Part shown: piece after piece, positions 1 through 64,000 of the stretch | Numbering within the stretch: position 1 is the stretch's first letter | Layout: the number at the start of each line of letters is the position of its first letter | NCBI GenBank assembly: GCA_022448365.1 | Contig: JAKVCS010000004.1 | Coordinates: 544,458 to 608,457 of the forward strand | Length of the DNA: 64,000 nucleotides | Reading direction: 5' to 3' | From: Saccharospirillaceae bacterium | GTDB taxonomy: Bacteria > Pseudomonadota > Gammaproteobacteria > Pseudomonadales > Oceanobacteraceae | The notes under the pieces: generated by a model | What the model saw: only the letters and a program-made list of their open reading frames with translations | Database searches by the model: none | What the model was told of the DNA's origin: nothing | Program-made: the position numbers and the translations under genes

Positions 1-296
1 CCGGTTTGCTGGAAACACTGAAGGGACGGTATCAGCGTATTATTATTGACTCTGCTCCGATGCAGGCGGTAAGTGATGCACTTTACTTGTCGACTCTGAC
101 TGATGGCGTGGTGTATGTCATCAAGTCCGATTCAACCAAAGACAAGCTGATCAAAGGTGGTCTTGGTCGGTTGGATGATTCGAATGCCCGCATTCTTGGT
201 GTTGTTCTGAACCAGGTAGACGTTGATAAAGAAGCGAAGTACGGCGGCCATTACGGCGGTTATTACGATACCTATGAATATAAAGCGAGCAGTTAA
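1..296 (+). CDS. C-terminal part of a Wzc/CpsD-CapB-type polysaccharide biosynthesis tyrosine autokinase (5' end outside window)
   Basis: RIIIDSAP Walker-B-like motif, GVVYVIK, ILGVVLNQVD and a Tyr-rich tail (YGGHYGGYYDTYEY); the frame is open back to the window edge. Confidence 0.9.
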   Translation, partial: GLLETLKGRYQRIIIDSAPMQAVSDALYLSTLTDGVVYVIKSDSTKDKLIKGGLGRLDDSNARILGVVLNQVDVDKEAKYGGHYGGYYDTYEYKASS

Positions 297-897
297 CGTT
301 AATCGCTTGTTACAAGCGGTGGTTGCGGTGCTTTTTGTTGCTACGATACAGGTATTTTTGGTGTCGGCATTGGTAGCTATTGGTAAACAACAAACAGTGA
401 CGACCAGCGATAATCACTGGTTGAGACTGGCTGATTTATTATCATTTTCTGACCCGGAAGCGGTTACCGCACTGGGAACTTATCAGCGGGAACAAGCGCT
501 GCTGTCAGAGGGTGAGAAGCGTACTCTTTTATTGCAGCAGTCATTGCAGAATTGGCAGCGAGCTGTCAAATCCCGACCATTGTGGCCGTATCATCATTTA
601 AATGCGTTACACGTTGAAGTGATGCTGAATAAGCCCGCTGCGGATATTCAGCAAACGATCGACACGGTTATCAAACAGACCCCGAATGAACGGGGCATGG
701 ACAAATATCTGATTGAGTTGGCCGTGTTTTCGTGGGCAAAATTAACACGTGATCAACGACGCTGGATCAGTGATCGTTTAGATAGGCTGAGTGCCGGGGA
801 ATTAAGATACGTGCTGCAAGCTGCAGAACGTATGAATCGCAAAACACTGATTTGTGTGCATCTTCCGATTAAAAAGTCGCGTCGTTATTGTAAGTAA
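274..897 (+). CDS. Hypothetical membrane-anchored protein of the EPS locus, possibly VpsP-like
   Basis: ATG at 274 overlaps the kinase 3' end. One N-terminal hydrophobic helix, then a helical repeat-like body (WQRAVKSRPLWPYHHL). The VpsP label rests on position after a wzc-like gene and general resemblance only. Confidence 0.5.
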   Translation: MNIKRAVNVNRLLQAVVAVLFVATIQVFLVSALVAIGKQQTVTTSDNHWLRLADLLSFSDPEAVTALGTYQREQALLSEGEKRTLLLQQSLQNWQRAVKSRPLWPYHHLNALHVEVMLNKPAADIQQTIDTVIKQTPNERGMDKYLIELAVFSWAKLTRDQRRWISDRLDRLSAGELRYVLQAAERMNRKTLICVHLPIKKSRRYCK

Positions 898-1012
898 CCC
901 ACAGAGACGATTCCGCTTTATCGCTATAACCGGATACAGTCAGTCACTGGGTAGCCGGACGCTGGTTACATCGGCTTATTATTTTATGCGTTCTGATAGG
1001 AGCTGTGGTCCA

Positions 1013-1032
1013 AGGTCGTGATTACACGACCT
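1013..1032. terminator. Hairpin between convergent genes (putative terminator without a U-tract)
   Basis: AGGTCGTG-atta-CACGACCT, a perfect 8-bp stem. Confidence 0.35.
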
Positions 1033-1051
1033 CGGAGCGATTGGTTTACGA

Positions 1052-2050
1052 TTATTGCAACAGAGCCGGATTGCTGTCCTCAAGTTTTGGGCATTCGCCC
1101 GCTTCACCGAGCTCTACTTCCCAGGGCGGGTTGGGTCGAACACTTTCAATCACAAAATCTACAAAGCTCCGGACTTTAGCCGATAGGTGACGATTGCTTG
1201 GGTAAAGAGCATGAATGGGATTGGCTTCGAACGGCCAGTCACACAGCACGGGTACCAGGTTATCGGAACGAATTGCAGACGCTGCAATGAGCATTGGCAG
1301 GGGGGCGATACCCACACCAGACAGTGCCAGGGTGTAGAGGCTGGCAAAGTCATTAACCTGAAGTCTTGGTTTTACCTGCGCAGTGAATTCTTCTTCGTTC
1401 GGGCCAACCAGTGACCAGCTGTTCCATTCTGGTGAACTCAATAAGGTATGATTTGCCAGATCGGATGGGTGTTGTGGCGAACCATGGCGGGCAATGTAAT
1501 CCGGGCTGGCACACAGCAGGCCGCGAACGTCACCGAGGTGGCGACCAATCAGCGAGGAATCTTCCAGTTGACCAATGCGGAACGCAATATCAATACCTTC
1601 CTGTACCAGATCCAGTCTTTGATCAGACAATACCAGATCAATCGAAACCTGCGGATGTTGCTCCATATATTCGGCAACCAGGCTGCTTAACACCGTGGAG
1701 CCAAACAGAACCGGCGCCGTGATACGCAGTGTGCCGGTTGGTGTACTTTGCATCTGGGTGACGGCGATGTTGGCTTCTTCGATTTCGCTCAGGATGCGGG
1801 CGCAGTGGTTGTAATAAGCATTGCCGGTATCGGTAAGACGTAGGCTACGGGTTGTGCGCTGAATAAGACGAATACCCAGACGCTCTTCCAGTTGAGTGAT
1901 CTTGCGGCTGACAGTGGACTTTGGCAGCCCCAGGTTTTTTGCCGCGCCGGTAAAGCTTCCGGCTTCTACGACATGAACGAAAATCGCCATTTCGTTCAGA
2001 TCGAACTCTTCACGTTTACCAATTAACATCGACTGCTCTCCAGATAGCAA
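1052..2050 (-). CDS. LysR-family transcriptional regulator (CrgA/DmlR-like); true start may be ATG 2029
   Basis: HTH DLNEMAIFVHVVEAGSFTGAAKNLGLPKSTVSRKITQLEERLG, then RTTRSLRLT, GTLRITAP, DLVQEGIDIAFRIG and SAKVRSFVDF. Confidence 0.95.
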   Translation of the reverse strand: MLSGEQSMLIGKREEFDLNEMAIFVHVVEAGSFTGAAKNLGLPKSTVSRKITQLEERLGIRLIQRTTRSLRLTDTGNAYYNHCARILSEIEEANIAVTQMQSTPTGTLRITAPVLFGSTVLSSLVAEYMEQHPQVSIDLVLSDQRLDLVQEGIDIAFRIGQLEDSSLIGRHLGDVRGLLCASPDYIARHGSPQHPSDLANHTLLSSPEWNSWSLVGPNEEEFTAQVKPRLQVNDFASLYTLALSGVGIAPLPMLIAASAIRSDNLVPVLCDWPFEANPIHALYPSNRHLSAKVRSFVDFVIESVRPNPPWEVELGEAGECPKLEDSNPALLQ

Positions 2051-2231
2051 AATGTGAGGTATGAGTCACAGTATGGGGTTACTTTCGGAGATTTAAAGCT
2101 TTTTGGAACAATTTGCCTTAAAAATACCCGATTGATCCATGATTCCGGCACGATCACCGTGTCGATGGTTTCACATCGGGTATCCGGTTGCTGTGGTTAT
2201 GATGGTTACAACGGTAACCATCACAACCTGT

Positions 2232-4322
2232 TTACAGCTTCGCCTTAATACCAAATGACACGATTGTGGGCAGATCAGTCACTTCCTCGCGGTTACTGAA
2301 GTCAGCGCCTTCGTACTCGTAATCTACGACATTGCTGCGACCGTAAAGGTTAAGAATCTCTGCATAAAAATCCATCTCCCAGGTTTTAAAGATATACGTA
2401 CGGTCGGCACGCACATCCAGCTTGTGATAAGCCGGTAAGCGTTCGGAATTGGTTTTGCCGTAGACCGGGTTATACAACTCTGGGTCGTTTGTATCTTGTT
2501 CTGCCCGCAGCAGCGGGGTGATTAGCTGACCACTCTGGTAGCGCCATTTAAAGCCGACTTGCCAGTGCTTGCTGAACTGGTAGTTTGCCACCATATTGAC
2601 GATCACTGGCTGATCGTAGTTATAACGGAAGTCTTCATTGGTCAGTTGATCCTTACGCTCAGTGCGTGAGTAAGCAGCAGACAGCCAGCCATACCATTTG
2701 TCGGTCAGATTCTTATTAATGAAGAATTCCATTCCCCAGGCCGCACCATCAGCATCGTTGGTGTAGCGCGGGAGTGCGTTATAAGCCGTTTTATCGGCTT
2801 CGTTGTTCAGGTCGTAGCCATAAAAGTCCGGATCTGGACGGGAAATAATGATGTCATCCAGTTTTTTGTAATAGGCTTCAACTTTCCATAGCAGATCATC
2901 AGCGATTTCATTTTCGATACCGATTTCATAGTGGTCTGCGGTTGGTTGTTTCAAATTACGGTTACCAAACTCCGGTGTGTAGGAACCAAAGTTATCCGGC
3001 AAAATATGGTACTGACCGTAGCCTGAGGTGAAGGCCCAGTTTTCCCGGAATTCCCAGCGGCTGTTCAGTTTGGGTTCGGTGAAATCCTGATTGGTGTAGT
3101 CGTCACTGGAAACCAACACGCCCGGTGTTAAGGTCCAGGTTGGTGTGACCGACCAGACATCGGCAACGCTCGCATACCAGGTGGTGACCACCGGTTTGCC
3201 TTTTCCTTTGATGGTTTCAGTACCATCGATAATACGACAATCCGGATCAAACTCGTCGCACGGCGGCGCATTGAATTGGCCGTTGTAACCGATATGGGCT
3301 TCTTTTAATTGCAATCCCCATTGCAGCTCATGTTCAAAATTAATCGGATAGCTGAATTGTGAACGCAGATGGTAAGAATTCACTTTTACATCGATACGGT
3401 TTTCCTGACCGATGCCGAAACCAAATTTTTCTTCCAGTTGTGAGAAACCAATTTTGTGGGTCAGACCAGAATCGTAGAGTTTGTCCCAAACCAGACCTTG
3501 AGTATTAAAGAAGGCTTTATAACGCAGGCCACCCTCAAGCCCGGGGTCCTGCAGTACTGCATCGGAATCCTCGTCGAATAAAATTCCGCCTTTGTCTTGT
3601 GCACCAATCACCTGAAATGTCAGGTTTTCGTTGTTGCTGATGCGCCAGGTGTATTTACCCTGGTAATCATAAAACTCGGGAACCTGAGTGAACTCAAAAT
3701 CTTCATCGTCGAGAAAGTTTTCAATGTAGTACTGGAATAAACTCTGACGGGCAGAAAAATAAAACGCCTGATTATCGGTTACCTGATTTTCGACAAAAAT
3801 ACCGGCTTTTAACAGGCTGAAGTCAATGATCGTCTGATCTCTGTCCTGGTAAGGCAGGCGTGAGTCAGCGTCAATCACCGCCCCGGTGGCGTTGTTATAT
3901 TCGGGACCAAAAGCCGCAGCTTCAAGTTTAAAGTCTTTAACGACGTTATCGTTCAGGATACTGCTGCCGTCCTGGTGGAAAATATAACCCACTGGCAGGA
4001 AGTCGATGATGTATGCGTTATCTGCCGGTGATGAACCACGTACGGCTGGCTCAGAGCGACGACCGCTGGCGAATACGACACCGGGTAAACTCTCGATGGC
4101 GCGCAGTGGATCATTACCTGAACCGGGTACGCGCAGAAGTTTGTCCGTCGATATCTCGGCCAGTGGCGCATCATCGCCTTGCACTCTGACACTATCCAGT
4201 TCTACAGCGTCTGTTTTTCCATTGCCGGGCTCAGTCTCTGCTGAAGCCAAAAATGGCGAGAGCGCTAACAAGCCAGCGACCGTTGTTTGTAATATCCGTT
4301 GAGATGACATTAGGCGTTCCAT
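2232..4322 (-). CDS. TonB-dependent outer-membrane receptor, ligand unknown
   Basis: Signal peptide, TonB-box-like ELDSVRVQG, plug (RAIESLPGV...VRGSS), beta-barrel strands and amphipathic C-terminus SFGIKAKL. Confidence 0.9.
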   Translation of the reverse strand: MERLMSSQRILQTTVAGLLALSPFLASAETEPGNGKTDAVELDSVRVQGDDAPLAEISTDKLLRVPGSGNDPLRAIESLPGVVFASGRRSEPAVRGSSPADNAYIIDFLPVGYIFHQDGSSILNDNVVKDFKLEAAAFGPEYNNATGAVIDADSRLPYQDRDQTIIDFSLLKAGIFVENQVTDNQAFYFSARQSLFQYYIENFLDDEDFEFTQVPEFYDYQGKYTWRISNNENLTFQVIGAQDKGGILFDEDSDAVLQDPGLEGGLRYKAFFNTQGLVWDKLYDSGLTHKIGFSQLEEKFGFGIGQENRIDVKVNSYHLRSQFSYPINFEHELQWGLQLKEAHIGYNGQFNAPPCDEFDPDCRIIDGTETIKGKGKPVVTTWYASVADVWSVTPTWTLTPGVLVSSDDYTNQDFTEPKLNSRWEFRENWAFTSGYGQYHILPDNFGSYTPEFGNRNLKQPTADHYEIGIENEIADDLLWKVEAYYKKLDDIIISRPDPDFYGYDLNNEADKTAYNALPRYTNDADGAAWGMEFFINKNLTDKWYGWLSAAYSRTERKDQLTNEDFRYNYDQPVIVNMVANYQFSKHWQVGFKWRYQSGQLITPLLRAEQDTNDPELYNPVYGKTNSERLPAYHKLDVRADRTYIFKTWEMDFYAEILNLYGRSNVVDYEYEGADFSNREEVTDLPTIVSFGIKAKL

Positions 4323-4403
4323 GAGATTTCCCTGAAGAAGCTATTTTGCCTGTAATTGTGTCTTATGTTTATTAACTGCAGCTGAATTTTCGGTTTATCG
4401 TTG

Positions 4404-5177
4404 TTACTTGTCATCGAAATAGCGGTAGCGGATATCCACTTGCTGTCCTTTCTGCTTATTATCCTGAAGATTGCTCAGACCACGATAACGCAGCAATCGC
4501 CTGGTTGAGCGCTGGTAATCGAGTTGAATCGGGTCGAGTAGCCAGGATAACAGGGAAGAGCGCAGAGTCATGGTAATTTTCAGCGGTTGCTGCAAGCGTT
4601 CTGGATTGCTGGCTTCGACCTCAAAGTTGACGCTGGTTTGGCGGGCAACGGAAGCAAAGCTGAACGGCACGGTTTGACCTTTCAGTAATGCATCCCAGTG
4701 TTTTCGGATAAAGTCATCAAAGCCGGCATCAATCACCAGCTCGTAATCGGCGTCATTGATCATACGGCTCTCACTGGCTCCATCTTCCTTCAACGTCAGG
4801 CGCCAGCCATCCGTCAGCTGTTCTGCTTGCTCGGCATAGTTGTGACGCAGGTCTTTGAGGATAAAATCTGGTTGGGTTGCCAGACCGCGATACTGATTGG
4901 TTTTTTCTGCAATCAGTTCGCCATCCGCTGAAAAGTACTCGACCCGGCGACTAATCGGGGTAACGCTACCGTCGTTATTACGACGCTGACTCAGGCTGTG
5001 CTGTTCCCGGTACAGCAATTTATCAGGTTGTTCCAGATCGTAAGCTTCACCGATGTAATCAACAGACTGTGTTTCTGCCCAAGCAACATTGACTGTTAAT
5101 GCCGACAGGGTGAAGGCTGCTATTCCTGACAGCGTGCGGAAGTTTATTCGAATCCGATTATCGTCGAACGACCTCAT
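4404..5177 (-). CDS. Exported conserved hypothetical protein
   Basis: 257 aa with a signal peptide (AAFTLSALTVNVAWA); 34 bp downstream of the DUF2878 gene on the same strand. Confidence 0.75.
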   Translation of the reverse strand: MRSFDDNRIRINFRTLSGIAAFTLSALTVNVAWAETQSVDYIGEAYDLEQPDKLLYREQHSLSQRRNNDGSVTPISRRVEYFSADGELIAEKTNQYRGLATQPDFILKDLRHNYAEQAEQLTDGWRLTLKEDGASESRMINDADYELVIDAGFDDFIRKHWDALLKGQTVPFSFASVARQTSVNFEVEASNPERLQQPLKITMTLRSSLLSWLLDPIQLDYQRSTRRLLRYRGLSNLQDNKQKGQQVDIRYRYFDDK

Positions 5178-5211
5178 TATGTTGCTCCGTGGTTACATCG
5201 TAGTGTGGGTA

Positions 5212-5805
5212 TCACAATGTTTGACCACGCTGCTGTTGATTTGGTTGCGCAGATACCCAAATCAGTAACGCTGCCCAAAACAGACTGATGGCAATCAAAG
5301 CTGCAGATGATGCCTCTACGGCACCAAATTTACTGCCAAGAAAATAACTCCAGGGTGCACCGGCAGCACCAAATAATGCAGCAATCCAATAGCGTTTCAG
5401 AAGCCCGGCGAGTGAATGGCGCAAGGTTGTAGCAAACGCCAGCCATAACGCCATTAACCAAAACGGGATAACAAACGATGAATGTTGTGGAAAAGACAAC
5501 CAGCCCAGATGAAATAACAGGGTGTCGAAGCCAATACCAACCGAGATGACCGGCAGGATCAGGCGGAACTCGTACTGTAAATCAGCCCGATCGACCACCC
5601 AACCGACATGCACAATCGCCAGCAGGATTAAACTTGCCAGCGCCCAGCTATCACCACCAATCACACAAGCTACCCAACACAGTTGAAACAGCACGGCATT
5701 GGCCAGAATCTTGGGCCAGTGATTGCCTTTGGTTGCGGCTGTCATTGTTTCTGAGACCACGGTGTGGTCTGACGTAGCCTGCGAGGTAGAGGTCGGGGTA
5801 TGCAT
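5212..5805 (-). CDS. DUF2878-family membrane protein
   Basis: NAVLFQLCWVACV, PFWLMALWLAFATTL and GAAGAPWSYFLG motifs; ATG 5805 lies 1 nt after the methyltransferase stop. Confidence 0.85.
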   Translation of the reverse strand: MHTPTSTSQATSDHTVVSETMTAATKGNHWPKILANAVLFQLCWVACVIGGDSWALASLILLAIVHVGWVVDRADLQYEFRLILPVISVGIGFDTLLFHLGWLSFPQHSSFVIPFWLMALWLAFATTLRHSLAGLLKRYWIAALFGAAGAPWSYFLGSKFGAVEASSAALIAISLFWAALLIWVSAQPNQQQRGQTL

Positions 5806-5806
5806 A

Positions 5807-7159
5807 TCAAGGCTCCCGGATCTCAGCTGCCAATGGCTGAGCAGACTCACCAGCCAGCACTGAATCTGCAACATTTCCCAGTACCGGTTTGCGACGGTTA
5901 TAAGGTTTGGCAAACATCAGTTGTACGTCACCAATAACCCGTTCGGCAAAGCCGCCTTCGCAATAGGCAAAATAGAAGTCCCATAAACGGATAAAGGTAT
6001 CGTCGTAGCCCAGTGCTTTGATTTGCTGTTCATTACTGAGGAAACGCTTACGCCATTCTGCCAGAGTGCGGGCATAGTGGGGTGTGATGTCTTCCATATG
6101 CGTCATTTTCATATCCGAAGCCTGAGTTACAGCGCTTTGTATTGCGGTGACGCAGGGAATAAAACTGCCGGGGAAAATGTAGCGTTTGATGAAATCGACT
6201 TCGGTTTTGGCTTGTTCATAGCGCTGGTCATCGATTGTAATGGCCTGGATTAAAGCCACACCGTCGGTTTTTAGCAGTGCGCTGCAAGCATCAATATAAG
6301 TGTTGAGGTAGTGATAGCCCACCGCTTCAATCATTTCGATCGAGACCAGCTTGTCGAATTGTCCGGCGCGTTCACTGGCTAATAGACGGTAGTCTTGTTT
6401 TAGCAGCGTAATTCTATCTTCCAGCCCCTGTTCTTTGACTTTGTTTTCCGCCCAGGCGTACTGCTCATCGGATATGGTTGTAGTGGTTACGCGACAGCCA
6501 TAGTGTTTAGCCGCATGAATCGCCATGGAACCCCAACCGGTTCCAATTTCCACCAGATGGTCTTCCGGTTTCAGGTCCAGTTTCTGGCAAATACGATCCA
6601 GCTTGTAAACCGACGCCTGCTCCATGGTGGCGTCTTCACTGGGGAATATGCCGCTGGAGTACATCATGGTTGGATCAAGGAATAATTCGAACATATCGTT
6701 GCCCAGGTCGTAGTGAGCCGCGATATTTCGCTTGGAGCCTTTTTCGGTATTTTTATTCAGCTGGTGAAAAAACTTCAGCGCAATCTTGCCGACGGTTGCC
6801 CAGCCACCATCAATTTGATCAACCACATCTTTATTTAACGCCAGCACCCGAATCACCATTGGCAGGTCCGGACTGCTCCAGTCGTGTGTCATGTACGCTT
6901 CACCAGCGCCAACACTGCCGTATAAAGCGATATTACGATAGGCTTCAAAATCATGAATATCGATTCGTGCGTTGTGTTGTTGATAAGGGCCTACACTCTC
7001 GGATTGACCAAAGCGATAAGTCTGATCACCTTCGGTAATAATTAATGATCCGGTATGCAGTTTTTCAAGCGTACTGAATAGTCCCTGGCGACACAGGCGA
7101 TCAAGCCAGTGTATGTTTTGGCTATCGGAAGCGAGTGTTTTAGCTGACGAAGTTTTCAT
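5807..7159 (-). CDS. cfa: Cfa-family SAM-dependent fatty acyl-phospholipid methyltransferase (UfaM-like)
   Basis: [45 protein letters not shown] and [14 protein letters not shown] motifs. Whether it makes cyclopropane or methyl-branched product is not resolvable from sequence. Confidence 0.9.
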
Positions 7160-8115
7160 AACATTGACTCCTTTTGATGCACCGCTTGGTCATCACTGGT
7201 CGGATTGGTAAAGTAGTTTTCAGGGTGCTTCTGACGAAACGTGTTTTCTGGCTGGTTTTGCGGGTGGTCATAAAAGGGCGAACGTTTTAACCAGAGTTTC
7301 AGCGCGTTCCAATAAATCCCGGCAAATACCTTGAGTGTCATCAGTGGATACTGGCGCAATACCCGGTTCATTGTCTGAGTGGTGAACGGTTCTGCACTCA
7401 GTCGCATGGTGGCATCAAATTCACGCTTCTCATCCGTGTAGTTTTCCATATGAATCAACAAATCATCACCGGGTTGCTGCATAACCCAGCGGTATTGCAT
7501 ATCTAATGGATTAAAGGGTGAAACATGGAAGCTTTTATTGAACTGATAATGATGCGCTGGCTGATTTTCCGGACCGCTGGTGGATACGGCAGCGATGGCC
7601 CTTCTGCCTTCGGCTTGTGAGGGTTGCAGTGTGTCCACACCAGGTTCCATTAACGTGTAATGAAATCGCTCGTCCCATGGGGTGTTAGTAATTTCTGCCA
7701 GCGTTCCTAGCAATTTCCCCTGATCGTCGTAGCAGTAATAAAAAGACACCGGGTTGATCAGGTAGCCAAAGTACCGCAAATTAGTCAGCAGTTTGACTTT
7801 ACTGGCTCTTAATCCGGTATCACGATAAAACTGATCAATCACCGCGTGTTTTAAATCAGCGCTGTCATAACTGCCATCCGAACCACTACCACGCTGTTGG
7901 CGGGTAATGGCGGCGGGTGTTGTTGCCGTAAAATAATCACGACGACGAAACTGTGCCGGAGCCCATCGCTGGGTGGACCAGAATGGCGAACGGCTGAAGA
8001 TGTCTTCCACGTCATCGAGATCAAGCAATACCATAAAAACCTGATAGGTAAATGCGTGACGCGCGCTGGTATGGCGACGATGACGAACCCAGCCTTTGTA
8101 TATGCAGCTGTCCAT
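7156..8115 (-). CDS. DUF1365-family protein (UfaO-like)
   Basis: [51 protein letters not shown] and [11 protein letters not shown] motifs. Confidence 0.9.
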
Positions 8116-9479
8116 CAGGCCACCTGAGTCTGCTCAGTATCGGTGTGACTGCTGTCGCTCTGGTTGTGATTTTTCAAATCAATACCAAACGACTGGCAGA
8201 CCCGAAGCGCGCTGTTGACTCCATCTTCATGGAAACCATTAAGCCAATATGCACCGCAAAAATGTGTGTGTTGCTGGTTGTTAATCCGGTGGTGATTTTT
8301 TTGAGCACGCATGCCTTCAAGAGTAAATACGGGATGAGCGTAGTTAAAAATCCGGATGATTTTATCCGGATTGATATCTTCCGTTTTATTTAATGTGACA
8401 CAGAAGTGCTCCGGGCAGTGATCAAAGTTTTGCAGACGATTCATATAGTAGGTTACTGCAACCGTTTCGCGATCGCTGTTATTTTCGTCGATGTGATAGT
8501 TCCATGCGGCCCAGGCTGCTTTACGTTTAGGCAGAATGGTTTGGTCGGTATGCAGCACCACTTCATTCATCTGATAGGGAATGGCCCCGAGTATTTGCTG
8601 TTCGCTGGTGGTGGCATCCGCCAACATTGATAAAGCCTGATCGCTGTGACAAGCAAAAATCACCTCGTCAAAGTGGCTGGATAATTCCTCGCCCTGTTTG
8701 CGGTAGCAAATCTCGACACCATTTGAATGACGGCTTACCTGAATGACGGGGGTACTCAGGTGAACCTGGTTGGTTGGTAACAAAGCTTCGATGGCTCGGA
8801 CATAAGAACGTGATCCGCCACTGATCACGCGCCATTGTGGACGATCATCAACGCTCAACATACCGTGGTTGTTAAAGAAGCGGACAAAGAAATACAGTGG
8901 AAATGACATCATCATTTCTTCACTGGCTGACCACACAGCGGCACCCATCGGGATAATGTAATAACGACGGAAATAATCGCCATACCGTTTGCGATTCAGA
9001 TAGCTGCCCAATGTCTCATTACGGTTGATATCATCGGCTGCAAGTTCGGCACGTGTCTCTTTATTAAAACGTAAGATATCACGCAGCATCAGCCAGAATT
9101 TTGGATTGAATAAGTTGGAGCGTTTGGCAAACAGCGCATTAAAATCGTGGCCGTTGTATTCCATGTCTTTTAATGGCGACTTTACGCTGAAGCTCATGTC
9201 TGAATCTTCACTGGCCACGCCCAGCTGATCCATCAGTTCGATAAAATTCGGATAGGTCCAGTCATTAAAAACGATAAATCCTGTGTTGACCGGATACATC
9301 TCTCCAGCGATATCGACATCGGTTGTTTGAGTATGACCACCCAGGTAATCGTTCGCCTCAAACAAATGCACATCATGCTTATGATTCAGCAAGTAAGCCG
9401 ATGTCAGTCCGGAAATACCAGAACCAATAATGGCAATTTTTTTACGACAAGCAGGGTTATCAGCAGTTGTTGGGTTCAT
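8115..9479 (-). CDS. FAD-dependent oxidoreductase, COG2907 amine-oxidase-like (UfaD-like)
   Basis: [32 protein letters not shown] and [13 protein letters not shown] motifs. Confidence 0.9.
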
Positions 9480-9494
9480 AGGGTTAGCCTCGTC

Positions 9495-10280
9495 TTAAGA
9501 TTGTCGTGCCATGGATTGGGTAATACGCATACGCAGACCAGCAGGCAGCGCCGCAATGAATTTCATAATCAGAGTGAACTTTTTCGGGAAATGAATTTCC
9601 CAGCGACGACTTTCGAGACCATTAATAATCTCTTCAGCCGCTTTCTCGGAGCTGATACGCATCGGCATCGGAAAGTCATTTTTATCAGTGAGCGGCGTTT
9701 TTACGAAGCCGGGGGCAATCACTGACACATCAATCTGTTGCGGAGCCAAATCGATTTTCATGGCTTCCAGAAAATGTGTAGTAGCCGCTTTGCTGGCGCC
9801 ATAAGCCTGAGCCCGACTCAGGGGTAACCAGGCTACGCTGGAACTCATGCCCACCAGATAACCACGCTGGCTATGTTTCAGCAGAGGTAATACGGCTTCA
9901 ACACAATTGGCCAGACCCACCAGATTGGTATTAATCACACGCTGAAATAACTGCGCATCAAACTGATTTACATCGACGTATTCGCAGGTACCTGCGTTGG
10001 CAATCAGCGTATCAAGGCGGCCATATTTGTGCTCAATTTCATTGGCTGCCTGATGCACAGACCAGTTGTCGGTAATATCCATTGGCAGACAAAGAATATT
10101 ATTGAATCCTGTGTCATTGCGTATTCGCTCCAGTGCTTCATGATTGCGGGCACTGATAACCAGTTGCTGGCATCGTTCTGCCAGGGGTTTTACCAAAGAT
10201 TCACCAATGCCCGAAGAGGCACCGGTTAGCCATATGACCTGTTTATTCAATGGTGGGGCTGTACGTTGTGTTGAGCTCAT
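9495..10280 (-). CDS. Short-chain dehydrogenase/reductase
   Basis: WLTGASSGIG, NAG and YGASK motifs; ATG 10280 overlaps the upstream stop (ATGA). Confidence 0.92.
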   Translation of the reverse strand: MSSTQRTAPPLNKQVIWLTGASSGIGESLVKPLAERCQQLVISARNHEALERIRNDTGFNNILCLPMDITDNWSVHQAANEIEHKYGRLDTLIANAGTCEYVDVNQFDAQLFQRVINTNLVGLANCVEAVLPLLKHSQRGYLVGMSSSVAWLPLSRAQAYGASKAATTHFLEAMKIDLAPQQIDVSVIAPGFVKTPLTDKNDFPMPMRISSEKAAEEIINGLESRRWEIHFPKKFTLIMKFIAALPAGLRMRITQSMARQS

Positions 10281-10708
10281 GACATGCGCTCCTTTAGTTT
10301 GCGAATTGCCCAACCGAGCAGCGGCAAGTGCTCGTACAGCATTTGTCCGCCATCAAAAAAATCACGGTGTTGGATAATTTTGTCGTTGCCCCATATCAAT
10401 TCACTGCCACCGTCGACGGTTACTGGCTTGCCGGAATTAATACGCGGGTGCTGATACACCATCTGCCAGCGAATAAAAGCGTGATTATCCTCCTGCCAGC
10501 AATGGCCAAACGTAAATTCAATACTCTCGACGTTTTCGTACATGGACACGAAATAACGTGTCATCGCTTCCAAACCATTTATGTTGTGAAACGGATCTTT
10601 AAACTGAATGGACTCACCATACACCGTGGCCAATGTAGTTTTGTCGACATTGCCACGTTGCAGCTGATGATAAAGGTTCTGAAACGCAGCAACTGCAGCA
10701 TCATTCAT
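10277..10708 (-). CDS. SnoaL-like / NTF2-family protein
   Basis: YGESIQFKDPFHNING, and HRDFFDGGQMLYEHLPLLG near the C-terminus. Confidence 0.9.
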   Translation of the reverse strand: MNDAAVAAFQNLYHQLQRGNVDKTTLATVYGESIQFKDPFHNINGLEAMTRYFVSMYENVESIEFTFGHCWQEDNHAFIRWQMVYQHPRINSGKPVTVDGGSELIWGNDKIIQHRDFFDGGQMLYEHLPLLGWAIRKLKERMS

Positions 10709-11646
10709 GATGACTCTCCGGTCTGGCGACCTTCAGCGAGAATGTGCTTTGGCACGGGATTCAGACTGTGAATAATGCCGAGCCAACTCATTACCTTGAG
10801 TACGTAGTAGGTAATGTCAATCTGCCACCAATAAAACCCCTGACGCGCGGATACCGCAAACCGGTGATGATTGTTGTGCCAGCCTTCACCCAGTGTCAGC
10901 AGTGCCAGGAAAGCGTTGTTACGACTTTGATCTTTGGTTTTGAAGCGTTTGGTCCCCCAGATATGGCCTAAAGAATTAATGGCGACAGTCGAGTGAAACA
11001 ACATCACGGTAGACACGAAAAATCCCCATATCACCAATTGAAAACCGTTGGTGTTTAAGCCGGGGGAAAAATAGGCAGCCAATTCCCCAGCCAGATACAG
11101 CAAAGCAATCAAGAGCAACGGTGCAAAGCTGTCGAAGCGATCCAGCCAGCGAAGTTCTGGAAAGCGGGAAAAATCTTTAATACGACGATACTGAGTTTTG
11201 AAGCTGGCATCACAGGTAAACCAACCGACATGGCTCCACCAGAAACCACGTTGTACGGGGGAGTGTAAATCGCCCTCTTTGTCAGAGTGCTGGTGGTGTG
11301 CCCGATGGTGCGCCGCCCACCACAATGGTCCGCGTTGTGCTGCCATATTGCCTAACAACGCAAAAATAAACTGCCAGAACCGATTGGTTTTATACGAGCG
11401 GTGGGAAAAGTAGCGGTGATAAAACGCGGTAATCGCAAACTGCCGCAACCAATATAATGCCAGGCAGGTAACAATCGCGGTGGTGCTGCTATCGATAAAA
11501 AAGGCCATCAGTGCCACGACATGGAGAGTAAGAAATGGAATAACTCTGACCCAATTAAATTGGGTTGAGTTCATTTCTTCCTGTTCTGCAGCGGTTGAAT
11601 CGAACCAGCGTACGACATTGCGCCAGGGGGATAATTTCGTGTCCAT
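10705..11646 (-). CDS. Acyl-CoA (delta-9-type) fatty acid desaturase
   Basis: Three His boxes (HRYFSH, HRAHH, HNNHH) plus GEGWHNNHH and hydrophobic helices. Confidence 0.92.
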   Translation of the reverse strand: MDTKLSPWRNVVRWFDSTAAEQEEMNSTQFNWVRVIPFLTLHVVALMAFFIDSSTTAIVTCLALYWLRQFAITAFYHRYFSHRSYKTNRFWQFIFALLGNMAAQRGPLWWAAHHRAHHQHSDKEGDLHSPVQRGFWWSHVGWFTCDASFKTQYRRIKDFSRFPELRWLDRFDSFAPLLLIALLYLAGELAAYFSPGLNTNGFQLVIWGFFVSTVMLFHSTVAINSLGHIWGTKRFKTKDQSRNNAFLALLTLGEGWHNNHHRFAVSARQGFYWWQIDITYYVLKVMSWLGIIHSLNPVPKHILAEGRQTGESS

Positions 11647-13208
11647 CAGGCTTTCTCACTGCTGACTGCGCCAGCTCCGGTTAGAGTAAATAAATCCGTT
11701 TCGGGCGTTGCCTCATCAACTCCTGGTTGGGTTAACAGGCCTTCACCTTTAAATGCTGCCAGTGCTCTTAATCGCGCGAATTTATGCTCTACAATTTCAT
11801 TGGCATAGCCACACTGACTGCGTTGAATGGCATTTGGCTGGTGTCTTGCTTTGATTGGTAATGTCGCCAGTTCAGGAACAAATTGCGCAATAAATTCACC
11901 ATCAGGATCGAACTTCTGAGATTGCGTAATTGGATTAAAAATACGGAAGTAAGGGGCACCATCGGCGCCGGTCGATGCGCTCCATTGCCAACCGCCGTTA
12001 TTAGAGGCCAGATCAAAATCCACCAGATGACTGGCAAACCAGCTTTCGCCCCAGCGCCAGTCAATCAGTAGATGTTTGGTCAGGAACATGGCGCTGATCA
12101 TCCGCAGACGATTATGCATCCAGCCTGTTTCCAGCAATTGACGTTGTGCCGCATCGACAATTGGGTAACCGGTTTTTCCCTGGCACCAGGCATCAAAATC
12201 AGTTTTGCTGTATCGCCACGGAACCGACTCTGTGTCTGGTTTGAATGCTTTGTGTTTGTTCAGGTCGGGAAAGGCTACCAGTAAATGACGGTAAAATTCA
12301 CGCCAGATAATTTCATTAATCCAACCGTTCAAACCGGGTTCACCGTCGGTCAGCATACAAGCATTCATCTGCCAGGCACTGTATAAACACTGGCGTCCAC
12401 TGAGTAAGCCGAGGCTGAGATAACAGGATAAGCGGCTGGTGGCTGGTTTTGCCGGAAAGTCTCGCCAATTGTGATAATCGCTCGCCCTTTGCTGTAAAAA
12501 GTTCTGCAATTGCTGATGCGCCAGTTCTTCATTAATTGGCCAGAGCGAATCGACTACTTCTTCTACGCCTGCTTCATCGCCCAGCTTCTCTGCGGAGATT
12601 TGCGATACAAGCAGGTTGACCGCAGTTTCGGCTTCTTTTGTTACAAAATGGTTAGACGTTATTTGGGCTGGTTTATTAAGCGGTGGCTGCTGAAACTGGG
12701 GGAAGTGTTGACACCAGGCTTTGCGGAAGGGGGAGTACACTTTAAACATCTGTTGTTGTTTATTGAGTACTTGCCCCGGAGGAATAATACACTGGTCGTG
12801 ATAACAGAACAGCTGAGGTGAAAAAGCTCGGTTATTATCAGCCCAATGATTCAGCGCCATGTCGCGATTGATTTCATTAATCTCGTATTCGTAATTAAAG
12901 TACAGCTGATCAATTTTAAGGTCGGTACAGAGCGTTTGCAGTGCTTGGGTGTTGTCGCTGAAAGTATCGCTGTCGATGATTAACAGCGGAATATTCAGTG
13001 CCTGAAGCTGTTGCTCAAGATGCTTCATCGCATTAATGGTAAGCTGAATCAGGCGGTCGCCCATACCATGCTGGCGCCACTGTTTGCGACAAATAAAACT
13101 GACCGCAATAACGTCGATATGCTGGCCATCATTCCCCTGGCACGCATGCCACAGGGCAGGATTGTCATGTACGCGCAAGTCACGGCGGAACCAAACCATG
13201 CGTTTCAT
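11646..13208 (-). CDS. phrB: Class I CPD DNA photolyase
   Basis: WFRRDLRVHDNPAL, TSRLSCYL, WINEIIWREFY, GWMHNRLRM and DFDLASNNGGWQW motifs. Confidence 0.93.
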   Translation of the reverse strand: MKRMVWFRRDLRVHDNPALWHACQGNDGQHIDVIAVSFICRKQWRQHGMGDRLIQLTINAMKHLEQQLQALNIPLLIIDSDTFSDNTQALQTLCTDLKIDQLYFNYEYEINEINRDMALNHWADNNRAFSPQLFCYHDQCIIPPGQVLNKQQQMFKVYSPFRKAWCQHFPQFQQPPLNKPAQITSNHFVTKEAETAVNLLVSQISAEKLGDEAGVEEVVDSLWPINEELAHQQLQNFLQQRASDYHNWRDFPAKPATSRLSCYLSLGLLSGRQCLYSAWQMNACMLTDGEPGLNGWINEIIWREFYRHLLVAFPDLNKHKAFKPDTESVPWRYSKTDFDAWCQGKTGYPIVDAAQRQLLETGWMHNRLRMISAMFLTKHLLIDWRWGESWFASHLVDFDLASNNGGWQWSASTGADGAPYFRIFNPITQSQKFDPDGEFIAQFVPELATLPIKARHQPNAIQRSQCGYANEIVEHKFARLRALAAFKGEGLLTQPGVDEATPETDLFTLTGAGAVSSEKA

Positions 13209-14137
13209 TATTGTTGACCTCGCGGCAGTTCGGGGGATGCATCAGAAAATGCACCGTTGGCGGTGATGTAGGTTTTTATCCGTTCTGAAAAATCGCCGTT
13301 TAAATAATGTAAATGTTGCGGCGATGAGTCACTGGCCTGCGTACCAGAAACAAAAAATCGATATTGAGGATTATCGTCTACACAGTTCAGCCAGCGTTGG
13401 TGGTCACTCTGGAAGCCAGGTGACAAATGCAGCCAGATCTTTTTGCAATTCAGCTGCTCGCTGGCTTGCAGAATATCGGCTGGCGTCAGTTCATAACCAA
13501 AATATTCGATGTGGAACGATGCCGCGCCCAGTGCGTAGGCAACAGCGAGTAACTCCAGCTCGGCGTCAACATGATTGGCAACCAGCAGTAACACATCACC
13601 CTGATTGTGTTTCTGTTGATGCTGAATATAGTTGAGTAACTTACGTTTAAAATGCTGGATAAAAACCTGTTGGTGCAGGTGGGAATATTGTCGCAGAGTG
13701 AAGAGTACTGGCGTCAGGCATCGTTGGTAATAAACCGCCATCGGGTAGTTGGCCAGTGCTTCATTCCATAAACTGTCGAGTAATGGCAGGTTCAGATTTT
13801 CGATACCATCAAGCAATTGCTGCTGTTGCATTTGCCATTCATCGTTGGTGTTATCCAGGCTGGATTTAATATTGTCATTCAGCAATAACTTAACCTGGCG
13901 AATCGGGTAACCCTGATCAAGCCAGTAGAGGATGTGTTCAACCTGCTTAATATCCTCGTCGTTGTAAAAACGATGTCCTTTGTCGGTTCGTTGTGGCTGG
14001 ACAATACCGTAACGACGCTCCCAGGCTCGTAAGGTCGCTGGGTTAACGCCAGTCAGCCGGGCAAATTCGCGGATCGGATATAAGCCGGAAAATGAGCGTT
14101 GTATGGTCATGGTGTGTACATCGTTATCAGATGGCAT
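13208..14137 (-). CDS. MerR-family regulator of the CarH/LitR/MlrA type with a degenerate cobalamin-binding-like C-terminal domain (alternative start 14110)
   Basis: HTH YPIREFARLTGVNPATLRAWERRYG...GHRFY. The C-terminal LAVAYAL...IEYFGYELT segment aligns with the CarH Rossmann domain but lacks ExHxxG. Confidence 0.88.
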   Translation of the reverse strand: MPSDNDVHTMTIQRSFSGLYPIREFARLTGVNPATLRAWERRYGIVQPQRTDKGHRFYNDEDIKQVEHILYWLDQGYPIRQVKLLLNDNIKSSLDNTNDEWQMQQQQLLDGIENLNLPLLDSLWNEALANYPMAVYYQRCLTPVLFTLRQYSHLHQQVFIQHFKRKLLNYIQHQQKHNQGDVLLLVANHVDAELELLAVAYALGAASFHIEYFGYELTPADILQASEQLNCKKIWLHLSPGFQSDHQRWLNCVDDNPQYRFFVSGTQASDSSPQHLHYLNGDFSERIKTYITANGAFSDASPELPRGQQ

Positions 14138-15104
14138 TGCGCAGGCCCAGCTGATAAGGGTATGGGTTTAAGTACACCTGCATGTTGGCGTAGTGCTGTT
14201 GTTGCTGGTGACTGAGATGATGTTTCAGCAAGGTCAATGGCACAATTAGAGGGACAATTCCCTGGTGATAGTGCTGAATCAGATCGGTAAGCTCTTGCTT
14301 GTCGCCGGAACTGAGGCAGTTCTTCAGGTAACCCTGTAAGTGCATTAACGTATTGGTATTCATTTTACGAGACGCCGGTTTAGCAAGGGCAGCCATCAAC
14401 TGCTTAAAGTATTCTTCGGCTATTGTGTGCAGCTTTGCTTTGCTGAGGTCGGACAGTAGATGGCCAAGGCTTTTGTAGTACTGCTGGCTGTGGGCCATAA
14501 CCAGGTACTTGTATCGCGCATGAAATCCGATCAGATCTTTGGCGCTGAAGTCACTGGCCAAAAACTGTTGCCAATCGTGATATGCAAATACCCTGACCAG
14601 GAAGTTTTCACGTAAACCCGGATCATTCAATCGCCCAGCTTCCTCGACCGGCAGCAGTGGCTGTTTTTTACAGAATTCTTCAGCGTACAAACCGCGGGCG
14701 GTGCCTTCCGGCATGCCGTTATCCAAATAACGCTTCACACCAAACAAGCCGCAGCTTGGGCTTTTCTGCATAAAGATGTAACCGCACAGATTTTTGTGCT
14801 GCTCACCCTGCTCCTGACCGTAAGCGCGCAACTGATCACTGACATCAAGCTCAGTGTCACGGGTACCACGGGCAAAAACATTGGTTGTGTCTTTTGATTC
14901 GCCGACCAGCCGAATTGGTTGCCTCGGTGTGCCCATACCAATGGCGACTTCGGGGCAAAGCGGTACATAGTCAAAATACTCGGCCAACACATCGGTGCAG
15001 AATCGCGAGCGCTTATGACCACCATCAAATCGTACTTTTTGGCCCATCAGGCAGGCACTGATGCCAATCGGGATTTTCACGCTGCTGGTGTGTTGCTCGC
15101 TCAT
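14127..15104 (-). CDS. ybgA: DUF523-DUF1722 fusion (YbgA / RudS-like thiouracil or s4U desulfidase)
   Basis: GISACLMG, RFDGGHK, CPEVAIGMGTPR, KSPSCG and EEAGRLNDPGLRENF motifs, then DUF1722 FHARYKYLVMAHS; RBS GAGG precedes ATG 15104. Confidence 0.92.
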   Translation of the reverse strand: MSEQHTSSVKIPIGISACLMGQKVRFDGGHKRSRFCTDVLAEYFDYVPLCPEVAIGMGTPRQPIRLVGESKDTTNVFARGTRDTELDVSDQLRAYGQEQGEQHKNLCGYIFMQKSPSCGLFGVKRYLDNGMPEGTARGLYAEEFCKKQPLLPVEEAGRLNDPGLRENFLVRVFAYHDWQQFLASDFSAKDLIGFHARYKYLVMAHSQQYYKSLGHLLSDLSKAKLHTIAEEYFKQLMAALAKPASRKMNTNTLMHLQGYLKNCLSSGDKQELTDLIQHYHQGIVPLIVPLTLLKHHLSHQQQQHYANMQVYLNPYPYQLGLRNAI

Positions 15105-15117
15105 CTTCTCTACCTCG

Positions 15118-15220
15118 TTGTACATTGACGTTGTACATCTCTGTATAAGAAAAATTTAGCGGTATCAGGTTGTATCTGTCAAAGGTTTTGTACAAGAAAA
15201 GTGTAAAGTTGTATAAGAAA
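15118..15220 (-). promoter_or_regulatory. Sigma70-like promoter of the ybgA-merR-phrB operon with clustered TnnACA operator repeats
   Basis: Minus strand has TTGACA (15177-15182), an 18-bp spacer and TAAATT (15153-15158). TTTCTTRTACA occurs three times (plus-strand TGTA at 15142, 15189, 15210), with further TGTACA at 15119 and 15132. Confidence 0.65.
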
Positions 15221-15248
15221 TGGTTGTGGCTGCGAAAGATACGGATAT

Positions 15249-15286
15249 AAAAAAGCTGCACAGCCGAAGAGGGTGGCTGTGCAGCT
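15249..15286 (-). terminator. Rho-independent terminator after the small CbiX gene
   Basis: 12-bp stem AGCTGCACAGCC/GGCTGTGCAGCT followed by a U-run on the minus strand. Confidence 0.85.
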
Positions 15287-15328
15287 GAAAGCCATAGAGC
15301 GCTATCGACCGATCATACCGATCAGCAG

Positions 15329-15712
15329 TTAGCTTAGCTGGCGTATAACAACCTGACTGATTGCGCTGGCAACTTCAGGTTCCAGACCAATTGGTGTGTG
15401 CAGATCAAGTTCACAAGAGAATCCCTGTTGCTGCAGCTTGTGTTTGACGGCATCCAGCATTTCCGGCACGTCTTTGCGCAGGTGGCGCCCTGCAGCAAAG
15501 AATAGTGGCAGAATATCGATGTGCTGATGGCCGGACTTAACTAAGTCGATCACGGCGTCTTCCAGCATCGGCTCGGCCAGCTCCATGTAAGCCAGCTGCA
15601 GCGGTGTACCGGCAGGCAATTGCTGAGCAATACTGTGTGTCAGCTGGTCAAAAGGCTCGAGCCAATGAGGGTCGGAGCTGCCATGGGCGAGCAATACAGT
15701 TGCTTTTTTCAC
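15329..15712 (-). CDS. Small single-domain CbiX/SirB-type sirohydrochlorin chelatase
   Basis: VLLAHGSSDP, LAYMELAEP and ILPLFFAAGRHLRKDVP, with both catalytic His residues present; 127 aa. Confidence 0.88.
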   Translation of the reverse strand: MKKATVLLAHGSSDPHWLEPFDQLTHSIAQQLPAGTPLQLAYMELAEPMLEDAVIDLVKSGHQHIDILPLFFAAGRHLRKDVPEMLDAVKHKLQQQGFSCELDLHTPIGLEPEVASAISQVVIRQLS

Positions 15713-15727
15713 CTGAGAATTCCCCGG

Positions 15728-16720
15728 TCAGTTATTGATAAATTGCAGCGCGGCCTTCTGGCCACTGAGCCAGGCGCCTTCAACAGCCCCCCGATCAACC
15801 CAGTCTCCACAAACGGCCAGCTGCTGTTGCTCGTCAACCAGTGCGCCCTTGTGCAGTGGCTGTTCAGCGATTGCGTAAAGCCAGCGGTGCAGCCAGCTCT
15901 CTGTCGGGGTGATGACATCACTTTGCATTACCTCGAAAAAGGCATCCAGCATTTGTTGTTGTATACCATCACGCGGGGCTTCCGAGTGAGTACGCGTCCA
16001 ATCATGATCAGCATGCACCACCCAGGTGGTCAGGTTCTGATCCCGCTCAGGCTTACTGGAATTCTGTGAAACCCAATCGATAATCGGATGTTTCACAAAC
16101 GCCCCTTTGATGTCGTTTGCCGTGGCGTTACTGAGGCGTTGATCGAATGCCAACAGCAAGGTAAATGTCGGCATCAGGTCAACATCGCATTGCGCTGCCA
16201 GCTCAGGTGCAATGTCCTGCAGCAGTGGCTGCGCCTGCAGTGGTGGGGTATTGATAATCAAACCATCGAAGCCATCGAACTGATTACCTATGTCGTCTTC
16301 GAGGTGCCAGCTCTGGTCGCTCCGGCGGCATTGCAATATGCGTGTACTGGCGTGGAACTGATCGGCGCACGCCAGCAGTTTGCGGCTGAGTGCAGTCATG
16401 CGACTGACACCGACGTAACGCTCAACATCATCCGGGGATTCGTGAATGCCCTCGTCATTGATGACATGCGGCTGGAAATCCCAGTGCTGAATCCATCCTT
16501 CCTGTTGCCATTGAAGCAGCGCTTGTTTAAATCCCTCATCGTGGCTGCGCATGAACTGAGCGCCCATGTCCCAACTGGCATCACCCACTTTTTTAGTGGC
16601 CAGGCGACCACCAGAACCACGGCTCTTGTCAAATATTGTGACTTGATGACCGTGTTCTTTCAGTCGCTGCAGAGCGCTGAGACCCGCCATACCAGCACCT
16701 ACAATCGCAATGTGTGCCAT
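15728..16720 (-). CDS. Renalase-like NAD(P)/FAD-dependent oxidoreductase (COG3380)
   Basis: IAIVGAGMAGL, FDKSRGSGGRLATK, WDMGAQF, HRWLYA and CGDW motifs; RBS AAGGA precedes ATG 16720. Confidence 0.92.
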   Translation of the reverse strand: MAHIAIVGAGMAGLSALQRLKEHGHQVTIFDKSRGSGGRLATKKVGDASWDMGAQFMRSHDEGFKQALLQWQQEGWIQHWDFQPHVINDEGIHESPDDVERYVGVSRMTALSRKLLACADQFHASTRILQCRRSDQSWHLEDDIGNQFDGFDGLIINTPPLQAQPLLQDIAPELAAQCDVDLMPTFTLLLAFDQRLSNATANDIKGAFVKHPIIDWVSQNSSKPERDQNLTTWVVHADHDWTRTHSEAPRDGIQQQMLDAFFEVMQSDVITPTESWLHRWLYAIAEQPLHKGALVDEQQQLAVCGDWVDRGAVEGAWLSGQKAALQFINN

Positions 16721-16739
16721 AGGATGAGATTCCTTAAAC

Positions 16740-16825
16740 TTGTACAACAAAATGTTAATTCTACATTGGCTGGCAAGTGTATCTTGATTTGTTGTATAGT
16801 CCAAATGTTGTATAACATTTGTATA
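16740..16825. promoter_or_regulatory. Divergent promoter region with TTGTAYA repeats and an inverted repeat
   Basis: TTGTACA at 16740; TTGTATA at 16792, 16808 and 16819 (last two 11 bp apart); AAATGTT-gtat-AACATTT at 16803-16820. Confidence 0.6.
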
Positions 16826-16862
16826 GTTAATGAAGCTCAATGCTGATGACGAGGATAAAAGC

Positions 16863-18632
16863 ATGACTTATAAGGCGCCCCTGCGCGATATGCAATTCGC
16901 ATTGTACGAAGTACTGAACGGTGATCAGGTACTGCCATCACTACCGGGTTTCGAAGATTCAACCCGTGAAATCATGGACGCTGTGCTCACCGAAGGTGCA
17001 AAGCTGGCTGAAAATGTGATGGCTCCGCTGAACATGCCGGGTGACCGTGAGGGTTGTCAGTACGATCCAGAAACCAAAGCCGTTACTACCCCGAAAGGTT
17101 TCCGTGAGGCTTATCAACAGTTCGCTGAAAACGGCTGGACGGCGCTTTCTTCACCAGTGGAATACGGCGGTCAGGGTTTACCTCACACGCTGAATACACT
17201 GGCGGAAGAGATGGTGTGCTCTGCTAACTTGTCACTGGGCATGTATCCGGGCCTGACTCACGGTGCAATCAACGCGCTGTTGAGCTACGGCTCTGATGAA
17301 CTGAAAAACAGATTCCTGCCAAAGCTGATCAGTGGCGAGTGGACCGGCACCATGTGTCTGACCGAGCCTCACTGCGGTACTGACCTGGGTCTGATCCGCA
17401 CCAAAGCTGAGCCTCAGGCTGATGGTTCTCACGCTATTTCTGGTACCAAGATCTGGATCACCGGTGGTGAACACGATCTGGCCGACAACATCGTCCACCT
17501 GGTGCTGGCAAAACTGCCGGATGCTCCGGGCGGTTCGAAAGGTATTTCACTGTTCCTGGTACCTAAGTTCCTGGAAGACGGTAGCCGTAACCCAGCGTTC
17601 TGTGGCGGTTTGGAACATAAAATGGGTATTAAAGGTTCAGCAACGTGTGTGATGAACTTCGAGCAAGCCAAAGGCTGGTTAATTGGTGAGCCACATAAAG
17701 GTTTGCAGGCAATGTTCGTGATGATGAACAGTGCTCGTCTGATGGTTGGTCTGCAGGGTCTGGGTATTGCCGAAGCTGCTTATCAGACGTCGCTGGAATT
17801 TGCTAAAGACCGCCGTCAGTCGCGTTCTCTGGCCGGTCCACAGGAACCCGATCAGGCTGCCGATTGCATCATTGTCCACCCGGATGTTCGGCGTATGTTG
17901 TTGCGTCAGAAAGTAACCATTGAAGGCGGTCGTGCAATGGCGTACTTCACTGCTATGCAGTTGGATGTGTCTCAGCACGGTGAAACGGCGGAAGATCGTG
18001 AACACGCAGACGATATGGTTCAGCTGTTAACGCCTGTAGTAAAAGCCTTCCTGACCGATGAGGGTTTCTTCTGCGCCAATGATGGCCTTCAGTTGATGGG
18101 TGGTAATGGCTTCACTCAGGACTGGCCGGTAGAGCAGTACGTACGTGACTCACGTATTACCCGTATTTACGAAGGTACTAACGGTATCCAGGCACTGGAT
18201 CTGGTAGGCCGTAAACTGGGTATGGCTGGCGGTCGTCCGCTGAAACGCTTCTTGGCGATGCTGGAAAGCTACTGTAAGGAGAACGAAGGCGCACCGCACA
18301 TTGGCGAAGTAAAAGCTGCCATGGCGAAACTGCAGAAAGCGACCATGTGGCTGATGCAGAACGGTATGACCGACCGCGAACAAGCGGGTTCTGCAGCAAC
18401 GCCATACCTGCGCTTGATGGCATTAACGTCGCTGGCGTATTTCTGGAGCCGTATGGCACTGACTGCGCGCGAGCAGCTCGACAATGGCACCACCGAGACT
18501 GATTTCTATCAGGCTAAACTGAACAGTGCTGAGTTCTACATGGCGAAAATTTTGCCACAGACCAGCGGGCTGATGAGCGAAATTGAATCGGGCAAAGACA
18601 GCCTGATGGCAATGACCATGGCCCAGTTCTGA
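16863..18632 (+). CDS. Acyl-CoA dehydrogenase (long ~590-aa class)
   Basis: MTYKAPLRDM, WTGTMCLTEPHCGTDLG, GTKIWITGGEHD, EHKMGIKGSATC and IYEGTNGIQALDL motifs; RBS GAGG. Confidence 0.95.
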   Translation: MTYKAPLRDMQFALYEVLNGDQVLPSLPGFEDSTREIMDAVLTEGAKLAENVMAPLNMPGDREGCQYDPETKAVTTPKGFREAYQQFAENGWTALSSPVEYGGQGLPHTLNTLAEEMVCSANLSLGMYPGLTHGAINALLSYGSDELKNRFLPKLISGEWTGTMCLTEPHCGTDLGLIRTKAEPQADGSHAISGTKIWITGGEHDLADNIVHLVLAKLPDAPGGSKGISLFLVPKFLEDGSRNPAFCGGLEHKMGIKGSATCVMNFEQAKGWLIGEPHKGLQAMFVMMNSARLMVGLQGLGIAEAAYQTSLEFAKDRRQSRSLAGPQEPDQAADCIIVHPDVRRMLLRQKVTIEGGRAMAYFTAMQLDVSQHGETAEDREHADDMVQLLTPVVKAFLTDEGFFCANDGLQLMGGNGFTQDWPVEQYVRDSRITRIYEGTNGIQALDLVGRKLGMAGGRPLKRFLAMLESYCKENEGAPHIGEVKAAMAKLQKATMWLMQNGMTDREQAGSAATPYLRLMALTSLAYFWSRMALTAREQLDNGTTETDFYQAKLNSAEFYMAKILPQTSGLMSEIESGKDSLMAMTMAQF

Positions 18633-18673
18633 TCGTGTCAGACTGCAGTTGCTGAAGCCATGAGGAGACGATT

Positions 18674-19588
18674 ATGAGTAAAACAATTCTGATTACCGGA
18701 GGAACCGGCTTTATCGGCCAGCGTCTGGTGGATGACTGGGTCACTGAAGGTCATCATGTTGTTGTTTATAGTCGTCGCCCTGAGTGGGTGAAGCGGCGTT
18801 GGGGAGGTCGTGTTGATGCGGCCTCTTCACTGGCGACGCTGAACCAGCGCTTTGACTGGCTGGTCAATCTGGCCGGTGAAGGCATTGCTGATAAACGCTG
18901 GAGTGATAAGCGCAAACAGCAGCTGCGCCAGTCTCGTATCGATCTCTCCAGAGATCTGTTGCAATGGGCAAAGGACAGTCGCCAAGCCTTTGATCTTGTA
19001 TTGTCGGGTTCCGCCATCGGTTTTTATGGCTCTCACCTGGATGACGAACAGCAGGGAGCCGGGTATACCGAACAATCGGCTAATGGCGCCGGTTTTGCCT
19101 CGCAGCTGTGCCGGGACTGGGAGACAGTCGCCCATGAATTTGAAACTCTGTGCGAGCGCCTGGTTATTTTACGAACCGGTGTGGTATTGGGACAACACGG
19201 CGGCATGCTAGCTCGGCTGTGGTTGCCATTCAGCCTCGCCTTGGGCGGTGTTATTGGCAGTGGTCAGCAAGTTCTTTCCTGGATTCATCTCGACGATTAT
19301 CGTCGTGCCGTGCATTTTATCAGTAACAACGCTGTAGCGGGGCCGGTCAATATGACTTCGCCACAGGCAGTCACTAACCGCCAATTCACCAAAACACTCG
19401 GACGGGTTATGTCACGCCCAACGATTGCTCCGATGCCGGGTTTTGTTGCGGAGATGTTGTTTGGTGAGATGTCGGAGTTGTTGCTTGAAGGCCAGCGAGT
19501 GTTACCTCAACAATTACTCAGTCAGGGTTTTGTGTACGACTATGCTGACATTCACGACGCTTTGCGGGAAATTCATACTCATTGGTGA
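18674..19588 (+). CDS. TIGR01777-family NAD-dependent epimerase/oxidoreductase (YfcH-like)
   Basis: ILITGGTGFIG, VNLAGEGIADKRWS, SGSAIGFYG, LRTGVVLG and LSWIHLDD motifs. Confidence 0.93.
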   Translation: MSKTILITGGTGFIGQRLVDDWVTEGHHVVVYSRRPEWVKRRWGGRVDAASSLATLNQRFDWLVNLAGEGIADKRWSDKRKQQLRQSRIDLSRDLLQWAKDSRQAFDLVLSGSAIGFYGSHLDDEQQGAGYTEQSANGAGFASQLCRDWETVAHEFETLCERLVILRTGVVLGQHGGMLARLWLPFSLALGGVIGSGQQVLSWIHLDDYRRAVHFISNNAVAGPVNMTSPQAVTNRQFTKTLGRVMSRPTIAPMPGFVAEMLFGEMSELLLEGQRVLPQQLLSQGFVYDYADIHDALREIHTHW

Positions 19589-19633
19589 TGGACCAAGCGC
19601 GTAAAGTGATTACAAGTCCAGTGACCGGTGACT

Positions 19634-19649
19634 ATGTACAAAAATACAG
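19634..19649. promoter_or_regulatory. Possible LexA (SOS) box, one mismatch
   Basis: ATGTACAAAAATACAG versus CTG-N10-CAG; it also contains TGTACA, so it could instead be a LitR-type site. Confidence 0.4.
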
Positions 19650-19877
19650 TATTCCTGAGTATGTAAGATACTGTGAACACAATGTAAAACCCATTTTTTT
19701 GACGCCTGTCTAACCTAGCAAACCGGGGTTTTTGAAGACTATTACCGACAAATTTCTGCCGTTTTTGAGCGCTTACAAAAAGACTGTAGTTTTGTGTTAT
19801 TTCGCATTGCGGTGCGGATTAGGAGAAGCTAAACCTAAAGATAATTAAGTTGTTACCGATACAGGTTTATTTCCCCT

Positions 19878-20207
19878 ATGAGCATCAGTCGTCAAACTCT
19901 TGAACAAAATTTGTACGAATTCGATCAGGGATATCGCGTTACCTATGTGAACTTCTCACGGGCTAACGAACTAACGGATGCGCAATTAATTCTGACCCTG
20001 GAACGGGATTGCGAGCGTAAAACGTTTGCGTTCTCTCAACCACAGTTCAGTGATGTGAATAAAAATCTGGTTGCCAGCCACGGAATCTACATTGCGGCAA
20101 TCAAAAGTTCACCGCTATCACCCAATCGCATTGAGGTCGGTGATTCCGAGGGCGGATTTGCCTATTTTACGGCAAAGAATGTAAAAAATATTACGCCTGC
20201 CGCCTGA
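19878..20207 (+). CDS. Hypothetical protein, 109 aa
   Basis: Only substantial ORF in an AT-rich gap, with plausible globular composition and a terminator downstream; no family recognised. Confidence 0.7.
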   Translation: MSISRQTLEQNLYEFDQGYRVTYVNFSRANELTDAQLILTLERDCERKTFAFSQPQFSDVNKNLVASHGIYIAAIKSSPLSPNRIEVGDSEGGFAYFTAKNVKNITPAA

Positions 20208-20273
20208 TATGAGGTTCCGGAAAAGGATTCCGGTACCTACAGAATAAAGCACCCAGTAGGTTAGCACCCAGTG

Positions 20274-20305
20274 AAAAGCCCGACAGAGATGTCGGGCTTT
20301 TTTTT
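20274..20305 (+). terminator. Rho-independent terminator
   Basis: AAAAGCCCGACA-gaga-TGTCGGGCTTTT followed by additional T residues. Confidence 0.9.
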
Positions 20306-20388
20306 GCGATTTTTAGAATTGAATTGAGCGAATATGTGATTTATATCCTTTATACTAAAGCGGATTATTTCCAGTAAGGTTGCGTGTT

Positions 20389-20724
20389 ATGACGATTAAA
20401 ATCAGTGCATTAAAAAAGCGGGATCATATTGAAAAGGTGATCATACATTCTCTTGATTTATGCTTGTATCAGGCTTCCGCTATTATTGATGATAAAGAAG
20501 AATTTATCACTGACGACAAAGGTAAACTACTGCGCAGTCACAGTGTTTTATCCTTTCAGGCAATGTTCGAGAAATACCCGATTAAAAACCTGGTGGTGCG
20601 TCATACCAGTGCTTACGATGAAATGGTGGGGCAACCAGTGCGTGAGGGCAGCAATGCGATTGAAGTGCCATTTGGCAGGAATCAGCTTGGCAATCCTAAA
20701 GGCGTTACCAGTACTGAGCATTAA
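20389..20724 (+). CDS. Small conserved protein, probably DUF6482 family
   Basis: VIIHSLDLCLYQA and VVRHTSAYDEMVGQP motifs; AAGG lies ~9 nt before ATG 20389. Confidence 0.7.
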   Translation: MTIKISALKKRDHIEKVIIHSLDLCLYQASAIIDDKEEFITDDKGKLLRSHSVLSFQAMFEKYPIKNLVVRHTSAYDEMVGQPVREGSNAIEVPFGRNQLGNPKGVTSTEH

Positions 20725-20746
20725 ATCGTCTCGCAGATGACAATGA

Positions 20747-22273
20747 TCAGAATAATGTCATTTGCTGGGAATTGCTTTGACGATTACTCTTTGCTCGACG
20801 ACGGCTCTGCTTTTTTCGAGAGCCGTGTTTTTCCCCTATTTGATTAGCTTGTTGACGAAAGTCTGTGTCTCTTACGCTGTTAATAAATTGGCGTGCTGTT
20901 CGACACGCCTCACTGAAATCAACAAGTGGTGGTGGATAGTGCCTGCCCAGAACACAGCCTGATGACTGTTGCAGTTTTTCGGGCATCAACCAAGGTTGAT
21001 GAATCCAACTGTTGGGTACGTTGCGTAACTCCGGCAACCACTGACGAATAAACGTACCAGAGGGGTCCAGTTTCTGTGCCTGCAGAGTAGGGTTATAAAT
21101 CCTGGGGATATTAATGCCGGTTGTTCCGGCCTGCATTTGGGCTTGTGGATAATGAATACCGGGTTCGTAATCAACGAATAGCTGGGCCAGAAAGGGAGCG
21201 GTAACCTGCCAGGGAAGCCACAAAGGGTAACTGGCGACCGACATTAACATGGCGCGCATACGAAAGTTAATCCAGCCATGATGGTGTAAATAGCGCATAC
21301 ACGCGTCCACCATTGGCCAACCCGTATTACCGGTTTTCCAGGCTACCAACCACTGTGGATTATAATGCTGGCGTAATTCGTTATACGCAGAGTGCAGATT
21401 ACGCCACTCCATATCCGGTTGATCTTCCAGCTTTTGAATAAAATGGCAGTGCCACCAAAGGCGACTTTCAAAGGCTTTTAAACTGTTTTTCCAATAACGT
21501 GTGGGCTGCTTCTGATGAGCTAGCTGCACCGCAGTTAATACTTCGCGCATGCTCAAACAACCGTAGGCCAGATACGGGCTCAGTCGAGAGCACGCGTGTT
21601 CAGCAGAAATTGGAGAACTGATCGACGAACGATAAAATTCACCGCGTTGCTGCAGAAAACTGTTTAATAATGCCAGACCCTGTTGCCGCCCACCATGTTG
21701 GCGTCCCGGACAGGGCAGCTGCAGCTTGCCATAATCCTGATTTATTTCGGCCAGCGGTAATTTGCAATCTCCGGTAAAGGCATGCCAATTAATGGCACTT
21801 ATCGTGGAGTGATCAGTCGGTTGAACGGCTGGCTGCTGCATAAAACGTTGCCAGTTTTTTGCCCAATGATCACGTCCGGGGTTGGGTCGAAGTACACCGA
21901 ATTGCTGGTATTGTTGCCAGTTAATCTGATGTTGCCGACACCATGCAGCGACCTGGATATCACGCTGATAGGTCCAGTTATTGCCGGTTTCCTGGTGGCT
22001 GTGCAGAGTAAATTGTCCGAGTACAGTTTTTAACTGCGCTAATAACGGAACCACATTACCCTGAAATATCTGTAGGCGGCCATCCAGTTCGTTACTCAGA
22101 TCCTGTAACGATTCTCTGACAAATTGCCATTGCCGTACGCTGGTGTCGGCTAACTGCCAATAATCCGGTTCGAGACAATAAAATGCCAATACCGGTCCTG
22201 CTTGAGCTGCCTGATGAAGTGCCTGATGATCGGTACTGCGAAGATCTCGTTTAAACCAAACCAGTTGCAGCAT
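20747..22273 (-). CDS. Photolyase/cryptochrome-family protein of the Vibrio Cry2 / ssDNA-photolyase-like type
   Basis: LVWFKRDLR, SSPISAEHACSRLSPYL, GWINFRMRAML and DYEPGIHYPQAQMQAGTTGINIPRIYNP motifs. Confidence 0.85.
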   Translation of the reverse strand: MLQLVWFKRDLRSTDHQALHQAAQAGPVLAFYCLEPDYWQLADTSVRQWQFVRESLQDLSNELDGRLQIFQGNVVPLLAQLKTVLGQFTLHSHQETGNNWTYQRDIQVAAWCRQHQINWQQYQQFGVLRPNPGRDHWAKNWQRFMQQPAVQPTDHSTISAINWHAFTGDCKLPLAEINQDYGKLQLPCPGRQHGGRQQGLALLNSFLQQRGEFYRSSISSPISAEHACSRLSPYLAYGCLSMREVLTAVQLAHQKQPTRYWKNSLKAFESRLWWHCHFIQKLEDQPDMEWRNLHSAYNELRQHYNPQWLVAWKTGNTGWPMVDACMRYLHHHGWINFRMRAMLMSVASYPLWLPWQVTAPFLAQLFVDYEPGIHYPQAQMQAGTTGINIPRIYNPTLQAQKLDPSGTFIRQWLPELRNVPNSWIHQPWLMPEKLQQSSGCVLGRHYPPPLVDFSEACRTARQFINSVRDTDFRQQANQIGEKHGSRKKQSRRRAKSNRQSNSQQMTLF

Positions 22274-23708
22274 CTTTTTCGGTCGCTATCGGAGCTGGAT
22301 AATCGGGTAGCAGTTTATCGCCACGGCTATGCTGCTGAATATCTTTGAGACTGTATTGTGCTAACTTTGGCAGCCAGAGTTTGATATGAGTCAGCTCCGG
22401 ATCGTAATTCTGCAACTGGAAATTAATGTTGAAGATACGGCCTTTGCCCGGACTGCTTCTGGGGTCCTGGCCAACGCCTGCCAGATAGGCCCAATTTCCC
22501 CAATTACTGGCGACGTCATAATCCAGTAAATGTCGCTCGAAAAAAGCAGCACCCAGACGCCAGTCGAGCTTGAGATACTGAATAAAATAGCTGGCTAGAT
22601 TTTGTCGCATGCGATTAGAGCTGTAGCCGGTGGTTATTAACTCTTTGATACCTGCATCAATTAAAGGCACACCGGTCTCGGCCTTCACCCATTGCTGCCA
22701 GTGACTGGCATTAAATGGCGGGGGGGTGAGAGGTTCTTGTTTCAGCCCCTGGTAGCGAAAAAACTTACGGCCGTAAATTCGCATGCTCCAGTGAAAATAT
22801 TCACGCCACAGTAATTCTTGTTTAAACCATTGGCTGTGTTCATTTTCACCATGTTGTTGCTCCCAACGTTCGGTCTCATGCCAGACGTTGCGCACAGACA
22901 ATGCCCCCCATGCCAGGTGAGCGCTGAGTTGTGAGGAAAAATTTAATCCACACAGCTGATTGCGACTGTCTTTATAGTGCAACAGACCGCGCGCCTGCCA
23001 AAGGTACGATGACAGATGAGCAAGACCGGCGTTTTCGCCGCCAATCAGATTGAACGACTGCCCTGGGTCCTGGTTGGCGCTGTTAGCCGTGGTGTTAAAG
23101 TCATTGTGCCAGGGAATTGAAGGAATTCGTCCATCGAAGTGATCGGAAAGATGGCTGATGGTTACCGGCGGTTTTGGTGCATCGGGGGTGATGGATTGTT
23201 TTTCAATTTTTCGACGGAATGCACTGAAAGAGGTTGGCCAGCGTTCAAATAAATGACCGATCTGTTGTCCCTCGAACAACGTTTGGTTGTTATACAGCGT
23301 TAGCGCTATGTTCTGTTGCTCCAGCTGTTCCAGCCAATGACTCTCCTCTGGTGCTTGAGCATGTTGAGTAAATACCTGCTGCATACCTTGTTTTTTCCAG
23401 TCACGGAATAATTCAGCAGGCTGCTGATAAACCATTTTAAAATCGATGTTCTGCAGTGCCAGTTGCCGTTGTAAATCAATTAAGCAGGCACGCAAAAAAC
23501 GTGCTTTTGCCAGTCCAATCCGGCCGGTATCTGCTTTACACTGAGGCCGGACAGTTGAAGTAAAAGGTGTTTCTTCATCCACGTTAAGCCAGAACGGCGG
23601 CATAATGAAAACAACCCGCAATGGAAGTCCGGCTTGTTTGGCTAATGAAAACCCCGGGTTGTCGTTAAGACGCAAATCGTGACGTAACCAGATTACATTA
23701 AAATTCAT
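22251..23708 (-). CDS. Cryptochrome DASH
   Basis: WLRHDLRLNDN, GGENAGLAHLSSY, ELLWREYF, GYSSNRMRQNLAS and DYDVASNWGNWAYLAGVGQDPR motifs. Confidence 0.9.
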   Translation of the reverse strand: MNFNVIWLRHDLRLNDNPGFSLAKQAGLPLRVVFIMPPFWLNVDEETPFTSTVRPQCKADTGRIGLAKARFLRACLIDLQRQLALQNIDFKMVYQQPAELFRDWKKQGMQQVFTQHAQAPEESHWLEQLEQQNIALTLYNNQTLFEGQQIGHLFERWPTSFSAFRRKIEKQSITPDAPKPPVTISHLSDHFDGRIPSIPWHNDFNTTANSANQDPGQSFNLIGGENAGLAHLSSYLWQARGLLHYKDSRNQLCGLNFSSQLSAHLAWGALSVRNVWHETERWEQQHGENEHSQWFKQELLWREYFHWSMRIYGRKFFRYQGLKQEPLTPPPFNASHWQQWVKAETGVPLIDAGIKELITTGYSSNRMRQNLASYFIQYLKLDWRLGAAFFERHLLDYDVASNWGNWAYLAGVGQDPRSSPGKGRIFNINFQLQNYDPELTHIKLWLPKLAQYSLKDIQQHSRGDKLLPDYPAPIATEKDAATGLV

Positions 23709-23895
23709 CTTCGACCTGACCTGCCTGACATAAATTCGGTGTGACTGATTGAGTTTTTTGTTTCGATTTTCTGCGGCATGCGTCACTGCAATATTTCACT
23801 TCTTCCCAGCAACGAAGCCATTTTTTTCGCCAGGCAAAGGGTCGTTTGCATTGCTGACACATTTTCTCGGGTAGGTTTAATTTTTTATGAGCCAT
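23698..23895 (-). CDS. DUF2256-family small Cys-rich protein
   Basis: KKLNLPEKMCQQCKRPFAWRKKW...VKYCSDACR. Confidence 0.92.
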   Translation of the reverse strand: MAHKKLNLPEKMCQQCKRPFAWRKKWLRCWEEVKYCSDACRRKSKQKTQSVTPNLCQAGQVEDEF

Positions 23896-23897
23896 GG

Positions 23898-25427
23898 CTA
23901 AAGTGCCTCAATATGATCAAGAAGGTATTCGGCACGATTGATGATTGCCTGTTGTTTATCGTCGGCCATTTTTGCCCAGCTACGGTAGATCATGGCCATG
24001 CGTGGATTTTTCTCGAATTGTGGCCGATGCCTCTGAATAAAGTGCCAATACAGGCTGTTAAAAGGGCAGCTGTCTTCTTCGGTGGAAGTCTTTACGGAGT
24101 AACTGCAGTGTTTGCAGTAATCCGACATTTTATTAATGTAATTGCCTGATGCAGCATACGGTTTACTCGCCAGGCGACCACCGTCTGCATGCATTACCAT
24201 GCCCAGAGTATTCGGTAGTTCCACCCAGTCATACGCATCGGCATACACGGCCAGATACCAGTCGCAAACCTGCTGTGGCGTGATACCCGCCAGCAGTGAG
24301 AAATTGCCAGTGACCATCAAACGCTGAATATGATGGGCATAGGCATTACGAAAAGTATTTTCGAAACACTCGCTCATGCATTTCATACGCGTATTACCAT
24401 GCCAGAAATAGCCTGGCAGCTGGCGCTGGTTGTCCAGCTGATTTTGTTGTCCATAGTGCGGCATTAGCAGCCAGTAAATACCGCGTATATATTCACGCCA
24501 GCCAATGATCTGACGAATAAAGCCCTCTGCAGCGTTTAACGGAGCTTTGCCTTGCTGATAGGCCAGTTCCACTTGCTGGCAGACTTCCAGCGGTGTTAAT
24601 AAACCGCAATTCAGATAGGGTGAAATCAGGCTGTGGAATAAGGTGTGTTCCCCCATGACCATGGCGTCTTGATAATCGCCGTAATGTGGCAACCGATATT
24701 GAACAAAATGGCTGAGTTCGGCCAGTGCCTGCTCCCGGGTTGTGGCCCAGCTAAAGTGCTCCAGAGTACCGGGGTGTTGGGAAAACTCCTGTTCGACCAG
24801 CGCCATCACCTCGCGATCAATGTCATCGTGTTGGTGACAAATACGGGGAACGAGGGCCACCTCTCCTTTGTAGCGTTTGCGGTTATCCTGATCGAAATTC
24901 CATTGGCCTCCGCAGGGTTCGTCCTGCTCCATCAGTAGCCCGGTTTTGCGACGCATCTCACGGTAAAAGTACTCCATCCGCAGCTGCTTACGGCCGCTGG
25001 CCCAGTCACGGAATTCTTCCTGGGAGCTTATAAAGCGATCATCCTGATAACTTTCGACGGCCAGAGACAACTGATTCTGCCAATCTTCGTCGATGGTTTG
25101 TTGCAACCTGTACTCACCGCATTCAGTCACGACTACGGCCTCGATGTCGTGCTCAAAACAAACGGCTTGTATAACTTCTATCAACCGTGTGTGAGCGCTG
25201 TCTGACTGATATTTATGGTAATGAACACGCCATCCGGCTGCCTCGAGTTGCCTGCTGAAGTGTCGCATTGCACTGAACAACAGCGCTATTTTCTGCTTAT
25301 GATGAGGGACATATTGTGCTTCTTCGGCGACCTCGGCCATGACCAGCATGTCCTGCTCAGGATTCAGTGCCCGGAGACTGGCGAGGTTGGTTGTCAGTTG
25401 ATCAGCAAGTATCAGCCCAAGCTTCAT
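23898..25427 (-). CDS. Prokaryotic (6-4) photolyase / FeS-BCP (CryPro; Agrobacterium PhrB / Rhodobacter CryB type)
   Basis: LILADQL, HHKQKIALLFSAMRHF, LRMEYFYREMR, YAHHIQRLM and KPYAASGNYINKMSDYCKHC...CPFNSLYW, with the four 4Fe-4S Cys positions present. Confidence 0.93.
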   Translation of the reverse strand: MKLGLILADQLTTNLASLRALNPEQDMLVMAEVAEEAQYVPHHKQKIALLFSAMRHFSRQLEAAGWRVHYHKYQSDSAHTRLIEVIQAVCFEHDIEAVVVTECGEYRLQQTIDEDWQNQLSLAVESYQDDRFISSQEEFRDWASGRKQLRMEYFYREMRRKTGLLMEQDEPCGGQWNFDQDNRKRYKGEVALVPRICHQHDDIDREVMALVEQEFSQHPGTLEHFSWATTREQALAELSHFVQYRLPHYGDYQDAMVMGEHTLFHSLISPYLNCGLLTPLEVCQQVELAYQQGKAPLNAAEGFIRQIIGWREYIRGIYWLLMPHYGQQNQLDNQRQLPGYFWHGNTRMKCMSECFENTFRNAYAHHIQRLMVTGNFSLLAGITPQQVCDWYLAVYADAYDWVELPNTLGMVMHADGGRLASKPYAASGNYINKMSDYCKHCSYSVKTSTEEDSCPFNSLYWHFIQRHRPQFEKNPRMAMIYRSWAKMADDKQQAIINRAEYLLDHIEAL

Positions 25428-25447
25428 AACTCACTCTTGTATTAATG

Positions 25448-25486
25448 ATGTATAGGTAATGTATAGGTATTGGCTTTTTTAGTCCA
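25448..25486 (-). promoter_or_regulatory. Promoter of the cryptochrome/photolyase operon overlapped by a perfect 11-bp tandem repeat
   Basis: (ATGTATAGGTA)x2 at 25448-25469; minus strand has TGGACT (25481-25486), a 17-bp spacer and TACATT (25458-25463). Confidence 0.7.
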
Positions 25487-25596
25487 GAGTCCTGCGTCTG
25501 AGTCACCCTCTTTGTGATGGTGAAACTGTCCTTCCTGATAAATTTGACTTTTATCTATGACAGCCGGGCAGTAACCTAACGCCGTGATGATGAGAG

Positions 25597-27126
25597 GTGA
25601 CTATGTCTGAAGAAGTTCTGATAATTGCAGCCTATGGCGTGTTGGCGTTGCTTGGTGCGCTGGCCATTTTTCTACTGGCCACTCTGCTATGGCTGGTCAT
25701 GGCGTATTTGGTCGATGTAACCCAAACCCGTCATACCGTGAGACGGAATTTTCCGGTTATTGGTCGATTTCGTTATTTCTTTGAACATCTGGGGGAATTT
25801 TTCCGCCAGTATTTTTTTGCCATGGACCGTGAGGAAATGCCTTTCAACCGAGCTGAGCGTGGCTGGGCTTATAAAGCGGCCAAAAAGGTGAACACCACCG
25901 TCGCTTTTGGTTCCACCCGTCGACTGGATTTACCGGGTACCGTGTTGTTTGTGAACAGTCCATTCCCGGCATTAAAAAAGACATTTGCGGAACCGGCGGA
26001 AATCACTATTGGTGAAAACTGTAGGCATCCTTACACCACCAAGTCGCTGATTAATATTTCCGGGATGAGTTATGGTGCGCTGTCGAAACCGGCGGTTCGG
26101 GCATTGTCTCACGGTGCAAAACAAGCAGGTTGCTGGATCAACAGTGGTGAAGGTGGAGTTTCGCCTTATCACCTGGAGAGTGGCTGTGATCTGGTGGCCC
26201 AGATTGGTACCGCCAAATACGGTGTGCGTACGCCGCTGGGTGAACTGGACGAGGGGAAATTAGCCACCATTGCCGCCCATGAGCAGGTACGCATGTTTGA
26301 GATTAAATTGAGCCAGGGGGCAAAACCCGGTAAAGGTGGAATGTTACCGGGTGCTAAAGTCTCTGCTGAGATTGCGGCTATCCGCGGCATTCCCGAAGGC
26401 GAGGACTCCATCAGCCCGAACGGTCATCCGGATATCCGCTCGGTGGATGATTTGCTGGACATGATTGCCCGGCTGCGCGCGTTAACCGGTAAACCTGTGG
26501 GTTTTAAAACAGTACTCGGCGGCATGGATTGGATTCGCGACTTGTGTCACGAAATTATGCTGCGGGGCATTGACTCTGCGCCTGATTTTATCACGCTTGA
26601 CGGCGCCGAAGGTGGAACCGGTGCGGCACCACAGCCGCTGATGGATTATATGGGGCTGCCTTTAAATCAGGCGTTACCTATGTTGATCGATACGTTGGAT
26701 GAATTTAATTTGCGCCCGCGTATTCGTGTGATTGCCTCGGGTAAGTTGATTAATCCAGATCGGGTTGCCTGGGCTTTGTGTACGGGGGCGGACTTTGTCG
26801 TTTCGGCCCGTGGTTTTATGTTTGCGTTGGGTTGTATCCAGGCACTGCAGTGCAACTCGAATACCTGTCCGACCGGTATTACGACACACGACCCTAAATT
26901 GCAGAACGGCCTGGTGGTTAACGATAAGGCGCGTCGCGTCGCACAATACGTTGACTCCATGATTCAGGAGGTTGGGGTGATTGCGCATTCCTGCGGTGTT
27001 GATGAACCTCGTCGCTTGAAACGCACTCATGCCCGCATGGTTCAGCCCAGCGGTGCTGCCGTGTTGCTGTCGGATTTATACGCCAGTCACGATTTTCGAC
27101 CGGATGGCGACTTTCGTCATGGTTGA
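25597..27126 (+). CDS. FMN-binding glutamate-synthase-family protein (stand-alone COG0069 type, N-terminal membrane anchor)
   Basis: ISGMSYGALS, NSGEGG, EIKLSQGAKPGKGG, PVGFK, DGAEGGTGAAP and GCIQALQCNSNTCPTGITT motifs. Confidence 0.93.
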   Translation: MTMSEEVLIIAAYGVLALLGALAIFLLATLLWLVMAYLVDVTQTRHTVRRNFPVIGRFRYFFEHLGEFFRQYFFAMDREEMPFNRAERGWAYKAAKKVNTTVAFGSTRRLDLPGTVLFVNSPFPALKKTFAEPAEITIGENCRHPYTTKSLINISGMSYGALSKPAVRALSHGAKQAGCWINSGEGGVSPYHLESGCDLVAQIGTAKYGVRTPLGELDEGKLATIAAHEQVRMFEIKLSQGAKPGKGGMLPGAKVSAEIAAIRGIPEGEDSISPNGHPDIRSVDDLLDMIARLRALTGKPVGFKTVLGGMDWIRDLCHEIMLRGIDSAPDFITLDGAEGGTGAAPQPLMDYMGLPLNQALPMLIDTLDEFNLRPRIRVIASGKLINPDRVAWALCTGADFVVSARGFMFALGCIQALQCNSNTCPTGITTHDPKLQNGLVVNDKARRVAQYVDSMIQEVGVIAHSCGVDEPRRLKRTHARMVQPSGAAVLLSDLYASHDFRPDGDFRHG

Positions 27127-27368
27127 GTGACGTTATTGCGTGCTGTTAATTTAAATGTATATAACCGTAAGATATATAAACTCCAGTTTCGGTTCCGGGT
27201 TTACGTGTTGATTGTATGATGTGAGTTATTTACTGACAGTTACGTTATCAATTACTTTGTTGATTTATGTCATTTGCGGGTTTCTCTGCTGGAAGATGAT
27301 TGATTTGTCACTATAGTTGTCACACTAAGGAAAATTCGTGGCTATCTAAACATGTGGTATTCAGGATC

Positions 27369-29690
27369 ATGGTCCAGCTGACACGTAACATATGGACCAT
27401 CTACTTTATATTTTTGCTGGTAAGTATTGTTTTGGCTGGCGTAATTTCCAGTCATCGTTGGCAGGGCGTTGTTAACGAGTATAAACAGCAGCACATTCAT
27501 CGCGCGGAGCAGGTTGCATCTGCCATTCATGCTGTGTTTGTCAGTCAGGAAATGCTACTGGATGTTTTAGGCCAACAGTTACTGCGCGAACATCGTGATC
27601 TGACATCCCCTCAATCGCCTCAAATACTCGACGATTTATTAGTGGTTAACCCCTGGGTTTCGGGTTTTGGTCTGGCCCGACCAGATGGTGAGCTGGTGCT
27701 GGTGAATTCGGCTCAGGATAAAAGCCTGTTACCTAACCTGGCGACCCAGGACAGCAGTCGAGATTCCTTTCGTGATACGTTGTTATCACACAATATGGTG
27801 GTTGGCCGCACTTATTATATAAAAGCGATGGGGGAATGGAGCATTCCTATTCGTAAAGCTCTGCGCGATAGCGAGGGCAATGTACTGGCGGTAATGACCG
27901 CCGGTATTCGCGTTCGGGGGGCGTCAAAAATATTCGAGAAAGATCTGCATTACGGCACGACCGATGAGGTTAACCTGATTCGTGGCAGCGATTTTTACCT
28001 GCAATACCATTCATCCAGTGCCAAAAATCTTGATGTGATTTACCAGCAACCTTTGTCTGACACGATACTGGATAACGGCTTTTCTGCTTTAATGGCTGCA
28101 GCCAACACAGACTTTGCGGGTATTCGCCAATTACCGGGTGCGATGGCGTATAAGGTTGAACGTGATGGCAGGCAGCGTATAGAGGCGACGCTGTATGATA
28201 ACCGTTACGATTTATGGGTGTCTTCATCGGTTGATTTTAACGATGTGGTGATGGAGCTTATTCCTACGCTGATGACTTACGCAGCGATTTTTCTGATCTT
28301 GCAGCTGATTATTCTGGCGTTATTCCGATCTATCGCAGCAGCAGACAAAAAAACTCGTAATCATTTGGAATATCAGGCCGCTCACGATGTATTAACAGCA
28401 TTGCCGAACCGTTATTTTTTGGTCAATCGCACATCTCATCTGATTGATATTGGTGTCGAACGCTTCAGTTTACTTTTTATCGATATCGATAACTTTAAAG
28501 GCATCAATGATAATTTTGGTCACGATGTTGGTGATCAGGTGTTACAGGATGTGGCGCGGCGCCTGGGTCGTGAGATTGGTCAATCGGAGTTAGTGGCGCG
28601 TTTGGGGGGGGACGAATTTGTTGTTATCACCACCAGATCCGACGAACAGGAATTAAAAGCCTGTGCCGGAAATATCATTAACAGTCTGGGCCAGGTATTC
28701 AGTGTGCGTAATATGCAGTTTCATCTCGGCGCCAGTATCGGTATTGCCCGTTACCCTCAGCATGGTGATTCTCTGAACGCATTATTACGTGCAGCAGACA
28801 TCGCCATGTACGAGGCAAAAAAAGACAAAAACAGTGTTGTGATACATCGTGACGAAATTGAAGACACGTATCTCCGGCATAATCGCATCGAGCAGCTGTT
28901 GCGGCTGGCGTATCATCGCAACGAGCTGTTTATGGTGTATCAGCCGCAGATGAATCGGGCCGGCAGTTTAGTCGGCGTTGAAGCATTAGTGCGTTGGAAC
29001 AATGCTGAGTTGGGTTTTATTCCGCCGGATCAGTTTATTGCTGTGGCTGAGACCAGTGGTTTGATGACGGAGCTTGGAAATTTTATTATTGAACGCAGTT
29101 TGCGGGATATACGTCAGGTACAGGATGTATTGTCATCTCATTTCAACTTATCACTGAATATTTCTGTACGCCAGTTGCTGCAGCCAGGCTTTGTTCACAT
29201 GCTTGCAGAGCTTATCCAGCGTTACCGGTTTTCGCCGCACGAAATCGTACTGGAGATAACCGAAAACTTATTTATTGAGGATATGAATAACGTTGGTTCG
29301 GTTATTTTTGCGCTGCGTGATCATGGCTTTAATCTCTCGCTTGATGATTTTGGTACCGGTTACTCTTCGCTGAGTGTGCTGCAGAAATTACCAATTGATG
29401 AGTTAAAAGTGGATAAAAGCTTTGTTGATGATATTCATCATGACGAAAAAGCCCGTCAGATGATTAAAAACATCATTGCCATCGGGAAGAACTATGGCAT
29501 GTCGGTATTGGCAGAAGGCGTCGAAACCGAGCAACAGGTTCGCATGTTGAATACTTTGGGCTGTGATCATTATCAGGGCTACTGGTTTTCCCGGCCCCTC
29601 GATGTTGAGGGACTGCGTCATTTTGTCGAGTCTGCCGCTGGCAACGTTGCGGCCGATACCGTTTGTGATGACATGCCTGGTCAGGCTTAG
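27369..29690 (+). CDS. Membrane sensor (Cache-like) GGDEF-EAL c-di-GMP enzyme
   Basis: Two TM helices flank a periplasmic domain; HDVLTALPNR, RLGGDEF, GVEALVRW, DDFGTGYSSL and EGVE are intact; no RxxD I-site. Confidence 0.92.
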   Translation: MVQLTRNIWTIYFIFLLVSIVLAGVISSHRWQGVVNEYKQQHIHRAEQVASAIHAVFVSQEMLLDVLGQQLLREHRDLTSPQSPQILDDLLVVNPWVSGFGLARPDGELVLVNSAQDKSLLPNLATQDSSRDSFRDTLLSHNMVVGRTYYIKAMGEWSIPIRKALRDSEGNVLAVMTAGIRVRGASKIFEKDLHYGTTDEVNLIRGSDFYLQYHSSSAKNLDVIYQQPLSDTILDNGFSALMAAANTDFAGIRQLPGAMAYKVERDGRQRIEATLYDNRYDLWVSSSVDFNDVVMELIPTLMTYAAIFLILQLIILALFRSIAAADKKTRNHLEYQAAHDVLTALPNRYFLVNRTSHLIDIGVERFSLLFIDIDNFKGINDNFGHDVGDQVLQDVARRLGREIGQSELVARLGGDEFVVITTRSDEQELKACAGNIINSLGQVFSVRNMQFHLGASIGIARYPQHGDSLNALLRAADIAMYEAKKDKNSVVIHRDEIEDTYLRHNRIEQLLRLAYHRNELFMVYQPQMNRAGSLVGVEALVRWNNAELGFIPPDQFIAVAETSGLMTELGNFIIERSLRDIRQVQDVLSSHFNLSLNISVRQLLQPGFVHMLAELIQRYRFSPHEIVLEITENLFIEDMNNVGSVIFALRDHGFNLSLDDFGTGYSSLSVLQKLPIDELKVDKSFVDDIHHDEKARQMIKNIIAIGKNYGMSVLAEGVETEQQVRMLNTLGCDHYQGYWFSRPLDVEGLRHFVESAAGNVAADTVCDDMPGQA

Positions 29691-29697
29691 GTGATGA

Positions 29698-31407
29698 TTA
29701 CCTCAGGACGGGGCGCTGCAAAATCAAGTCTGCAGCTCTCGCTGCCATGGCGATAACCGTTGCATTCGTATTAGCACTGATCTGATCCGGAAAGACCGAT
29801 GCATCCATAATCCTCAAGTGACGACAGTGATGAACCTGTAGGTGATTATTCACAACGGAATCCTGAGGGTTTTCTCCCATGCGACAGCTGCTGACCGGAT
29901 GATAGACGTGGTTTGCCTTATCACGGACAAAAGCCATTAATTGTTCATCGCTGGTTTGGTGTTTTCCGGGAAAGACCTCTTCGAGTTGATATTGAGCCAG
30001 CGCCTCGCACTGAATAATGTCACGTGCCTGGCGAATACCTTTGAGCAGAGGCTGTATATCTGCCTCGTTACTTAACAACCCTAAATGAATATGGGGTGAT
30101 GATGCCGGATTATTGTCCTTCAGACGTATTTGCCCACGGCTTTTCGGGCGCAGTAGGGTAATGTGCATTGAAAATCCCCAGCCCATCATAAATCTCAGAT
30201 TACGACCGTGATCATCAAATAACCCTGGGGTACACATCAGTTGTAAATCGGGTACTGACTGTTGCTTATCTGAGCAAATAAAACCACCGGCTTCAATCAG
30301 GCAGCTGCTGAGCAATCCTTGGCGTTGCGGCTGCTTGAACGGACGGAAGTATCTACCCGCCTCTTTGACCAGGCGTGGCAATATGGCCGGAGAAAAACTC
30401 AGCCCAGAGGTTTTTATCTTGGGGTTGTTCGCCCGGTTGACTACCACAACATCCACGTGCTCCTGCAGGTGTTTACCGACGGCTGGCAGCGCCAGTTGGC
30501 AGGGAATCTGGTGACGTCCGAGTTCTTCCGGATCACCAATACCAGATAGCATCAGCAGCTGCGGGCTTTGAAATGCTCCGGCAGATAAGATGACTTCCCT
30601 GACGGCGCTGATATTTCTGGATGATCCCGAGGTGTGTGATAATTGAATCTCGACACCGGTGGCTGTCAGTTGATCGTCAGCCGTCGTTTCTGTCAGTACT
30701 TTATTTACCTGGCAATCAGTAATTACCGTCAGGTTTTTTCGTGTCAGTATCGGGTGAAGAAAAGCATGGGCGCTGGAGCAGCGTTCGCCGCGATTGATGG
30801 TGGCTTGATACAAACCGACACCGCGTTGTTCGGTACCATTAAAATCGTGATTATATGGCTGACCAGCTTGTTGGGCGGCCGATACAAAATTACGGCTGAT
30901 AGGCTGAATATGATTTAAATCACTGACGACTAATTCACCATGAATACCGTGGTAATGATCGTCCTGTAGCTGTGAACGCTGTTGTTTCATGGTGGCACGA
31001 AAGTAGGGTAATAGGTCGTCATAACCCCAGCCACTGGCGCCGACAGATAGCCAGCGCTGATAGTCCTGCTGGTGGCCGCGGGTATACACCATGGCATTAA
31101 TTGCACTGCTGCCACCCAGCGTTTTTCCCCTTGGGCTGTACACCTGGCGATGATTCAACGCCGTACCTTCCTGGCTGGAAAATTTCCAGTTGTATTTTTT
31201 CCATTGAATCAAAGCCGCGACCATCGCCGGGATCCGAATCGCGGCAGAGTGGTCCACAGGCCCGGCTTCCAGTAAGCACACCGAATAATGGCCATTCGCC
31301 GATAATCGATTGGCCAGTACACATCCGGCTGAACCGGCGCCAACAATAATAAAATCGAATTGCTGTGGAAATGTTTCCGGAAGTTTGTGTGCTTGGTAAA
31401 CGGGCAT
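29698..31407 (-). CDS. GMC-family oxidoreductase (AlkJ/choline dehydrogenase-like)
   Basis: IIVGAGSAGCVLANRLS, PRGKTLGGSSAINAMVY, VYHPVSSCRMG and NTNATVIAMA motifs. Confidence 0.93.
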   Translation of the reverse strand: MPVYQAHKLPETFPQQFDFIIVGAGSAGCVLANRLSANGHYSVCLLEAGPVDHSAAIRIPAMVAALIQWKKYNWKFSSQEGTALNHRQVYSPRGKTLGGSSAINAMVYTRGHQQDYQRWLSVGASGWGYDDLLPYFRATMKQQRSQLQDDHYHGIHGELVVSDLNHIQPISRNFVSAAQQAGQPYNHDFNGTEQRGVGLYQATINRGERCSSAHAFLHPILTRKNLTVITDCQVNKVLTETTADDQLTATGVEIQLSHTSGSSRNISAVREVILSAGAFQSPQLLMLSGIGDPEELGRHQIPCQLALPAVGKHLQEHVDVVVVNRANNPKIKTSGLSFSPAILPRLVKEAGRYFRPFKQPQRQGLLSSCLIEAGGFICSDKQQSVPDLQLMCTPGLFDDHGRNLRFMMGWGFSMHITLLRPKSRGQIRLKDNNPASSPHIHLGLLSNEADIQPLLKGIRQARDIIQCEALAQYQLEEVFPGKHQTSDEQLMAFVRDKANHVYHPVSSCRMGENPQDSVVNNHLQVHHCRHLRIMDASVFPDQISANTNATVIAMAARAADLILQRPVLR

Positions 31408-31451
31408 GATTTCAACTTACAGTATTGTTAACAGGGTCACAGACTACCTGA

Positions 31452-34400
31452 TTAATGGAAGTCATGGGAGGTGATTTCCAGCTGTTTGATGGTGTCGGTT
31501 AAATCCAGTAGCCGGTAGGCAATCATATGAATCACACCGGAATTCTCATCTTTTTCGAGTTTGCCATAGACCTGTAAAATACGAGATTTCACCAGGGTTT
31601 TGAGTTGGCGTTTGGCCGTCGATAGCCAAACAACGATATTAATACTGCCGGTTTCGTCTTCCAGTGTGATAAATGTCACTCCGGCAGAGGTTCCGGGCCG
31701 TTGGCGGCAAGTAACCAGTCCGGCAACATACACCTCGCTGTTGTGCTGGCATTGCGTCAGGCCCAGTGCGGTGACACTGGCGCCGAGTTTGCCTTGTTCG
31801 CGCAATATTTCTAACGGATGCCGACCCAGTGTCAGTCCGAGGCTTTGATAATCCTCCTGTAAGTTATCAATTTCATTCGGTGCCTGCAGATAATCTTGTG
31901 AGAAGGGATTATCTAACTGTAATGGGGTTAATAAATCGTCCTGAATGGGTTCCGCGACCTGCCAGCGTGCCTGGTATCGGTGCTGCGATAAACTATCAAA
32001 CGCACCGGCGCTGGCAAGTGACTCCCGTTCTTGTTTATTCAGTTGTGCCAGGCGAATACATTCAGCAATACTGTTGTAACCGTTTTCAGGCTTATGTTGT
32101 TGTAAGCGCTGCGCTGCATCCTGATTAAATCCTTTAACCAGTCGCAGACCTAAACGAAGTGGCTGACTTTTATTTATACCCTGATCAACCTCGATTCGAT
32201 GATCCCAGCCGCTGTGATTAATATCCACAGGTAACACTTTTACGCCATGGTGGCGTGCGTCTTCAATTAATTGCGCCGGGCTGTAAAACCCCATCGGCTG
32301 ACTATTTAATAACGCACAGCAAAACACATTAGGATAATGACATTTCAGCCAGGCAGTAACATAGACCAGCAGAGCGAAACTGGCTGCATGTGATTCGGGA
32401 AATCCGTATTCACCAAACCCTTCCAACTGACGCTGGATACGGCGGATATATTCCTGTTCAAAGCCGTTAACCAACATATTGGCTTCCAGCCGCTGCTGTA
32501 ATCGGTGCATATGACCTTTTTTACGCCAGCTGGCCATTGAACGTCGTAATAAATCGGCTTCGGCGGCGGTAAAGTCGGCAGCAACCATCGCAAAAGCAAT
32601 CACCTGCTCCTGGAATAAAGGAATACCCAGAGTACGCTCCAGAATCGGTCTCAATGCCTCCATCGGGTAGTCTGCAGCTTCTTGTTGATTACGACGTTTT
32701 AAATAAGGGTGAACCATGTCACCATGAATCGGACCGGGACGGACAATAGCGATCTGTACAACCAGATCATAATAATTACGAGGTTTTAACCGCGGTAACA
32801 TATTCATCTGAGCCCGGCTTTCAACCTGGAAAACCCCCACGCTGTCGGCTCGTTGTAACATCTGATACGTAGCCGGATCATCGCGTGGGATATCTGCCAG
32901 CGTTGTTTGTTGTTCTGTTGTCGATAACATTTCCAGAGAGCGGCGAATCGCTGACAGCATACCCAGCCCGAGAATATCAACTTTCATCAGTCCGAGTGAT
33001 TCCAGATCTTCTTTGTCCCACTGAATGACAGTACGGTCAGCCATACTGGCATTTTCTATAGGGACCAGATCGGCTAATAAACCTTCGCAGATAACAAAAC
33101 CACCGACATGTTGAGATAAGTGACGGGGGAAATTGATAATATCAGCGACCAGTTGTTTAAGCGAACGCAATAAATGACCAGGCTCCTGACTGCCGGTTAA
33201 CAGTTCATCCAGCCAGTTTTCGCCATGATAACGCCAACCGTAGTTGGCAATGCGTTGTTCTAACTGCAGCAGATTAAGACCCAGTGCTCGGGCAACATCA
33301 CGGATGGCACTTTTACGGCGATAGCTGATTACGGTGGCTGCCAGTGCTGCTCGTTCTCGTCCGTATTTGCGATAAATATACTGGATCACTTCCTCGCGTC
33401 GCTGGCTTTCAAAATCAACATCAATATCCGGCGGCTCGTTGCGCTCTTCGGAAATAAACCGTTCAAATAACAAGCTGACTTCAGTCGGATTGACCTCGGT
33501 AATTTCCAGACAATAACAAACGATCGAGTTTGCTGCTGAACCACGTCCCTGGCAGAGAATGTTCTGAGATCTGGCAAATCGAACGATGTCATAAACGGTT
33601 AAAAAATAATGTTCATAGTGTTTGTATTGAATCAGTGTCAGTTCTTTTTCTATGGTTTTTTTTACAGTTTTCGGAATACCTTTGGGGAAACGCTTTCTGG
33701 CACCCGCCATGACCAGATCTTTCAGATGCTGATGCGGGCACTGATGTTCAGGTACCAGGTCTTCTGGATAGTGATAGGAAATTTCATCAAGATTAAAGTG
33801 ACATCGGTCAGCGATCTCCGACGTGGTTGAAATCAGTTCTTGCGGATACAGATGATGCAGTTTTTGGGTGGAGCGCAGCTGACGCTCGGCATTGCTGAAT
33901 AATCGGTCTTTACTTTGCTCAATGGTCTGATTCATGCGTATCGCCGTCAGACAATCCTGTAGTGATTTCCGCTGACTATGATGCATATGAACATCATTAG
34001 CACAGACAACGGGTAGCTCTTCACTTTTTGCCCATTGCAGAATTTGTTGATAGTTGTGACTGTCATGTTCATCCAGCAGACGTTCTGCTAATAGCCAATA
34101 GCGATTTTTATCGGGTTGTGGATGATAAAATTGGTTGATCAGCTGTTGCTCTTCATACTGATGAATATCTGCCGGACGACACAATAAAAAGAGATGTTTG
34201 AGAGGCAATAAATCTTGACTGGAAAACCGATAATGGCCTTTTTCTGCCTGACGACGACAATGACTGATCAACTGGCTCAGTTCGCTATAGGCTTTTTTAT
34301 TCGGAGCAATTAATACATAGCAGCTACGTTTTTTCTCATCATAAAACTCACTGCCAATAATTAACCGAGTTTTTAACTTTTGGTCTTTTATCGCCTGATG

Positions 34401-34586
34401 TGCACGCACAACACCCGCCAGCGAGCATTCGTCGGTAATCGCCAGAGCGCGATACTGTAACTGATCGGCACGTTCAATCAGTTCCTGTGGGTGTGAGGCA
34501 CCGCGTAGAAAAGAAAAGTTGCTGACACAGTGCAGCTCGGCATATTGTCGGGGGCGAATGGTATTATTACCAGAATCATCACTCAT
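31452..34586 (-). CDS. dnaE2: Error-prone DNA polymerase DnaE2 (ImuC)
   Basis: YAELHCVSNFSFLRGASHP, GRGSAANS, EPPDIDVDFE, FPRHLSQHVGG, GEYGFPESHAASFA and RQRPGTSAGVTF motifs. Confidence 0.96.
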   Translation of the reverse strand: MSDDSGNNTIRPRQYAELHCVSNFSFLRGASHPQELIERADQLQYRALAITDECSLAGVVRAHQAIKDQKLKTRLIIGSEFYDEKKRSCYVLIAPNKKAYSELSQLISHCRRQAEKGHYRFSSQDLLPLKHLFLLCRPADIHQYEEQQLINQFYHPQPDKNRYWLLAERLLDEHDSHNYQQILQWAKSEELPVVCANDVHMHHSQRKSLQDCLTAIRMNQTIEQSKDRLFSNAERQLRSTQKLHHLYPQELISTTSEIADRCHFNLDEISYHYPEDLVPEHQCPHQHLKDLVMAGARKRFPKGIPKTVKKTIEKELTLIQYKHYEHYFLTVYDIVRFARSQNILCQGRGSAANSIVCYCLEITEVNPTEVSLLFERFISEERNEPPDIDVDFESQRREEVIQYIYRKYGRERAALAATVISYRRKSAIRDVARALGLNLLQLEQRIANYGWRYHGENWLDELLTGSQEPGHLLRSLKQLVADIINFPRHLSQHVGGFVICEGLLADLVPIENASMADRTVIQWDKEDLESLGLMKVDILGLGMLSAIRRSLEMLSTTEQQTTLADIPRDDPATYQMLQRADSVGVFQVESRAQMNMLPRLKPRNYYDLVVQIAIVRPGPIHGDMVHPYLKRRNQQEAADYPMEALRPILERTLGIPLFQEQVIAFAMVAADFTAAEADLLRRSMASWRKKGHMHRLQQRLEANMLVNGFEQEYIRRIQRQLEGFGEYGFPESHAASFALLVYVTAWLKCHYPNVFCCALLNSQPMGFYSPAQLIEDARHHGVKVLPVDINHSGWDHRIEVDQGINKSQPLRLGLRLVKGFNQDAAQRLQQHKPENGYNSIAECIRLAQLNKQERESLASAGAFDSLSQHRYQARWQVAEPIQDDLLTPLQLDNPFSQDYLQAPNEIDNLQEDYQSLGLTLGRHPLEILREQGKLGASVTALGLTQCQHNSEVYVAGLVTCRQRPGTSAGVTFITLEDETGSINIVVWLSTAKRQLKTLVKSRILQVYGKLEKDENSGVIHMIAYRLLDLTDTIKQLEITSHDFH

Positions 34587-36058
34587 GAAAAATAGCCCTG
34601 AATAAACCATTGTTTACGGGCATCACGAAATACCCATAAGTGTTGCCGTGTATTTTTCTGTTGTTCGATCACCTGATAATAATCACGTTGTTGCTGCTCT
34701 CCGTGTTGCCACCAACCACTACTGATACGTTCGGGACCAGAAATTATGTGTTCCGGTTCTGCACAGGGAATCGCCTGTGCCAATAGCCATAATGGCCGGT
34801 CGTTTTGGCCCGTCACACGATGACGATTGTTTGCCGGATAGACCTGTTCAGCCTGCAGTGCCTGCCAGGCATGATCGGGTCGGGCATCGGCATTACTGGT
34901 TAAACGGAATAACTGGTTGTGTTCCAGTCGGGCTTGCAGGCGATTGAGCAACTGCTGGCCGTGTTCCTGGCGACAATGTACAGAATCTGGCCAATAGTCT
35001 GTTTGCTGTGGCTGCTGACTGACAAATCGACACACCTGAAGAACCATTTCCCGTACTGGCGCGGTTAACGTCTTCTTCTCTAATTGGTAACGAATTAACT
35101 GGGTTAATTCCTGCTGACGGTATTCCGCCCGGGCAAAACGAATCAACCAATGACTGTCATTATTGAGATCCCCGGCATGTTGGCGGTGCTTCAGTCGAAT
35201 TCTGACATGATCAATCGCCAGTTGCCGTTGGTGCAGAAAAGCACTGAGGACGCTGAGCTGTCGGCGTAATGGAAACAACAGGCCGTTAACGTGTTCAACG
35301 TCGTGAATGAATAACGCTTCATCACAGAAGTCGAGTGGTGGTTGGAAGAATTTCATTGTGGTTGGTTTGTCGCCACTCAACTGCATCAGCCAGTGAATCA
35401 AGTCACTGTCGAAGCGACTGGCGAGTTCCGATAGTGGCAGTTTCAGTAGTTGGTGGTAATGGTGAACACCGAAGCGCTGTAACGCCAGCTGATGAGATTC
35501 TGCTAACCCCAGCTGCGCCATCGATAACGGCCGGAGTTGTTGTTGGTTATCCATCTTTAACTGCTGGTGTTTAAGCGGATGTTGCCACTGCCGGGTTTGG
35601 CCGCAGTTATTGACGGCCAGAACTTTGGCAACCGCGGGGGTATAGCCCAGGGCTATTTGCAGTGGCCACTGATACGCTTCAGCCCGTTTCTGAATCTGCT
35701 GACACAAAGCGGATGCGCCACCAAACAAATTTTGCATACTGGCAGCCTCAAGCCAAAGTCCTTGTGGCGGATCAAGACATACTTGAGCAGAAAAACGGTA
35801 TGCCCACAGCGCTTGTTGCTGTAGCAGCTGTTCGGCCTTGTGCGGATCCATCAGGCTGGTTTGCAGGTTGCTGCACAGACACAGAGCGCTGGCTAAGGGC
35901 ATATCCACTTCGACACCGGCATCGGCTGCCCGTGTATTGCGCTGACAGACATAATACTGCCCTCCCTGGGCTTCCAGCAGAGCGAAGGGACCCGCCTGCT
36001 GCTGATGGAAGCTGTGCAGGTACAAATCCGGAAAATACAGATAAATCCAGAAATTCAT
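34583..36058 (-). CDS. imuB: ImuB Y-family polymerase-like protein
   Basis: FSAQVCLDPPQGLWLE, LLFPLRRQL, RPLWLL and GPERISSGWW...RDYY motifs; ATGA-coupled to imuA and dnaE2. Confidence 0.93.
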   Translation of the reverse strand: MNFWIYLYFPDLYLHSFHQQQAGPFALLEAQGGQYYVCQRNTRAADAGVEVDMPLASALCLCSNLQTSLMDPHKAEQLLQQQALWAYRFSAQVCLDPPQGLWLEAASMQNLFGGASALCQQIQKRAEAYQWPLQIALGYTPAVAKVLAVNNCGQTRQWQHPLKHQQLKMDNQQQLRPLSMAQLGLAESHQLALQRFGVHHYHQLLKLPLSELASRFDSDLIHWLMQLSGDKPTTMKFFQPPLDFCDEALFIHDVEHVNGLLFPLRRQLSVLSAFLHQRQLAIDHVRIRLKHRQHAGDLNNDSHWLIRFARAEYRQQELTQLIRYQLEKKTLTAPVREMVLQVCRFVSQQPQQTDYWPDSVHCRQEHGQQLLNRLQARLEHNQLFRLTSNADARPDHAWQALQAEQVYPANNRHRVTGQNDRPLWLLAQAIPCAEPEHIISGPERISSGWWQHGEQQQRDYYQVIEQQKNTRQHLWVFRDARKQWFIQGYFS

Positions 36059-36747
36059 AAAGACGGTGCCGGGCTGATGTGCGCCAGATCGTGGTTCAGA
36101 GTGAAAGGGCTGCTTGGCCAACTGCCCCGGCGCTTCAGGAATTCCAGTGTCAGGCCTTGTCGCTGGCGCTGCAGTTTTAACCGCAATGCCGCCGGAGAAC
36201 CGCTGGCATCAAACGGAGTTTGTGGCCATAGCCAGCAAAAGCTCTGACTGTCCTGGGCCGCGATCTGCAACCGTCGGATATGTTGTTTGTGCCATTGTTG
36301 CGGCCAACCCAGCACGGCACTGCATTGACCACTGCGCAAACCTTCCTCCATGCACCATAAAGCTTGCTCATAACTCTGGCTGTGTACAACCAGTATCTGT
36401 TTCAGCTCGACTCCGGCACTCATTAATGTGGGGGCATAAGGAATGGCGGGTGGCGCGACCCATAACAACCACTTGGCTTGCTGGCTCAGTGTTGCCAGTG
36501 CCGGTAAAAGCAGACTGACCTCGGCACTGCCTGGCTGGGCGTAGATTTCACACACCTGACCAGGCTGCCAGCCGCCACCAGGCAAGTACTGATTCAGTTC
36601 GGTAAAACCACTACTCAGTATGTTATCGGATTCGTCCTGGCAGTCATTGGCAGACCAAACCTGGCCCAGACCAATCATCTGCTGCAGCGTATCGACCGGT
36701 TGTTTTGCTGTTTTTTTGTAAAGCCCTGTGTGTTGTGTGCTGACCAT
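36055..36747 (-). CDS. imuA: ImuA (SulA/RecA-like) mutasome protein
   Basis: SSGFTELNQYLPGGGW, LLLPALATL, WLLWVAPP, ALWCMEEGLRSG, RRLQIAA and SPAALRL motifs. Confidence 0.93.
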   Translation of the reverse strand: MVSTQHTGLYKKTAKQPVDTLQQMIGLGQVWSANDCQDESDNILSSGFTELNQYLPGGGWQPGQVCEIYAQPGSAEVSLLLPALATLSQQAKWLLWVAPPAIPYAPTLMSAGVELKQILVVHSQSYEQALWCMEEGLRSGQCSAVLGWPQQWHKQHIRRLQIAAQDSQSFCWLWPQTPFDASGSPAALRLKLQRQRQGLTLEFLKRRGSWPSSPFTLNHDLAHISPAPSL

Positions 36748-36763
36748 TATTGAATGCCGGTAT

Positions 36764-36797
36764 ATGTTTTTATATACAGTACTGTACAAATAACCAG
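36764..36797. promoter_or_regulatory. Tandem LexA (SOS) boxes upstream of imuA
   Basis: CTGTACAAATAACCAG (36782-36797, perfect CTG-N10-CAG) and ATGTTTTTATATACAG (36764-36779, one mismatch), 2 bp apart. Confidence 0.85.
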
Positions 36798-37134
36798 TAT
36801 TCAATGGTTGGGAACACAACCAACCATGAGATGCCTGAAATGACAGCTGCTTTGTTATTCCGGTATCTATTGACGTTTATCACCAGTTGCAGCTTTAAGA
36901 TTTTAATAATGATATTCGATTAATTTACAATCCTGCATATAAACTCCGGAAACTCAGGTACTTAGAGACGTAAGCAAGGCCCGGTAAGGATTTTTATAAG
37001 ATGCCATGCTTAGCCGCTATAACTCTGTACTTTTGTCTGATTAGCGTCTTTAATTCGTGAACAAGGTTAATTTATATATTTATCTTTTGATAAACCGAGG
37101 TTTATCAATTGTTCCGAGTCTGCAGTAGTTGTCA

Positions 37135-39108
37135 ATGAAGTTACCCAGTCTGAATGCCTTAACTGTTTCCCAGCTCAGATCCCCGGTCTGGGCCTACGAT
37201 GTGGTTGGTCAGAAAATGGTCTGGGCTAATGCATCTGCATTGGAATTATGGGACGCTGACAGCCTGGACGAGTTTTGTAACCGGGATTTTTCCAGTGATC
37301 AATCTCAGGCGGTACAGCAAACTCTGATGGGATATATGGAACGCTTTAACGTCGGTGAACACATCGACGTTTGGTGGGAAATACAACCAAAAGGGCAGAA
37401 AAAACGGGTTTTCTGTCGTTTGTCTGGCGTGATGGTCGAGCTGGAAGACGGTAGCGAGCGCATGGTGATGTTACTGGAAGGGCAGTTCTCACCGGAAATG
37501 CTCAGTGATGGTGGTATACCTTCGGCTGCCATGGCCGTTATTTTTGATGAAGACGGCAGCATCATCAGCGTTAATCCTCCGTTTATCGAACAGTTCGGTG
37601 ACAATATCGAAAACCTGCGCCAGGTTCTGGTTGACGACATCAGTGTCTGGTTCGTTAAAGTCATGAGTTCCAATGGCCGTGATATTGAGCTGAATACCCT
37701 CAAAGGGATGCGCTGGCATCACGCTGAAGTGAATATCCAGCATAAAATTTCTTCTTCACCTTGTTATGTCCTTACCCTGATTGATATTCAGGAACGTAAG
37801 CTGCGCGAAATTGAAACCGCTAATGAAGCCCGCTCCGACCTGTTAACCGGATTAATGAATCGTCGTGGTTTACTGCAATATATGTCGAGCCATCAGGGTA
37901 AAGAATATTCGCTGTTTTATATCGATTTGGATGGTTTTAAACCCATTAATGACAGTTACGGGCATAACGCCGGAGACGCATTGCTGCGCCGTCTGGCCAA
38001 TGTGTTGATGTCGCAGCCTGGTAAAAAAGTCTGTGCGCGCCTTGGTGGCGATGAATTTGTTGTGGTTTTTCTCGGTAAAAACAGTACTAAAGGTATTCTC
38101 GAAAAGGCACGACAGTTGTTATACGACTTATCACGTCCATTTGAAGTGGCCAGTGATTGTGTTGTCAGAGTGTCCGCCAGTATTGGTATTGCCTGTTCTC
38201 CGGAAGACTCGTCTGATATTTATGAATTGGTCGTTCAGGCGGATGCAGCAATGTACGAAGCGAAAAAACAGGGACGTAATCAGGCTGTGGTTTATCAACC
38301 GGGCATGGAATCGTATCTGCGACGTCGTACTGAAATTCTGCAGTATCTGGATGAAGCCATCAGTAATAATGAATTTGTTCTGCATTATCAGCCAATTATT
38401 AATGCTCAGAGTAATGAGACCGTAATGGTTGAAGCGCTATTACGCTGGCATCATCCAACATTAGGGCATTTGTCGCCGCTGGAATTTATTGCGGTAGCAG
38501 AAGACAGCGGTAAAATTGCGCGTCTGGAATCCTGGGTTATTCAACAAGTCTGCCGTGATCTGACGGATATTCGTCAGCGTTTTTCACCGCAGGCAAAAGT
38601 CACTATTAATATATCAGGCGCACACATGGTTCAGCCTGGTTTCATCGACAAACTGGTGGCGTTGTTAACTTCGTATAATTATCAGGCTGATGATGTGGTG
38701 CTGGAACTGACAGAGAGTGTACTGGTACCCGTTGTCGAAGAAAATAATCCTTGCCTGGATCAGCTGGTGGAAGCCGGGTTTAAACTGGCCATTGATGATT
38801 TCGGTACCGGCTATTCCTCGTTGGCTTATATCAGTCAGCTGCCAGCACATTACGTTAAAATTGATAAAGCGTTTATTGATCGTCTGCAGCAAGATCACAA
38901 TACACTGATTTTTATCCGCGATTTATGCGAGAAATTTAATATGCAGTGCATTGCTGAAGGTGTTGAGGTGATGGCTCAGAAAGATATTCTGAGTAGCACC
39001 AGCATTTTACTGCAGCAAGGGTATTTCTACGCTATGCCGCAGCCACTGGAGTCATTAACCTCGCTGGAAGCTACCCGTGCTGGTATCGAAGTGATCCATC
39101 ACCAATAA
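37135..39108 (+). CDS. Cytoplasmic PAS-like GGDEF-EAL c-di-GMP enzyme
   Basis: DLLTGLMNRR, DLDGFKPINDSYGH, RLGGDEF, VEALLRW and DDFGTGYSSL motifs. Confidence 0.92.
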   Translation: MKLPSLNALTVSQLRSPVWAYDVVGQKMVWANASALELWDADSLDEFCNRDFSSDQSQAVQQTLMGYMERFNVGEHIDVWWEIQPKGQKKRVFCRLSGVMVELEDGSERMVMLLEGQFSPEMLSDGGIPSAAMAVIFDEDGSIISVNPPFIEQFGDNIENLRQVLVDDISVWFVKVMSSNGRDIELNTLKGMRWHHAEVNIQHKISSSPCYVLTLIDIQERKLREIETANEARSDLLTGLMNRRGLLQYMSSHQGKEYSLFYIDLDGFKPINDSYGHNAGDALLRRLANVLMSQPGKKVCARLGGDEFVVVFLGKNSTKGILEKARQLLYDLSRPFEVASDCVVRVSASIGIACSPEDSSDIYELVVQADAAMYEAKKQGRNQAVVYQPGMESYLRRRTEILQYLDEAISNNEFVLHYQPIINAQSNETVMVEALLRWHHPTLGHLSPLEFIAVAEDSGKIARLESWVIQQVCRDLTDIRQRFSPQAKVTINISGAHMVQPGFIDKLVALLTSYNYQADDVVLELTESVLVPVVEENNPCLDQLVEAGFKLAIDDFGTGYSSLAYISQLPAHYVKIDKAFIDRLQQDHNTLIFIRDLCEKFNMQCIAEGVEVMAQKDILSSTSILLQQGYFYAMPQPLESLTSLEATRAGIEVIHHQ

Positions 39109-39115
39109 ATAGCTG

Positions 39116-39766
39116 TTACCACTCGATCCCTGCCTGAGCTTTTACTCCGGCCTTAAAGGCGTGCTTTTCCATTTTCATATCGGTAACTGTGTCGGCGTAT
39201 TCACGCAAAGCGCTCGGTGCACCGCGGCCGGTAAGAATCACGTTCTGATCCTTTGGACGGTTATCCAGAGCTTCCTTTAAGGTTTCCCAGTCGAGCAGCT
39301 TGTAAGCCAGCATATACGTAATTTCATCAAACATTACGGTGCGCAGTTGTGGATTTTCCAGCATGGCTTTGGCTTTGGGCCAAACGGTATCAAATGCCAG
39401 TTGATCGCGCTCTTTATCCTGAGTTTCCCAGGTGAAACCGGACCCCATGACCTCATGTTGCAGCCCATCCAGATTTTTCAGGATATTAGCTTCGCCGCAG
39501 TTCCAGGTGCCTTTAATAAATTGCACCAATCCGGCCTGGTAACCGTGTCCCAACGTCCGGATAACGGTACCGAAGCCCGAACTGCTTTTACCTTTACCGG
39601 TTCCGGTTAACACGATCACCACACCGCGCTCTTCCTGGGCGCGTTCGATGGCGGCATCTACTTTGGCTTTGTGGCGCGCCATTTTTTCTTTATGGCGCTG
39701 ATTTGCTATCTCTTTGTCGGTTAGTTGTTCAGCGGTCAACTTTTCGTTTTCTTGGCTCATGTTCAC
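39116..39766 (-). CDS. cobO: Cob(I)yrinic acid a,c-diamide adenosyltransferase (CobO/BtuR type)
   Basis: TGTGKGKSSSGFG, VQFIKG, DEITY, LTGR and KHAFKAGVKAQAGIEW motifs. Confidence 0.95.
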   Translation of the reverse strand: MNMSQENEKLTAEQLTDKEIANQRHKEKMARHKAKVDAAIERAQEERGVVIVLTGTGKGKSSSGFGTVIRTLGHGYQAGLVQFIKGTWNCGEANILKNLDGLQHEVMGSGFTWETQDKERDQLAFDTVWPKAKAMLENPQLRTVMFDEITYMLAYKLLDWETLKEALDNRPKDQNVILTGRGAPSALREYADTVTDMKMEKHAFKAGVKAQAGIEW

Positions 39767-39891
39767 TTCACAGTCGTTCCCCAGATCCTTTGACTATACT
39801 GGATTAAGGAACAGTTCTCACTCACCAACGACTTTGCAGTGTTTGAGCAATCAGGTACTCAGTAATAACCGATAAACTCCGGGAGCCTTTA

Positions 39892-42585
39892 ATGGACGAG
39901 AATCCGCTGGATAATGCCCAAACTGTTGATATCGATCCGCAGGAAACCAAAGAGTGGCAGGATGCTATTCACTCTGTCATCCGTGCTGAAGGTGTCGAAC
40001 GGGCGCATTATCTGATTGAGCGTATTGCCGAACGGGCAACGAAAAGCGGCATGCCATTGCCATATGCGTTAAATACCCCTTATCGCAATACGATTTCACC
40101 GGAAAATGAAGCCCCGATGTCGGGCGATTTATTTATGGAACGGCGCATCCGCTCGCTGGTGCGTTGGAATGCACTGGCGATGGTACTGAGAGCAAATAAG
40201 GAAGGAGGTGGTGATCTGGGAGGTCATATTTCCAGTTTTGCTTCCAGTGCAACGTTATACGATGTGGGTTTTAACCATTTTTTTCGGGCGCCGAATTCAG
40301 CCAATGAGGACTGTCCTCACGGTGATCTGCTGTACTACCAGGGTCACGTTGCACCGGGTATTTACGCTCGTTCGTATCTGGAAGGCCGTTTTCAGGAATC
40401 CGATCTTGAGCGTTTTCGTCAGGAGGCGCTGGGTCCGGGGTTATCTTCCTACCCTCATCCGAAACTGATGCCGGATTATTGGCAATTTCCGACGGTATCC
40501 ATGGGGTTAGGGCCTTTGCAGGCGATTTATCAGGCGCATTTTATGCGTTATTTATCGGCCCGCGAGCTGGTACCACGAAAAGATCGTAAAGTCTGGGCCT
40601 TCCTCGGTGATGGTGAGTGTGACGAACCGGAAACACTTGGAGCGATTGGTCTTGCGGGTCGTGAAAAACTGGAAAACCTGATCTTTGTCATTAACTGTAA
40701 TTTGCAACGCCTGGATGGCCCGGTGCGGGGCAATGGCAAGATTATTCAAGAGCTGGAAAGTCAGTTCCGGGGCGCCGGCTGGAATGTCATTAAAGTGGTA
40801 TGGGGTCGTTTCTGGGATCCATTACTGGCAAAAGATCGCAAAGGACTATTGCAGAAGCGAATGGATGAAACCGTCGATGGTGAATTTCAGAATTACAAAG
40901 CCAAAGGTGGAAAATACACACGTGAGCATTTCTTTGAAGCCTATCCTGAATTAAAAGAAATTATTAAAGATTTGTCCGATGACGATATTTATAAATTAAA
41001 TCGTGGTGGTCACGACCCTTACAAAGTATTTGCGGCGTACCAGGCGGCTATGAACCATAAGGGGCAGCCAACGGTTATTCTTGCGCATACCGTAAAAGGT
41101 TATGGTATGGGAGCAGAAGCTGAAGGACAGAACCAAGCGCATCAGGTAAAAAAACTGGATATCGAAAGTATTCGCGCATTCCGTGATCGTTTTGATATTC
41201 CGGTGCGTGATGAAGATCTGGAACATCTGCCTTTTTATCGCCCTCCTGCAGACAGCCCTGAGCTGCAATATATGCGTAAGCAGCGGGAAAAACTGGGTGG
41301 TTTTTTACCACAGCGCAATGAAAACTGGACCGCACTGACCGCACCGGATTTAGCATTCTTCAAAGCACAAACCGATGGTACGGGAGAACGCGAAATTTCG
41401 ACCACCATGGCATTTGTGCGCATCATGTCACAGTTGATTAAAGACAAAACCATGGGGGATCGAGTCGTCCCGATTGTGCCGGATGAAGCACGAACCTTTG
41501 GTATGGAAGGTATGTTCCGCCAGTTGGGTATATATTCCTCGGAAGGTCAATTGTATGAGCCGGTTGATCAGGGTCAGGTAATGTATTACCGCGAAGATAA
41601 AAAAGGTCGGATTCTGGAGGAAGGCATCAACGAAGCAGGCGCATTTTCTGCCTGGATGGCTGCGGGAAGTTCATACAGCACTAACGGCCTGGCGATGATA
41701 CCGTTTTATATTTATTACTCCATGTTTGGTTTCCAGCGAGTTGGAGACCTGGCCTGGGCAGCCGGTGATATGCAATGTCAGGGCTTCTTAATTGGTGCTA
41801 CTTCCGGGCGTACCACATTGAATGGTGAAGGCTTACAACACCAGGACGGTCACTCCCATATTCTCGCCTCAACCATTCCTAATTGTGTGTCTTACGACCC
41901 AACCTATGCCTACGAGTTGGCGGTAATTATTCAGGATGGTTTAAAGCGGATGTATGAGAAGAAAGAAAAAGTCTTTTATTACATCACCAGTCTGAACGAG
42001 AACTATGCACACCCGGCAATGCCTGACGGTGTGGAAGAAGGCATTCGCCGTGGTATTTATCGCCTAAAAGCCAACACTCAGTCTGGTCCGAAAATTCAGC
42101 TATTGGGCTGCGGTTCGATTTTACGTCAGGTCGAAACAGCGGCGGAATGGTTGGCCGATCAAGGTATCAGTGCAGATGTCTGGAGTGTCACGTCATTTAA
42201 TGAATTACGTCGTGATGGTCTGGCTTGTGAGCGTCAGGAATATCTATCCGCGGGGGATCAGCAGGTACAACCGTATGTTACCCGGCAGTTAGCGGCTTCC
42301 AGTGGTCCTATCCTGGCAACCACGGATCATATGAAAGCATATGCTGAACAAATTCGTCCGTTTATTCCTGAAGGTCGTCGTTATCGTTGTTTAGGCACCG
42401 ATGGCTTTGGCCGTAGTGATTCACGCGAAAACCTGCGTCGTTTCTTTGAGGTTGACTGGCAACATGTGGCCTGGGCGGCGGGTTTTGAACTGCTGAAGCA
42501 GGGCGATCTGAAGCCGACTGAACTGGAACAATGGCGCACAGCGCTCAACATCGATGCCAGCAAACCCGATCCGCTTTACTCGTAA
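39892..42585 (+). CDS. aceE: Pyruvate dehydrogenase E1, homodimeric type
   Basis: DIDPQETKEW, GGHISSFAS, FPTVSMGLGP, GDGECDEPE, NCNLQRLDGPVRGN and EGLQHQDG motifs. Confidence 0.98.
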   Translation: MDENPLDNAQTVDIDPQETKEWQDAIHSVIRAEGVERAHYLIERIAERATKSGMPLPYALNTPYRNTISPENEAPMSGDLFMERRIRSLVRWNALAMVLRANKEGGGDLGGHISSFASSATLYDVGFNHFFRAPNSANEDCPHGDLLYYQGHVAPGIYARSYLEGRFQESDLERFRQEALGPGLSSYPHPKLMPDYWQFPTVSMGLGPLQAIYQAHFMRYLSARELVPRKDRKVWAFLGDGECDEPETLGAIGLAGREKLENLIFVINCNLQRLDGPVRGNGKIIQELESQFRGAGWNVIKVVWGRFWDPLLAKDRKGLLQKRMDETVDGEFQNYKAKGGKYTREHFFEAYPELKEIIKDLSDDDIYKLNRGGHDPYKVFAAYQAAMNHKGQPTVILAHTVKGYGMGAEAEGQNQAHQVKKLDIESIRAFRDRFDIPVRDEDLEHLPFYRPPADSPELQYMRKQREKLGGFLPQRNENWTALTAPDLAFFKAQTDGTGEREISTTMAFVRIMSQLIKDKTMGDRVVPIVPDEARTFGMEGMFRQLGIYSSEGQLYEPVDQGQVMYYREDKKGRILEEGINEAGAFSAWMAAGSSYSTNGLAMIPFYIYYSMFGFQRVGDLAWAAGDMQCQGFLIGATSGRTTLNGEGLQHQDGHSHILASTIPNCVSYDPTYAYELAVIIQDGLKRMYEKKEKVFYYITSLNENYAHPAMPDGVEEGIRRGIYRLKANTQSGPKIQLLGCGSILRQVETAAEWLADQGISADVWSVTSFNELRRDGLACERQEYLSAGDQQVQPYVTRQLAASSGPILATTDHMKAYAEQIRPFIPEGRRYRCLGTDGFGRSDSRENLRRFFEVDWQHVAWAAGFELLKQGDLKPTELEQWRTALNIDASKPDPLYS

Positions 42586-42628
42586 TAAGCGTACTCATAA
42601 CCAGGCAGGGTAGTAAGGAGAAATACGT

Positions 42629-44248
42629 ATGAGCAAAGAGTTCCGAATTCCGGATTTGGGCGGGGCGGGCGACGTTGAAGTGATCGAGATTTCCGTCGCA
42701 GTGGGCGATCAGATCGAAGCGGAACAAACTTTACTGGTGCTTGAAACAGACAAAGCCAGTATGGAAATCCCAGCGGAAGATGCCGGTCGGGTAGAAGCTA
42801 TAAAGATCGCGGTTGGTGATAAAGTTAATGAAGGCGATGTATTTATCAGCATTGTATCCCGCTCTGACAATTCATCTGTCGAGGCCACAGTCGCGGAAGT
42901 CGAAACAACGGAGGTTACGGTTCCTGCGTCGGAAAGTCAGACGAATAGGGTGACTGAACGTACTGAAAAAGCCATTGTTATTCCGGATCTGGGAGGGAGT
43001 GAAGGCGTAGAAGTGATCGAAGTGAATGCCGTGGTTGGAGATCAGGTAGAGGAGGAGCAAACCATCCTGGTGCTGGAAAGCGATAAAGCAACCCTGGAAA
43101 TTCCAGCTGGCGAAGCCGGTGAGATTACTTCTCTGGCTGTTGTCGTGGGTGACAAGGTGAGCGAAGGGGATGCAATGCTGACTCTGCGGTTGGCGGCAAG
43201 CTCAGACGACCATACGTCCGACGATGTTTCGTCTCCACAGGACCTCGCCTCAAAGAACAGCAACCATGTAACGTTACACACTGAAACACCGAAAACACCT
43301 GTCAATCCTGACCCAAATTCAGTAGTGCAGCCGCCACCGACGCGGGTCTCTGGCCAGGTGCATGCAGGGCCTGCTGTGAGAAAACTGGCGCGGGAATTCG
43401 GTGTCGAGCTGTCAGAAGTCAATGCCAGTGGTCGTAAGGGACGTATCACCAAGGATGATGTTCAGCAGTTTGTTAAGCAACGTATTAACGCCCCTCATAG
43501 CGCTGCAGGGGGAGGAATTCCGGCCATACCAGAGATCGATTTCTCCAGATTTGGTGCTGTATCGACCGAACCTCTGAATAATATTAAACGGGCGACAAGC
43601 AAAGCAATGACGGCTGCCTGGCTGAATGTACCCCAGGTTACCCAGTTTGATCTGGCCGATATTACTGACCTTGAAAGCTATCGTAAGACCCAGAACACAC
43701 GGTACCTCAGCCAAGGTTTACGTTTCTCTGTCGTGCCGTTTGTATTGAAAGCTCTGGCTAAGGTTTTACGGGAATTTCCACAATTTGCTTCGTCACTGAG
43801 TCGTGACGGCGAGTCTTTGATCTTAAAAGACTATGTTCATATTGGTGTGGCCGTTGATACGCCAAAAGGATTACTGGTGCCTGTAATTCGTGACGTTGAT
43901 CAACTTTCTGTTACAGAAATCACACAGCAGATTAATGAAAAAGCGCAAAATGCCCGTGATGGTAAGCTAACCTTATTAGATATGCAGGGTGGCTGTTTCA
44001 GTCTATCGAGTCTGGGTGGCATTGGTGGTACTGCATTCACGCCGATTGTGAACCCACCGGAAGTGGCTATTCTTGGACTATCGAAATCTGAAATGAAGCC
44101 GATATGGAATGGACAGGAGTTTGTTCCGAGACTGATGTTGCCACTCTCTTTATCGTATGACCACCGGGTAATTGACGGGGCAGAAGCGGCCAGATTCAGC
44201 CAACGTTTGGTTGACTGCCTGCAAGATTTAAGAAACGTGCTGATGTAA
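42629..44248 (+). CDS. aceF: Pyruvate dehydrogenase E2 dihydrolipoamide acetyltransferase (two lipoyl domains)
   Basis: ETDKASME and ESDKATLE lipoyl sites, HAGPAVRKLARE binding domain and SYDHRVIDG catalytic motif. Confidence 0.98.
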   Translation: MSKEFRIPDLGGAGDVEVIEISVAVGDQIEAEQTLLVLETDKASMEIPAEDAGRVEAIKIAVGDKVNEGDVFISIVSRSDNSSVEATVAEVETTEVTVPASESQTNRVTERTEKAIVIPDLGGSEGVEVIEVNAVVGDQVEEEQTILVLESDKATLEIPAGEAGEITSLAVVVGDKVSEGDAMLTLRLAASSDDHTSDDVSSPQDLASKNSNHVTLHTETPKTPVNPDPNSVVQPPPTRVSGQVHAGPAVRKLAREFGVELSEVNASGRKGRITKDDVQQFVKQRINAPHSAAGGGIPAIPEIDFSRFGAVSTEPLNNIKRATSKAMTAAWLNVPQVTQFDLADITDLESYRKTQNTRYLSQGLRFSVVPFVLKALAKVLREFPQFASSLSRDGESLILKDYVHIGVAVDTPKGLLVPVIRDVDQLSVTEITQQINEKAQNARDGKLTLLDMQGGCFSLSSLGGIGGTAFTPIVNPPEVAILGLSKSEMKPIWNGQEFVPRLMLPLSLSYDHRVIDGAEAARFSQRLVDCLQDLRNVLM

Positions 44249-44305
44249 TCGTGATTAGTGGGTTGCATGCAGCCGACTATAAAAATACAAGGGGTTTAAT
44301 CGCTC

Positions 44306-46327
44306 ATGTTAAAGGCTCTTATGTGGCCAGCTATTAAATTTATGGGGCGACTCAATTACGCCGCTAAATTTGGCCTGATTAGTTTTCTGTTTACTTTGCC
44401 GTTGGTGGTGCTTAGTGGACAGGTATTTTTGTCAGCTTTTGAAACAGTGAAAAAAACCGAGTATGAACTATCCGCCATCGGCACCATTGGAGAACTGATA
44501 GAGTTCTCTCATGATCTTGAACTCTATCGTGATCAGGCGTCGGTGTTACCTTTTATGAGTAATGCTGAGCTTGAACAAAAAATGTCCCGCCACAAAGACG
44601 GCATTGAAATTCAGCTGAAGCGCTTGATTGATAACAGTCAAACAGAGGCGCTGCGTGAAAACCTGGAAGCATGGCGTCGTGATTATGGCATTCGATTAAG
44701 TATTGTTGGAGAAAACCGGCAATCGGTTTACGCCGATCAATTACAGCATTACCAGACGGCCGTTGACGAATTTCAATCGTTAATTCGTCAATACAGCCAG
44801 GCCAGCGGCGTGAGTTTAGATCCTGATTTCGAAATTCAGGGGCTGGTATCCATCTTGTTAAATGATATGCCACAAGTGATTGAAGCTGCGGGGACTGCCC
44901 GTGCGATTGGTACATACGGGATGATTGAGAAGTACATTAAGTCCACCACCTTCGACTTATTAAACGATGCTTACGATGCCTTAATTTCTGCGGAAGCTGT
45001 TATGGCGGTTGTTGTTGCCGCTTCTAATGAAGCGGGTTTTTCTAAGCTTGGGGAAGCGGCTTATGCAGCAAATAACTCCCTGGAGAATATCCGCATCAAA
45101 CTCGACGACGAGGCCATCTCTGCTGTTTCTGTGGAAATGACATGGCAGGAGTATGATAAGTTTTTTGAGACGGAGATGAATCAATTACAGAATATCGAAG
45201 CCAAGATTCTACCACTGATTGCCGAAAAGCTGCGGGAACGTCTGCAAACTCAACAAAGTAAAGTGCGTAATTTTCTAATTGTTATTGCGGTTGTACTGTC
45301 CATTATTGCATACCTGTATCTCGCATTTTTCATGTCGATCCGATTCACAATTAAACGTTTTTCGAAAACGGCAAGCTCCATTGCAGAGGGTAATCTGACT
45401 CAGGAGATCAGATTCCAGGGGCAGGACGAGATGGGTCAATTACGCGACTCATTTAACGGCATGGTGTCGAATATCCGTACGACATTGGCAGCCGTTAAGG
45501 AATCGGCTACTGCAGTTACCAACAACGTCAACGACGTTGAAGGCATTGCCCAGCGCAGTCGTCAGGCCGTGCAGAACCAGCTTGATCAGACGCATGAGGT
45601 TTCTGATGCGTTGGGAGCAATGGTTGATCGTGCAGTAATGGTTACGGAACTGGCAGAGGCTGCCGAAGAGGCAGCAAGAACGGGCCAGGTGAAATCGGAT
45701 GAAGCAGGTCAGGTGGTTACTCATGTGATGGGAGAGGTCAGACGTCTGTCACAGGAAATGGAGAACTCGATGGAGGCAGTCAATCGATTGGCTGAAAATT
45801 CAACGAGTATTTCCAGCATTCTTGAAACGATAAAAGGTATTGCAGAACAAACGAATCTGTTAGCACTCAATGCTGCAATTGAAGCTGCAAGAGCGGGTGA
45901 GCAGGGCCGTGGTTTCGCGGTCGTTGCAGACGAAGTTCGCACGCTCGCGAGTCGTACTCAAGGCTCAGCGCAAGAAATTGAGGGCCTCATCAGCGACGTT
46001 CAGCAGAATATTGTCAGCGCTGTTGATACCATGAAGGTGAATCGCGATATGGTTGAAACAACCGTAACCAATTCAGAGCAAGTGGGAGTTACCTTATCTG
46101 AAATTCAGACAAGCATGGGCGATATACAGTCGAAAACCAATGATATTGTAGTGACCGCCGGAGAACAGAAGAATAATGCCAGTGCTTTGGAAACCAATCT
46201 GGATGCCATTCGACTGAGTGGCGAGGAAACCTCAGCCAATGCCGAAGGCACCGTGGATGCGGTACGCAAAGCGCAAGCAATTACGGATTCCCTATCGCAA
46301 CGGGTCGAACAATTTAAGGTACAGTAA
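44306..46327 (+). CDS. Methyl-accepting chemotaxis protein
   Basis: Two TM helices, a HAMP domain ([11 protein letters not shown]) and [34 protein letters not shown]. Confidence 0.97.
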
Positions 46328-46349
46328 TCGGGTACAGTGACGGACAGAT

Positions 46350-46381
46350 AAAAAAAGAGCGACTAATGGGTCGCTCTTTTT
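46350..46381. terminator. Bidirectional Rho-independent terminator
   Basis: AAAAAAAGAGCGAC-taatgg-GTCGCTCTTTTT between the convergent MCP and cbiX genes. Confidence 0.9.
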
Positions 46382-46413
46382 ATTGGGTCTTGCATTATAA
46401 CCGCTATCCGGGT

Positions 46414-47610
46414 TTAACGGCGTTTACAGGTGGGGACTCTGTCTTGTTCTGCTTTAATCGCCTTCTCCTCATCAATAACGTGTTGTGGAAACTGACGCAT
46501 AAAACAACAGCAGATATTGTCATTAATCATCGTGCGTGGCCCATGTGGATGAGCAATGTGTTTGTAGGGAGCATGGTGGTGACCATGATCGTGTGAATGG
46601 TCGTGTGAATGATCGTGTGAATGATCGTGTGAATGGTCGTTTGAATGGTCGTTTGAATGGTCGTTTGAATGGTCGTTTGAATGGTCGTTTGAATGGTCGT
46701 GTGAATGGTCAGGTTGGAATTCTGCGTGGTGATGATGGACATCCACTTCACCTGCGGCCAAACGCCTTTCAAAGTCTTCCATCAGGGTTAGCTGTCCAGT
46801 GTGGTTTTGTGCCTGATGCTGAATCTCACTGATACGGGTAATGAAGGTATTCAGTACGTGAGACTGATCTCTCAGATAGTCAGCCTTAATAAACTGTACA
46901 TCCGGTTGCTGTTCGGCAACGCTATCGACATAAGCGTAAATCCGGTCGATCAGGCGTCCGCCAAACAGGAAGTAAGGCGCGACCACCACTTTCTTAAAAC
47001 CAAGCTTACACGCCATTTCGAGTCCACGTCCTACGCTGGGATAGGTGACCCCGGAATAAACCGTTTCCGACCACCCAAAGCCGAGATTTTCGCTGACCAT
47101 GCGGGTTAATTTAGCGGCTTCAGCGTTGGCCTCGGTGACCGAAGTTCCACGGCCGACAACAATCAGCATGGTGTCGTACAAACTACCGGCTTCCGGAATT
47201 TGATCGTAGCCGAGTGATTCAAGGATACGTTGCTGAAAGGCAAGAAGCATTTCATTGTGTAATCCCAGCTCACGGCCATATTCGATATTCAGGTTTGGGT
47301 ATTTCTGTTGGTAGGTAGTCAGTACAGAGGGAATATCATTTTTTGCATGCGTGGCTGCAAACAGCATTCCCGGGACAGCCAGAATATTTTCAACACCTTG
47401 TTCACGCAGACGATCCAGCGCCATATGAATATTGGGTGCAGAATATTCAAGGAAACCGTATTCGATTTTTAGCAGCGGGAAGCGCTGGCGTAATCCTTTA
47501 GCCAACAAGCTGAATTCTTCCTCGGCAATCTTTGCTCGACTGCCGTGACCACAGATAAGTACACCACTGCGTTCAGGTAATTGGCTTAATAGTTGATTGT
47601 AATCTTTCAT
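46414..47610 (-). CDS. cbiX: Two-domain sirohydrochlorin cobaltochelatase with His-rich tail
   Basis: ICGHGSR, GFLEYSAP, LFAATHAKNDIP, VVGRGTS and PYFLFGG motifs, then the (DHSH/DHSN) tail. Confidence 0.92.
   Translation of the reverse strand: MKDYNQLLSQLPERSGVLICGHGSRAKIAEEEFSLLAKGLRQRFPLLKIEYGFLEYSAPNIHMALDRLREQGVENILAVPGMLFAATHAKNDIPSVLTTYQQKYPNLNIEYGRELGLHNEMLLAFQQRILESLGYDQIPEAGSLYDTMLIVVGRGTSVTEANAEAAKLTRMVSENLGFGWSETVYSGVTYPSVGRGLEMACKLGFKKVVVAPYFLFGGRLIDRIYAYVDSVAEQQPDVQFIKADYLRDQSHVLNTFITRISEIQHQAQNHTGQLTLMEDFERRLAAGEVDVHHHHAEFQPDHSHDHSNDHSNDHSNDHSNDHSNDHSHDHSHDHSHDHSHDHGHHHAPYKHIAHPHGPRTMINDNICCCFMRQFPQHVIDEEKAIKAEQDRVPTCKRR
46585..46710. repeat. 12-bp tandem repeat, ~10.5 copies, inside cbiX
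   Basis: Units ATG(A/G)TCGT(G/T)TGA encoding DHSH (x5) and DHSN (x5) on the minus strand. Confidence 0.97.
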
Positions 47611-47660
47611 GAGGTGATCTCAGTCGTTTATTCGTCTTATATGTTCGCGAATTATTATTT

Positions 47661-48470
47661 TTAAATTTTTGGGTGTGCGCTGCTGAAGTTTACATCGCGG
47701 GCAACTTTGCGTTTATTTTTTGGACGATAGACGTGGGCCTGACTTTCGTCATATAAGTAGGAATCGGCAAAATCGTCACTGGCCAATACATGACCGACCA
47801 GAATTAACGATGTTCGGGTAAATTTCTTTTGCCGAACCTTTTCGACAATATCCTTCAGCGTACCCATGACCTTATCCTGATCTTCCCATGAGGTGCGGTA
47901 ACATACCGCTACCGGACAATCCTCACCGTAATGTGGAATTAATTCATCGACTATTTTATGTATCCGTGTAATACCCAGATGAATCGCCAGTGTCGCACCG
48001 CTGGCAGCCAGGGCAGGTAAACGTTCTCGCTCAGGAAAGGGCGTCTTACCCTCATAACGGGTCATAATAACGGTTTGCGAAACACCAGAAAGAGTCAACT
48101 CTTTACCCAACCAGGCAGCAGATGCTGAAGTGGCGGTAACACCCGGGATAATTTCGAAATCAATATTTAACTGCTTTAAGCGTCGGATTTGCTCACCGAT
48201 GGCACCATAGACTGATGGATCGCCACTGTGAACTCTGGCGACATCCTGACCTTTACTTGCGGCTTGTTGAATATGTCCGATAATTTCGTCAAGGCTCAGC
48301 GATGCGGTATCAATAATACATTCGGCACTGTCTTCAACATCAGCCATAATGGCACGCGGAACGAGAGAACCCGCATATAAAATTACCGGACAAGCATTAA
48401 TGCGTTTCTGAGCTTTAACGGTGATTAATTCCGGGTCTCCCGGACCTGCTCCAATAAAGTAAACCTTCAT
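47661..48470 (-). CDS. cobM: Precorrin-4 C11-methyltransferase
   Basis: VYFIGAGPGDPELIT, YAGSLV, RVHSGDPSVYGAIGEQ, ELTLSGVSQTVI and ATLAIHL motifs. Confidence 0.96.
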   Translation of the reverse strand: MKVYFIGAGPGDPELITVKAQKRINACPVILYAGSLVPRAIMADVEDSAECIIDTASLSLDEIIGHIQQAASKGQDVARVHSGDPSVYGAIGEQIRRLKQLNIDFEIIPGVTATSASAAWLGKELTLSGVSQTVIMTRYEGKTPFPERERLPALAASGATLAIHLGITRIHKIVDELIPHYGEDCPVAVCYRTSWEDQDKVMGTLKDIVEKVRQKKFTRTSLILVGHVLASDDFADSYLYDESQAHVYRPKNKRKVARDVNFSSAHPKI

Positions 48471-49258
48471 AGTTTTTTACTGTAACCCCGCGGTGTATAA
48501 ATCCAATGCTTTTCTCCATTGATAATATGGCGTGACTCGCTGTTGCCGACACTCACCAGTGTGAACATATCAACATCGTTGGCATCGAGATTTTCAAGTG
48601 TCGTAATGGTAATACACTCGTCTTCCCGGGTTAGTTGTCGTCCCAATAATACGGGAGTATTACCAGGGCGGTATTGCAACAGAATGTCGCGGGCACTATT
48701 TATTTGCCAGTCACGTTTCTTCGATCTTGGATTGTAAAACGATACAACAAAGTCGCCGCTACCGCATGCATGTAAGCGCTTTTCAATGGTTTGCCACGGC
48801 GTTAATAAATCCGACAGCGAAATGGTACAAAAGTCATGCCCTAGCATAGCGCCGACACGGCTGGCTCCGGCTTGCATGGCGGATATACCCGGGACAACCT
48901 CAATGTCCACATCAAGCCATTGCGCTGATAGCAGCGATTCGGTTTCTTTTCCCTGTAGCTGCAGGTCAAGGAGTTCAAACACCAGTGTCGCCATGGCATA
49001 AATACCAATATCGCCACTTGAGATCAGGGCGGTATTATTACCCTGGGCGGCGAGATCAAGCGCCAGGCGTGCACGACCAATCTCCTCTCCTAATGGCAGA
49101 TCATGGTGTCGTTTGCCATTGCATACGTCTCCAAGTAAATCCAGGTATAAACCATAAGCAACCAGATCACTGCATTGTGATAGTGCATAACTGGCCTTGG
49201 GTGCAACGAGATCACGATCACCGGGACCGGTACTGATTAAAAATAATTTTCCACTCAT
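48467..49258 (-). CDS. cobJ: Precorrin-3B C17-methyltransferase
   Basis: SSGDIGIYAMA, HDFCTISLSDLLTPW, FYNPRS and YTPRGY motifs. Confidence 0.95.
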   Translation of the reverse strand: MSGKLFLISTGPGDRDLVAPKASYALSQCSDLVAYGLYLDLLGDVCNGKRHHDLPLGEEIGRARLALDLAAQGNNTALISSGDIGIYAMATLVFELLDLQLQGKETESLLSAQWLDVDIEVVPGISAMQAGASRVGAMLGHDFCTISLSDLLTPWQTIEKRLHACGSGDFVVSFYNPRSKKRDWQINSARDILLQYRPGNTPVLLGRQLTREDECITITTLENLDANDVDMFTLVSVGNSESRHIINGEKHWIYTPRGYSKKL

Positions 49259-50058
49259 AAACTGCTTTTTATCTCAGATTGTTTATTAGGGTAGACCCGG
49301 GCAATAGCACAGGTTGCCTTTGCATTTTTTTGTTTTTCCACCAGTAATTCGGCAGAGGATGCCGCTAACCGATCGCCCGCTAATAACGCGCTGGATTCCG
49401 CAACACCGGCAACGCCAACAGTATCGAATACGTATTGAGAAGGATTTTTCAGTCGTGCGGAGACGGTATTAAGGTCAGCTACTGTCCAGGTTGAGAATGG
49501 ACGCTGATATTTCTGCGCGATTGTAATCATGGCACGCTCGTCGGCCTTTAAGTCGATGCTATTAAAGCTGTGGACTTGATCAATCGTAATGTCTGCTTGC
49601 TTCAGGCAGTCATGAATGAGACTTTCCAGGTATTCAGCAGGACAGTTACGTTCGCACCCCAAACCCAGCGTATATTGTGGCGAAATATAGTTGTTGGCAG
49701 TGGTTGAAACCCATGTCGCCCCGAGTTTCATGGCAATCTTATGACCCCAGTCGTTAGCACCGCCCTCATGACCAGAGAGTAGGGGGATTACAAATTGTCC
49801 TGCTTCATCCACGGCGAGAACGGCCGGATCACGATATTTATCAGTCAGCACTGGGGCCAGAGTGCGAATAATGATGCCAGTAGCGCATATCGCTATCAGG
49901 CGTTCGCCTTGTTGATAAGCGCGCTGCACGATCTCGGCAAAAGGCTTTGGTTTAAATAAAATCTGGCATTCCGCCCCCTGATTCGTAACGATTTTTTGCA
50001 ATCGCTGCGCCAGCAAAATGCCGGCTTCTGTCAGAGCAATTATTTTGACGGGACTCAT
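49255..50058 (-). CDS. cbiG: Cobalt-precorrin-5A hydrolase (compact CbiG, N- and C-domains)
   Basis: ATGIIIR, DPAVLAVDEAG, PLLSGHEGGAN, LGLGCER, SIDLKADE and GVAESSAL motifs. Confidence 0.9.
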   Translation of the reverse strand: MSPVKIIALTEAGILLAQRLQKIVTNQGAECQILFKPKPFAEIVQRAYQQGERLIAICATGIIIRTLAPVLTDKYRDPAVLAVDEAGQFVIPLLSGHEGGANDWGHKIAMKLGATWVSTTANNYISPQYTLGLGCERNCPAEYLESLIHDCLKQADITIDQVHSFNSIDLKADERAMITIAQKYQRPFSTWTVADLNTVSARLKNPSQYVFDTVGVAGVAESSALLAGDRLAASSAELLVEKQKNAKATCAIARVYPNKQSEIKSSL

Positions 50059-50062
50059 ACAA

Positions 50063-50773
50063 TTAATCCGGCCGCTGGTTTGCAGTTACAATAAACAGGG
50101 AAAAATAAGGCCCCTTTGATTCAGGCAATTCAGCAACATCATAAACGATATTTTGCTGCTCACGGCCTACATACTCAAGATAGCGAGCGTCACGCATACG
50201 ATTACTCTGACGCAGTGCCTGAATAATTTTAGCGCGATAGGGACCTGCTTTCATGATTACCAGGCTGTGGTGTTGCTCAAGTGCTTGTATAAGCTGGGCT
50301 TGTGTATGACGCCCATTAAGAATAGCAACAGATTCCGTGAGCATTGACAGTGGCATTTGTAACTCAGCTGATGCCGCGGTAAAAGAAGTGATGCCTGGTA
50401 TAACCTGCGTGCTTATGTCCTCGTCGCTCAATCGTTCGAGCAGATAACTGAATGAACCGTAAAAAAGCGGATCCCCCTCGCATAAGAATGTGACGGATTT
50501 GCCCCGATGGATAAACTCACGTATACATTGTGCCGCATTGTCATAAACTGCATTTGCTTCGGTACGATCGTTTTTCATCGGCATCGTCACCGGAAAGTGA
50601 ACAGCATCGCTGTCTGCAAGCGCGAGTTGGGCAATCTCCAGCGCCTGGGATTCTCCATCATGATTACATAAGTAAGCAACCACGTCAGACTGCTGAATAA
50701 TCCGCATCGCCTTCAGAGTCAGCAGTTCTGGATCACCCGGACCAACACCAACACCAACAAATTGAGCGCTCAT
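50063..50773 (-). CDS. cobI: Precorrin-2 C20-methyltransferase
   Basis: GVGVGPGDPELLTLKA, LCEGDPLFYGSF, VIPGITS and VIMK motifs; PYFSL near the C-terminus. Confidence 0.94.
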   Translation of the reverse strand: MSAQFVGVGVGPGDPELLTLKAMRIIQQSDVVAYLCNHDGESQALEIAQLALADSDAVHFPVTMPMKNDRTEANAVYDNAAQCIREFIHRGKSVTFLCEGDPLFYGSFSYLLERLSDEDISTQVIPGITSFTAASAELQMPLSMLTESVAILNGRHTQAQLIQALEQHHSLVIMKAGPYRAKIIQALRQSNRMRDARYLEYVGREQQNIVYDVAELPESKGPYFSLFIVTANQRPD

Positions 50774-52068
50774 GCTGACTCTCCAAAAGGTATTTTTTCA
50801 AAGCTGAATAACGTCACTGGCAGATTGGGTCGATATAACATGTGTCCTGCCAGTTGTTCACCCCGGCTGACACTCAGCTGGAGAGTTTCACAGCGAGTCT
50901 GATATCTTTTATTGTCAGTCGATAAAGCAGACATTTGCTGAAGCGATTGATAAAACTGCAGCAGGATATGTTTACTGTCTTCTGTTACTGCACTGGCAAC
51001 TATAATGCTGCGTTGATCCGATAACACAGGCAGTTGTTGCCAGCATTGCTTAAGAAGTAATTCCAGCTCACCATCGCTGCCACCAATAAATATTTTATTC
51101 GCGACCGGTAAATCAGTTAACACCTCGGGCGCACGCCGCTGGAGTGGCTTCAGATTTTGACTGACGCCAAAACGTTTTTGATTTTGCTGCAGGCATTGAA
51201 AGCGTTGGCTGTGATGTTCGATTGCATACACCGTTTGCTGTTGATTCCAGTAGGCCCATTCAACCGCAAGTGCTCCGCAGCCAGCACCAATATCCCAGCC
51301 GGTATCACCATTAGCCGGTTGTAATAAGGTTAATGCTGCAAGCCGGATTTCGCGTTTAGTGATCAGCCCTTTTCCCGGTGCTTTACCGGTAATAAATTCT
51401 TCGTCGGGAATACCGGGAAACTGTGGAAAACAGCGGGAAACCCCATGTGTTTTTATAACGCTGACTTGCAGTTCAGGAAATTTTTGATCGAGTTCACTGA
51501 GGTCGACGGCGATAAAGTTCTGTATCTGCTCCTGCGGATACCCCATATCACTGAGGATTGTGATTTCTGCTTGATGATATCCTGCCGCCACACACTCCTG
51601 GGCCAGGCGCTGTGGATGGCTGTGCTGGTCGGTGAGAATCAGCAGAGTTTGATGATCTTTAAGTGCGGAGCGGATATTTTCGGGCGGTCGTCCATGCAGT
51701 GATAAAATCTGACAGTCCTGAAATGAAATTTTCAGACGGTGACAAGCCGCCTGTAAACTGGACGGTGCTGGATGGAAGCGCAGCCACAAAGGATTGAATT
51801 GTCGCGTCAACCAGCGGCCAATACCAAACAGCAGTGGATCGCCTGAAGCCAGAATCACCAGCTCATTTTTTTCAATATCGAAGGTATTTATCAGCTGTTC
51901 GAGATCCGCTAATTTCGGGAGCACGTTACTGGGTTGCTGATGCAGTGCCGCGACACTTGCCAACTGTCGTTGTGAACCAATAACACAGTCAGCCTGTTGC
52001 AGAGCCGCAAGGGACTGTTGACTGAGCGATACCGGGTGATCAATTCCAAGGCCAATAATATGCAGCAT
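50770..52068 (-). CDS. cobL: Precorrin-6B C5,15-methyltransferase (CbiE-CbiT fusion)
   Basis: LASGDPLLFGIG, SLHGR, ITKREIR, WDIGAGCG and IFIGGS motifs. Confidence 0.94.
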   Translation of the reverse strand: MLHIIGLGIDHPVSLSQQSLAALQQADCVIGSQRQLASVAALHQQPSNVLPKLADLEQLINTFDIEKNELVILASGDPLLFGIGRWLTRQFNPLWLRFHPAPSSLQAACHRLKISFQDCQILSLHGRPPENIRSALKDHQTLLILTDQHSHPQRLAQECVAAGYHQAEITILSDMGYPQEQIQNFIAVDLSELDQKFPELQVSVIKTHGVSRCFPQFPGIPDEEFITGKAPGKGLITKREIRLAALTLLQPANGDTGWDIGAGCGALAVEWAYWNQQQTVYAIEHHSQRFQCLQQNQKRFGVSQNLKPLQRRAPEVLTDLPVANKIFIGGSDGELELLLKQCWQQLPVLSDQRSIIVASAVTEDSKHILLQFYQSLQQMSALSTDNKRYQTRCETLQLSVSRGEQLAGHMLYRPNLPVTLFSFEKIPFGESA

Positions 52069-52736
52069 CAGTAAATCTCTCCGCGGTTAATCCGCAGTAA
52101 AGCATTACAGGCAGCACTGGAGACAGCGCTACCGCCCTGATTTCCCATCAAGGTAATACATTCTATTTCCAGTCGCTTATGCTCTTCCCACAGTGCTTGT
52201 TTGGACTCTGCAGCGCCAATAAAGCCCACAGGCATCCCAATGACAAGAGCGGGTTTTACGCGTTCGTATTCTTCTTTATCAGCTTCACGTAATTGCTCCA
52301 GGTTTTCCAATAAACGGAACAATGCGGTTGGCGCATTCCCGATAACAACGACACTTCCCGGCAACACCTCTCGCCAGAATTTAACGGCTGCCATAGAACG
52401 GGTTTCACCGGTTTTTTTTGCCAGTTCAGCGGTTCTCGGATCATTCAGGAAACACAGTGGTGGTTGTTGAATCATACGCTTGGTGATTCCTTGCTTCACC
52501 ATTTCAACGTCACACAAAATATGTGCCTTGTTTTTTAAGGCGGTCAGGCCTCGCTCACAAGCTGCGGCGCTGAAGCGGATGTTGTCGGCAACGTCAGGCA
52601 TACCAATACTATGAACAATACGCATCACGACCTGCTGCTGATGATTGTCGAAGGAGGATAAATCGGTTTGCTCACGAATCGTGATAAAGCTGTTTTTCTC
52701 GATCTGTTGCGGATCAATAATGTAGTCAAAGGGCAT
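52068..52736 (-). CDS. cobH: Precorrin-8X methylmutase
   Basis: IEKNSF, ETRSMAA, VIGNAPTALFRL, GMPVGFIGAAESK and GGSA motifs. Confidence 0.96.
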   Translation of the reverse strand: MPFDYIIDPQQIEKNSFITIREQTDLSSFDNHQQQVVMRIVHSIGMPDVADNIRFSAAACERGLTALKNKAHILCDVEMVKQGITKRMIQQPPLCFLNDPRTAELAKKTGETRSMAAVKFWREVLPGSVVVIGNAPTALFRLLENLEQLREADKEEYERVKPALVIGMPVGFIGAAESKQALWEEHKRLEIECITLMGNQGGSAVSSAACNALLRINRGEIY

Positions 52737-53574
52737 TATTTAAGTCCTGAAAGTGTTGTACAGCCCGAAGACAAGCCGAAAGCTCTGAAAAGGTACGTTG
52801 AGCGCTATGCAATGTCGGTCTGGCGAGCATAAATACGGGAATGTTCAGTTCTGTAGCGGCCGTCAGTTTTGCTTCAGATGAGGTCGCGCCGCTGTTTTTG
52901 CAAATAATTGCCTGAACGTTATGTTGTTTTAATAACGCTATTTCAGCACTGAGGTCAAAGGGGCCGATATCAGAAATCCAGTGACACTTCTCCGGTAACT
53001 GAACAGGGGCATGAATCGAGCGCAGCAGATACGAGACGGAGCTGCCTTTCTTTTCTGAATTACTGAAACGCGATAAAGCATCAACGGTTGATTTATCCAA
53101 CTGGCCCAGTGCGAGGAATATTTGTCCGTTAATTCTGTGTTGCGTTACCGCCTCAAGCACGCCTTCCATTGACTCATATTGCCATCGTTGCAACGCATCG
53201 GATGTTGGCCATGGCAAATGATGTAAACGCCAGAAGGGTATCTTGGTCGTAATCGATGTTTGCCACGCCTGTCGGCTGATGGCCGCTGCAAATGCATGAG
53301 TGGCATCAATGATCAGATCAATCGCCTGTTGCTTGCAGACGTGAAATAAACCATCGTGATGGCAATTATTGTCAGCTAATGATGTTTTAAGGAACCTGGG
53401 GCATTGGTCATTGGCAGCATATTGTGAGAACCCACCGCTGATGACAGCACAGTTCAGGTTTGGCTGGCGAACACGGCCAGCAATGCTGTACGTGACATGA
53501 ATACCATGTACTTGGGACAGTGCTTGCGCCAGTTGTTTAGCAAGGGCCGTACCGCCAAGGATCAGAATATTCAT
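52726..53574 (-). CDS. cobK: Precorrin-6A reductase
   Basis: ILILGGT, SIAGR, IDATHAFAAAIS, GPF...E.ALL, KNSG and KLTAA motifs. Confidence 0.92.
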   Translation of the reverse strand: MNILILGGTALAKQLAQALSQVHGIHVTYSIAGRVRQPNLNCAVISGGFSQYAANDQCPRFLKTSLADNNCHHDGLFHVCKQQAIDLIIDATHAFAAAISRQAWQTSITTKIPFWRLHHLPWPTSDALQRWQYESMEGVLEAVTQHRINGQIFLALGQLDKSTVDALSRFSNSEKKGSSVSYLLRSIHAPVQLPEKCHWISDIGPFDLSAEIALLKQHNVQAIICKNSGATSSEAKLTAATELNIPVFMLARPTLHSAQRTFSELSACLRAVQHFQDLNNAL

Positions 53575-54755
53575 AGCAATGGACTGGCGCCCAAAGGCGG
53601 CGTTGCGAAGGCGTTGCTTGATCCCACCAGATCACCCTGGCGATTAATCGCCAGTATTTCCAGTTTCATGTGCTCCGGTAAATAGCGGCTGGCAAAGGTG
53701 TGTGCTTTGTGACACAGCGCATCTGCAAGTGGAATGTCGTTCTGCTGACACCATGCGAGTGCTTCGATACTGGTATTCGCTGCGATGATTTTTTCGCACA
53801 GGTCACTATCAGCGCCGATTTCAGCAGCGGTATTGCTGATAAATGTCAGATCGATTGAAGAAGCGCGGCTGTGCAGATCAAGATGCCCCTGAGCCAGTTT
53901 GGATATTTTTCCGAATCCGCCCGACAAACTCAGATGAGTAATTTTCTGATTGTTGCGCAGATACTTCAGCAGAGCGCCGGCAAAGTCGCCCATTTCAATC
54001 AATGCCATATCGGCTAATTGATGGCGTTTAACTAACAAACGCTCGCTGCTGGTGCCGGTACTGGCTCCAATATGACGATGGTTATTATGGCTTGCGACAT
54101 CAACACCCTGATGAATGCTGGCGATAAATGCGGCGCAGGAAAACGGTCTGACAATACCGGTTGTTCCCAGAATGGATAAACCACCGACAATACCCAATCG
54201 GGGATTCATCGTTTTTTGAGCAATTTTTTCGCCGTCCCGAACACCAATGGCAACCTCAAAACCGCCGGCGTAGTTGTAGTGTTTCGCCTGGATCTGTAAG
54301 TGTTGGCAGATCATTTGTCGTGGCACCGGATTGATGGCTGGCTCGCCCACGGCTAGGGACAGGCCTTCACGGGTAACCGTGCCGACACCTTCCGCGGCAC
54401 GAAATGCAATACCGGGCTGCTCGGTTAAATGCAGCTCAGCAATGATTTCGGCACCATGGGTGACGTCAGGATCATCGCCTGCATCTTTAATCGTACTGGT
54501 CCGAACCGCGCGATCAGAGCCTTCGATGGGTTGATAACCTTCGATCATCAGCTCGGCATATTTTTCCGCCTCGGCGGAGGTATCGGTTGTTTGTTTACGG
54601 CGTTTTTGTGGCAGTAGGACTGAAACCGTTTTGGGTTTTCTGTTACCCAATAAAAACTCCGCAGCTGCGACACAACAGGCCGTTGCGCAGCAGCCTGTGG
54701 TGTAGCCGGTACGCAGTGCTTTTGTCGGACTGGTCTCCTGACTTTCGGGCCACAC
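53571..54755 (-). CDS. cbiD: Cobalt-precorrin-5B C1-methyltransferase (likely GTG start at 54755)
   Basis: LRTGYTTGCCATA, KDAGDDPDVTHG, GVGTVTREGL, AINPVPR and LGIVGGLSILGTTG motifs. Confidence 0.95.
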   Translation of the reverse strand: MWPESQETSPTKALRTGYTTGCCATACCVAAAEFLLGNRKPKTVSVLLPQKRRKQTTDTSAEAEKYAELMIEGYQPIEGSDRAVRTSTIKDAGDDPDVTHGAEIIAELHLTEQPGIAFRAAEGVGTVTREGLSLAVGEPAINPVPRQMICQHLQIQAKHYNYAGGFEVAIGVRDGEKIAQKTMNPRLGIVGGLSILGTTGIVRPFSCAAFIASIHQGVDVASHNNHRHIGASTGTSSERLLVKRHQLADMALIEMGDFAGALLKYLRNNQKITHLSLSGGFGKISKLAQGHLDLHSRASSIDLTFISNTAAEIGADSDLCEKIIAANTSIEALAWCQQNDIPLADALCHKAHTFASRYLPEHMKLEILAINRQGDLVGSSNAFATPPLGASPLL

Positions 54756-54766
54756 AGGATAAAGTC

Positions 54767-55450
54767 TCAGGTCGCCTGATACAGCCAGAAGCCACCAATA
54801 GCGATGGCCGCACCTGCAATGATCTGACGACAAATCATAAACAGGCGAATCGATTTTTGCTGTAACTGTTTCTGCACGTGTCCGAAGATCAGTCCAAAGG
54901 TGACCATGGATACCAGAACACCGGCAGAAAATAACAGTAGGTATGCTAAGGCCGTACTGGTTTCGGCCTGGATCATGGCCGGAATTAAGGCCAGAGCAGG
55001 TGCACTGCCGGCCAAGCCATGAAGTACACCCACCATGACCGGAGTATGTGCTTCCTGAAACTGATGTTGCGGTGTCTGTTCATGGCCATCAACGCGAATA
55101 TGGGTATGACGTAAGGTTCCGTGACTATGAGTTGTAATACTCAGCTTTTCTTTACGGAATTGCCAGAAACACACCATTCCTAAAACAATCAGCAGAACAC
55201 CAACGCTGGATTCGGCCACACGCTGCACAGGTTCAGGTAATGCAATGCCCAAACCAAATAACAGCATACCGAGAATCAGTAACACGCCACCATGACCCAC
55301 TGCCCAATTAGCACTGAACTTTAATGTGCGGCGCAGGCCGGGTTGACGGTTACTCAATGCAGAAACAGCCATCACATGATCAGCATCCAGTGCGTGTAAC
55401 AGTCCTAACCCTAGCCCGGTGAATAAAAGTGTCATAATTTCTGGAGTCAT
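54767..55450 (-). CDS. RcnA/UreH-type (NiCoT superfamily) Co/Ni transporter
   Basis: GLLHALDADHVMAV, WAVGHG, a His-rich loop (HSHGTLRHTH) and VGVLHGLAGS. Confidence 0.88.
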   Translation of the reverse strand: MTPEIMTLLFTGLGLGLLHALDADHVMAVSALSNRQPGLRRTLKFSANWAVGHGGVLLILGMLLFGLGIALPEPVQRVAESSVGVLLIVLGMVCFWQFRKEKLSITTHSHGTLRHTHIRVDGHEQTPQHQFQEAHTPVMVGVLHGLAGSAPALALIPAMIQAETSTALAYLLLFSAGVLVSMVTFGLIFGHVQKQLQQKSIRLFMICRQIIAGAAIAIGGFWLYQAT

Positions 55451-56790
55451 ATTGAGGGTACTTCCTGGTAGCCAAACAATTTAGCGATGGCGAGTGGATT
55501 GGATGGAAAAAATAAGTGCAAATAGCTGGCCGTTAACCGATTTTGGCGAAACACAGCCTCGCCGGGGGCGCTGTGCCGCTGACGTTTGCCATAGGAGATT
55601 GCTTCAGGCGTACCATGGGCAAGTGACCTGTGGTGCGCGTGTGCTCGCACATTCCCTTCCGGTAATGGTGCGGTTTGCATGCCCTGGCAGCCGCGCTTAC
55701 CACGCATCGCTCCATGACCGGTTAATGCGGCTGCCATCGGATATTGTTGATCGTTCAGGTCTGTCAGCGTTTCGAGACAGTATAAGAAACCCCCACATTC
55801 AGCCAATACCGGCAACCCAGATTGAACCGATTCACGAATTTGCTGCAACATTTGGGTATTTTCTGACAATGACCGAGCGTGTAACTCAGGGTAGCCGCCA
55901 GGTAACCAAATGGCGTCGCAAGCCGGGAGTTCATGATCTGACAAAGGGGAGAAGTAACAGACCTTGGCCCCCATTTTTCTGAGTAAATCGACATTTGCCT
56001 GATAAATAAAACTGAACGCATTATCTTTGGCAATTGCGATGGTTTTTCCAGCTAATGCCTGATCAATGTTGTCGCAGCCCCCGGAATAACTGTCAACGGC
56101 ATAAAACTCGGTAGCGGGTAGCGATTGTATTAACGGTAATAGACCCGCCAGCTGTAAAGCATCTGCGGCTGCTTCAAATCTTTGTTCCAGCTCTTGATGT
56201 ATCTCGTTTGCCTGGACCAGTCCCAGATGTCTCTCTGGTAGCGCGATATTCTCTGCCCGTGGCAAATTCGCCCACAGCGGTAAACACTCGGGTAAATTGT
56301 CTTCAATTAACTCCCGATGCCTTGCGGTACTGCAGTGGTTGGCTATCAGCCCGGTGACTGTGATGTCCTGACGAAATGAAGCCAATCCTGAAGCCACGGC
56401 TGCGGCTGTTTGTGCCATGCCTTTGACATCCATGACCAGCACCATAGGAATATTAAAACGCGCTGCAAGATCTGCACTTGAAGGAGTGCCATCGAACATT
56501 CCCATCGCACCTTCGACAATAATCAGATCGTTTTGCTGAGCGGCTTCAAAGAAACGCTGCTGGCAATACTGGTCGCCTGCCATCCACAGGTCAAGAGGTT
56601 CGACTGCCTGACCCGACGCTTGCTCCAGAATCTGAGGATCGAGATAGTCCGGTCCACACTTAAAGACTTTTACCTTACATTGCTGGCGTTTCAGTAACCG
56701 GGCAATACCCGCAGTGATCGTGGTTTTGCCCTGACCGGATGCAGGCGCCGTTAAAAATACGGCGGGACATGTTGCTGGAGGCTGTTGCAT
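55447..56790 (-). CDS. cobB: Cobyrinate a,c-diamide synthase
   Basis: APASGQGKTT, FKCGPDYLDP, EGAMGMFDG, LPERHLGL, GGYPEL and AECGG motifs. Confidence 0.96.
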   Translation of the reverse strand: MQQPPATCPAVFLTAPASGQGKTTITAGIARLLKRQQCKVKVFKCGPDYLDPQILEQASGQAVEPLDLWMAGDQYCQQRFFEAAQQNDLIIVEGAMGMFDGTPSSADLAARFNIPMVLVMDVKGMAQTAAAVASGLASFRQDITVTGLIANHCSTARHRELIEDNLPECLPLWANLPRAENIALPERHLGLVQANEIHQELEQRFEAAADALQLAGLLPLIQSLPATEFYAVDSYSGGCDNIDQALAGKTIAIAKDNAFSFIYQANVDLLRKMGAKVCYFSPLSDHELPACDAIWLPGGYPELHARSLSENTQMLQQIRESVQSGLPVLAECGGFLYCLETLTDLNDQQYPMAAALTGHGAMRGKRGCQGMQTAPLPEGNVRAHAHHRSLAHGTPEAISYGKRQRHSAPGEAVFRQNRLTASYLHLFFPSNPLAIAKLFGYQEVPSI

Positions 56791-56802
56791 GGAGGTTGCC
56801 TG

Positions 56803-57360
56803 CTATTCGGGTTGGTGGCGACTTTTCCACAGTATTTCTGAACCATTCTCGCGCCGTGCGAAGACGCGTGCCGCTACAAATAGCAGATCCGACAGACGAT
56901 TAACATAGCGCAATGCCAGTGGGTTCAGTTCATCAACCTGGTTAAGCTGGACTAATGAGCGCTCTGCCCGGCGACATACAGTACGCGTCATATGGCACAA
57001 AGCTGCTGCTTTGCTGCCTCCGGGGAGAATAAAATCTTTGAGCGGAGGCAAGGTATCGTTCAGTGCTTCCAGATGATCTTCCAGATCTGAGATCAGAACT
57101 TCCTGCAACGCATTAAAGCCTGGTACGGATAACTCACCGCCAAGATCAAACAAATCGTGCTGAATCTGATGAAGCAGAGGAATCAAAGCGTCTGCTTCAT
57201 CCAGTTCAGCTCTGAGCATACCAACCCAGGAATTCAGCTCATCAACATCACCAATGGCATGCATGCGCTCGCTGCTCTTACTGATGCGTGATCCATCGCC
57301 TAGCCCTGTTTCCCCTTTGTCGCCCGTTTTGGTAGCGATTTTAGAAAGTCGGTTGCCCAT
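56803..57360 (-). CDS. PduO-type ATP:cob(I)alamin adenosyltransferase
   Basis: KIATKTGDKGETGL, GDVDELNS, IQHDLFDLG, FILPGG, RTVCRRAER and YVNRLSD motifs. Confidence 0.95.
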   Translation of the reverse strand: MGNRLSKIATKTGDKGETGLGDGSRISKSSERMHAIGDVDELNSWVGMLRAELDEADALIPLLHQIQHDLFDLGGELSVPGFNALQEVLISDLEDHLEALNDTLPPLKDFILPGGSKAAALCHMTRTVCRRAERSLVQLNQVDELNPLALRYVNRLSDLLFVAARVFARRENGSEILWKSRHQPE

Positions 57361-57369
57361 GTGAATACC

Positions 57370-58566
57370 TTAGTTAGTTGCAATTGAAACAAACGTTATA
57401 TCTTCTGCGTCCAGAGTCAGGGTACGCGAATCCAATACAGACATATCTGTTTTCGAAAGTTTATAGAGCACTGCATCTTTATTATCTCCACCACCGATAC
57501 CTAACCAAAGGTTTCCTTCGGGACCGCTGGAGAGCAAAGTAATATTTATATTTTTATAACCATCAACCGGAGTCAGGCTGCCGTCGGCTTCAACCTTGGC
57601 CAGGCTATTATTTTTCCAGCCATGGTATATAGAAACATAAACTTCGTTGTCGTTAATAATCGTAGCAGTGAAAATTTTCCCGGTTTCTGCTGTCGCATCG
57701 TAAATGATTTCCTGCTCATAAGTTTCCATATCAATTCGCACCAGCCCACCGTCGAATTGAGTATTACCGCTGTAGACGAGTCCCTGAACATAGAGGTATT
57801 TTCCAGAAACTGCAGTGTTTTGTGGATTCTTGATTTGGAGTTCAATACCTTTAAGGCCAGACTGCCCTTTTAGGGTATCAATTTCCTGATTCGTACTGGT
57901 ATCAATGACTGCAACATAACCTGAGCGTACTGCTGCATAACCATTAGTATCATTGCCGAGACGCTGCATAACAATAAAGGCTTTATCATTATATATATGA
58001 ATGTCATCCATTTCTGGCGCCGGTGAGGCTTTATCATTAGTCGCAACATAGGCCGACAAATCAATTTCACCAGTTTTGAAGTTATTAGCGAGTGTTGCGG
58101 CAGGATTAACAATCCAGGCTGTTTTAGCGGCGTAACGGGTCAGGTACGATTTAGTATCTGAGATAAAACCGATGTCATGAACATTGGAGCTCGCAACACC
58201 ATCATTTGTATTTAACGAGTAGCCGTCGGTACCATAGAAACCGGCATTAGGATTATCGGGATCATATTTGTTAATGCTATTGATACCATCTTTTCCAACA
58301 TAGAAGAAATGATCTTTATACGACGTCAGAAAAAAGTCAGTTCTGGTATCGGCGTAAAGTCCTTCCGTAGCATCCGATAAATTGTTGGCATCAGCCACAA
58401 TAACATTTGAACCAGTACCGTATATTGCCTGCTGAATAACAGCAAAAACTTTCTCCGAAACGGGTGGCGTTGTCGGGTTCCCAGCTGTATCAACTTTATC
58501 TTCATCATCACAAGCTGTCAGAAGCAAACTGCTGCTAACGATTGCCAATGTTAAGAGTTTTTTCAT
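57370..58566 (-). CDS. Lipoprotein with beta-propeller-like repeats (BtuG-like candidate)
   Basis: MKKLLTLAIVSSSLLLTA-C lipobox, then repeated segments such as VHDIGFISDTKSYLTR and PQNTAVSGKYLYV. BtuG likeness is inferred from fold hints and context. Confidence 0.7.
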   Translation of the reverse strand: MKKLLTLAIVSSSLLLTACDDEDKVDTAGNPTTPPVSEKVFAVIQQAIYGTGSNVIVADANNLSDATEGLYADTRTDFFLTSYKDHFFYVGKDGINSINKYDPDNPNAGFYGTDGYSLNTNDGVASSNVHDIGFISDTKSYLTRYAAKTAWIVNPAATLANNFKTGEIDLSAYVATNDKASPAPEMDDIHIYNDKAFIVMQRLGNDTNGYAAVRSGYVAVIDTSTNQEIDTLKGQSGLKGIELQIKNPQNTAVSGKYLYVQGLVYSGNTQFDGGLVRIDMETYEQEIIYDATAETGKIFTATIINDNEVYVSIYHGWKNNSLAKVEADGSLTPVDGYKNINITLLSSGPEGNLWLGIGGGDNKDAVLYKLSKTDMSVLDSRTLTLDAEDITFVSIATN

Positions 58567-58571
58567 TGTGA

Positions 58572-60551
58572 TTACCATGATTGAGTGAATTTAATAAAAT
58601 AGTTTCTTCCCGGGCTTGGGAACTGCGTAAAGTCAGACACCCGGTTATTGTTTAGATTGTTTGCTTCCAGTGTCAGGCGACTACTGTTTGACCAAAGAGA
58701 CAGCGATAGACCAAGTTGAGACCGCGTTTTTATCGGCCGGAGGTTGGTAGTTTCATAAAACCCACCACTCTGGCGGAGGTAGTTCGCTGAAATATTCCAT
58801 TGGTTTGTTGCGTAAGAGATAAGATAGTTGTGATCCCAGGTACGCTGGTTTGGAACACGTTTTCCGATAAAAGATGGACGGTCATGCTTGCTGATTTTCT
58901 GGTTATGCCAACCACTGTTTCCCGACAAGGATAGGTTTTTAGTCAGATCAATACTGCCATTAAACTCAAATCCCTCATGCTCGGTCTGAGCAAGATTTTC
59001 ATAACGAATAACTCCCCGGCTGTCAGCTGAGCCGACAATAGCGTTATCCCGGGTTCTCATATATCCCGAAACAGACGCGGTCAAATGTTCATGCTGAAGC
59101 TGTAAAGACACACTTTTACTTTCAGAGCTTTCATTTTTCAAATCTGGATTACCCAGGGTCAGGCCGCGATCACCAAATAATTCTCGGGTAGCTACAGGAC
59201 GAATTTGTCTCGCATAGATTGTATCTAGGGTTAAGTATTGTCCAATGACCAGAGATATACCTGTGTCATACACCCAGTGATCGTTCTCACGGTGCTCTCT
59301 TTTATCGACGTAGCGACTGTTTTGCTTGTCTTTAAGAGCCAGATGGTTGAATTGCCCATAAACCATATTGCCGTTAGTGGATATCCAAGATAAACGAGTA
59401 CCGATGGATGATTGTTTGCGGTTATAGGCCGATGGGCAAGAACCGCCATTCAGGCAGTTACTTTTAATTACCTCTTGTGAAAAGAGATCGTTTTGTTGTT
59501 CAGTATCTTCTTGCTGGTGGGATAGAGTAGCTACAAAACCGATGTTATATGGAAGCTTATTTTTGTAGTTAAACTTGAGTAATTTTCCCTCTGTATTGTA
59601 TCTGTCTCTTTGTTGTCCTAAGCCAATAAGATCGGCTTTGTCATCATAAATCTCTTTTTGGTCATAAAATGCGGTAATGAATTTTAGTGAACGATCCCCT
59701 TGTTGATAACCAAGTTTGAAACTCATGCGAGTGTCGTCGGTCGAGAAGAATGCTTTATTATCTGGGATATTGCGTACGCCAGGCAGCTCACGCTTTTTTC
59801 TTTGTTTCTGGATGAGTAGAGAAGGTGACCAATTTTTAAGAGCACGATAATTAATTCTAAATAACCCAATACGATGGGACGCTGCATTATTTAATCGTTT
59901 TTCTTTCGTTGGTTCGTTCGGATTTTTGTAGGAGTTTATCTCTTGGATATGTGTAAAGTCATTCTCGGCTTGTAGCCAGTCCAGTGCCCCGAAGACCTGC
60001 CAGGAGTGATCCTGCCATTGTTGCCATACACCGCCAATGTGGGAGGAGAAGCTACCCGTTCCCAGGCTGGCTTCTCCGGAGCTCGATTGATCAAAATGCT
60101 CTTTTGATACCAAATGAATTGTTCCGCCGATTGCAGTCGGAGCCAGCTCGACAGGTGCGATCCCTCGATAAATATCAATAGACTTCAGCACGGAAAAACC
60201 AATACTGGGCAGTTCACCCTCTGAACTGTTGAGGTTTGTTAGGGGGATACCGTCCCAGATTATTTGCAATTGCTGACCGCTGGCACCACGAATGCTCGGA
60301 TAGACAAATTGTCCTTTACCGCCGAGATGTCGTACCTGAATACCAGCTTGACGCTCCAGAATATTCTCGATCAGCAAAGAACCATAACGGTGATCCTGCA
60401 ACTCTATGCGCTGGTGGTCTCCCGGAAAATCTGCTGGTGCAACATCGGCCAGCGAAACATCGGCAGTTGCTTCTACTTCGGGTAAAATCACTTCGTTGGC
60501 TTGAGTTGATATGGCAACCAGAATAGTGGATAGCCATACAAAGAATTTCAT
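58572..60551 (-). CDS. TonB-dependent receptor, probably cobalamin (BtuB-like)
   Basis: Signal peptide, plug (SIRGASGQQLQIIWDGIPL, IDIYRG), barrel and C-terminal PGRNYFIKFTQSW; first gene below a cobalamin riboswitch. Confidence 0.88.
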   Translation of the reverse strand: MKFFVWLSTILVAISTQANEVILPEVEATADVSLADVAPADFPGDHQRIELQDHRYGSLLIENILERQAGIQVRHLGGKGQFVYPSIRGASGQQLQIIWDGIPLTNLNSSEGELPSIGFSVLKSIDIYRGIAPVELAPTAIGGTIHLVSKEHFDQSSSGEASLGTGSFSSHIGGVWQQWQDHSWQVFGALDWLQAENDFTHIQEINSYKNPNEPTKEKRLNNAASHRIGLFRINYRALKNWSPSLLIQKQRKKRELPGVRNIPDNKAFFSTDDTRMSFKLGYQQGDRSLKFITAFYDQKEIYDDKADLIGLGQQRDRYNTEGKLLKFNYKNKLPYNIGFVATLSHQQEDTEQQNDLFSQEVIKSNCLNGGSCPSAYNRKQSSIGTRLSWISTNGNMVYGQFNHLALKDKQNSRYVDKREHRENDHWVYDTGISLVIGQYLTLDTIYARQIRPVATRELFGDRGLTLGNPDLKNESSESKSVSLQLQHEHLTASVSGYMRTRDNAIVGSADSRGVIRYENLAQTEHEGFEFNGSIDLTKNLSLSGNSGWHNQKISKHDRPSFIGKRVPNQRTWDHNYLISYATNQWNISANYLRQSGGFYETTNLRPIKTRSQLGLSLSLWSNSSRLTLEANNLNNNRVSDFTQFPSPGRNYFIKFTQSW

Positions 60552-60659
60552 CAGAGTTGTGCTCTTAATCTGAGCAGCAGTACGACAGGACAGAAGTAAT
60601 ATTTCTCCCCATCGTCGCCCACCGCAACTATTGGTCACTTTGCTAGTATTTGTTAGCAG

Positions 60660-60885
60660 TTACAGGCCGGTATCCGGGCTGACGGCTTTTATCCTGAGAT
60701 AACACTGACTGATGCCTTCCCACGACTTACTGGTATGAAAACCAGTTCAATCACAGTGGCTATGTATCAGTCAGCTAAGCCGATCACCGTTGCGGGGGCA
60801 GCGTTGGACTGTCTTAGCGGGAGCTAAGGAGGACACCAACTTCCCGTTTAACTTGATCAAAGATCAGAGCACCTGAGGGCGGGCA
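60660..60885 (-). ncRNA. Cobalamin (AdoCbl) riboswitch
   Basis: Minus strand reads CAGGTGC...TTAAACGGGAAGTTGGTG...CCAACGCTGCCCCCGCAACGGT...GCCACTG...GGGAAGG...AGCCCGGATACCGGCCTG, containing all conserved blocks. Confidence 0.95.
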
Positions 60886-60978
60886 GGATATAGTTTGTAT
60901 GATATTCGGTCAAGTTTGAGGCATTCGAATGATCTGTATATTGCTATTAAGTAATATTAGAGCGCGGCATACCCGAAG

Positions 60979-63039
60979 TTAAAGCGGCAGTTGGATTTCG
61001 AATCGTGAGCCGCTGTCTTCTTCTGTTTCTTCAATCGGTTGATAGATCAGTTTACCGTGATGGTGAGCGGTGATAATGAAGTAAGAAACGGACAAACCAA
61101 GACCAGTCCCTTCTCCAACATCTTTGGTGGTATAAAATGGCTCAAACATATGCGATGCGACTTCTGCAGGAATGCCGGGGCCATTATCTTCAACGAGGAT
61201 ACTGAGATAATCTTCCTTTATGGATGCGGAGATGCAGATATGTGCGTTAGTTGCTGTTTCTGGCGTGACTTGCGTGTGTTTGTCGATGGCCTGCTGGGCG
61301 TTTTTAATCAGGTTCAGAAGTACCTGTTCAATTTCTCCGGGAACGCAATAAATATCGGGCAGGTTAGCAGCAATGTGTTTATGCAGTTGTAATTGTTTCA
61401 GGTCGATATCTGTGGTGGCGATTGTGACGGTCGTGTCGATTAAATCGCGAACATTCACCCAGTTCTTCTGCAGATGATTATTGCGTGCGAACTGCAGCAT
61501 CGAGCGAATAATACGTGCGGCACGCTCACCGGCATCCTGAATGTTATCGAGAAGTTTATCGATTTCCCGGCCTTGTACGTAATGTTCTATTTGCTGTGGC
61601 GTCATCTCAAGTTCGTCGGCAACCCGATTATTGGCTGGCAAGTCAGCCAATAATCGTCGACGAATATTCTGCAGGTTTTGTAGCATGGCGCCCAATGGGT
61701 TGTTAATTTCGTGTGCCATACCGGCTGCAAGCCCACCAACAGACATCATTTTTTCAGTCTGTACCATGATTTCTTCCATGCGTTGACGTTGGCTGATGTC
61801 ATCAATACGTATCACGCAGTGTGCTTGTTGTTCGTTCTCCATTAAAAAAAGTTGAACATCGGCAATGATGGCTGGGGTCAGACTGCTCAGTTTTAAGCGT
61901 TCTATTTTATTTCGGTCGTTTGCAGCATAACCAGTGCTGGGTCGTGTGATCTGTGGCTGTTTTTCCAATTCGGGTATGAGCTGATAGAGCGGGCGACCAA
62001 TAAGCTGAGATGCATCCATTTGCAGCCAGGAACCTGCCTGCTGATTACACTGAACAATCCGTTGTTGTTTATCCAATGCAAAAATGGCGGATGGCATGGC
62101 ATTCAGAATACTGTCGAGCAACAGCTTGGTGTGTTGTAACTGCACCTCAATCCCGCGTCGCACAGATACTTCTCTGGCCAGGTTATCATTCATCATCCGG
62201 GTTTCATCCGATAACCGTGTTGCCCTTATGCGGGCGCTTTCGGCTTGTTGATGGGCACTTTTCAGATGCAAGTGACGTTGGTCGCGCAGCCAGAATAAAT
62301 CATTTAACGCATGGACGAGAGGTTGAATATCCGGGTCCTGTGTCTGGATACGAATGGGTTCGTCTTGAGGATTCTCATCGGCTGCAGATTTGCCTTTGTT
62401 GGAATATTTGTGAACTTCCGCCAGCAGCTGAAGGTAAGGCTGGCGCTGCCATTGTCGAATGATCAGATACAGAAGGAATACCAGCAGGGCCGAGAATGAC
62501 ACTATAAATAAGGTGGTTGTGACGGTATCCAGCAGAAAGAAATAAGGTAAAGAAACCTGACTAACAATTGCCAGGGTAAACATTTCAGGCAATTTGCCAG
62601 GGGTCTGGCGATTGATACGATACAGCGTTAGCCAGGGTTGATGATAACCGTCTGTTAATTGTGGCGGTAAACCGGGTTGATGATCGTGGTGATAGCTGTG
62701 CATCAACCGCTGATTTTGAGGGTTATACAAAGCAACTTCGCTGATTTGATAATGTTGAGTCATTCGTTCGATAACAGAACGCAGCACCAGATCATCCCGT
62801 TGTTGAGTTAACTCAATCTGAATCAGATCAGCAAATGTCTGGCTGATCTGCGGCGCCAGATGTTCACGGCCAACACGGTCTGCTGCCGCGATATAGGCAA
62901 CGGTGGTGACGGTGATGATGAGGCTGATGGCAACAATCGTCGCCAGCATGGCCTTTTGCCGCGCCAGCATCATGAGGGAGGAATCCGGTTGAAATGTCTG
63001 CCTATGAATCCTTTCATGGTGATGTTCAGATTTCCCCAA
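60979..63039 (-). CDS. Membrane PAS sensor histidine kinase (no adjacent response regulator)
   Basis: EKMMSVGGLAAGMAHEINNPL H-box, EQVLLNLIKNA N-box, EDNGPGI, FEPFYTTK and GTGLGL motifs. Confidence 0.94.
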   Translation of the reverse strand: MGKSEHHHERIHRQTFQPDSSLMMLARQKAMLATIVAISLIITVTTVAYIAAADRVGREHLAPQISQTFADLIQIELTQQRDDLVLRSVIERMTQHYQISEVALYNPQNQRLMHSYHHDHQPGLPPQLTDGYHQPWLTLYRINRQTPGKLPEMFTLAIVSQVSLPYFFLLDTVTTTLFIVSFSALLVFLLYLIIRQWQRQPYLQLLAEVHKYSNKGKSAADENPQDEPIRIQTQDPDIQPLVHALNDLFWLRDQRHLHLKSAHQQAESARIRATRLSDETRMMNDNLAREVSVRRGIEVQLQHTKLLLDSILNAMPSAIFALDKQQRIVQCNQQAGSWLQMDASQLIGRPLYQLIPELEKQPQITRPSTGYAANDRNKIERLKLSSLTPAIIADVQLFLMENEQQAHCVIRIDDISQRQRMEEIMVQTEKMMSVGGLAAGMAHEINNPLGAMLQNLQNIRRRLLADLPANNRVADELEMTPQQIEHYVQGREIDKLLDNIQDAGERAARIIRSMLQFARNNHLQKNWVNVRDLIDTTVTIATTDIDLKQLQLHKHIAANLPDIYCVPGEIEQVLLNLIKNAQQAIDKHTQVTPETATNAHICISASIKEDYLSILVEDNGPGIPAEVASHMFEPFYTTKDVGEGTGLGLSVSYFIITAHHHGKLIYQPIEETEEDSGSRFEIQLPL

Positions 63040-63913
63040 GTTGCTGCATCAGTTGGCGCGTTAGCGGTAAATCTCCTGGCTGCGCTTGCTGCAGCAGAAA
63101 GCCATTGATGTAGGCTAACTCGGTTGGCCGCTGATTCAAAACATCCTGTAACGTTGATGATTGGTTGGCTGCCGTTGCTTGCGCGACTTCAGCCGCTCGA
63201 TGTTTAAGGTCAAAAGGCAGTTGCCAGCCACAACGTTCGATAAACGTTTGTGTTTCTTGTGCCAGCTGTTCCAGTTTTTCTCGATAAGCCGGGCGTTCAA
63301 CCAGCTCTCCATTGCGGCAGCGCAAGACGGCAGTGAGCGGATTGATAACGGCATTGATTGCCAGCTTTGCCCGAATGCGTTGTTGAATGTCGCTCACTTC
63401 ATTCACTGCGGGCGGGGTTACATCAGTAGTGGTGGGCTTATGGTGGTCAAACCAGCAGCCTATCAAGGTTTCTCCGTGGCCGGCATGCACAACCTCTTTG
63501 TCTCCGCGGCGGTAAGCGCCTTCGGTGGAAATGCCTGCCCACAGCTCCGGAACCTGCTCCTGCGTCTCCAGCCAGTCGGCTACTTGTTGCTGTTGCCCCA
63601 TGCCATTTTGCAATAACAGAATGCGCTTTACTGAAATCATTGCCGGCTTCAGAGGCTCGAGTGCCGTTAAGGTATCCGACGCTTTGGTGGTGATCACCAA
63701 CCACTCCAGCGGATGTTGTTGGTGCTGATTAACTGGCCAGGCCGGCAAGTCGAGCGTGTGTTGACGGTGGTTAGTGGTGGTCAGCTGTCGATGGCAGGGG
63801 GTCTGATCACGGTTGACGCAGAATGGATCCAGATCACGCCAATGATAGGCCAACAGGGTGCCAATGGCACCCATTCCAACAATCGCGATAGAAGGGTTCG
63901 TAAATTGAGTCAT
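63026..63913 (-). CDS. panE: 2-dehydropantoate 2-reductase
   Basis: IVGMGAIG, ITTKA, LLLQNGMG, KLAINAVINPLTA, SSTLQDV and TELAYING motifs. Confidence 0.92.
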   Translation of the reverse strand: MTQFTNPSIAIVGMGAIGTLLAYHWRDLDPFCVNRDQTPCHRQLTTTNHRQHTLDLPAWPVNQHQQHPLEWLVITTKASDTLTALEPLKPAMISVKRILLLQNGMGQQQQVADWLETQEQVPELWAGISTEGAYRRGDKEVVHAGHGETLIGCWFDHHKPTTTDVTPPAVNEVSDIQQRIRAKLAINAVINPLTAVLRCRNGELVERPAYREKLEQLAQETQTFIERCGWQLPFDLKHRAAEVAQATAANQSSTLQDVLNQRPTELAYINGFLLQQAQPGDLPLTRQLMQQLGEI

Positions 63914-64000
63914 GCGCCGATTATAAGACGCGTTTTACGAATTTGAATGGGAAGGCAGCGCTTCGTTATCTTCAGCGACAATATGCTCCTGTTGATCGGC

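Follow-up and report, generated by a model that had tools for sequence, protein, structure and literature searches.

A conserved block of light-damage defence operons in marine Bacterioplanoides, with predicted repressor-binding repeats in common

Control of light-damage genes by LitR proteins and short LOV photoreceptors has already been described in Pseudomonas, where the class II LitR/short-LOV system comprises PplR1-3 and the PpSB-LOVs in P. putida, and PmlR1, PmlR2 and PmSB-LOV in P. mendocina (PMC9758184). PmlR2 is a repressor and PmSB-LOV an anti-repressor, and TGTACA sites lie at the -35 element and between the transcription start and the ATG (PMC9758184). Light/LitR control of a rudS(PME6650)-litR-phrB-SDR-FAD oxidoreductase-ufaM operon, and of cryB, has been published (PMC9758184, PMC11417400); the RudS family, which de-modifies 4-thiouridine in tRNA, was characterised in PMC11417400. 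The class I LitR proteins, i.e., CarH, are adenosylcobalamin (AdoCbl)-dependent photoreceptor-repressors of carotenoid genes in Thermus, Myxococcus and Bacillus, and CarH operators are built of nnnnTnnACAn units at 11-bp intervals, with 22 bp between the DR1 and DR3 contacts (PMC9304148). In Vibrio cholerae, the MerR protein VCA0056 represses the operon that encodes it, VCA0055-0058 (ybgA-merR-phr), and blue light induces acyl-CoA dehydrogenases, cry genes and a ufa-like cluster (PMC5241685); deletion of merR made the orthologous operon constitutive (PMC5241685 supplement). The sigmaE-ChrR regulon of Rhodobacter sphaeroides (phrA, ufaM, RSP1091-1087), governed by an ECF sigma factor and an anti-sigma factor, also combines a photolyase with UfaD/UfaO/CFA-synthase-like lipid genes (PMC7380195).

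Within a 64-kb window (the whole stretch of DNA analysed), a 23-kb block of Bacterioplanoides (family f1) is probably the counterpart of the class II LitR/short-LOV blue-light regulon, a reading to which we give a probability of about 0.72. An earlier sequence-only reading had divided the block into four units, and domain searches agreed with the gene content that it assigned to them. However, it ran the block to 27126, a boundary that takes in a Glu_synthase-domain gene lacking operator evidence. Low-level transcription of units i-iv was seen in metatranscriptome contigs.

Unit i runs on the minus strand from 15125 to 4404, i.e., from RudS/YbgA to a 257-aa exported protein, and is as tightly coupled as had been claimed, its genes overlapping or being separated by gaps of at most 34 nt. 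The lead gene, rudS/ybgA (14127-15125), encodes a TudS-type desulfidase fused to DUF1722 (Pfam PF04463 and PF08349). It is followed by litR1 (13208-14137; P0001), whose product is, by domain and profile searches, a predicted repressor of the MerR/CarH family without B12-binding residues, and by phrB (11646-13208), encoding a class I CPD photolyase (NCBIfam PRK10674; 514 bits, cut-off 506). The lipid-modification genes (5212-11646) were assigned with Pfam to a fatty-acid desaturase, a SnoaL protein, an SDR, a UfaD-like FAD oxidoreductase of the FAD amine-oxidase type (8115-9479), a UfaO-like DUF1365 protein (7156-8115), a CFA-synthase/UfaM-like methylase (5807-7159) and a DUF2878 protein; the functions of UfaD and UfaO are taken from PMC7380195. 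Unit i matches the Pseudomonas lead operon and also resembles the ybgA-merR-phr operon of V. cholerae. The order of the lipid genes was kept in 10/10 relatives examined. The last tightly linked gene (4404-5177), whose 257-aa product has a signal-peptide-like N-terminus and matched nothing in Pfam or NCBIfam, was also syntenic in 10/10 relatives. The operon may reach 2232: a gene for a 696-aa outer-membrane barrel-like protein (2232-4322, minus strand; weak similarity to TonB-dependent receptors) lies 81 nt 3' of unit i, a position kept in all 10 relatives examined, and is a possible twelfth gene. No stem-loop was seen by eye in the 81-nt gap.

Unit ii, also on the minus strand, consists of a renalase-like FAD oxidoreductase gene (15728-16720; 5e-68 to PDB 3kkj and 2.1e-66 to the bacterial renalase 4zcc), which encodes 330 aa with its start corrected from 16864 to 16720, and, beginning 15 nt downstream, a gene for a 127-aa small CbiX-type class II chelatase (15329-15712; Pfam PF01903, 1.7e-20 to PDB 3lyh). 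A stem-loop followed by a T-run (about 15246-15288, minus strand; CAGCTGCACAGCC...GGCTGTGCAGC then TTTTTT) lies 3' of cbiX and separates unit ii from the rudS promoter; this is a by-eye reading, absent from the list of the terminator scan. Unit iii, on the plus strand, encodes a 589-aa FadE-type acyl-CoA dehydrogenase (16863-18632, with 16863 the true start; Pfam, 1.6e-204 to PDB 8pns) and a TIGR01777/YfcH-family oxidoreductase (18674-19588; 324 bits, cut-off 207), the junction between them being spanned by a metatranscriptome contig (18325-18722).

The genes of unit iv, on the minus strand, all overlap. They encode a FeS-BCP/CryB-type (6-4) photolyase-family protein (23898-25427; PF04244, 2e-164 to 4dja and 1.4e-163 to 3zxs), a small Cys-rich protein of 65 aa (23698-23895), Cry-DASH (22251-23708; TIGR02765, 357 bits, cut-off 317) and a divergent cryptochrome/photolyase-family protein of 508 aa (20747-22273). 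The 65-aa ORF, which overlaps both neighbours, we take to be DUF2256-like, as the sequence-only reading did. Translation of Cry-DASH likely begins at the ATG at 23708 rather than at the GTG at 23786. The 508-aa protein was assigned with Pfam but fell under every NCBIfam cut-off and fits no curated class, its best PDB matches reaching only about 1e-37. Photoprotective roles for this protein, and for the dehydrogenase/YfcH and renalase/CbiX pairs, are guesses; nothing beyond the CbiX fold supports the proposal that a chelatase provides a fourth layer of defence by quenching free tetrapyrroles.

Four promoters carrying TGTAYA repeats had been proposed. The repeats are there, but they fall into three operator regions, units ii and iii sharing one divergent promoter. 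The rudS promoter (P-rudS; TTGACA-N18-TAAATT, 15153-15182, minus strand) scored 10 of 12, making it one of the two best-scoring promoter-like matches between 4000 and 23900, and its -35 TTGAC recurs at the corresponding position in 16 relatives. Being near consensus, it fits repression rather than activation. Abutting its -35 element is a putative upstream operator pair (15189-15215, minus strand; hexamers at 15189 and 15210, a spacing of 21 bp), and relatives in the family have a TRTACA pair, 20 bp from start to start, just upstream of TTGAC. Between the -10 element and the start codon is a putative downstream operator (15119-15147, minus strand; hexamers at 15119, 15132 and 15142), in which the hexamers at 15119 and 15142 are 23 bp apart; relatives keep a pair spaced by 22-23 bp that ends between the ribosome-binding site and the ATG. 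As in Pseudomonas, TGTACA/TGTATA sites are thus placed around a near-consensus sigma-70 promoter, some at -35 and others downstream of the transcription start but ahead of the ATG, and we count this agreement with the PmlR2 site layout (PMC9758184) in favour of the mechanism proposed below.

The putative operator region common to units ii and iii (16741-16825) has an isolated TGTACA at 16741, which lies 20 nt from the start of the renalase gene, and direct repeats at 16793, 16809 and 16820, with an 11-bp step between the second and the third. Ten relatives keep the isolated site as well as this 11-bp pair (TGTATAAC-NNN-TGTATAG). At P-FeS-BCP there are three tandem 11-bp direct repeats (25438-25465, minus strand; 25438, which is degenerate, 25449 and 25460), 11-33 nt upstream of the start, with exact 11-bp pairs in three relatives (G003, G002 and G011) and degenerate pairs in three others (G001, G004 and G008). 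Direct orientation and a phasing of 11 or about 22 bp are features that the repeats have in common with CarH operators (PMC9304148), and this geometry supports a LitR/CarH-type reading. That the units share such predicted operators, conserved at orthologous promoters across genera, is supported: the repeats keep their promoter positions in up to 15 related genomes, and the P-rudS footprint covers 16 genomes.

Might the repeats be meaningless AT-rich promoter sequence, so that only the rudS-litR-phrB-ufa operon is under LitR control and the other units are merely its syntenic neighbours? TGTAYA, which conforms to TnnACA, is not enriched in the 64-kb window overall (49 matches against 52 expected), the spacing of the repeats varies among promoters, and control of the V. 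cholerae ufa and cry genes falls to ChrR-sigmaE instead of MerR. We nevertheless consider this unlikely. The 11-bp pairs retain their sequence and position across several genera while flanking intergenic DNA diverges, and same-strand pairs 11 bp apart number 9 genome-wide against about 0.5 expected, with every other spacing at 3 or fewer. The three promoter regions (~515 bp) hold 11 of the 36 distinct hexamer positions in the window, where about 0.3 would be expected, and two of the only four clusters of three or more hexamers in the 3.9-Mb genome lie in this block. Conserved 11-bp pairs also occur at unlinked genes, i.e., those for a periplasmic glutathione peroxidase (GPx; about 12-13/16 genomes) and a SutA-like protein (about 8-9/10 genomes). 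A DUF6482 paralogue outside the block has a site too, in this genome only. The predicted regulon thus extends beyond the block.

Nor does the genome have one regulator. A second paralogue, LitR2 (G000:C23:1153315-1154241), is encoded on another contig, divergently from a gene for a short LOV photoreceptor of 151 aa with a DCRFLQ cysteine motif (2.9e-54 to Pseudomonas short LOVs, e.g., 7r5n and 3sw1; ~70% identical to Pseudomonas SB-LOV). This is the published PmlR1/PmlR2/PmSB-LOV design, in which at least two LitR paralogues have near-identical helix-turn-helix domains and a short LOV gene adjoins one of them; the recognition helices of LitR1 and LitR2 are likewise near-identical. LitR1, LitR2 and LOV were found together in exactly 16 of 41 relatives, the LOV gene being beside litR2 in every case. 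TGTAYA-N5-TGTAYA pairs averaged 6.3 in these 16 genomes and 1.1 in the other 25, an approximately six-fold difference between phylogenetically non-independent genomes; a reversed-pattern control averaged 0.4 per genome.

Among PDB structures, LitR1 matches CarH best, in the MerR-type DNA-binding domain, and the profile of its orthologues aligns to CarH from this domain across the four-helix bundle into the beginning of the Rossmann domain. LitR1 alone could then be an adenosylcobalamin sensor of the CarH type, both photoreceptor and repressor, with LOV irrelevant and the earlier one-regulator picture correct. Homology over about 220 residues, operators with CarH geometry, B12 uptake and cob genes in the same window, and a faint B12-binding trace (E = 0.096) all point that way. 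However, a Pfam search of LitR1 gave no significant B12-binding domain, Ala aligns with the cobalt-ligand His and Glu with the next Gly, and the family profile lacks Wx9EH, so that LitR1 itself should not be a B12 photoreceptor. The class II LitRs of Pseudomonas are B12-independent (PMC9758184), and the LOV-LitR2 pair co-occurs perfectly with LitR1. A lone LitR1 seems to us very unlikely; the operon MerR is better read as a predicted B12-independent CarH/LitR homologue, like class II LitR. Also unlike CarH, the predicted targets are DNA-repair, lipid and tRNA genes.

Another regulator, ChrR-sigmaE-like or a different TGTAYA-binding factor, might instead make the block respond to singlet oxygen or reactive oxygen species rather than to light via LOV/LitR. 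In Rhodobacter and V. cholerae, the sigmaE-ChrR regulon includes orthologous ufa/cfa and cry genes (PMC7380195, PMC5241685), and the glutathione peroxidase gene has the same repeats. Here, however, no ChrR anti-sigma factor reached the family cut-off in the genome (best 30 bits against 124.5), no TGATC-N16-20-CGTA promoter was found at a relevant position, the repeats are not LexA boxes (they do not fit CTGT-N8-ACAG), and from genome to genome the motif goes with the presence of LitR and LOV. We judge this alternative very unlikely; gene classes that need ChrR-sigmaE in Vibrio, and an ECF sigma factor with its anti-sigma factor in R. sphaeroides, would here answer to a repressor and a LOV anti-repressor.

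In our proposed mechanism, whose protein steps are inferred from work in P. mendocina and V. cholerae, oligomers of LitR1 and/or LitR2 would in the dark occupy the direct TnnACA (TGTAYA) repeats that flank or overlap the otherwise strong sigma-70 promoters, i.e., P-rudS, the divergent renalase/dehydrogenase promoter and P-FeS-BCP. Blue light would form an FMN-cysteinyl adduct in the short LOV protein, which would then bind the LitR helix-turn-helix domain and take LitR off DNA, derepressing all units jointly. Because litR1 lies inside the induced operon, repression would reset once the light ends. The induced set would comprise four photolyase-family enzymes, RudS removing tRNA 4-thiouridine, a furan/methyl-branched fatty-acid pathway (UfaD-, UfaO- and UfaM-like proteins with accessory genes), the renalase-type flavoprotein with the small CbiX chelatase, the FadE-type acyl-CoA dehydrogenase with YfcH and, outside the block, the periplasmic glutathione peroxidase, the SutA-like RNA-polymerase-binding protein and the DUF6482 protein. 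The repeat spacing differs from that of the experimental PplR1/PmlR2 site (TRTACA-N12-TGTAYA), so binding by these LitRs is extrapolated; from sequence, either paralogue might serve a given promoter, and LOV might or might not act on LitR1.

The predicted shared-operator layout rests on sequence and on comparison among genomes. The combined architecture had been suggested to be undescribed; given the published Pseudomonas regulon, and a renalase-like gene that adjoins rudS/litR in many genomes of the order, the block is no new kind of system. Candidate additions to the published core are renalase/CbiX, acyl-CoA dehydrogenase/YfcH, DASH and the divergent photolyase-family protein; extra predicted members relative to the Pseudomonas regulon also include GPx, the SutA-like protein and DUF6482, and no folE/folM unit was noticed among the genes described here. 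The different repeat spacing is a further addition: N5 or N14-16, direct, here, whereas Pseudomonas-like and other families of the order have N12 (TRTACA-N12-TGTAYA at P-rudS). Also unlike in Pseudomonas, all units lie inside one 23-kb block. In marine Bacterioplanoides, this block brings together well-conserved light-damage defence operons with predicted repressor-binding repeats in common.

Domain searches, operator counts and comparison with relatives confirmed the repeat-bearing, multi-operon region described in the sequence-only reading, and domain and family searches bore out the gene content claimed for all four transcription units (i to iv) of this ~23-kb block of light-damage defence operons. 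Unit i lies on the minus strand and extends from 15125 to 4404, with gaps of at most 34 nt, or overlaps, between adjacent genes. Its first gene, rudS (ybgA), encodes TudS (PF04463) and DUF1722 domains in a single 332-aa protein, as for the RudS tRNA s4U desulfidase (the family is described in PMC11417400). There follow genes for LitR1, a 309-aa MerR-family protein, a class I CPD photolyase (514 bits; cut-off 506), a membrane fatty-acid desaturase, a SnoaL-fold protein, an SDR, an FAD amine-oxidase-type protein (UfaD-like), a DUF1365 protein (UfaO-like), a CFA-synthase-type methylase, a DUF2878 protein and a 257-aa exported protein. Pfam searches placed the CMAS-type methylase (PF02353), the FAD amine-oxidase-type desaturase (PF01593) and DUF1365 (PF07103) in adjacent genes, and the lipid genes of unit i comprise the gene set of the furan fatty-acid pathway (UfaM/UfaD/UfaO), here a predicted pathway; the functions of these families are described in PMC7380195, UfaD and UfaO being established in Rhodobacter. 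Directly 3' of the operon in all ten relatives examined is a gene (2232-4322) for a 696-aa protein with no Pfam match and a weak TonB-dependent/BtuB-like similarity (residues 417-639); it may be a twelfth gene of the operon, and its product perhaps pairs with the 257-aa exported protein as its outer-membrane partner.

Unit ii encodes a renalase-like flavoprotein (5e-68 to PDB 3kkj/4zcc) and a CbiX chelatase of 127 aa. The start of the renalase gene is 16720 and not the ATG (16864) that opens the longest ORF. The proposal that the chelatase quenches free tetrapyrroles found no support past the fold assignment. A stem-loop followed by a T-run at ~15246-15288, read by eye and absent from the terminator-scan list, would keep unit ii apart from the rudS promoter. 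Unit iii consists of an FadE-type acyl-CoA dehydrogenase (start 16863; 1.6e-204 to 8pns) and a TIGR01777/YfcH protein. Unit iv, which is translationally coupled from end to end, encodes FeS-BCP, a CryB-type (6-4) photolyase-family protein (2e-164 to 4dja), a 65-aa DUF2256-like protein (so named on inspection of its Cys-rich sequence), a Cry-DASH (357 bits; cut-off 317) and a divergent 508-aa photolyase-family member (20747-22273) that falls below every curated class cut-off. The best PDB matches of the 508-aa protein (~1e-37) were spread evenly over DASH proteins, plant and animal cryptochromes and class I photolyases, and it may stand for a bacterial cryptochrome/photolyase subfamily that has yet to be characterised. 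Marine metatranscriptome contigs carrying fragments of the block, which offer no light/dark contrast, indicated low-level transcription, including across the dehydrogenase-YfcH junction.

The hexamer TGTAYA was not enriched across the whole window (49 matches versus 52 expected). Eleven of its 36 distinct positions, however, lay inside three promoter regions totalling ~515 bp, and clusters of at least three sites occurred only four times in the 3.9-Mb genome, twice in the block. Same-strand pairs spaced 11 bp start to start (N5) numbered nine genome-wide against ~0.5 expected, and among the remaining spacings between 6 and 40 bp none occurred more than three times. The repeats of the block are a real and specific type of operator. 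As claimed, the same repeats recur at the promoters; the control regions number three rather than four, because units ii and iii share one. At P-rudS, the promoter of unit i, hexamer pairs lie on either side of a near-consensus sigma-70 promoter (TTGACA-N18-TAAATT): the upstream pair (15189/15210) abuts the -35, and the downstream pair (15119/15142), joined by a third site at 15132, sits between the -10 and the initiation codon. Between the divergent renalase and dehydrogenase genes, one lone TGTACA stands 20 nt from the renalase start and direct repeats occur at 16793, 16809 and 16820, and the FeS-BCP promoter has tandem 11-bp repeats at 25438, 25449 and 25460 that end 11 nt from the ATG.

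We considered whether the promoter repeats might be LexA (SOS) boxes, and rejected this identity since they do not fit CTGT-N8-ACAG. A site at 36773 and another upstream of uvrD (C34:357051) are SOS-box-like and were left out as LitR sites; the former (36773-36792, ATACAGTACTGTACAAATAACCAGTA) accounts for one TGTAYA pair outside the block. Nor are the operators of the Pseudomonas type, T(G/A)TACA-N12-TGTA(C/T)A: the hexamers agree, but they are direct and spaced N5 or N14-16 (20-23 bp), and the sole N12 pair (15171/15189) involves a degenerate TGTATC. CarH operators are tandem 11-bp direct repeats of nnnnTnnACAn, on which a head-to-tail dimer touches DR1 and DR3, 22 bp apart (PMC9304148). Such repeats were found at 25438/25449/25460 and 16809/16820, and the predicted operator geometry of the block is that of CarH.

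The operator layout was kept in relatives while the intergenic DNA around it diverged. At P-rudS, 16 genomes with LitR1 proteins 46-92% identical had two TRTACA pairs, of 20 and 22-23 bp, around a TTGAC -35. The renalase/dehydrogenase region had the single site and a TGTATAAC-NNN-TGTATAG pair in 10/10 relatives, the second hexamer being degenerate in two, and the 11-bp pair of the FeS-BCP promoter was kept wherever the gene occurs. Gene order from the barrel-like gene (2232) to the Glu_synthase-domain gene was likewise kept in all ten family relatives examined. The photolyase trio lies inside the block in the four same-genus relatives and in one further relative (G011); in another (G008) it lies ~5 kb past orf109, within the 40-kb neighbourhood.

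Other elements of the region were also conserved. The Glu_synthase-domain (FMN) gene (25597-27126) and a DUF6482 gene (20380-20724) always accompany the block, and come straight after orf109 in relatives without the photolyase trio; the FeS-BCP/Glu_synthase intergenic region has a conserved element of its own (AAACTGTC.TTCCTGA...TTGACTTTTATC), unlike the LitR repeats. The 109-aa product of orf109 (19878-20207) has no Pfam or NCBIfam match and is unusually conserved, being 100% identical in G003, where neighbouring genes are ~90% identical, and 68-97% identical across genera. Its upstream leader, ~200 nt long (region 19589-20207), contains the conserved blocks GACTGTAGTTTTGTGTTA, CTAAACCTAAAG and ACAGGTTTA, and a stem-loop with a T-run lies 3' of the gene. 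An Rfam scan of 15100-27400 gave only a sub-threshold RyhB-like match, at a terminator, and no known RNA in the orf109 leader; this leader may act as a structured 5' UTR, or it may be the site of another regulator.

The protein most likely to read these operators is of the LitR family. LitR1 has an N-terminal helix-turn-helix of the CarH/LitR kind (PF13411, 1.7e-19), and its closest PDB match is CarH (5c8d). A profile built from 12 family sequences aligned with CarH over 222 positions (1.5e-21), covering the DNA-binding domain, the four-helix bundle and the start of the Rossmann domain. The features by which CarH binds AdoCbl were lacking: an Ala lies opposite the cobalt-ligand His of GERHEIG, a Glu lies opposite the Gly, and the Wx9EH segment is not conserved. 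Pfam searches for B12 domains gave only E = 0.096 for PF02310 and no hit for PF02607. Because of these replacements, the unconserved segment and the lack of a significant Pfam B12 domain, LitR1 is predicted to be a CarH homologue that works without B12, like the class II LitR proteins already described.

The sequence-only reading had placed the region under one regulator, and this was incomplete: the CarH-like LitR1 is indeed encoded in the operon, but the same genome encodes a paralogue, LitR2 (C23:1153315-1154241, on another contig), with the same TGVN..TLRAWERRY...P.RT.KGHR.Y recognition region. Divergent from litR2 is the gene for a 151-aa short LOV protein (C23:1152686-1153141) with the adduct cysteine motif DCRFLQ and ~70% identity to Pseudomonas short LOV proteins (2.9e-54 to 7r5n; also 3sw1, PpSB1-LOV). 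LitR1, LitR2 and the LOV protein occurred together in exactly 16 of 41 relatives, the LOV protein being absent from the other 25, and the LOV gene adjoined litR2 in 16/16 genomes that have it. Copies of TGTAYA-N5-TGTAYA averaged 6.3 in the 16 LitR/LOV genomes versus 1.1 in the others (Mann-Whitney p = 3e-7, for genomes that are not phylogenetically independent), and the reversed-pattern control averaged 0.4 in the 16. The litR2 promoter itself has a conserved hexamer in the -35/-10 spacer in our genome and in 12 of 15 relatives; the three relatives of genus g4 have, in its place, a hexamer pair immediately downstream of the -10. This arrangement suggests feedback on litR2.

The most likely mechanism would be the LitR/LOV circuit demonstrated by biochemistry in Pseudomonas mendocina, in which PmlR2 represses the promoter of the rudS homologue from TGTACA sites at -35 and between the transcription start and the ATG, and blue-light-activated PmSB-LOV binds the helix-turn-helix domain, releasing the repressor (PMC9758184). 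In Vibrio cholerae the orthologous operon is repressed by its own MerR protein, VCA0055-57 rising from ~50 reads in the dark to ~4600 in both conditions after merR deletion (PMC5241685). Shared and conserved operators, a CarH-like regulator predicted to be B12-less, and a co-occurring LOV partner were obtained here; the assignment of paralogues to promoters, the LOV-LitR contact and the light response itself we infer. As ChrR-sigmaE runs the photo-oxidative programme in Vibrio/Rhodobacter, we also considered sigmaE/ChrR control of the block, but rejected it because the genome has no ChrR (the best match to TIGR02451 scored 30 bits against a cut-off of 124.5) and the motif is at chance level: promoters of the form TGATC-N16-20-CGTA occurred only in irrelevant places, with none in the block. 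Comparative genomics gives the predicted LitR/LOV regulon good support.

Much of this system has precedents. The P. mendocina pmlR1 region (PME6650(rudS)-pmlR1-phrB-SDR-FAD oxidoreductase-ufaM, with cryB nearby) has the same gene order as unit i, in which the rudS-litR-phrB genes are followed by those for the SDR, the FAD oxidoreductase and UfaM, and the PplR regulon of P. putida comprises 19 genes, among them phrB, ufaM, cryB and folE (PMC9758184). The location of rudS in LitR light operons had also been noted (PMC11417400). A related-locus search with LitR1 gave two loci, each from Bacterioplanoides. In the wider survey, LitR homologues were found in 44 of 250 genomes of the order (31-41% identity), and many of the 25 order-level loci examined had the rudS-litR-phrB arrangement, often with a renalase-like gene alongside; CbiX and TIGR01777 each appeared once. 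The suggestion that the combined architecture was undescribed does not hold, because the pmlR1 region, the RudS paper, the Rhodobacter Ufa work and the order-level loci already contain its first three layers and the renalase. There is some precedent even for unit iii, since blue light induces the acyl-CoA dehydrogenases VC1740 and VC2231 of V. cholerae in a ChrR-independent manner (PMC5241685).

What sets the window's family apart from Pseudomonas and the other families of the order is the N5 and N14-16 direct spacing and the gathering of the units in a single block; the predicted members specific to it are DASH, the divergent photolyase-family protein, the acyl-CoA dehydrogenase/YfcH pair, CbiX, GPx and a SutA-like protein. 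P-rudS in the order-level loci has the published N12 hexamer pairs. In loci from other families (L079-L103), TGTACA/TATACA pairs were spaced N12 (N13 in L080-L082), some being clearly inverted (TATACA-N12-TGTATA), versus N14 and N16 direct pairs in the window's family. Operator spacing appears, on this comparison, to have shifted along with the regulator lineage.

The predicted regulon extends beyond the block, to three genes elsewhere in the genome with exact 11-bp pairs upstream. These encode a periplasmic glutathione peroxidase (C23:570788-571374; pair kept in ~12-13 of 16 genomes), a 69-aa SutA-like RNA-polymerase-binding protein (C23:24668-24877; kept in ~8-9 of 10 gene-bearing genomes) and a DUF6482 paralogue of the window ORF at 20380-20724 (C1:344894-345196). 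The SutA-like protein has the RNA-polymerase-binding domain PF20661, with three TATACA repeats upstream spaced 11 and 22 bp, and is a candidate for an accessory factor of RNA polymerase under light control. One-mismatch scans gave further sites at genes for a DUF3833 lipoprotein (a weaker candidate), bacterioferritin, ubiD/DUF423, sdhC/gltA and a DUF4397-like protein, which we list as candidates and do not claim.

The system belongs to the class II LitR/short-LOV light regulon, with a variant operator spacing and a longer list of candidate members, and is not a new architecture. A bolder proposal, which we hold tentatively and at less than even odds, is that the DNA-binding mode of LitR/LOV changed in this family, from N12 pairs to CarH-like head-to-tail 11/22-bp arrays, and that the circuit took over the whole programme run by ChrR-sigmaE in Vibrio/Rhodobacter. 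If so, the regulon would take in effectors new to light, namely renalase (which repairs damaged NAD(P)H isomers) with a minimal CbiX, the FadE-type dehydrogenase/YfcH, periplasmic GPx, DUF6482 and the SutA-like protein, through which light would directly tune the transcription machinery. The interest is moderate: no new kind of system is revealed, and the value lies in a variant of operator geometry and a source of testable light-induced genes. Candidates of unknown role are renalase/CbiX, acyl-CoA dehydrogenase/YfcH, the divergent photolyase-family protein, DUF6482, DUF2878, the SutA-like protein and orf109. The operators offer a natural comparison of N12 pairs with 11-bp direct repeats for a repressor family employed in optogenetics, and the effector genes run by a repressor/LOV circuit in one lineage would be the same as those that other lineages place under an ECF sigma factor. 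If confirmed, this would be a LitR/LOV regulon that is both compact and strongly predicted, in marine heterotrophs (Bacterioplanoides and its neighbouring genera) that are abundant.

Follow-up and report, generated by a model that had tools for sequence, protein, structure and literature searches.

A single-domain CbiX encoded in a light-stress gene cluster is a probable sirohaem chelatase in bacteria lacking a canonical CysG module

The window, a 64,000-nucleotide stretch of a Saccharospirillaceae bacterium genome, contains a photolyase/LitR-type light-stress cluster in which a small, single-domain CbiX gene (cbiXS; 15329–15712, minus strand, GTG start) is the second gene of a two-gene operon. 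The first gene (15728–16720, minus strand) codes for a 330 aa renalase-type FAD oxidoreductase that carries Pfam Amino_oxidase and NAD_binding_8 matches, shares ~40% identity with Pseudomonas proteins named renalase, and aligns at full length (residues 3–328, E 5e-68) with the Pseudomonas renalase structures 3KKJ and 4ZCC. Only 15 bp separate the two genes, and the operon closes with an intrinsic terminator (15248–15286, minus strand) composed of a 12 bp G+C-rich stem, a 9 nt loop, and a U6 tract. A consensus terminator scanner overlooked this hairpin because of its 9 nt loop, and it was revealed by folding; the 101 nt region folds at −38.6 kcal/mol (z −4.8), and none of 200 shuffled sequences is equally stable.

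The next operon, rudS-litR-phrB, has its promoter/operator region at 15126–15247 (minus strand), with a TTGACA-N18-TAAATT promoter. On the other side, a divergent promoter region (16721–16863) serves renalase on the minus strand and an acyl-CoA dehydrogenase gene on the plus strand (16830–18632; Pfam Acyl-CoA_dh N, M, 1, and C domains). The latter occupies the same place in nine related loci and is the first gene of an arm ending with a TIGR01777 (YfcH/SDR39U1/ThyD family) NAD(P) oxidoreductase gene (18674–19588, plus strand; NCBIfam 324 bits, cut-off 207), the sole TIGR01777 copy in the genome.

Both promoter regions are rich in the hexamer T(A/G)TACA, the published PplR1/PmlR2 operator half-site (PMC9758184). 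Four copies lie within the 143 bp of 16721–16863, at 16741, 16793, 16809, and 16820, two of them 11 bp apart (0.08 expected, Poisson 1.6e-6), and four more lie within 15126–15247, at 15132, 15142, 15189, and 15210 (0.11 expected, Poisson 6.5e-6). The hexamers recur in the renalase/acyl-CoA dehydrogenase intergenic region of ten related loci, and those in the rudS-litR-phrB promoter region are likewise conserved. A search for the PplR operator with its precise spacing, T(A/G)TACA-N12-TGTA(C/T)A, produced a single hit, which contained a mismatch and did not exceed chance expectation. The renalase-cbiXS operon is thus probably light-controlled through LitR-type operator hexamers, and cbiXS itself would be light-induced. 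The P. mendocina renalase gene does not appear among those listed as induced more than 2-fold by light.

The 127 aa cbiXS product is a minimal CbiX-type class II chelatase with intact metal ligands. Residues 10–119 match the Pfam CbiX profile PF01903 (74.5 bits, cut-off 22; E 9.9e-21), and His10, Glu44, and His77 align with His9, Glu42, and His75 of CfbA, its metal-binding and catalytic set. All three residues are invariant in an alignment of 23 cbiXS orthologues, as are Arg76, Arg79, Asp81, Trp17, and Phe21, which are specific to the cbiXS subgroup. The AlphaFold model is a single alpha/beta domain (pLDDT 95.4) that in structure matches 3LYH, CfbA, and Archaeoglobus fulgidus CbiXS best (AfCbiXS; TM 0.74–0.86); Foldseek gives TM 0.81–0.86 to 3LYH and about 0.8 to CfbA. 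Sequence matches in the PDB include 3LYH (E 1.7e-20), CfbA, SirB, and AfCbiXS. The size of the protein and the known relatives suggest that one symmetric active site would be formed by a homodimer. The CfbA nickelochelatase model (NCBIfam NF033198) scores 60.5 bits, below its equivalog cut-off of 120; the host is a bacterium, and no methanogenesis genes are in view. The only other CbiX gene in the genome is a 398 aa two-domain gene of the cob operon (46414–47610, minus strand), with two PF01903 matches in one frame. Its neighbors are corrin methyltransferase genes (TP_methylases), CbiC lies in the same gene run, and it is likely the cobaltochelatase. An earlier note on this DNA, made by a model from the sequence, had described a 127 aa chelatase with both catalytic histidines, 15 bp downstream of renalase, closed by its own terminator, separate from the full cbiX at 46414, and located in a light regulon. 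The reading frame, Pfam match, aligned histidines, hairpin, and two-domain gene bear out each of these points, the last as a matter of location among photolyase and LitR neighbors.

The earlier note also stated that Pseudomonas versions of this cluster carry hemH beside TIGR01777, and hemH does immediately follow TIGR01777 in 63 of 67 Pseudomonas-type loci within the same photolyase/LitR cluster. This hemH has LitR-type hexamers in its promoter region, and in P. mendocina it is listed as 2.3-fold light-induced. The proposal built on this point, a non-homologous replacement of hemH by the small cbiX, fares less well. The slots differ, with hemH following TIGR01777 on the divergent arm and cbiXS following renalase, and no relic of cbiX is detectable by similarity in the Pseudomonas renalase-rudS gap. 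The genome containing the window retains hemH on another contig. The two genes are not exchanged for one another, because both occur in genomes of families f1 and f22, and in f22 both lie near TIGR01777, so strict mutual exclusion at one position is rejected. The replacement is not non-homologous either: the class II chelatase fold is common to CbiX and HemH, and they are distant homologues; the resemblance of cbiXS to HemH is at the fold level and weak (E about 0.01), and the ferrochelatase profile PF00762 does not match the cbiXS protein.

The distribution of cbiXS is instead complementary to that of the canonical CysG dehydrogenase/chelatase module (CysGB). Among 31 relatives, 14 carry a cbiXS orthologue and 11 have CysG without the orthologue. 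Arg260 and Arg261 are missing from CysG in all 14 carriers, and Pro106 is also missing in ten of these. All 11 genomes with CysG and no orthologue keep Arg260, Arg or Lys at 261, and Asp262, and nine of them keep both Asp104 and Pro106. In Salmonella CysG, the R260A substitution leaves no dehydrogenase activity and only about one-hundredth of the chelatase activity; SirC, which has no chelatase function, lacks the DAPK loop (PMC7018833). The window genome's CysG is full length, with a SUMT domain and a CysGB module, and lacks Arg260, Arg261, Pro106, and Lys107; chelatase activity may have been lost from it. Because this full-length protein retains Asp106 (Salmonella D104) and Pro135 (P133), it may still chelate, and the small CbiX is perhaps redundant in this genome.

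Carriers in three other families, f22, f24, and f50, extend the pattern. Their only matches to the window genome's CysG are stand-alone SUMT genes. A search of these families with that divergent CysGB found nothing, which is weak on its own; repeated with Pfam models, it found no CysGB or SirC-type match in any of the three. At the orthologous serS-cysG locus, L172 and L184 have a SUMT-only gene and L181 keeps only a vestigial dimeriser. In an order-wide sample of 401 genomes, cbiXS is present in 12/12 f22, 12/12 f24, and 0/12 f26 genomes, and CysG_dimeriser in 0/12, 1/12 (weak), and 12/12, respectively. Within the window's own family, CysG is canonical in one genome (G006), whose TIGR01777–renalase–rudS cluster is the same except that the cbiXS slot is empty. 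The canonical module is therefore missing from every cbiXS lineage, altered in the own family and vestigial or absent in the three others, and lineages without the orthologue retain canonical CysG. Because the carrier genomes are related, this pattern rests on few independent events, which number at least one own-family contrast plus f22, f24, and f50 versus the rest. CysI-type and NirB-type genes are present in the window genome and in five tested f22/f24/f50 genomes.

These comparisons favor a reading, to which we assign a probability of about 0.62, in which cbiXS is a homodimeric, SirB-like sirohydrochlorin ferrochelatase that makes sirohaem and replaces the chelatase task of CysGB. The cbiXS homodimer would insert Fe2+ into sirohydrochlorin, a specificity for metal and substrate that we infer, and the resulting sirohaem would supply the sulfite and nitrite reductases of the genome. 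Once cbiXS had taken over the chelatase task from the N-terminal module of CysG, CysGB would have been free to change, as in the own family, or to be lost, as in the three other families. As the promoter region of renalase-cbiXS carries hexamers of the kind bound by class II LitR repressors, sirohaem chelation would probably be raised in the light alongside photolyase and RudS. A sole sirohaem chelatase under a dark-repressed promoter is awkward, unless repression is leaky.

An unlikely alternative, close to the interpretation in the earlier note, is that cbiXS is a light-induced accessory chelatase for free photosensitising tetrapyrroles (sirohydrochlorin, uroporphyrin, or other porphyrins), filling the part that hemH has in the Pseudomonas cluster, and that CysG makes the housekeeping sirohaem. 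The hexamers upstream of renalase-cbiXS, the modest light induction listed for the Pseudomonas hemH, and the full-length CysG of the window genome are consistent with such a role; small CbiX/CfbA enzymes accept uroporphyrin III (PMC11568245), and a like proposal has been made for the R. capsulatus cbiX (PMC7074977). However, the orthologue is kept in f22 and f24, where the photolyase cluster is absent and no LitR hexamers lie upstream of it. Its presence anticorrelates with canonical CysGB and not with hemH, which the window genome still has, and neither coproporphyrin nor protoporphyrin is metallated by AfCbiXS (PMC11568245). The earlier note's reading thus stands as to the chelatase, its light cluster, and the Pseudomonas hemH; its inference of a non-homologous hemH replacement that metallates free photosensitisers under light is mostly unsupported, and the cross-genome pattern points to the CysG chelatase, and so to sirohaem supply, as the function replaced. 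That note had named a purely housekeeping sirohaem chelatase as an outcome refuting its idea, and the CysG-complementary pattern comes close to it.

It is quite improbable that cbiXS and TIGR01777 act together in some other tetrapyrrole or metal task, or that cbiXS is a non-catalytic binder, with the complementarity to CysGB reflecting shared ancestry. TIGR01777 is adjacent or near in 22 of 24 orthologue loci: it adjoins cbiXS in 12/12 cbiXS-anchored loci, lies within ~3 kb in 10/12 renalase-anchored cbiXS loci, wherever the upstream flank is present, and shares an operon with cbiXS in f24. The pairing of TIGR01777 with hemH in Pseudomonas and the five subgroup-specific invariant residues also fit a joint task. 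The intact metal ligands of cbiXS argue against a mere binder, and the sirohaem route of f22, f24, and f50 would otherwise be incomplete. A general linkage of TIGR01777 to chelatases in Gammaproteobacteria is rejected, with hemH beside 1/29 sampled class-wide loci and cbiXS beside 0/29. Far less credible is a sirohydrochlorin cobaltochelatase supplying the B12 pathway, for instance to make up for cobalamin destroyed by light. The CbiX name, the label of cobalamin biosynthesis protein given by several sources, and the cob operon in the window point that way; however, the cob operon is equipped with its own two-domain CbiX, and among the 14 own-family carrier genomes CbiC was detected in three and not in the other 11, which suggests that most carriers are unable to make corrins. 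We therefore reject this identity and retain the SirB-like sirohaem ferrochelatase as the preferred reading.

That reading can be set against known systems. SirB, the Bacillus sirohydrochlorin ferrochelatase (PDB 5ZT7, 6JV6), has the class II fold in common with cbiXS, whose model aligns with a single SirB domain (TM ~0.8), and its reaction and its role beside a separate SUMT are those proposed here. It differs as a two-domain monomer of ~260 aa, whereas the single 127 aa domain of cbiXS must self-pair, and identity is ~25%. A. fulgidus CbiXS and methanogen CfbA (PDB 2DJ5, 1TJN, 6M25) agree with cbiXS in size, fold, and the positions of the His/Glu/His set, so the symmetric homodimeric active site is presumably the same. 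These enzymes serve B12 or F430 synthesis by inserting Co or Ni, whereas cbiXS comes from a bacterium and has no link to corrin synthesis; it also has Ser13 in place of CfbA Arg12 and a distinct AAGRHLRKDVP motif. The closest solved relative is 3LYH, an annotated CbiX of Marinobacter aquaeolei from structural genomics with no published function, which is probably a member of the f24 orthologue group; in its family the gene shares an operon with TIGR01777, and neither the photolyase cluster nor LitR hexamers accompany it.

The Paracoccus/Rhodobacter CbiX (PDB 4CCS) is the "missing" alpha-proteobacterial sirohaem ferrochelatase, a CbiX-named gene that provides sirohaem where the CysG chelatase is missing (PMC4063343). 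In R. capsulatus the gene responds to photo-oxidative stress, rising ~8-fold together with cysI on exposure to singlet oxygen (PMC7074977). Unlike cbiXS, this enzyme has two domains with essential His127 and His187, and it is not among the cbiXS sequence matches. The hemH of the Pseudomonas pplR1/pmlR1 cluster is likewise a modestly light-induced class II chelatase gene adjoining TIGR01777; it is, however, the housekeeping protoporphyrin ferrochelatase, and cbiXS occupies a different slot.

The constant neighbor of cbiXS raises a further and doubtful suggestion of low probability: TIGR01777 may be the missing NAD(P)-dependent precorrin-2 dehydrogenase where SirC, Met8p, and CysGB are absent, forming with cbiXS a two-gene replacement for CysGB. 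SUMT, cbiXS, and the sirohaem enzymes are present in Marinobacter-, Halomonas-, and f22-type genomes, in which no recognisable precorrin-2 dehydrogenase was found. A gap at this step is reported for plants and cyanobacteria too. The TIGR01777 homologues of these organisms, GC1 and ThyD, have their roles in plastids and thylakoids, and bleaching of a thyD mutant occurs on nitrate under high light. Paracoccus also has no obvious precorrin-2 dehydrogenase, according to Bali et al. (PMC4063343).

If true, the proposed role would provide a function for the mini-CbiX proteins of bacteria, a widespread and uncharacterised group to which the solved 3LYH belongs, and would be the first bacterial case of the "ancestral" homodimeric chelatase in sirohaem synthesis. 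It would also indicate that the CysG dehydrogenase/chelatase module decays stepwise after displacement, from canonical to altered to vestigial to methyltransferase only, and would correct "cobalamin biosynthesis" annotations in genomes unable to make corrins. More speculatively, the TIGR01777 neighbor is a concrete candidate for a step that in many organisms has no known catalyst. In view of the linkage of cbiXS to a LitR-type promoter, some marine bacteria would seem to couple sirohaem supply, and through it the assimilation of sulfur and nitrogen, to their light response.

The small single-domain CbiX gene (cbiXS; 15329-15712, minus strand) starts with GTG and encodes a 127-aa protein, which scores 74.5 bits with the Pfam CbiX profile (cut-off 22). 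It lies 15 bp downstream of a 330-aa renalase-type ORF (15728-16720, minus), whose product aligns along its full length with two solved Pseudomonas renalases, 3KKJ and 4ZCC (E 5e-68), and it is followed by a hairpin with a 12-bp stem and a U6 tail (15248-15286, minus; fold z-score -4.8). The genome contains only one further CbiX gene, a two-domain version within the cob operon (46414-47610), together with one full-length CysG, one hemH on a contig other than that of the window, and sulfite and nitrite reductase genes. The ORF, match, hairpin and genome inventory results therefore bear out, in every detail, the earlier note's observation of a 127-aa ORF, a 15-bp renalase gap, a dedicated terminator and a separate full cbiX. 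The surrounding genes form a light-stress cluster: rudS, whose product is a tRNA 4-thiouridine desulfidase (PMC11417400), a MerR/LitR-type regulator, a photolyase, a desaturase and furan-fatty-acid-type genes follow cbiXS on the same strand, and the divergent arm opposite renalase-cbiXS carries an acyl-CoA dehydrogenase gene and a TIGR01777 oxidoreductase.

The solved structure nearest to the cbiXS product is 3LYH (E 1.7e-20), a 126-aa Marinobacter ‘CbiX’ solved by structural genomics, followed by the nickel chelatase CfbA, Bacillus SirB and Archaeoglobus CbiXS. A structure model built on 23 orthologues (pLDDT 95.4) superposes on 3LYH with TM 0.81–0.86 and on CfbA with about 0.8; HemH and CbiK are weak matches only. 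His10, Glu44 and His77 correspond to CfbA His9, Glu42 and His75 and are invariant among orthologues, as are W17, F21, R76, R79 and D81 in a distinctive AAGRHLRKDVP motif. Given these structure matches and invariant ligands, the protein is a small class II chelatase, presumably a homodimer, whose metal ligands are intact. Its score lies under the CfbA equivalog cut-off.

A search of 401 genomes of the order at ≥40% identity recovers orthologues in the window's own family (f1) and in three other families, f50, f24 (12/12) and f22 (12/12); by sequence pattern, f50 resembles Halomonadaceae and f24 resembles Marinobacter. Arrangements differ among 20 fetched cbiXS-anchored loci, comprising 12 orthologue loci and 8 with more distant small CbiX. 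In f50, TIGR01777 (minus strand) diverges from (renalase) cbiXS, litR and phrB; in f24, cbiXS and then TIGR01777 share one strand, and photolyase is absent within 10 kb of cbiXS; in f22, TIGR01777 (minus) diverges from cbiXS (plus), with hemH 2–3 kb away. The small CbiX gene has TIGR01777 as its direct neighbour in each of the 12 orthologue loci but never in the other 8, and no LitR hexamers are found upstream of cbiXS in f22 or f24; thus the core association of cbiXS is with TIGR01777 rather than light. The converse does not hold, as a class-wide sample of 29 TIGR01777 loci has hemH alongside in one and cbiXS in none. Several flanking features were also recorded. Four f22 loci (L102–L105) share a conserved GCACCTTCTTTTTCT ... 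TAGGATGGCTAAAAT before cbiXS, unrelated to LitR hexamers, which may act as a promoter or be bound by a different regulator; one f22 genome has a Wadjet JetA defence gene directly downstream of cbiXS (L102:10373-11779), and in f24 a DUF924 gene diverges from the cbiXS-TIGR01777 pair (L099:9116-9880). In some Gammaproteobacteria TIGR01777 lies in 476–505-aa open frames (locus L147 of genome G578; genomes G665, G634, G574 and G552), which suggests that a further domain is fused to it; this extra part might give a clue to what the family does.

A renalase-anchored scan, using one genome per species, yielded 80 loci. In 12 of 13 Oceanospirillales-type loci, which include Bacterioplanoides, Bacterioplanes, Thalassolituus, Oceanobacter and a Saccharospirillaceae MAG, cbiXS lies directly 3’ of renalase, and the remaining gene order of those 12 is also the same where flanks are present: TIGR01777 (minus), usually an acyl-CoA dehydrogenase gene (minus), renalase, cbiXS, rudS, litR, phrB and onward. 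None of the 67 Pseudomonas-type loci contains cbiXS. TIGR01777 (minus) precedes renalase in 66 of them, the remaining locus being incomplete, and rudS follows renalase in 56. The earlier note's statement that hemH sits beside TIGR01777 in the Pseudomonas cluster proved accurate, with hemH (minus) directly after TIGR01777 in 63 of the 66. However, the place of this hemH is on the divergent arm, 3’ of TIGR01777, and differs from the cbiXS slot. The proposed non-homologous replacement of hemH by cbiXS is not supported, as the two are fold homologues in separate slots and are not mutually exclusive. No CbiX relic was found in the Pseudomonas renalase-rudS gap (170–500 bp; L028:10957-11408 and others), which holds a short open frame with a Trp-rich end and no CbiX similarity, followed by LitR operators. 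Records titled Gordonia sp., Janthinobacterium sp. and Leclercia tamurae (L063, L072, L089) show the typical Pseudomonas hemH-TIGR01777<>renalase-rudS-litR-phrB layout at identities equal to those of Pseudomonas loci; these assemblies may be mislabelled or contaminated.

The published Pseudomonas class II LitR operator is T(G/A)TACA-N12-TGTA(C/T)A. The 64-kb window contains 36 distinct T(A/G)TACA hexamers. The 143 bp upstream of renalase hold four of them (Poisson 1.6e-6), and the promoter region of rudS holds another four (Poisson 6.5e-6). Related loci have hexamers in both regions, including an 11-bp-phased pair upstream of renalase. Each of the two promoters in the window has a -35-like element with a hexamer immediately after it (TTGACA-GATACAAC and TTGGAC-TATACAAC; 15150-15185 and 16775-16805, minus), which suggests the same repressor geometry at each. 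This enrichment, conservation and placement make light control of the renalase-cbiXS operon in f1 plausible. Two hexamers 11 bp apart also precede the cryptochrome operon (25449-25470). In the P. mendocina RNA-seq supplementary table, the cluster's ‘ferrochelataase’ is 2.30-fold higher in light than in dark, and the genes expected to be renalase and TIGR01777 do not appear among those above 2-fold. In PMC9758184 (supplementary Table S1), a sulfite reductase gene of P. mendocina, PME_16680, has a listed light induction of 4.4-fold, which would be consistent with sirohaem demand being linked to light.

The earlier note had proposed that cbiXS metallates photosensitising free tetrapyrroles under light. 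Such relief may be a side benefit of sirohaem chelation, since a sirohaem chelatase by its reaction removes sirohydrochlorin, and work on R. capsulatus has put forward a similar idea (PMC7074977). Yet copro- and protoporphyrin are not substrates of archaeal CbiXS, and cbiXS distribution follows the CysG N-terminal dehydrogenase/chelatase module (CysGB), not light genes. The opposing possibility named there, a housekeeping sirohaem chelatase that is not light-induced, comes near to what the comparison shows in its function, but the f1 gene lies behind a probable light-controlled promoter. A role as a B12 chelatase was rejected: the corrin marker CbiC was found in 3 of 19 own-family genomes, versus 14 with cbiXS. 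The NAD(P)-dependent TIGR01777 protein beside cbiXS is an unlikely candidate for precorrin-2 dehydrogenase. [quoted passage not shown]

CysG_dimeriser scores divide the relatives into two classes. The reason for this split emerged when we aligned 25 CysG proteins, 14 from cbiXS carriers and 11 from non-carriers. All 14 carrier proteins lack the equivalents of Salmonella R260 and R261 (S260 and P261 instead), 10 also lack P106, and the DAPK loop position of the own-genome protein reads D-Q-T-V; because the carrier genomes are interrelated, these counts reflect few independent events. All 11 non-carrier proteins retain R260, R or K at 261, and D262, and nine retain both D104 and P106. In Salmonella CysG, R260A abolishes dehydrogenase activity and lowers chelatase activity about 100-fold, and SirC, which is a dehydrogenase only, has no DAPK loop (PMC7018833). 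In f22, f24 and f50 CysGB is missing altogether: an own-CysG query matches stand-alone methyltransferases only, Pfam NAD_binding_7 gives only weak TrkA-like matches, and CysG_dimeriser occurs in 0/12 (f22) and 1/12 (f24, weak) genomes, with 12/12 in the Pseudomonadaceae-like f26. CysI-type and NirB-type enzymes are still encoded in f22, f24 and f50.

The orthologous serS-cysG locus displays a CysG decay series, with the full-length but altered form of f1 after serS in the own genome (L005:475-1851, C23), a 453-aa form with a vestigial dimeriser only in one f24 genus (L181:1183-2544), and a methyltransferase-only gene directly after serS in f24 and f22 (L172:1483-2343, L184:1486-2241). In the own-family genome G006, CysG is canonical and the TIGR01777 <> renalase -> rudS arrangement recurs with an empty cbiXS slot. 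The simplest reading of these sequence comparisons, for which the two-domain CbiX of alpha-proteobacteria is a parallel (PMC4063343), is that the cbiXS product would supply the sirohaem ferrochelatase step and that CysGB, once displaced by it, would decay; the CysG of the own genome may still chelate.

Follow-up and report, generated by a model that had tools for sequence, protein, structure and literature searches.

The locus considered here raises a simple question: why should an operon of photolyase and cryptochrome genes be preceded by a perfect tandem duplication with an 11-bp unit, and which protein might that duplication serve? The operon lies in a window of 64,000 nucleotides from a Saccharospirillaceae bacterium – the window being the whole stretch of DNA analysed, numbered from its first letter – and the preliminary description of the window had matched the duplication to the operator pattern of CarH. 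Taking all the evidence together we consider it likely, with good confidence, that a 33-bp block at 25437-25469, which contains the duplication, is an operator of the LitR/CarH family, and that the repression exerted there is relieved by a LOV protein.

The genes at issue are three, all co-directional on the minus strand. The first (23898..25427), whose ATG stands at 25427, encodes a 509-aa protein of the FeS-BCP/CryB/(6-4)-photolyase type with a DPRP domain (Pfam PF04244, E = 4.9e-78). The second (22251..23786) encodes a DASH-type cryptochrome with Pfam photolyase domains (357 bits to TIGR02765, for which the cut-off is 317), and its end is overlapped by the start of the third (20747..22273), which encodes a further member of the photolyase/cryptochrome family (PF03441 and PF00875). 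A DUF6482 gene (20380-20724, plus strand) converges upon the end of the operon. In a search of genome contigs the FeS-BCP protein matched mainly distant genes of alpha- and betaproteobacteria; what the search did provide was the genus of the window, Bacterioplanoides.

A tandem repeat over a candidate promoter

The duplication had been described as a head-to-tail pair on the minus strand whose 11-bp unit fits the CarH pattern, and on both counts the description holds. The unit, TACCTATACAT, occurs twice in tandem at 25448-25469; Tandem Repeats Finder reports a period of 11, 2.0 copies and 100% matches at this position, where a general repeat search had missed the pair. DR1 (25459..25469, minus strand) contributes its 3' half to a -10-like hexamer, while DR2 (25448..25458, minus strand) lies over the predicted transcription start region. 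Both units conform to the CarH repeat as published, nnnnTnnACAn (PMC9304148), and to its stricter form nAnnTnnACAn (PMC8156234), so that the site has the hallmark of a CarH/LitR tandem operator: at least two head-to-tail units of 11 bp in which position 5 is T, positions 8-10 read ACA and position 2 is A. A degenerate third unit, dr3 (CATTAATACAA; 25437..25447, minus strand), follows in the same 11-bp register and retains A2 and the ACA, with T5 changed to A.

The duplication had also been placed on the -10 box of the operon. Read on the minus strand, the layout is TGGACT-aaaaaagccaataccta-TACATT: a -35-like hexamer (25481..25486), a spacer of 17 nt (25480-25464) and a putative -10 hexamer (25458..25463) that straddles the junction of DR1 and DR2. 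The two hexamers match at only 8 of 12 positions, and a scan for sigma-70 consensus promoters makes no call there. Among the 15 genomes that carry the operator (see below), a hexamer of the form [CG]TG[GA][AC]n stands 21 nt ahead of the DR1 hexamer (20 in G020) in ten – G000, which is the genome of the window, G002, G003, G008, G011, G013, G016, G019, G020 and G022 – and the -10 position reads TACATT, TACAAT or TACACT in 11. Because the -35-like and -10-like positions are both conserved in relatives, the proposed placement of the repeat upon the -10 gains support, and it is from this conservation that we infer where the promoter lies.

A scan of the intergenic region against Rfam gave no match, and no sigma-E/ChrR motif (TGATC-N16-18-CGTAW) was seen by eye in 25428-25596. 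Between the operator and a divergent Glu_synthase-like gene (25597-27126) there is a block at 25525-25580, reading ATAGATAAAAGTCAAA...GTCAGGAAAGACAGTTT on the minus strand, that is conserved among the five Bacterioplanoides genomes. It is probably the promoter or control region of the Glu_synthase-like gene, which stands beside the FeS-BCP gene only within Bacterioplanoides.

Conservation and distribution of the motif

A match to the double pattern is by itself of no significance in the window: one match was found where 0.16 were expected, at least one occurred in 16 of 100 shuffles, and single units (allowing up to two mismatches) are no commoner in the window than chance would have them. The weight of the argument therefore falls upon conservation in relatives and upon the spacing of the motif across the genome.

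Orthologs of the FeS-BCP gene are present in 24 of 41 related genomes. In 15 of these, which represent six genera or more, the start codon is preceded at 40-80 nt by two tandem units; they are the genomes in which the FeS-BCP protein is at least 63% identical, and the nine with more distant FeS-BCP genes have no motif upstream. Outside the units the intergenic DNA of the 15 genomes is not alignable. Within the units, 30 in all, the consensus positions are constrained (T1 in 23, A2 in 27, T5 in 29, R6 in 30, T7 in 30, A8 in 25, C9 in 30 and A10 in 28), and positions 3, 4 and 11 vary freely. Consensus positions that are kept at orthologous promoters while their neighbours change are the pattern of a protein-binding site, and indicate selection rather than recent duplication. 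The ACA in the dr3 register is kept in all five Bacterioplanoides genomes and is not conserved outside the genus. One strain that shares the operator of the window is B. pacificum KCTC 42424.

Genomes of four other genera (G016, G022, G008, G020 and G013, at L008, L009, L010, L013 and L007 respectively) carry a box in inverted orientation, TGTATA, at 12-14 nt past DR2; in G013 a direct TATACA box is present as well. The T(A)TACA-N12-14-TGTATA arrangement of these relatives recalls the N12 site of Pseudomonas, and the architecture of the operator seems to vary between genera.

Across the 3.9-Mb genome, same-strand pairs of the hexamer T[AG]TACA show a clear bias toward a distance of 11 bp: nine pairs have this spacing, against 0-3 at each other spacing up to 40 bp. 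The nine pairs represent eight sites, one being palindromic and hence counted twice; for the strictly non-palindromic TATACA, five of the ten pairs within 30 bp are spaced at 11. The 18-bp inverted arrangement, of the Pseudomonas N12 type, was also sought genome-wide and shows no preference. All eight spacing-11 sites are intergenic. They stand before the FeS-BCP operon (DR1/DR2), before a renalase-like/CbiX operon in the light cluster discussed below, before genes for a glutathione peroxidase, a 69-aa SutA-like protein (here as four tandem units) and a DUF4397 lipoprotein, before sdhC in the sdhC-gltA intergenic region, and between the divergent pairs DUF6482/DnaJ-related and ubiD/DUF423. Clusters of at least three hexamers number four in the whole genome, and two of them are in the light cluster of the window.

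Several of the sites outside the window merit description. At C23:24671-24933 the units TATACA, TATACA, TATGCA and TATACA directly precede the SutA-like gene, whose product carries a SutA RNA-polymerase-binding domain (PF20661); an exact TRTACA-N5-TRTACA lies 40-165 bp upstream, in the orientation of the gene, in nine of the ten related genomes that have it, from which it follows that the SutA-like factor may be controlled by light. At C1:344894-345976 a second DUF6482 gene is divergent with a DnaJ-related gene, with TGTACA-N5-TGTACA between them, and DUF6482 may belong to the light regulon. The sdhC, ubiD/DUF423, glutathione peroxidase and DUF4397 lipoprotein sites are at C23:525850-525866, C34:96545-96561, C23:571408-571424 and C23:865602-865618, respectively; the ubiD/DUF423 site is identical in sequence in four Bacterioplanoides genomes.

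The spacing scan also returned a site at 36773, TATACAGTACTGTACA, which resembles a LexA box, lies before imuA-imuB-dnaE2 and was set aside as unrelated. In its surroundings (36760-36800) TATATACAGTACTGTACAAATAACCAGTA precedes an imuA-like gene that is followed by imuB-like and dnaE2-like ones, and looks like the LexA box of an SOS mutagenesis cassette.

The same pattern was counted in the relatives. TRTACA-N5-TRTACA is found 101 times in 16 genomes that encode LitR regulators, against six for a reversed control, and 28 times in the remaining 25 of the 41 genomes, against 20. Enrichment of the pattern is confined to the 16 genomes with an ortholog of the window's MerR protein, a paralog of it and a short LOV protein, a co-occurrence that is confounded by phylogeny in that the motif-free genomes are also the more distant ones.

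Candidate regulators and alternative explanations

The nature of the protein that would recognise the repeat is the next issue. The preliminary description had nominated the MerR-family protein encoded at 13208, some 11 kb away, as repressor of the operon. This 309-aa protein, here called LitR-1 (13208..14137, minus strand), is encoded in a light cluster that comprises rudS/ybgA, the MerR gene itself, phrB and genes for a desaturase, a SnoaL protein, an SDR, an FAD oxidase and a DUF1365 protein, and that resembles the pmlR1/pplR1 light cluster of Pseudomonas. Its MerR-type domain is clear (PF13411, E = 1.7e-19). Among solved structures the DNA-binding domain is closest to that of Thermus thermophilus CarH (5c8d, E = 4e-13), with Myxococcus xanthus CarA also matched; residues 19-78, the helix-turn-helix segment, share about 70% identity with a LitR-type protein of Pseudomonas putida, and the alignment with true CarH proteins runs over the full length of LitR-1. 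An AlphaFold (AF2) model (pLDDT 87.8, pTM 0.80) has the four-helix bundle and the Rossmann-like C-terminal fold; in Foldseek its top matches are 5c8e, 5c8d and 5c8f, all full-length CarH, and it superposes upon isolated cobalamin-binding domain entries with TM scores of 0.70-0.75.

The ligands of the cofactor are another matter. Wx9EH, the motif that caps the adenosyl group, is absent from LitR-1, from all its close relatives and from the Pseudomonas LitRs, by regular expression and by alignment. For the lower-axial motif ExHxxG, LitR-1 contains no [ED]xHxxG, and the motif is likewise absent from the close relatives and the Pseudomonas LitRs. Both motifs are present in several homologs that carry Pfam B12-binding domains (Wx9EH in six of the 11 in the alignment). 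LitR-1 itself reaches 13 bits for the B12-binding family PF02310, where the cut-off is 32, has no match to PF02607, and gives 61 bits with the NCBIfam CarH model, where the cut-off is 400. As modelled, then, LitR-1 is a CarH fold without B12 ligands. Since it has neither motif it is not CarH in the strict sense (class I, an AdoCbl photoreceptor), and with motifs and domain missing, light is probably not sensed through adenosylcobalamin.

The genome also has boxes of the same kind at the promoter of LitR-1 itself. The promoter of the rudS(ybgA)-litR-phrB operon (15119..15215, minus strand) has T[AG]TACA boxes at 15210-15215, 15189-15194, 15142-15147, 15132-15137 and 15119-15124, arranged around TTGACA (15177-15182) and TAAATT (15153-15158). 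Four boxes are conserved in 16 of 16 genomes as two pairs at 21-22 bp spacing, one pair upstream of and adjoining TTGACT and the other between the -10 and the ATG. In the same cluster the renalase-like/CbiX operon has TATACA-N5-TATACA-N10-TATACA at its promoter (16793..16825, minus strand); in 13 of the 16 genomes, G000 included, an exact tandem site recurs upstream of the MerR gene at a distance of 2.6-3.2 kb, a position that in G000 corresponds to this promoter. The longest open reading frame of rudS/ybgA begins at an ATG at 15125, inside a conserved TGTACA box; alignment with relatives points instead to the ATG at 15103, which follows GAGGTAGAGAAG, as the true start. Orthologs of LitR-1 (E of 1e-67 or below) are encoded in all 15 of the genomes with the operator and in none of the nine that have an FeS-BCP gene and lack the operator.

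There is, in addition, a paralog. LitR-2, of 308 aa, is encoded outside the window (C23:1153315-1154241); it is 35% identical to LitR-1 over residues 20-144 of the latter, and both have the recognition helix TGVNxxTLRAWERRY. Divergently beside its gene is that of a short LOV protein of 151 aa (C23:1152686-1153141), which carries QDCRFLQAGDRDQ with the adduct cysteine and matches the structure of a Pseudomonas short LOV protein (7r5n) with E = 3e-54. The genomes with the short LOV gene are precisely the 16 that encode both LitRs, and in every one the LOV gene adjoins that of LitR-2. Given that LitR-2 shares the recognition helix and is encoded beside the LOV gene, the MerR protein at 13208 may not be the only or the main binder. 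The original nomination of that protein is therefore kept in modified form: a CarH-type DNA-binding domain, a CarH fold, boxes at its own promoter and the co-occurrence of orthologs all speak for it as a repressor of the operon, while the absent motifs remove the notion of a B12-dependent CarH and the paralog removes certainty as to its being sole or principal binder.

Could the repeat be something other than an operator of this family? That the units are identical even at non-consensus positions, both here and in the closest relative, and that the match is not significant in the window, might be taken to mean chance or a recent slippage duplication with no function; yet 13 other genomes have units that diverge from each other at positions 3, 4 and 11 and keep the consensus positions, a pattern that rules this explanation out. 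We also think it highly improbable that the block is promoter sequence and nothing more – a -10, a start site and a leader, with no repressor. DR1 does overlap the -10-like hexamer, strings like TGTATAAT resemble extended -10 elements, and TATAAT is present on the opposite strand of the ubiD/DUF423 site, but a promoter has no need of one hexamer twice at exactly 11 bp; DR2, which is downstream of the -10, is conserved as well as DR1, and the spacing peak and the LitR-linked enrichment would be left unexplained. Another alternative is a different class of regulator, unrelated to light. Response regulators of the OmpR/PhoB type likewise bind direct repeats with an 11-bp period: the PhoP box is (T/G)GTTTA-N5-(T/G)GTTTA, and other boxes of this period exist. 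Read on the plus strand the repeat is TGTATA-N5-TGTATA, which resembles the PhoP box, and one of the eight genomic sites is in the sdhC-gltA region, a classical target of ArcA in E. coli. A site for a PhoP-, ArcA- or PhoB-like protein is nonetheless hard to reconcile with a hexamer that is the footprinted half-site of LitR, with an A2 conserved as in the CarH repeat, with boxes that fill the litR promoter, with an enrichment that tracks LitR and LOV across 41 genomes, and with targets that include photolyases, glutathione peroxidase and the light cluster; it too has very little probability in our estimation.

More serious is the suggestion that the operator is real and that its main or only binder is the LOV-adjacent LitR-2 rather than the protein at 13208. 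LitR-2 has the recognition helix of LitR-1 and adjoins the short LOV gene, and in Pseudomonas mendocina binding to the pmlR1 operon promoter was demonstrated for the LOV-adjacent PmlR2 (PMC9758184). Against this, the gene of LitR-1 belongs to the light cluster, and LitR-1 has the boxes at its own promoter; in P. putida the published account (PMC9758184) treats the cluster-encoded PplR1 as the main regulator; and the two proteins could both bind. Because the paralogs are equally distributed among genomes, distribution does not separate them. On balance we find it unlikely, though well worth keeping in mind, that LitR-2 takes the leading part or the only one.

A candidate light switch and its relatives

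With these alternatives weighed, we return to the LitR/CarH-family operator. The tandem repeat very probably functions as the docking site of a repressor, a judgement that draws on its sequence and conservation. The operator would consist of two perfect and one degenerate 11-bp repeats, with a family consensus of TAyyTATACAn. In the dark an oligomer of LitR – LitR-1 (13208-14137), LitR-2 (C23:1153315-1154241) or both – would set a winged-helix domain upon every repeat, in the manner of CarH, and would cover the three-gene photolyase operon from the -10 to about +15 (DR1, DR2 and dr3), so blocking RNA polymerase. Under blue light the short LOV protein, with its FMN, would form the flavin-cysteine adduct, bind LitR and strip it from the DNA, by the mechanism demonstrated for PmlR2 and PmSB-LOV in P. 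mendocina. The photolyase operon would then be transcribed together with the rudS-litR-phrB-furan-lipid and renalase-like/CbiX operons, which have the same boxes. The characterised B12-less LitRs of Pseudomonas bind N12 sites and not 11-bp tandems, so that the oligomer which tandem binding would call for is, in the case of LitR-1, a supposition.

A bolder form of the proposal treats the system as a hybrid that joins the DNA-binding mode of class I to the signal input of class II: a CarH-fold repressor whose B12 ligands have been lost, which is still bound head-to-tail on 11-bp tandems, in the CarH manner, receives the light signal by way of a distinct short LOV protein and, in the family to which Bacterioplanoides, Bacterioplanes, Thalassolituus and Oceanobacter belong, governs a regulon that extends beyond photorepair. 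That regulon would include the SutA-like protein, glutathione peroxidase, the DUF4397 lipoprotein and the DUF6482/DnaJ-related genes, and might include sdhCDAB and ubiD as well. Were this true, light would retune global transcription and respiration. We advance the hybrid tentatively, as somewhat less likely than not.

The more modest proposal already has consequences. Marine bacteria of the Oceanospirillales type, among which no light switch is known to have been characterised, would gain one with a concrete operator open to testing and a regulon that is conserved. Two branches of the LitR/CarH family are also brought together, the site being like that of the B12-dependent CarH and the regulator and likely LOV partner like those of the B12-independent Pseudomonas system. 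If binding occurs as envisaged, tandem-repeat recognition would be possible without B12-driven tetramerisation, and the compact set of promoter, repressor and LOV protein could serve as a blue-light genetic tool. In biological terms the switch varies a known theme in a way that was to be expected.

How, then, does it compare with the systems that are known? CarH operators overlap the -35 or the -10 (PMC9304148, PMC8156234), and contain three full repeats in T. thermophilus and four in Bacillus megaterium; in the Myxococcales, binding extends to operators in which pseudo-repeats accompany one or two full repeats (PMC9304148). The site described here shares with these the tandem 11-bp nAnnTnnACAn and the combination of full repeats with a pseudo-repeat, and LitR-1 has a MerR-type winged helix whose nearest solved counterpart is that of CarH and, as predicted, the CarH fold over the whole protein. 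Unlike CarH, LitR-1 has no Wx9EH, no ExHxxG and no B12-binding Pfam domain above threshold; the targets here are photolyases and cryptochromes whereas those of CarH are carotenoid genes; and, unlike the operators of T. thermophilus and B. megaterium, this one has only two full repeats.

At the family level, and at that level only, the system may be likened to the class IV LitR VCA0056 of Vibrio cholerae, another MerR-like regulator found with photolyase and cryptochrome genes. The VCA0056 gene adjoins phr and is needed for the transcriptional response to blue light; no binding site was defined for it, and the signal proposed is reactive oxygen species (PMC5241685).

Closer parallels are offered by the class II LitRs of Pseudomonas, namely PplR1-3 with PpSB-LOV in P. 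putida and PmlR1-2 with PmSB-LOV in P. mendocina. According to PMC9758184, which is also the source used here for the P. putida consensus, T(G/A)TACA is the footprinted half-site of PplR1 and PmlR2, and the full site is an inverted pair, T(G/A)TACA-N12-TGTA(C/T)A, with an 18-bp period. In P. mendocina PmlR2 is bound by PmSB-LOV upon illumination and then no longer binds DNA, and cryB is among the light-induced transcription units, as are phrB and ufaM (PMC9758184). The present system has the same half-site; two B12-less LitR paralogs, one in the cluster and the other beside a short LOV gene with the adduct cysteine; a cluster of the same make-up (rudS/ybgA-litR-phrB-SDR-FAD oxidase-ufaM); a putative regulon that includes cryB (FeS-BCP) and phrB; and two sites at the litR operon, the first near the -35 and the second in the stretch from the transcription start to the ATG. 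It differs from the N12 site in that its repeats are direct and spaced by 11 bp (by 21-22 bp at the litR promoter), while the 18-bp spacing shows no peak, and the proteins are only 30-36% identical to the Pseudomonas LitRs. Lacking both the B12 motifs and the N12 architecture, the system is neither CarH in the strict sense nor an example of the published class II site; it looks, rather, like a CarH operator served by a regulator and partner that resemble the LitR/short-LOV switch of Pseudomonas.
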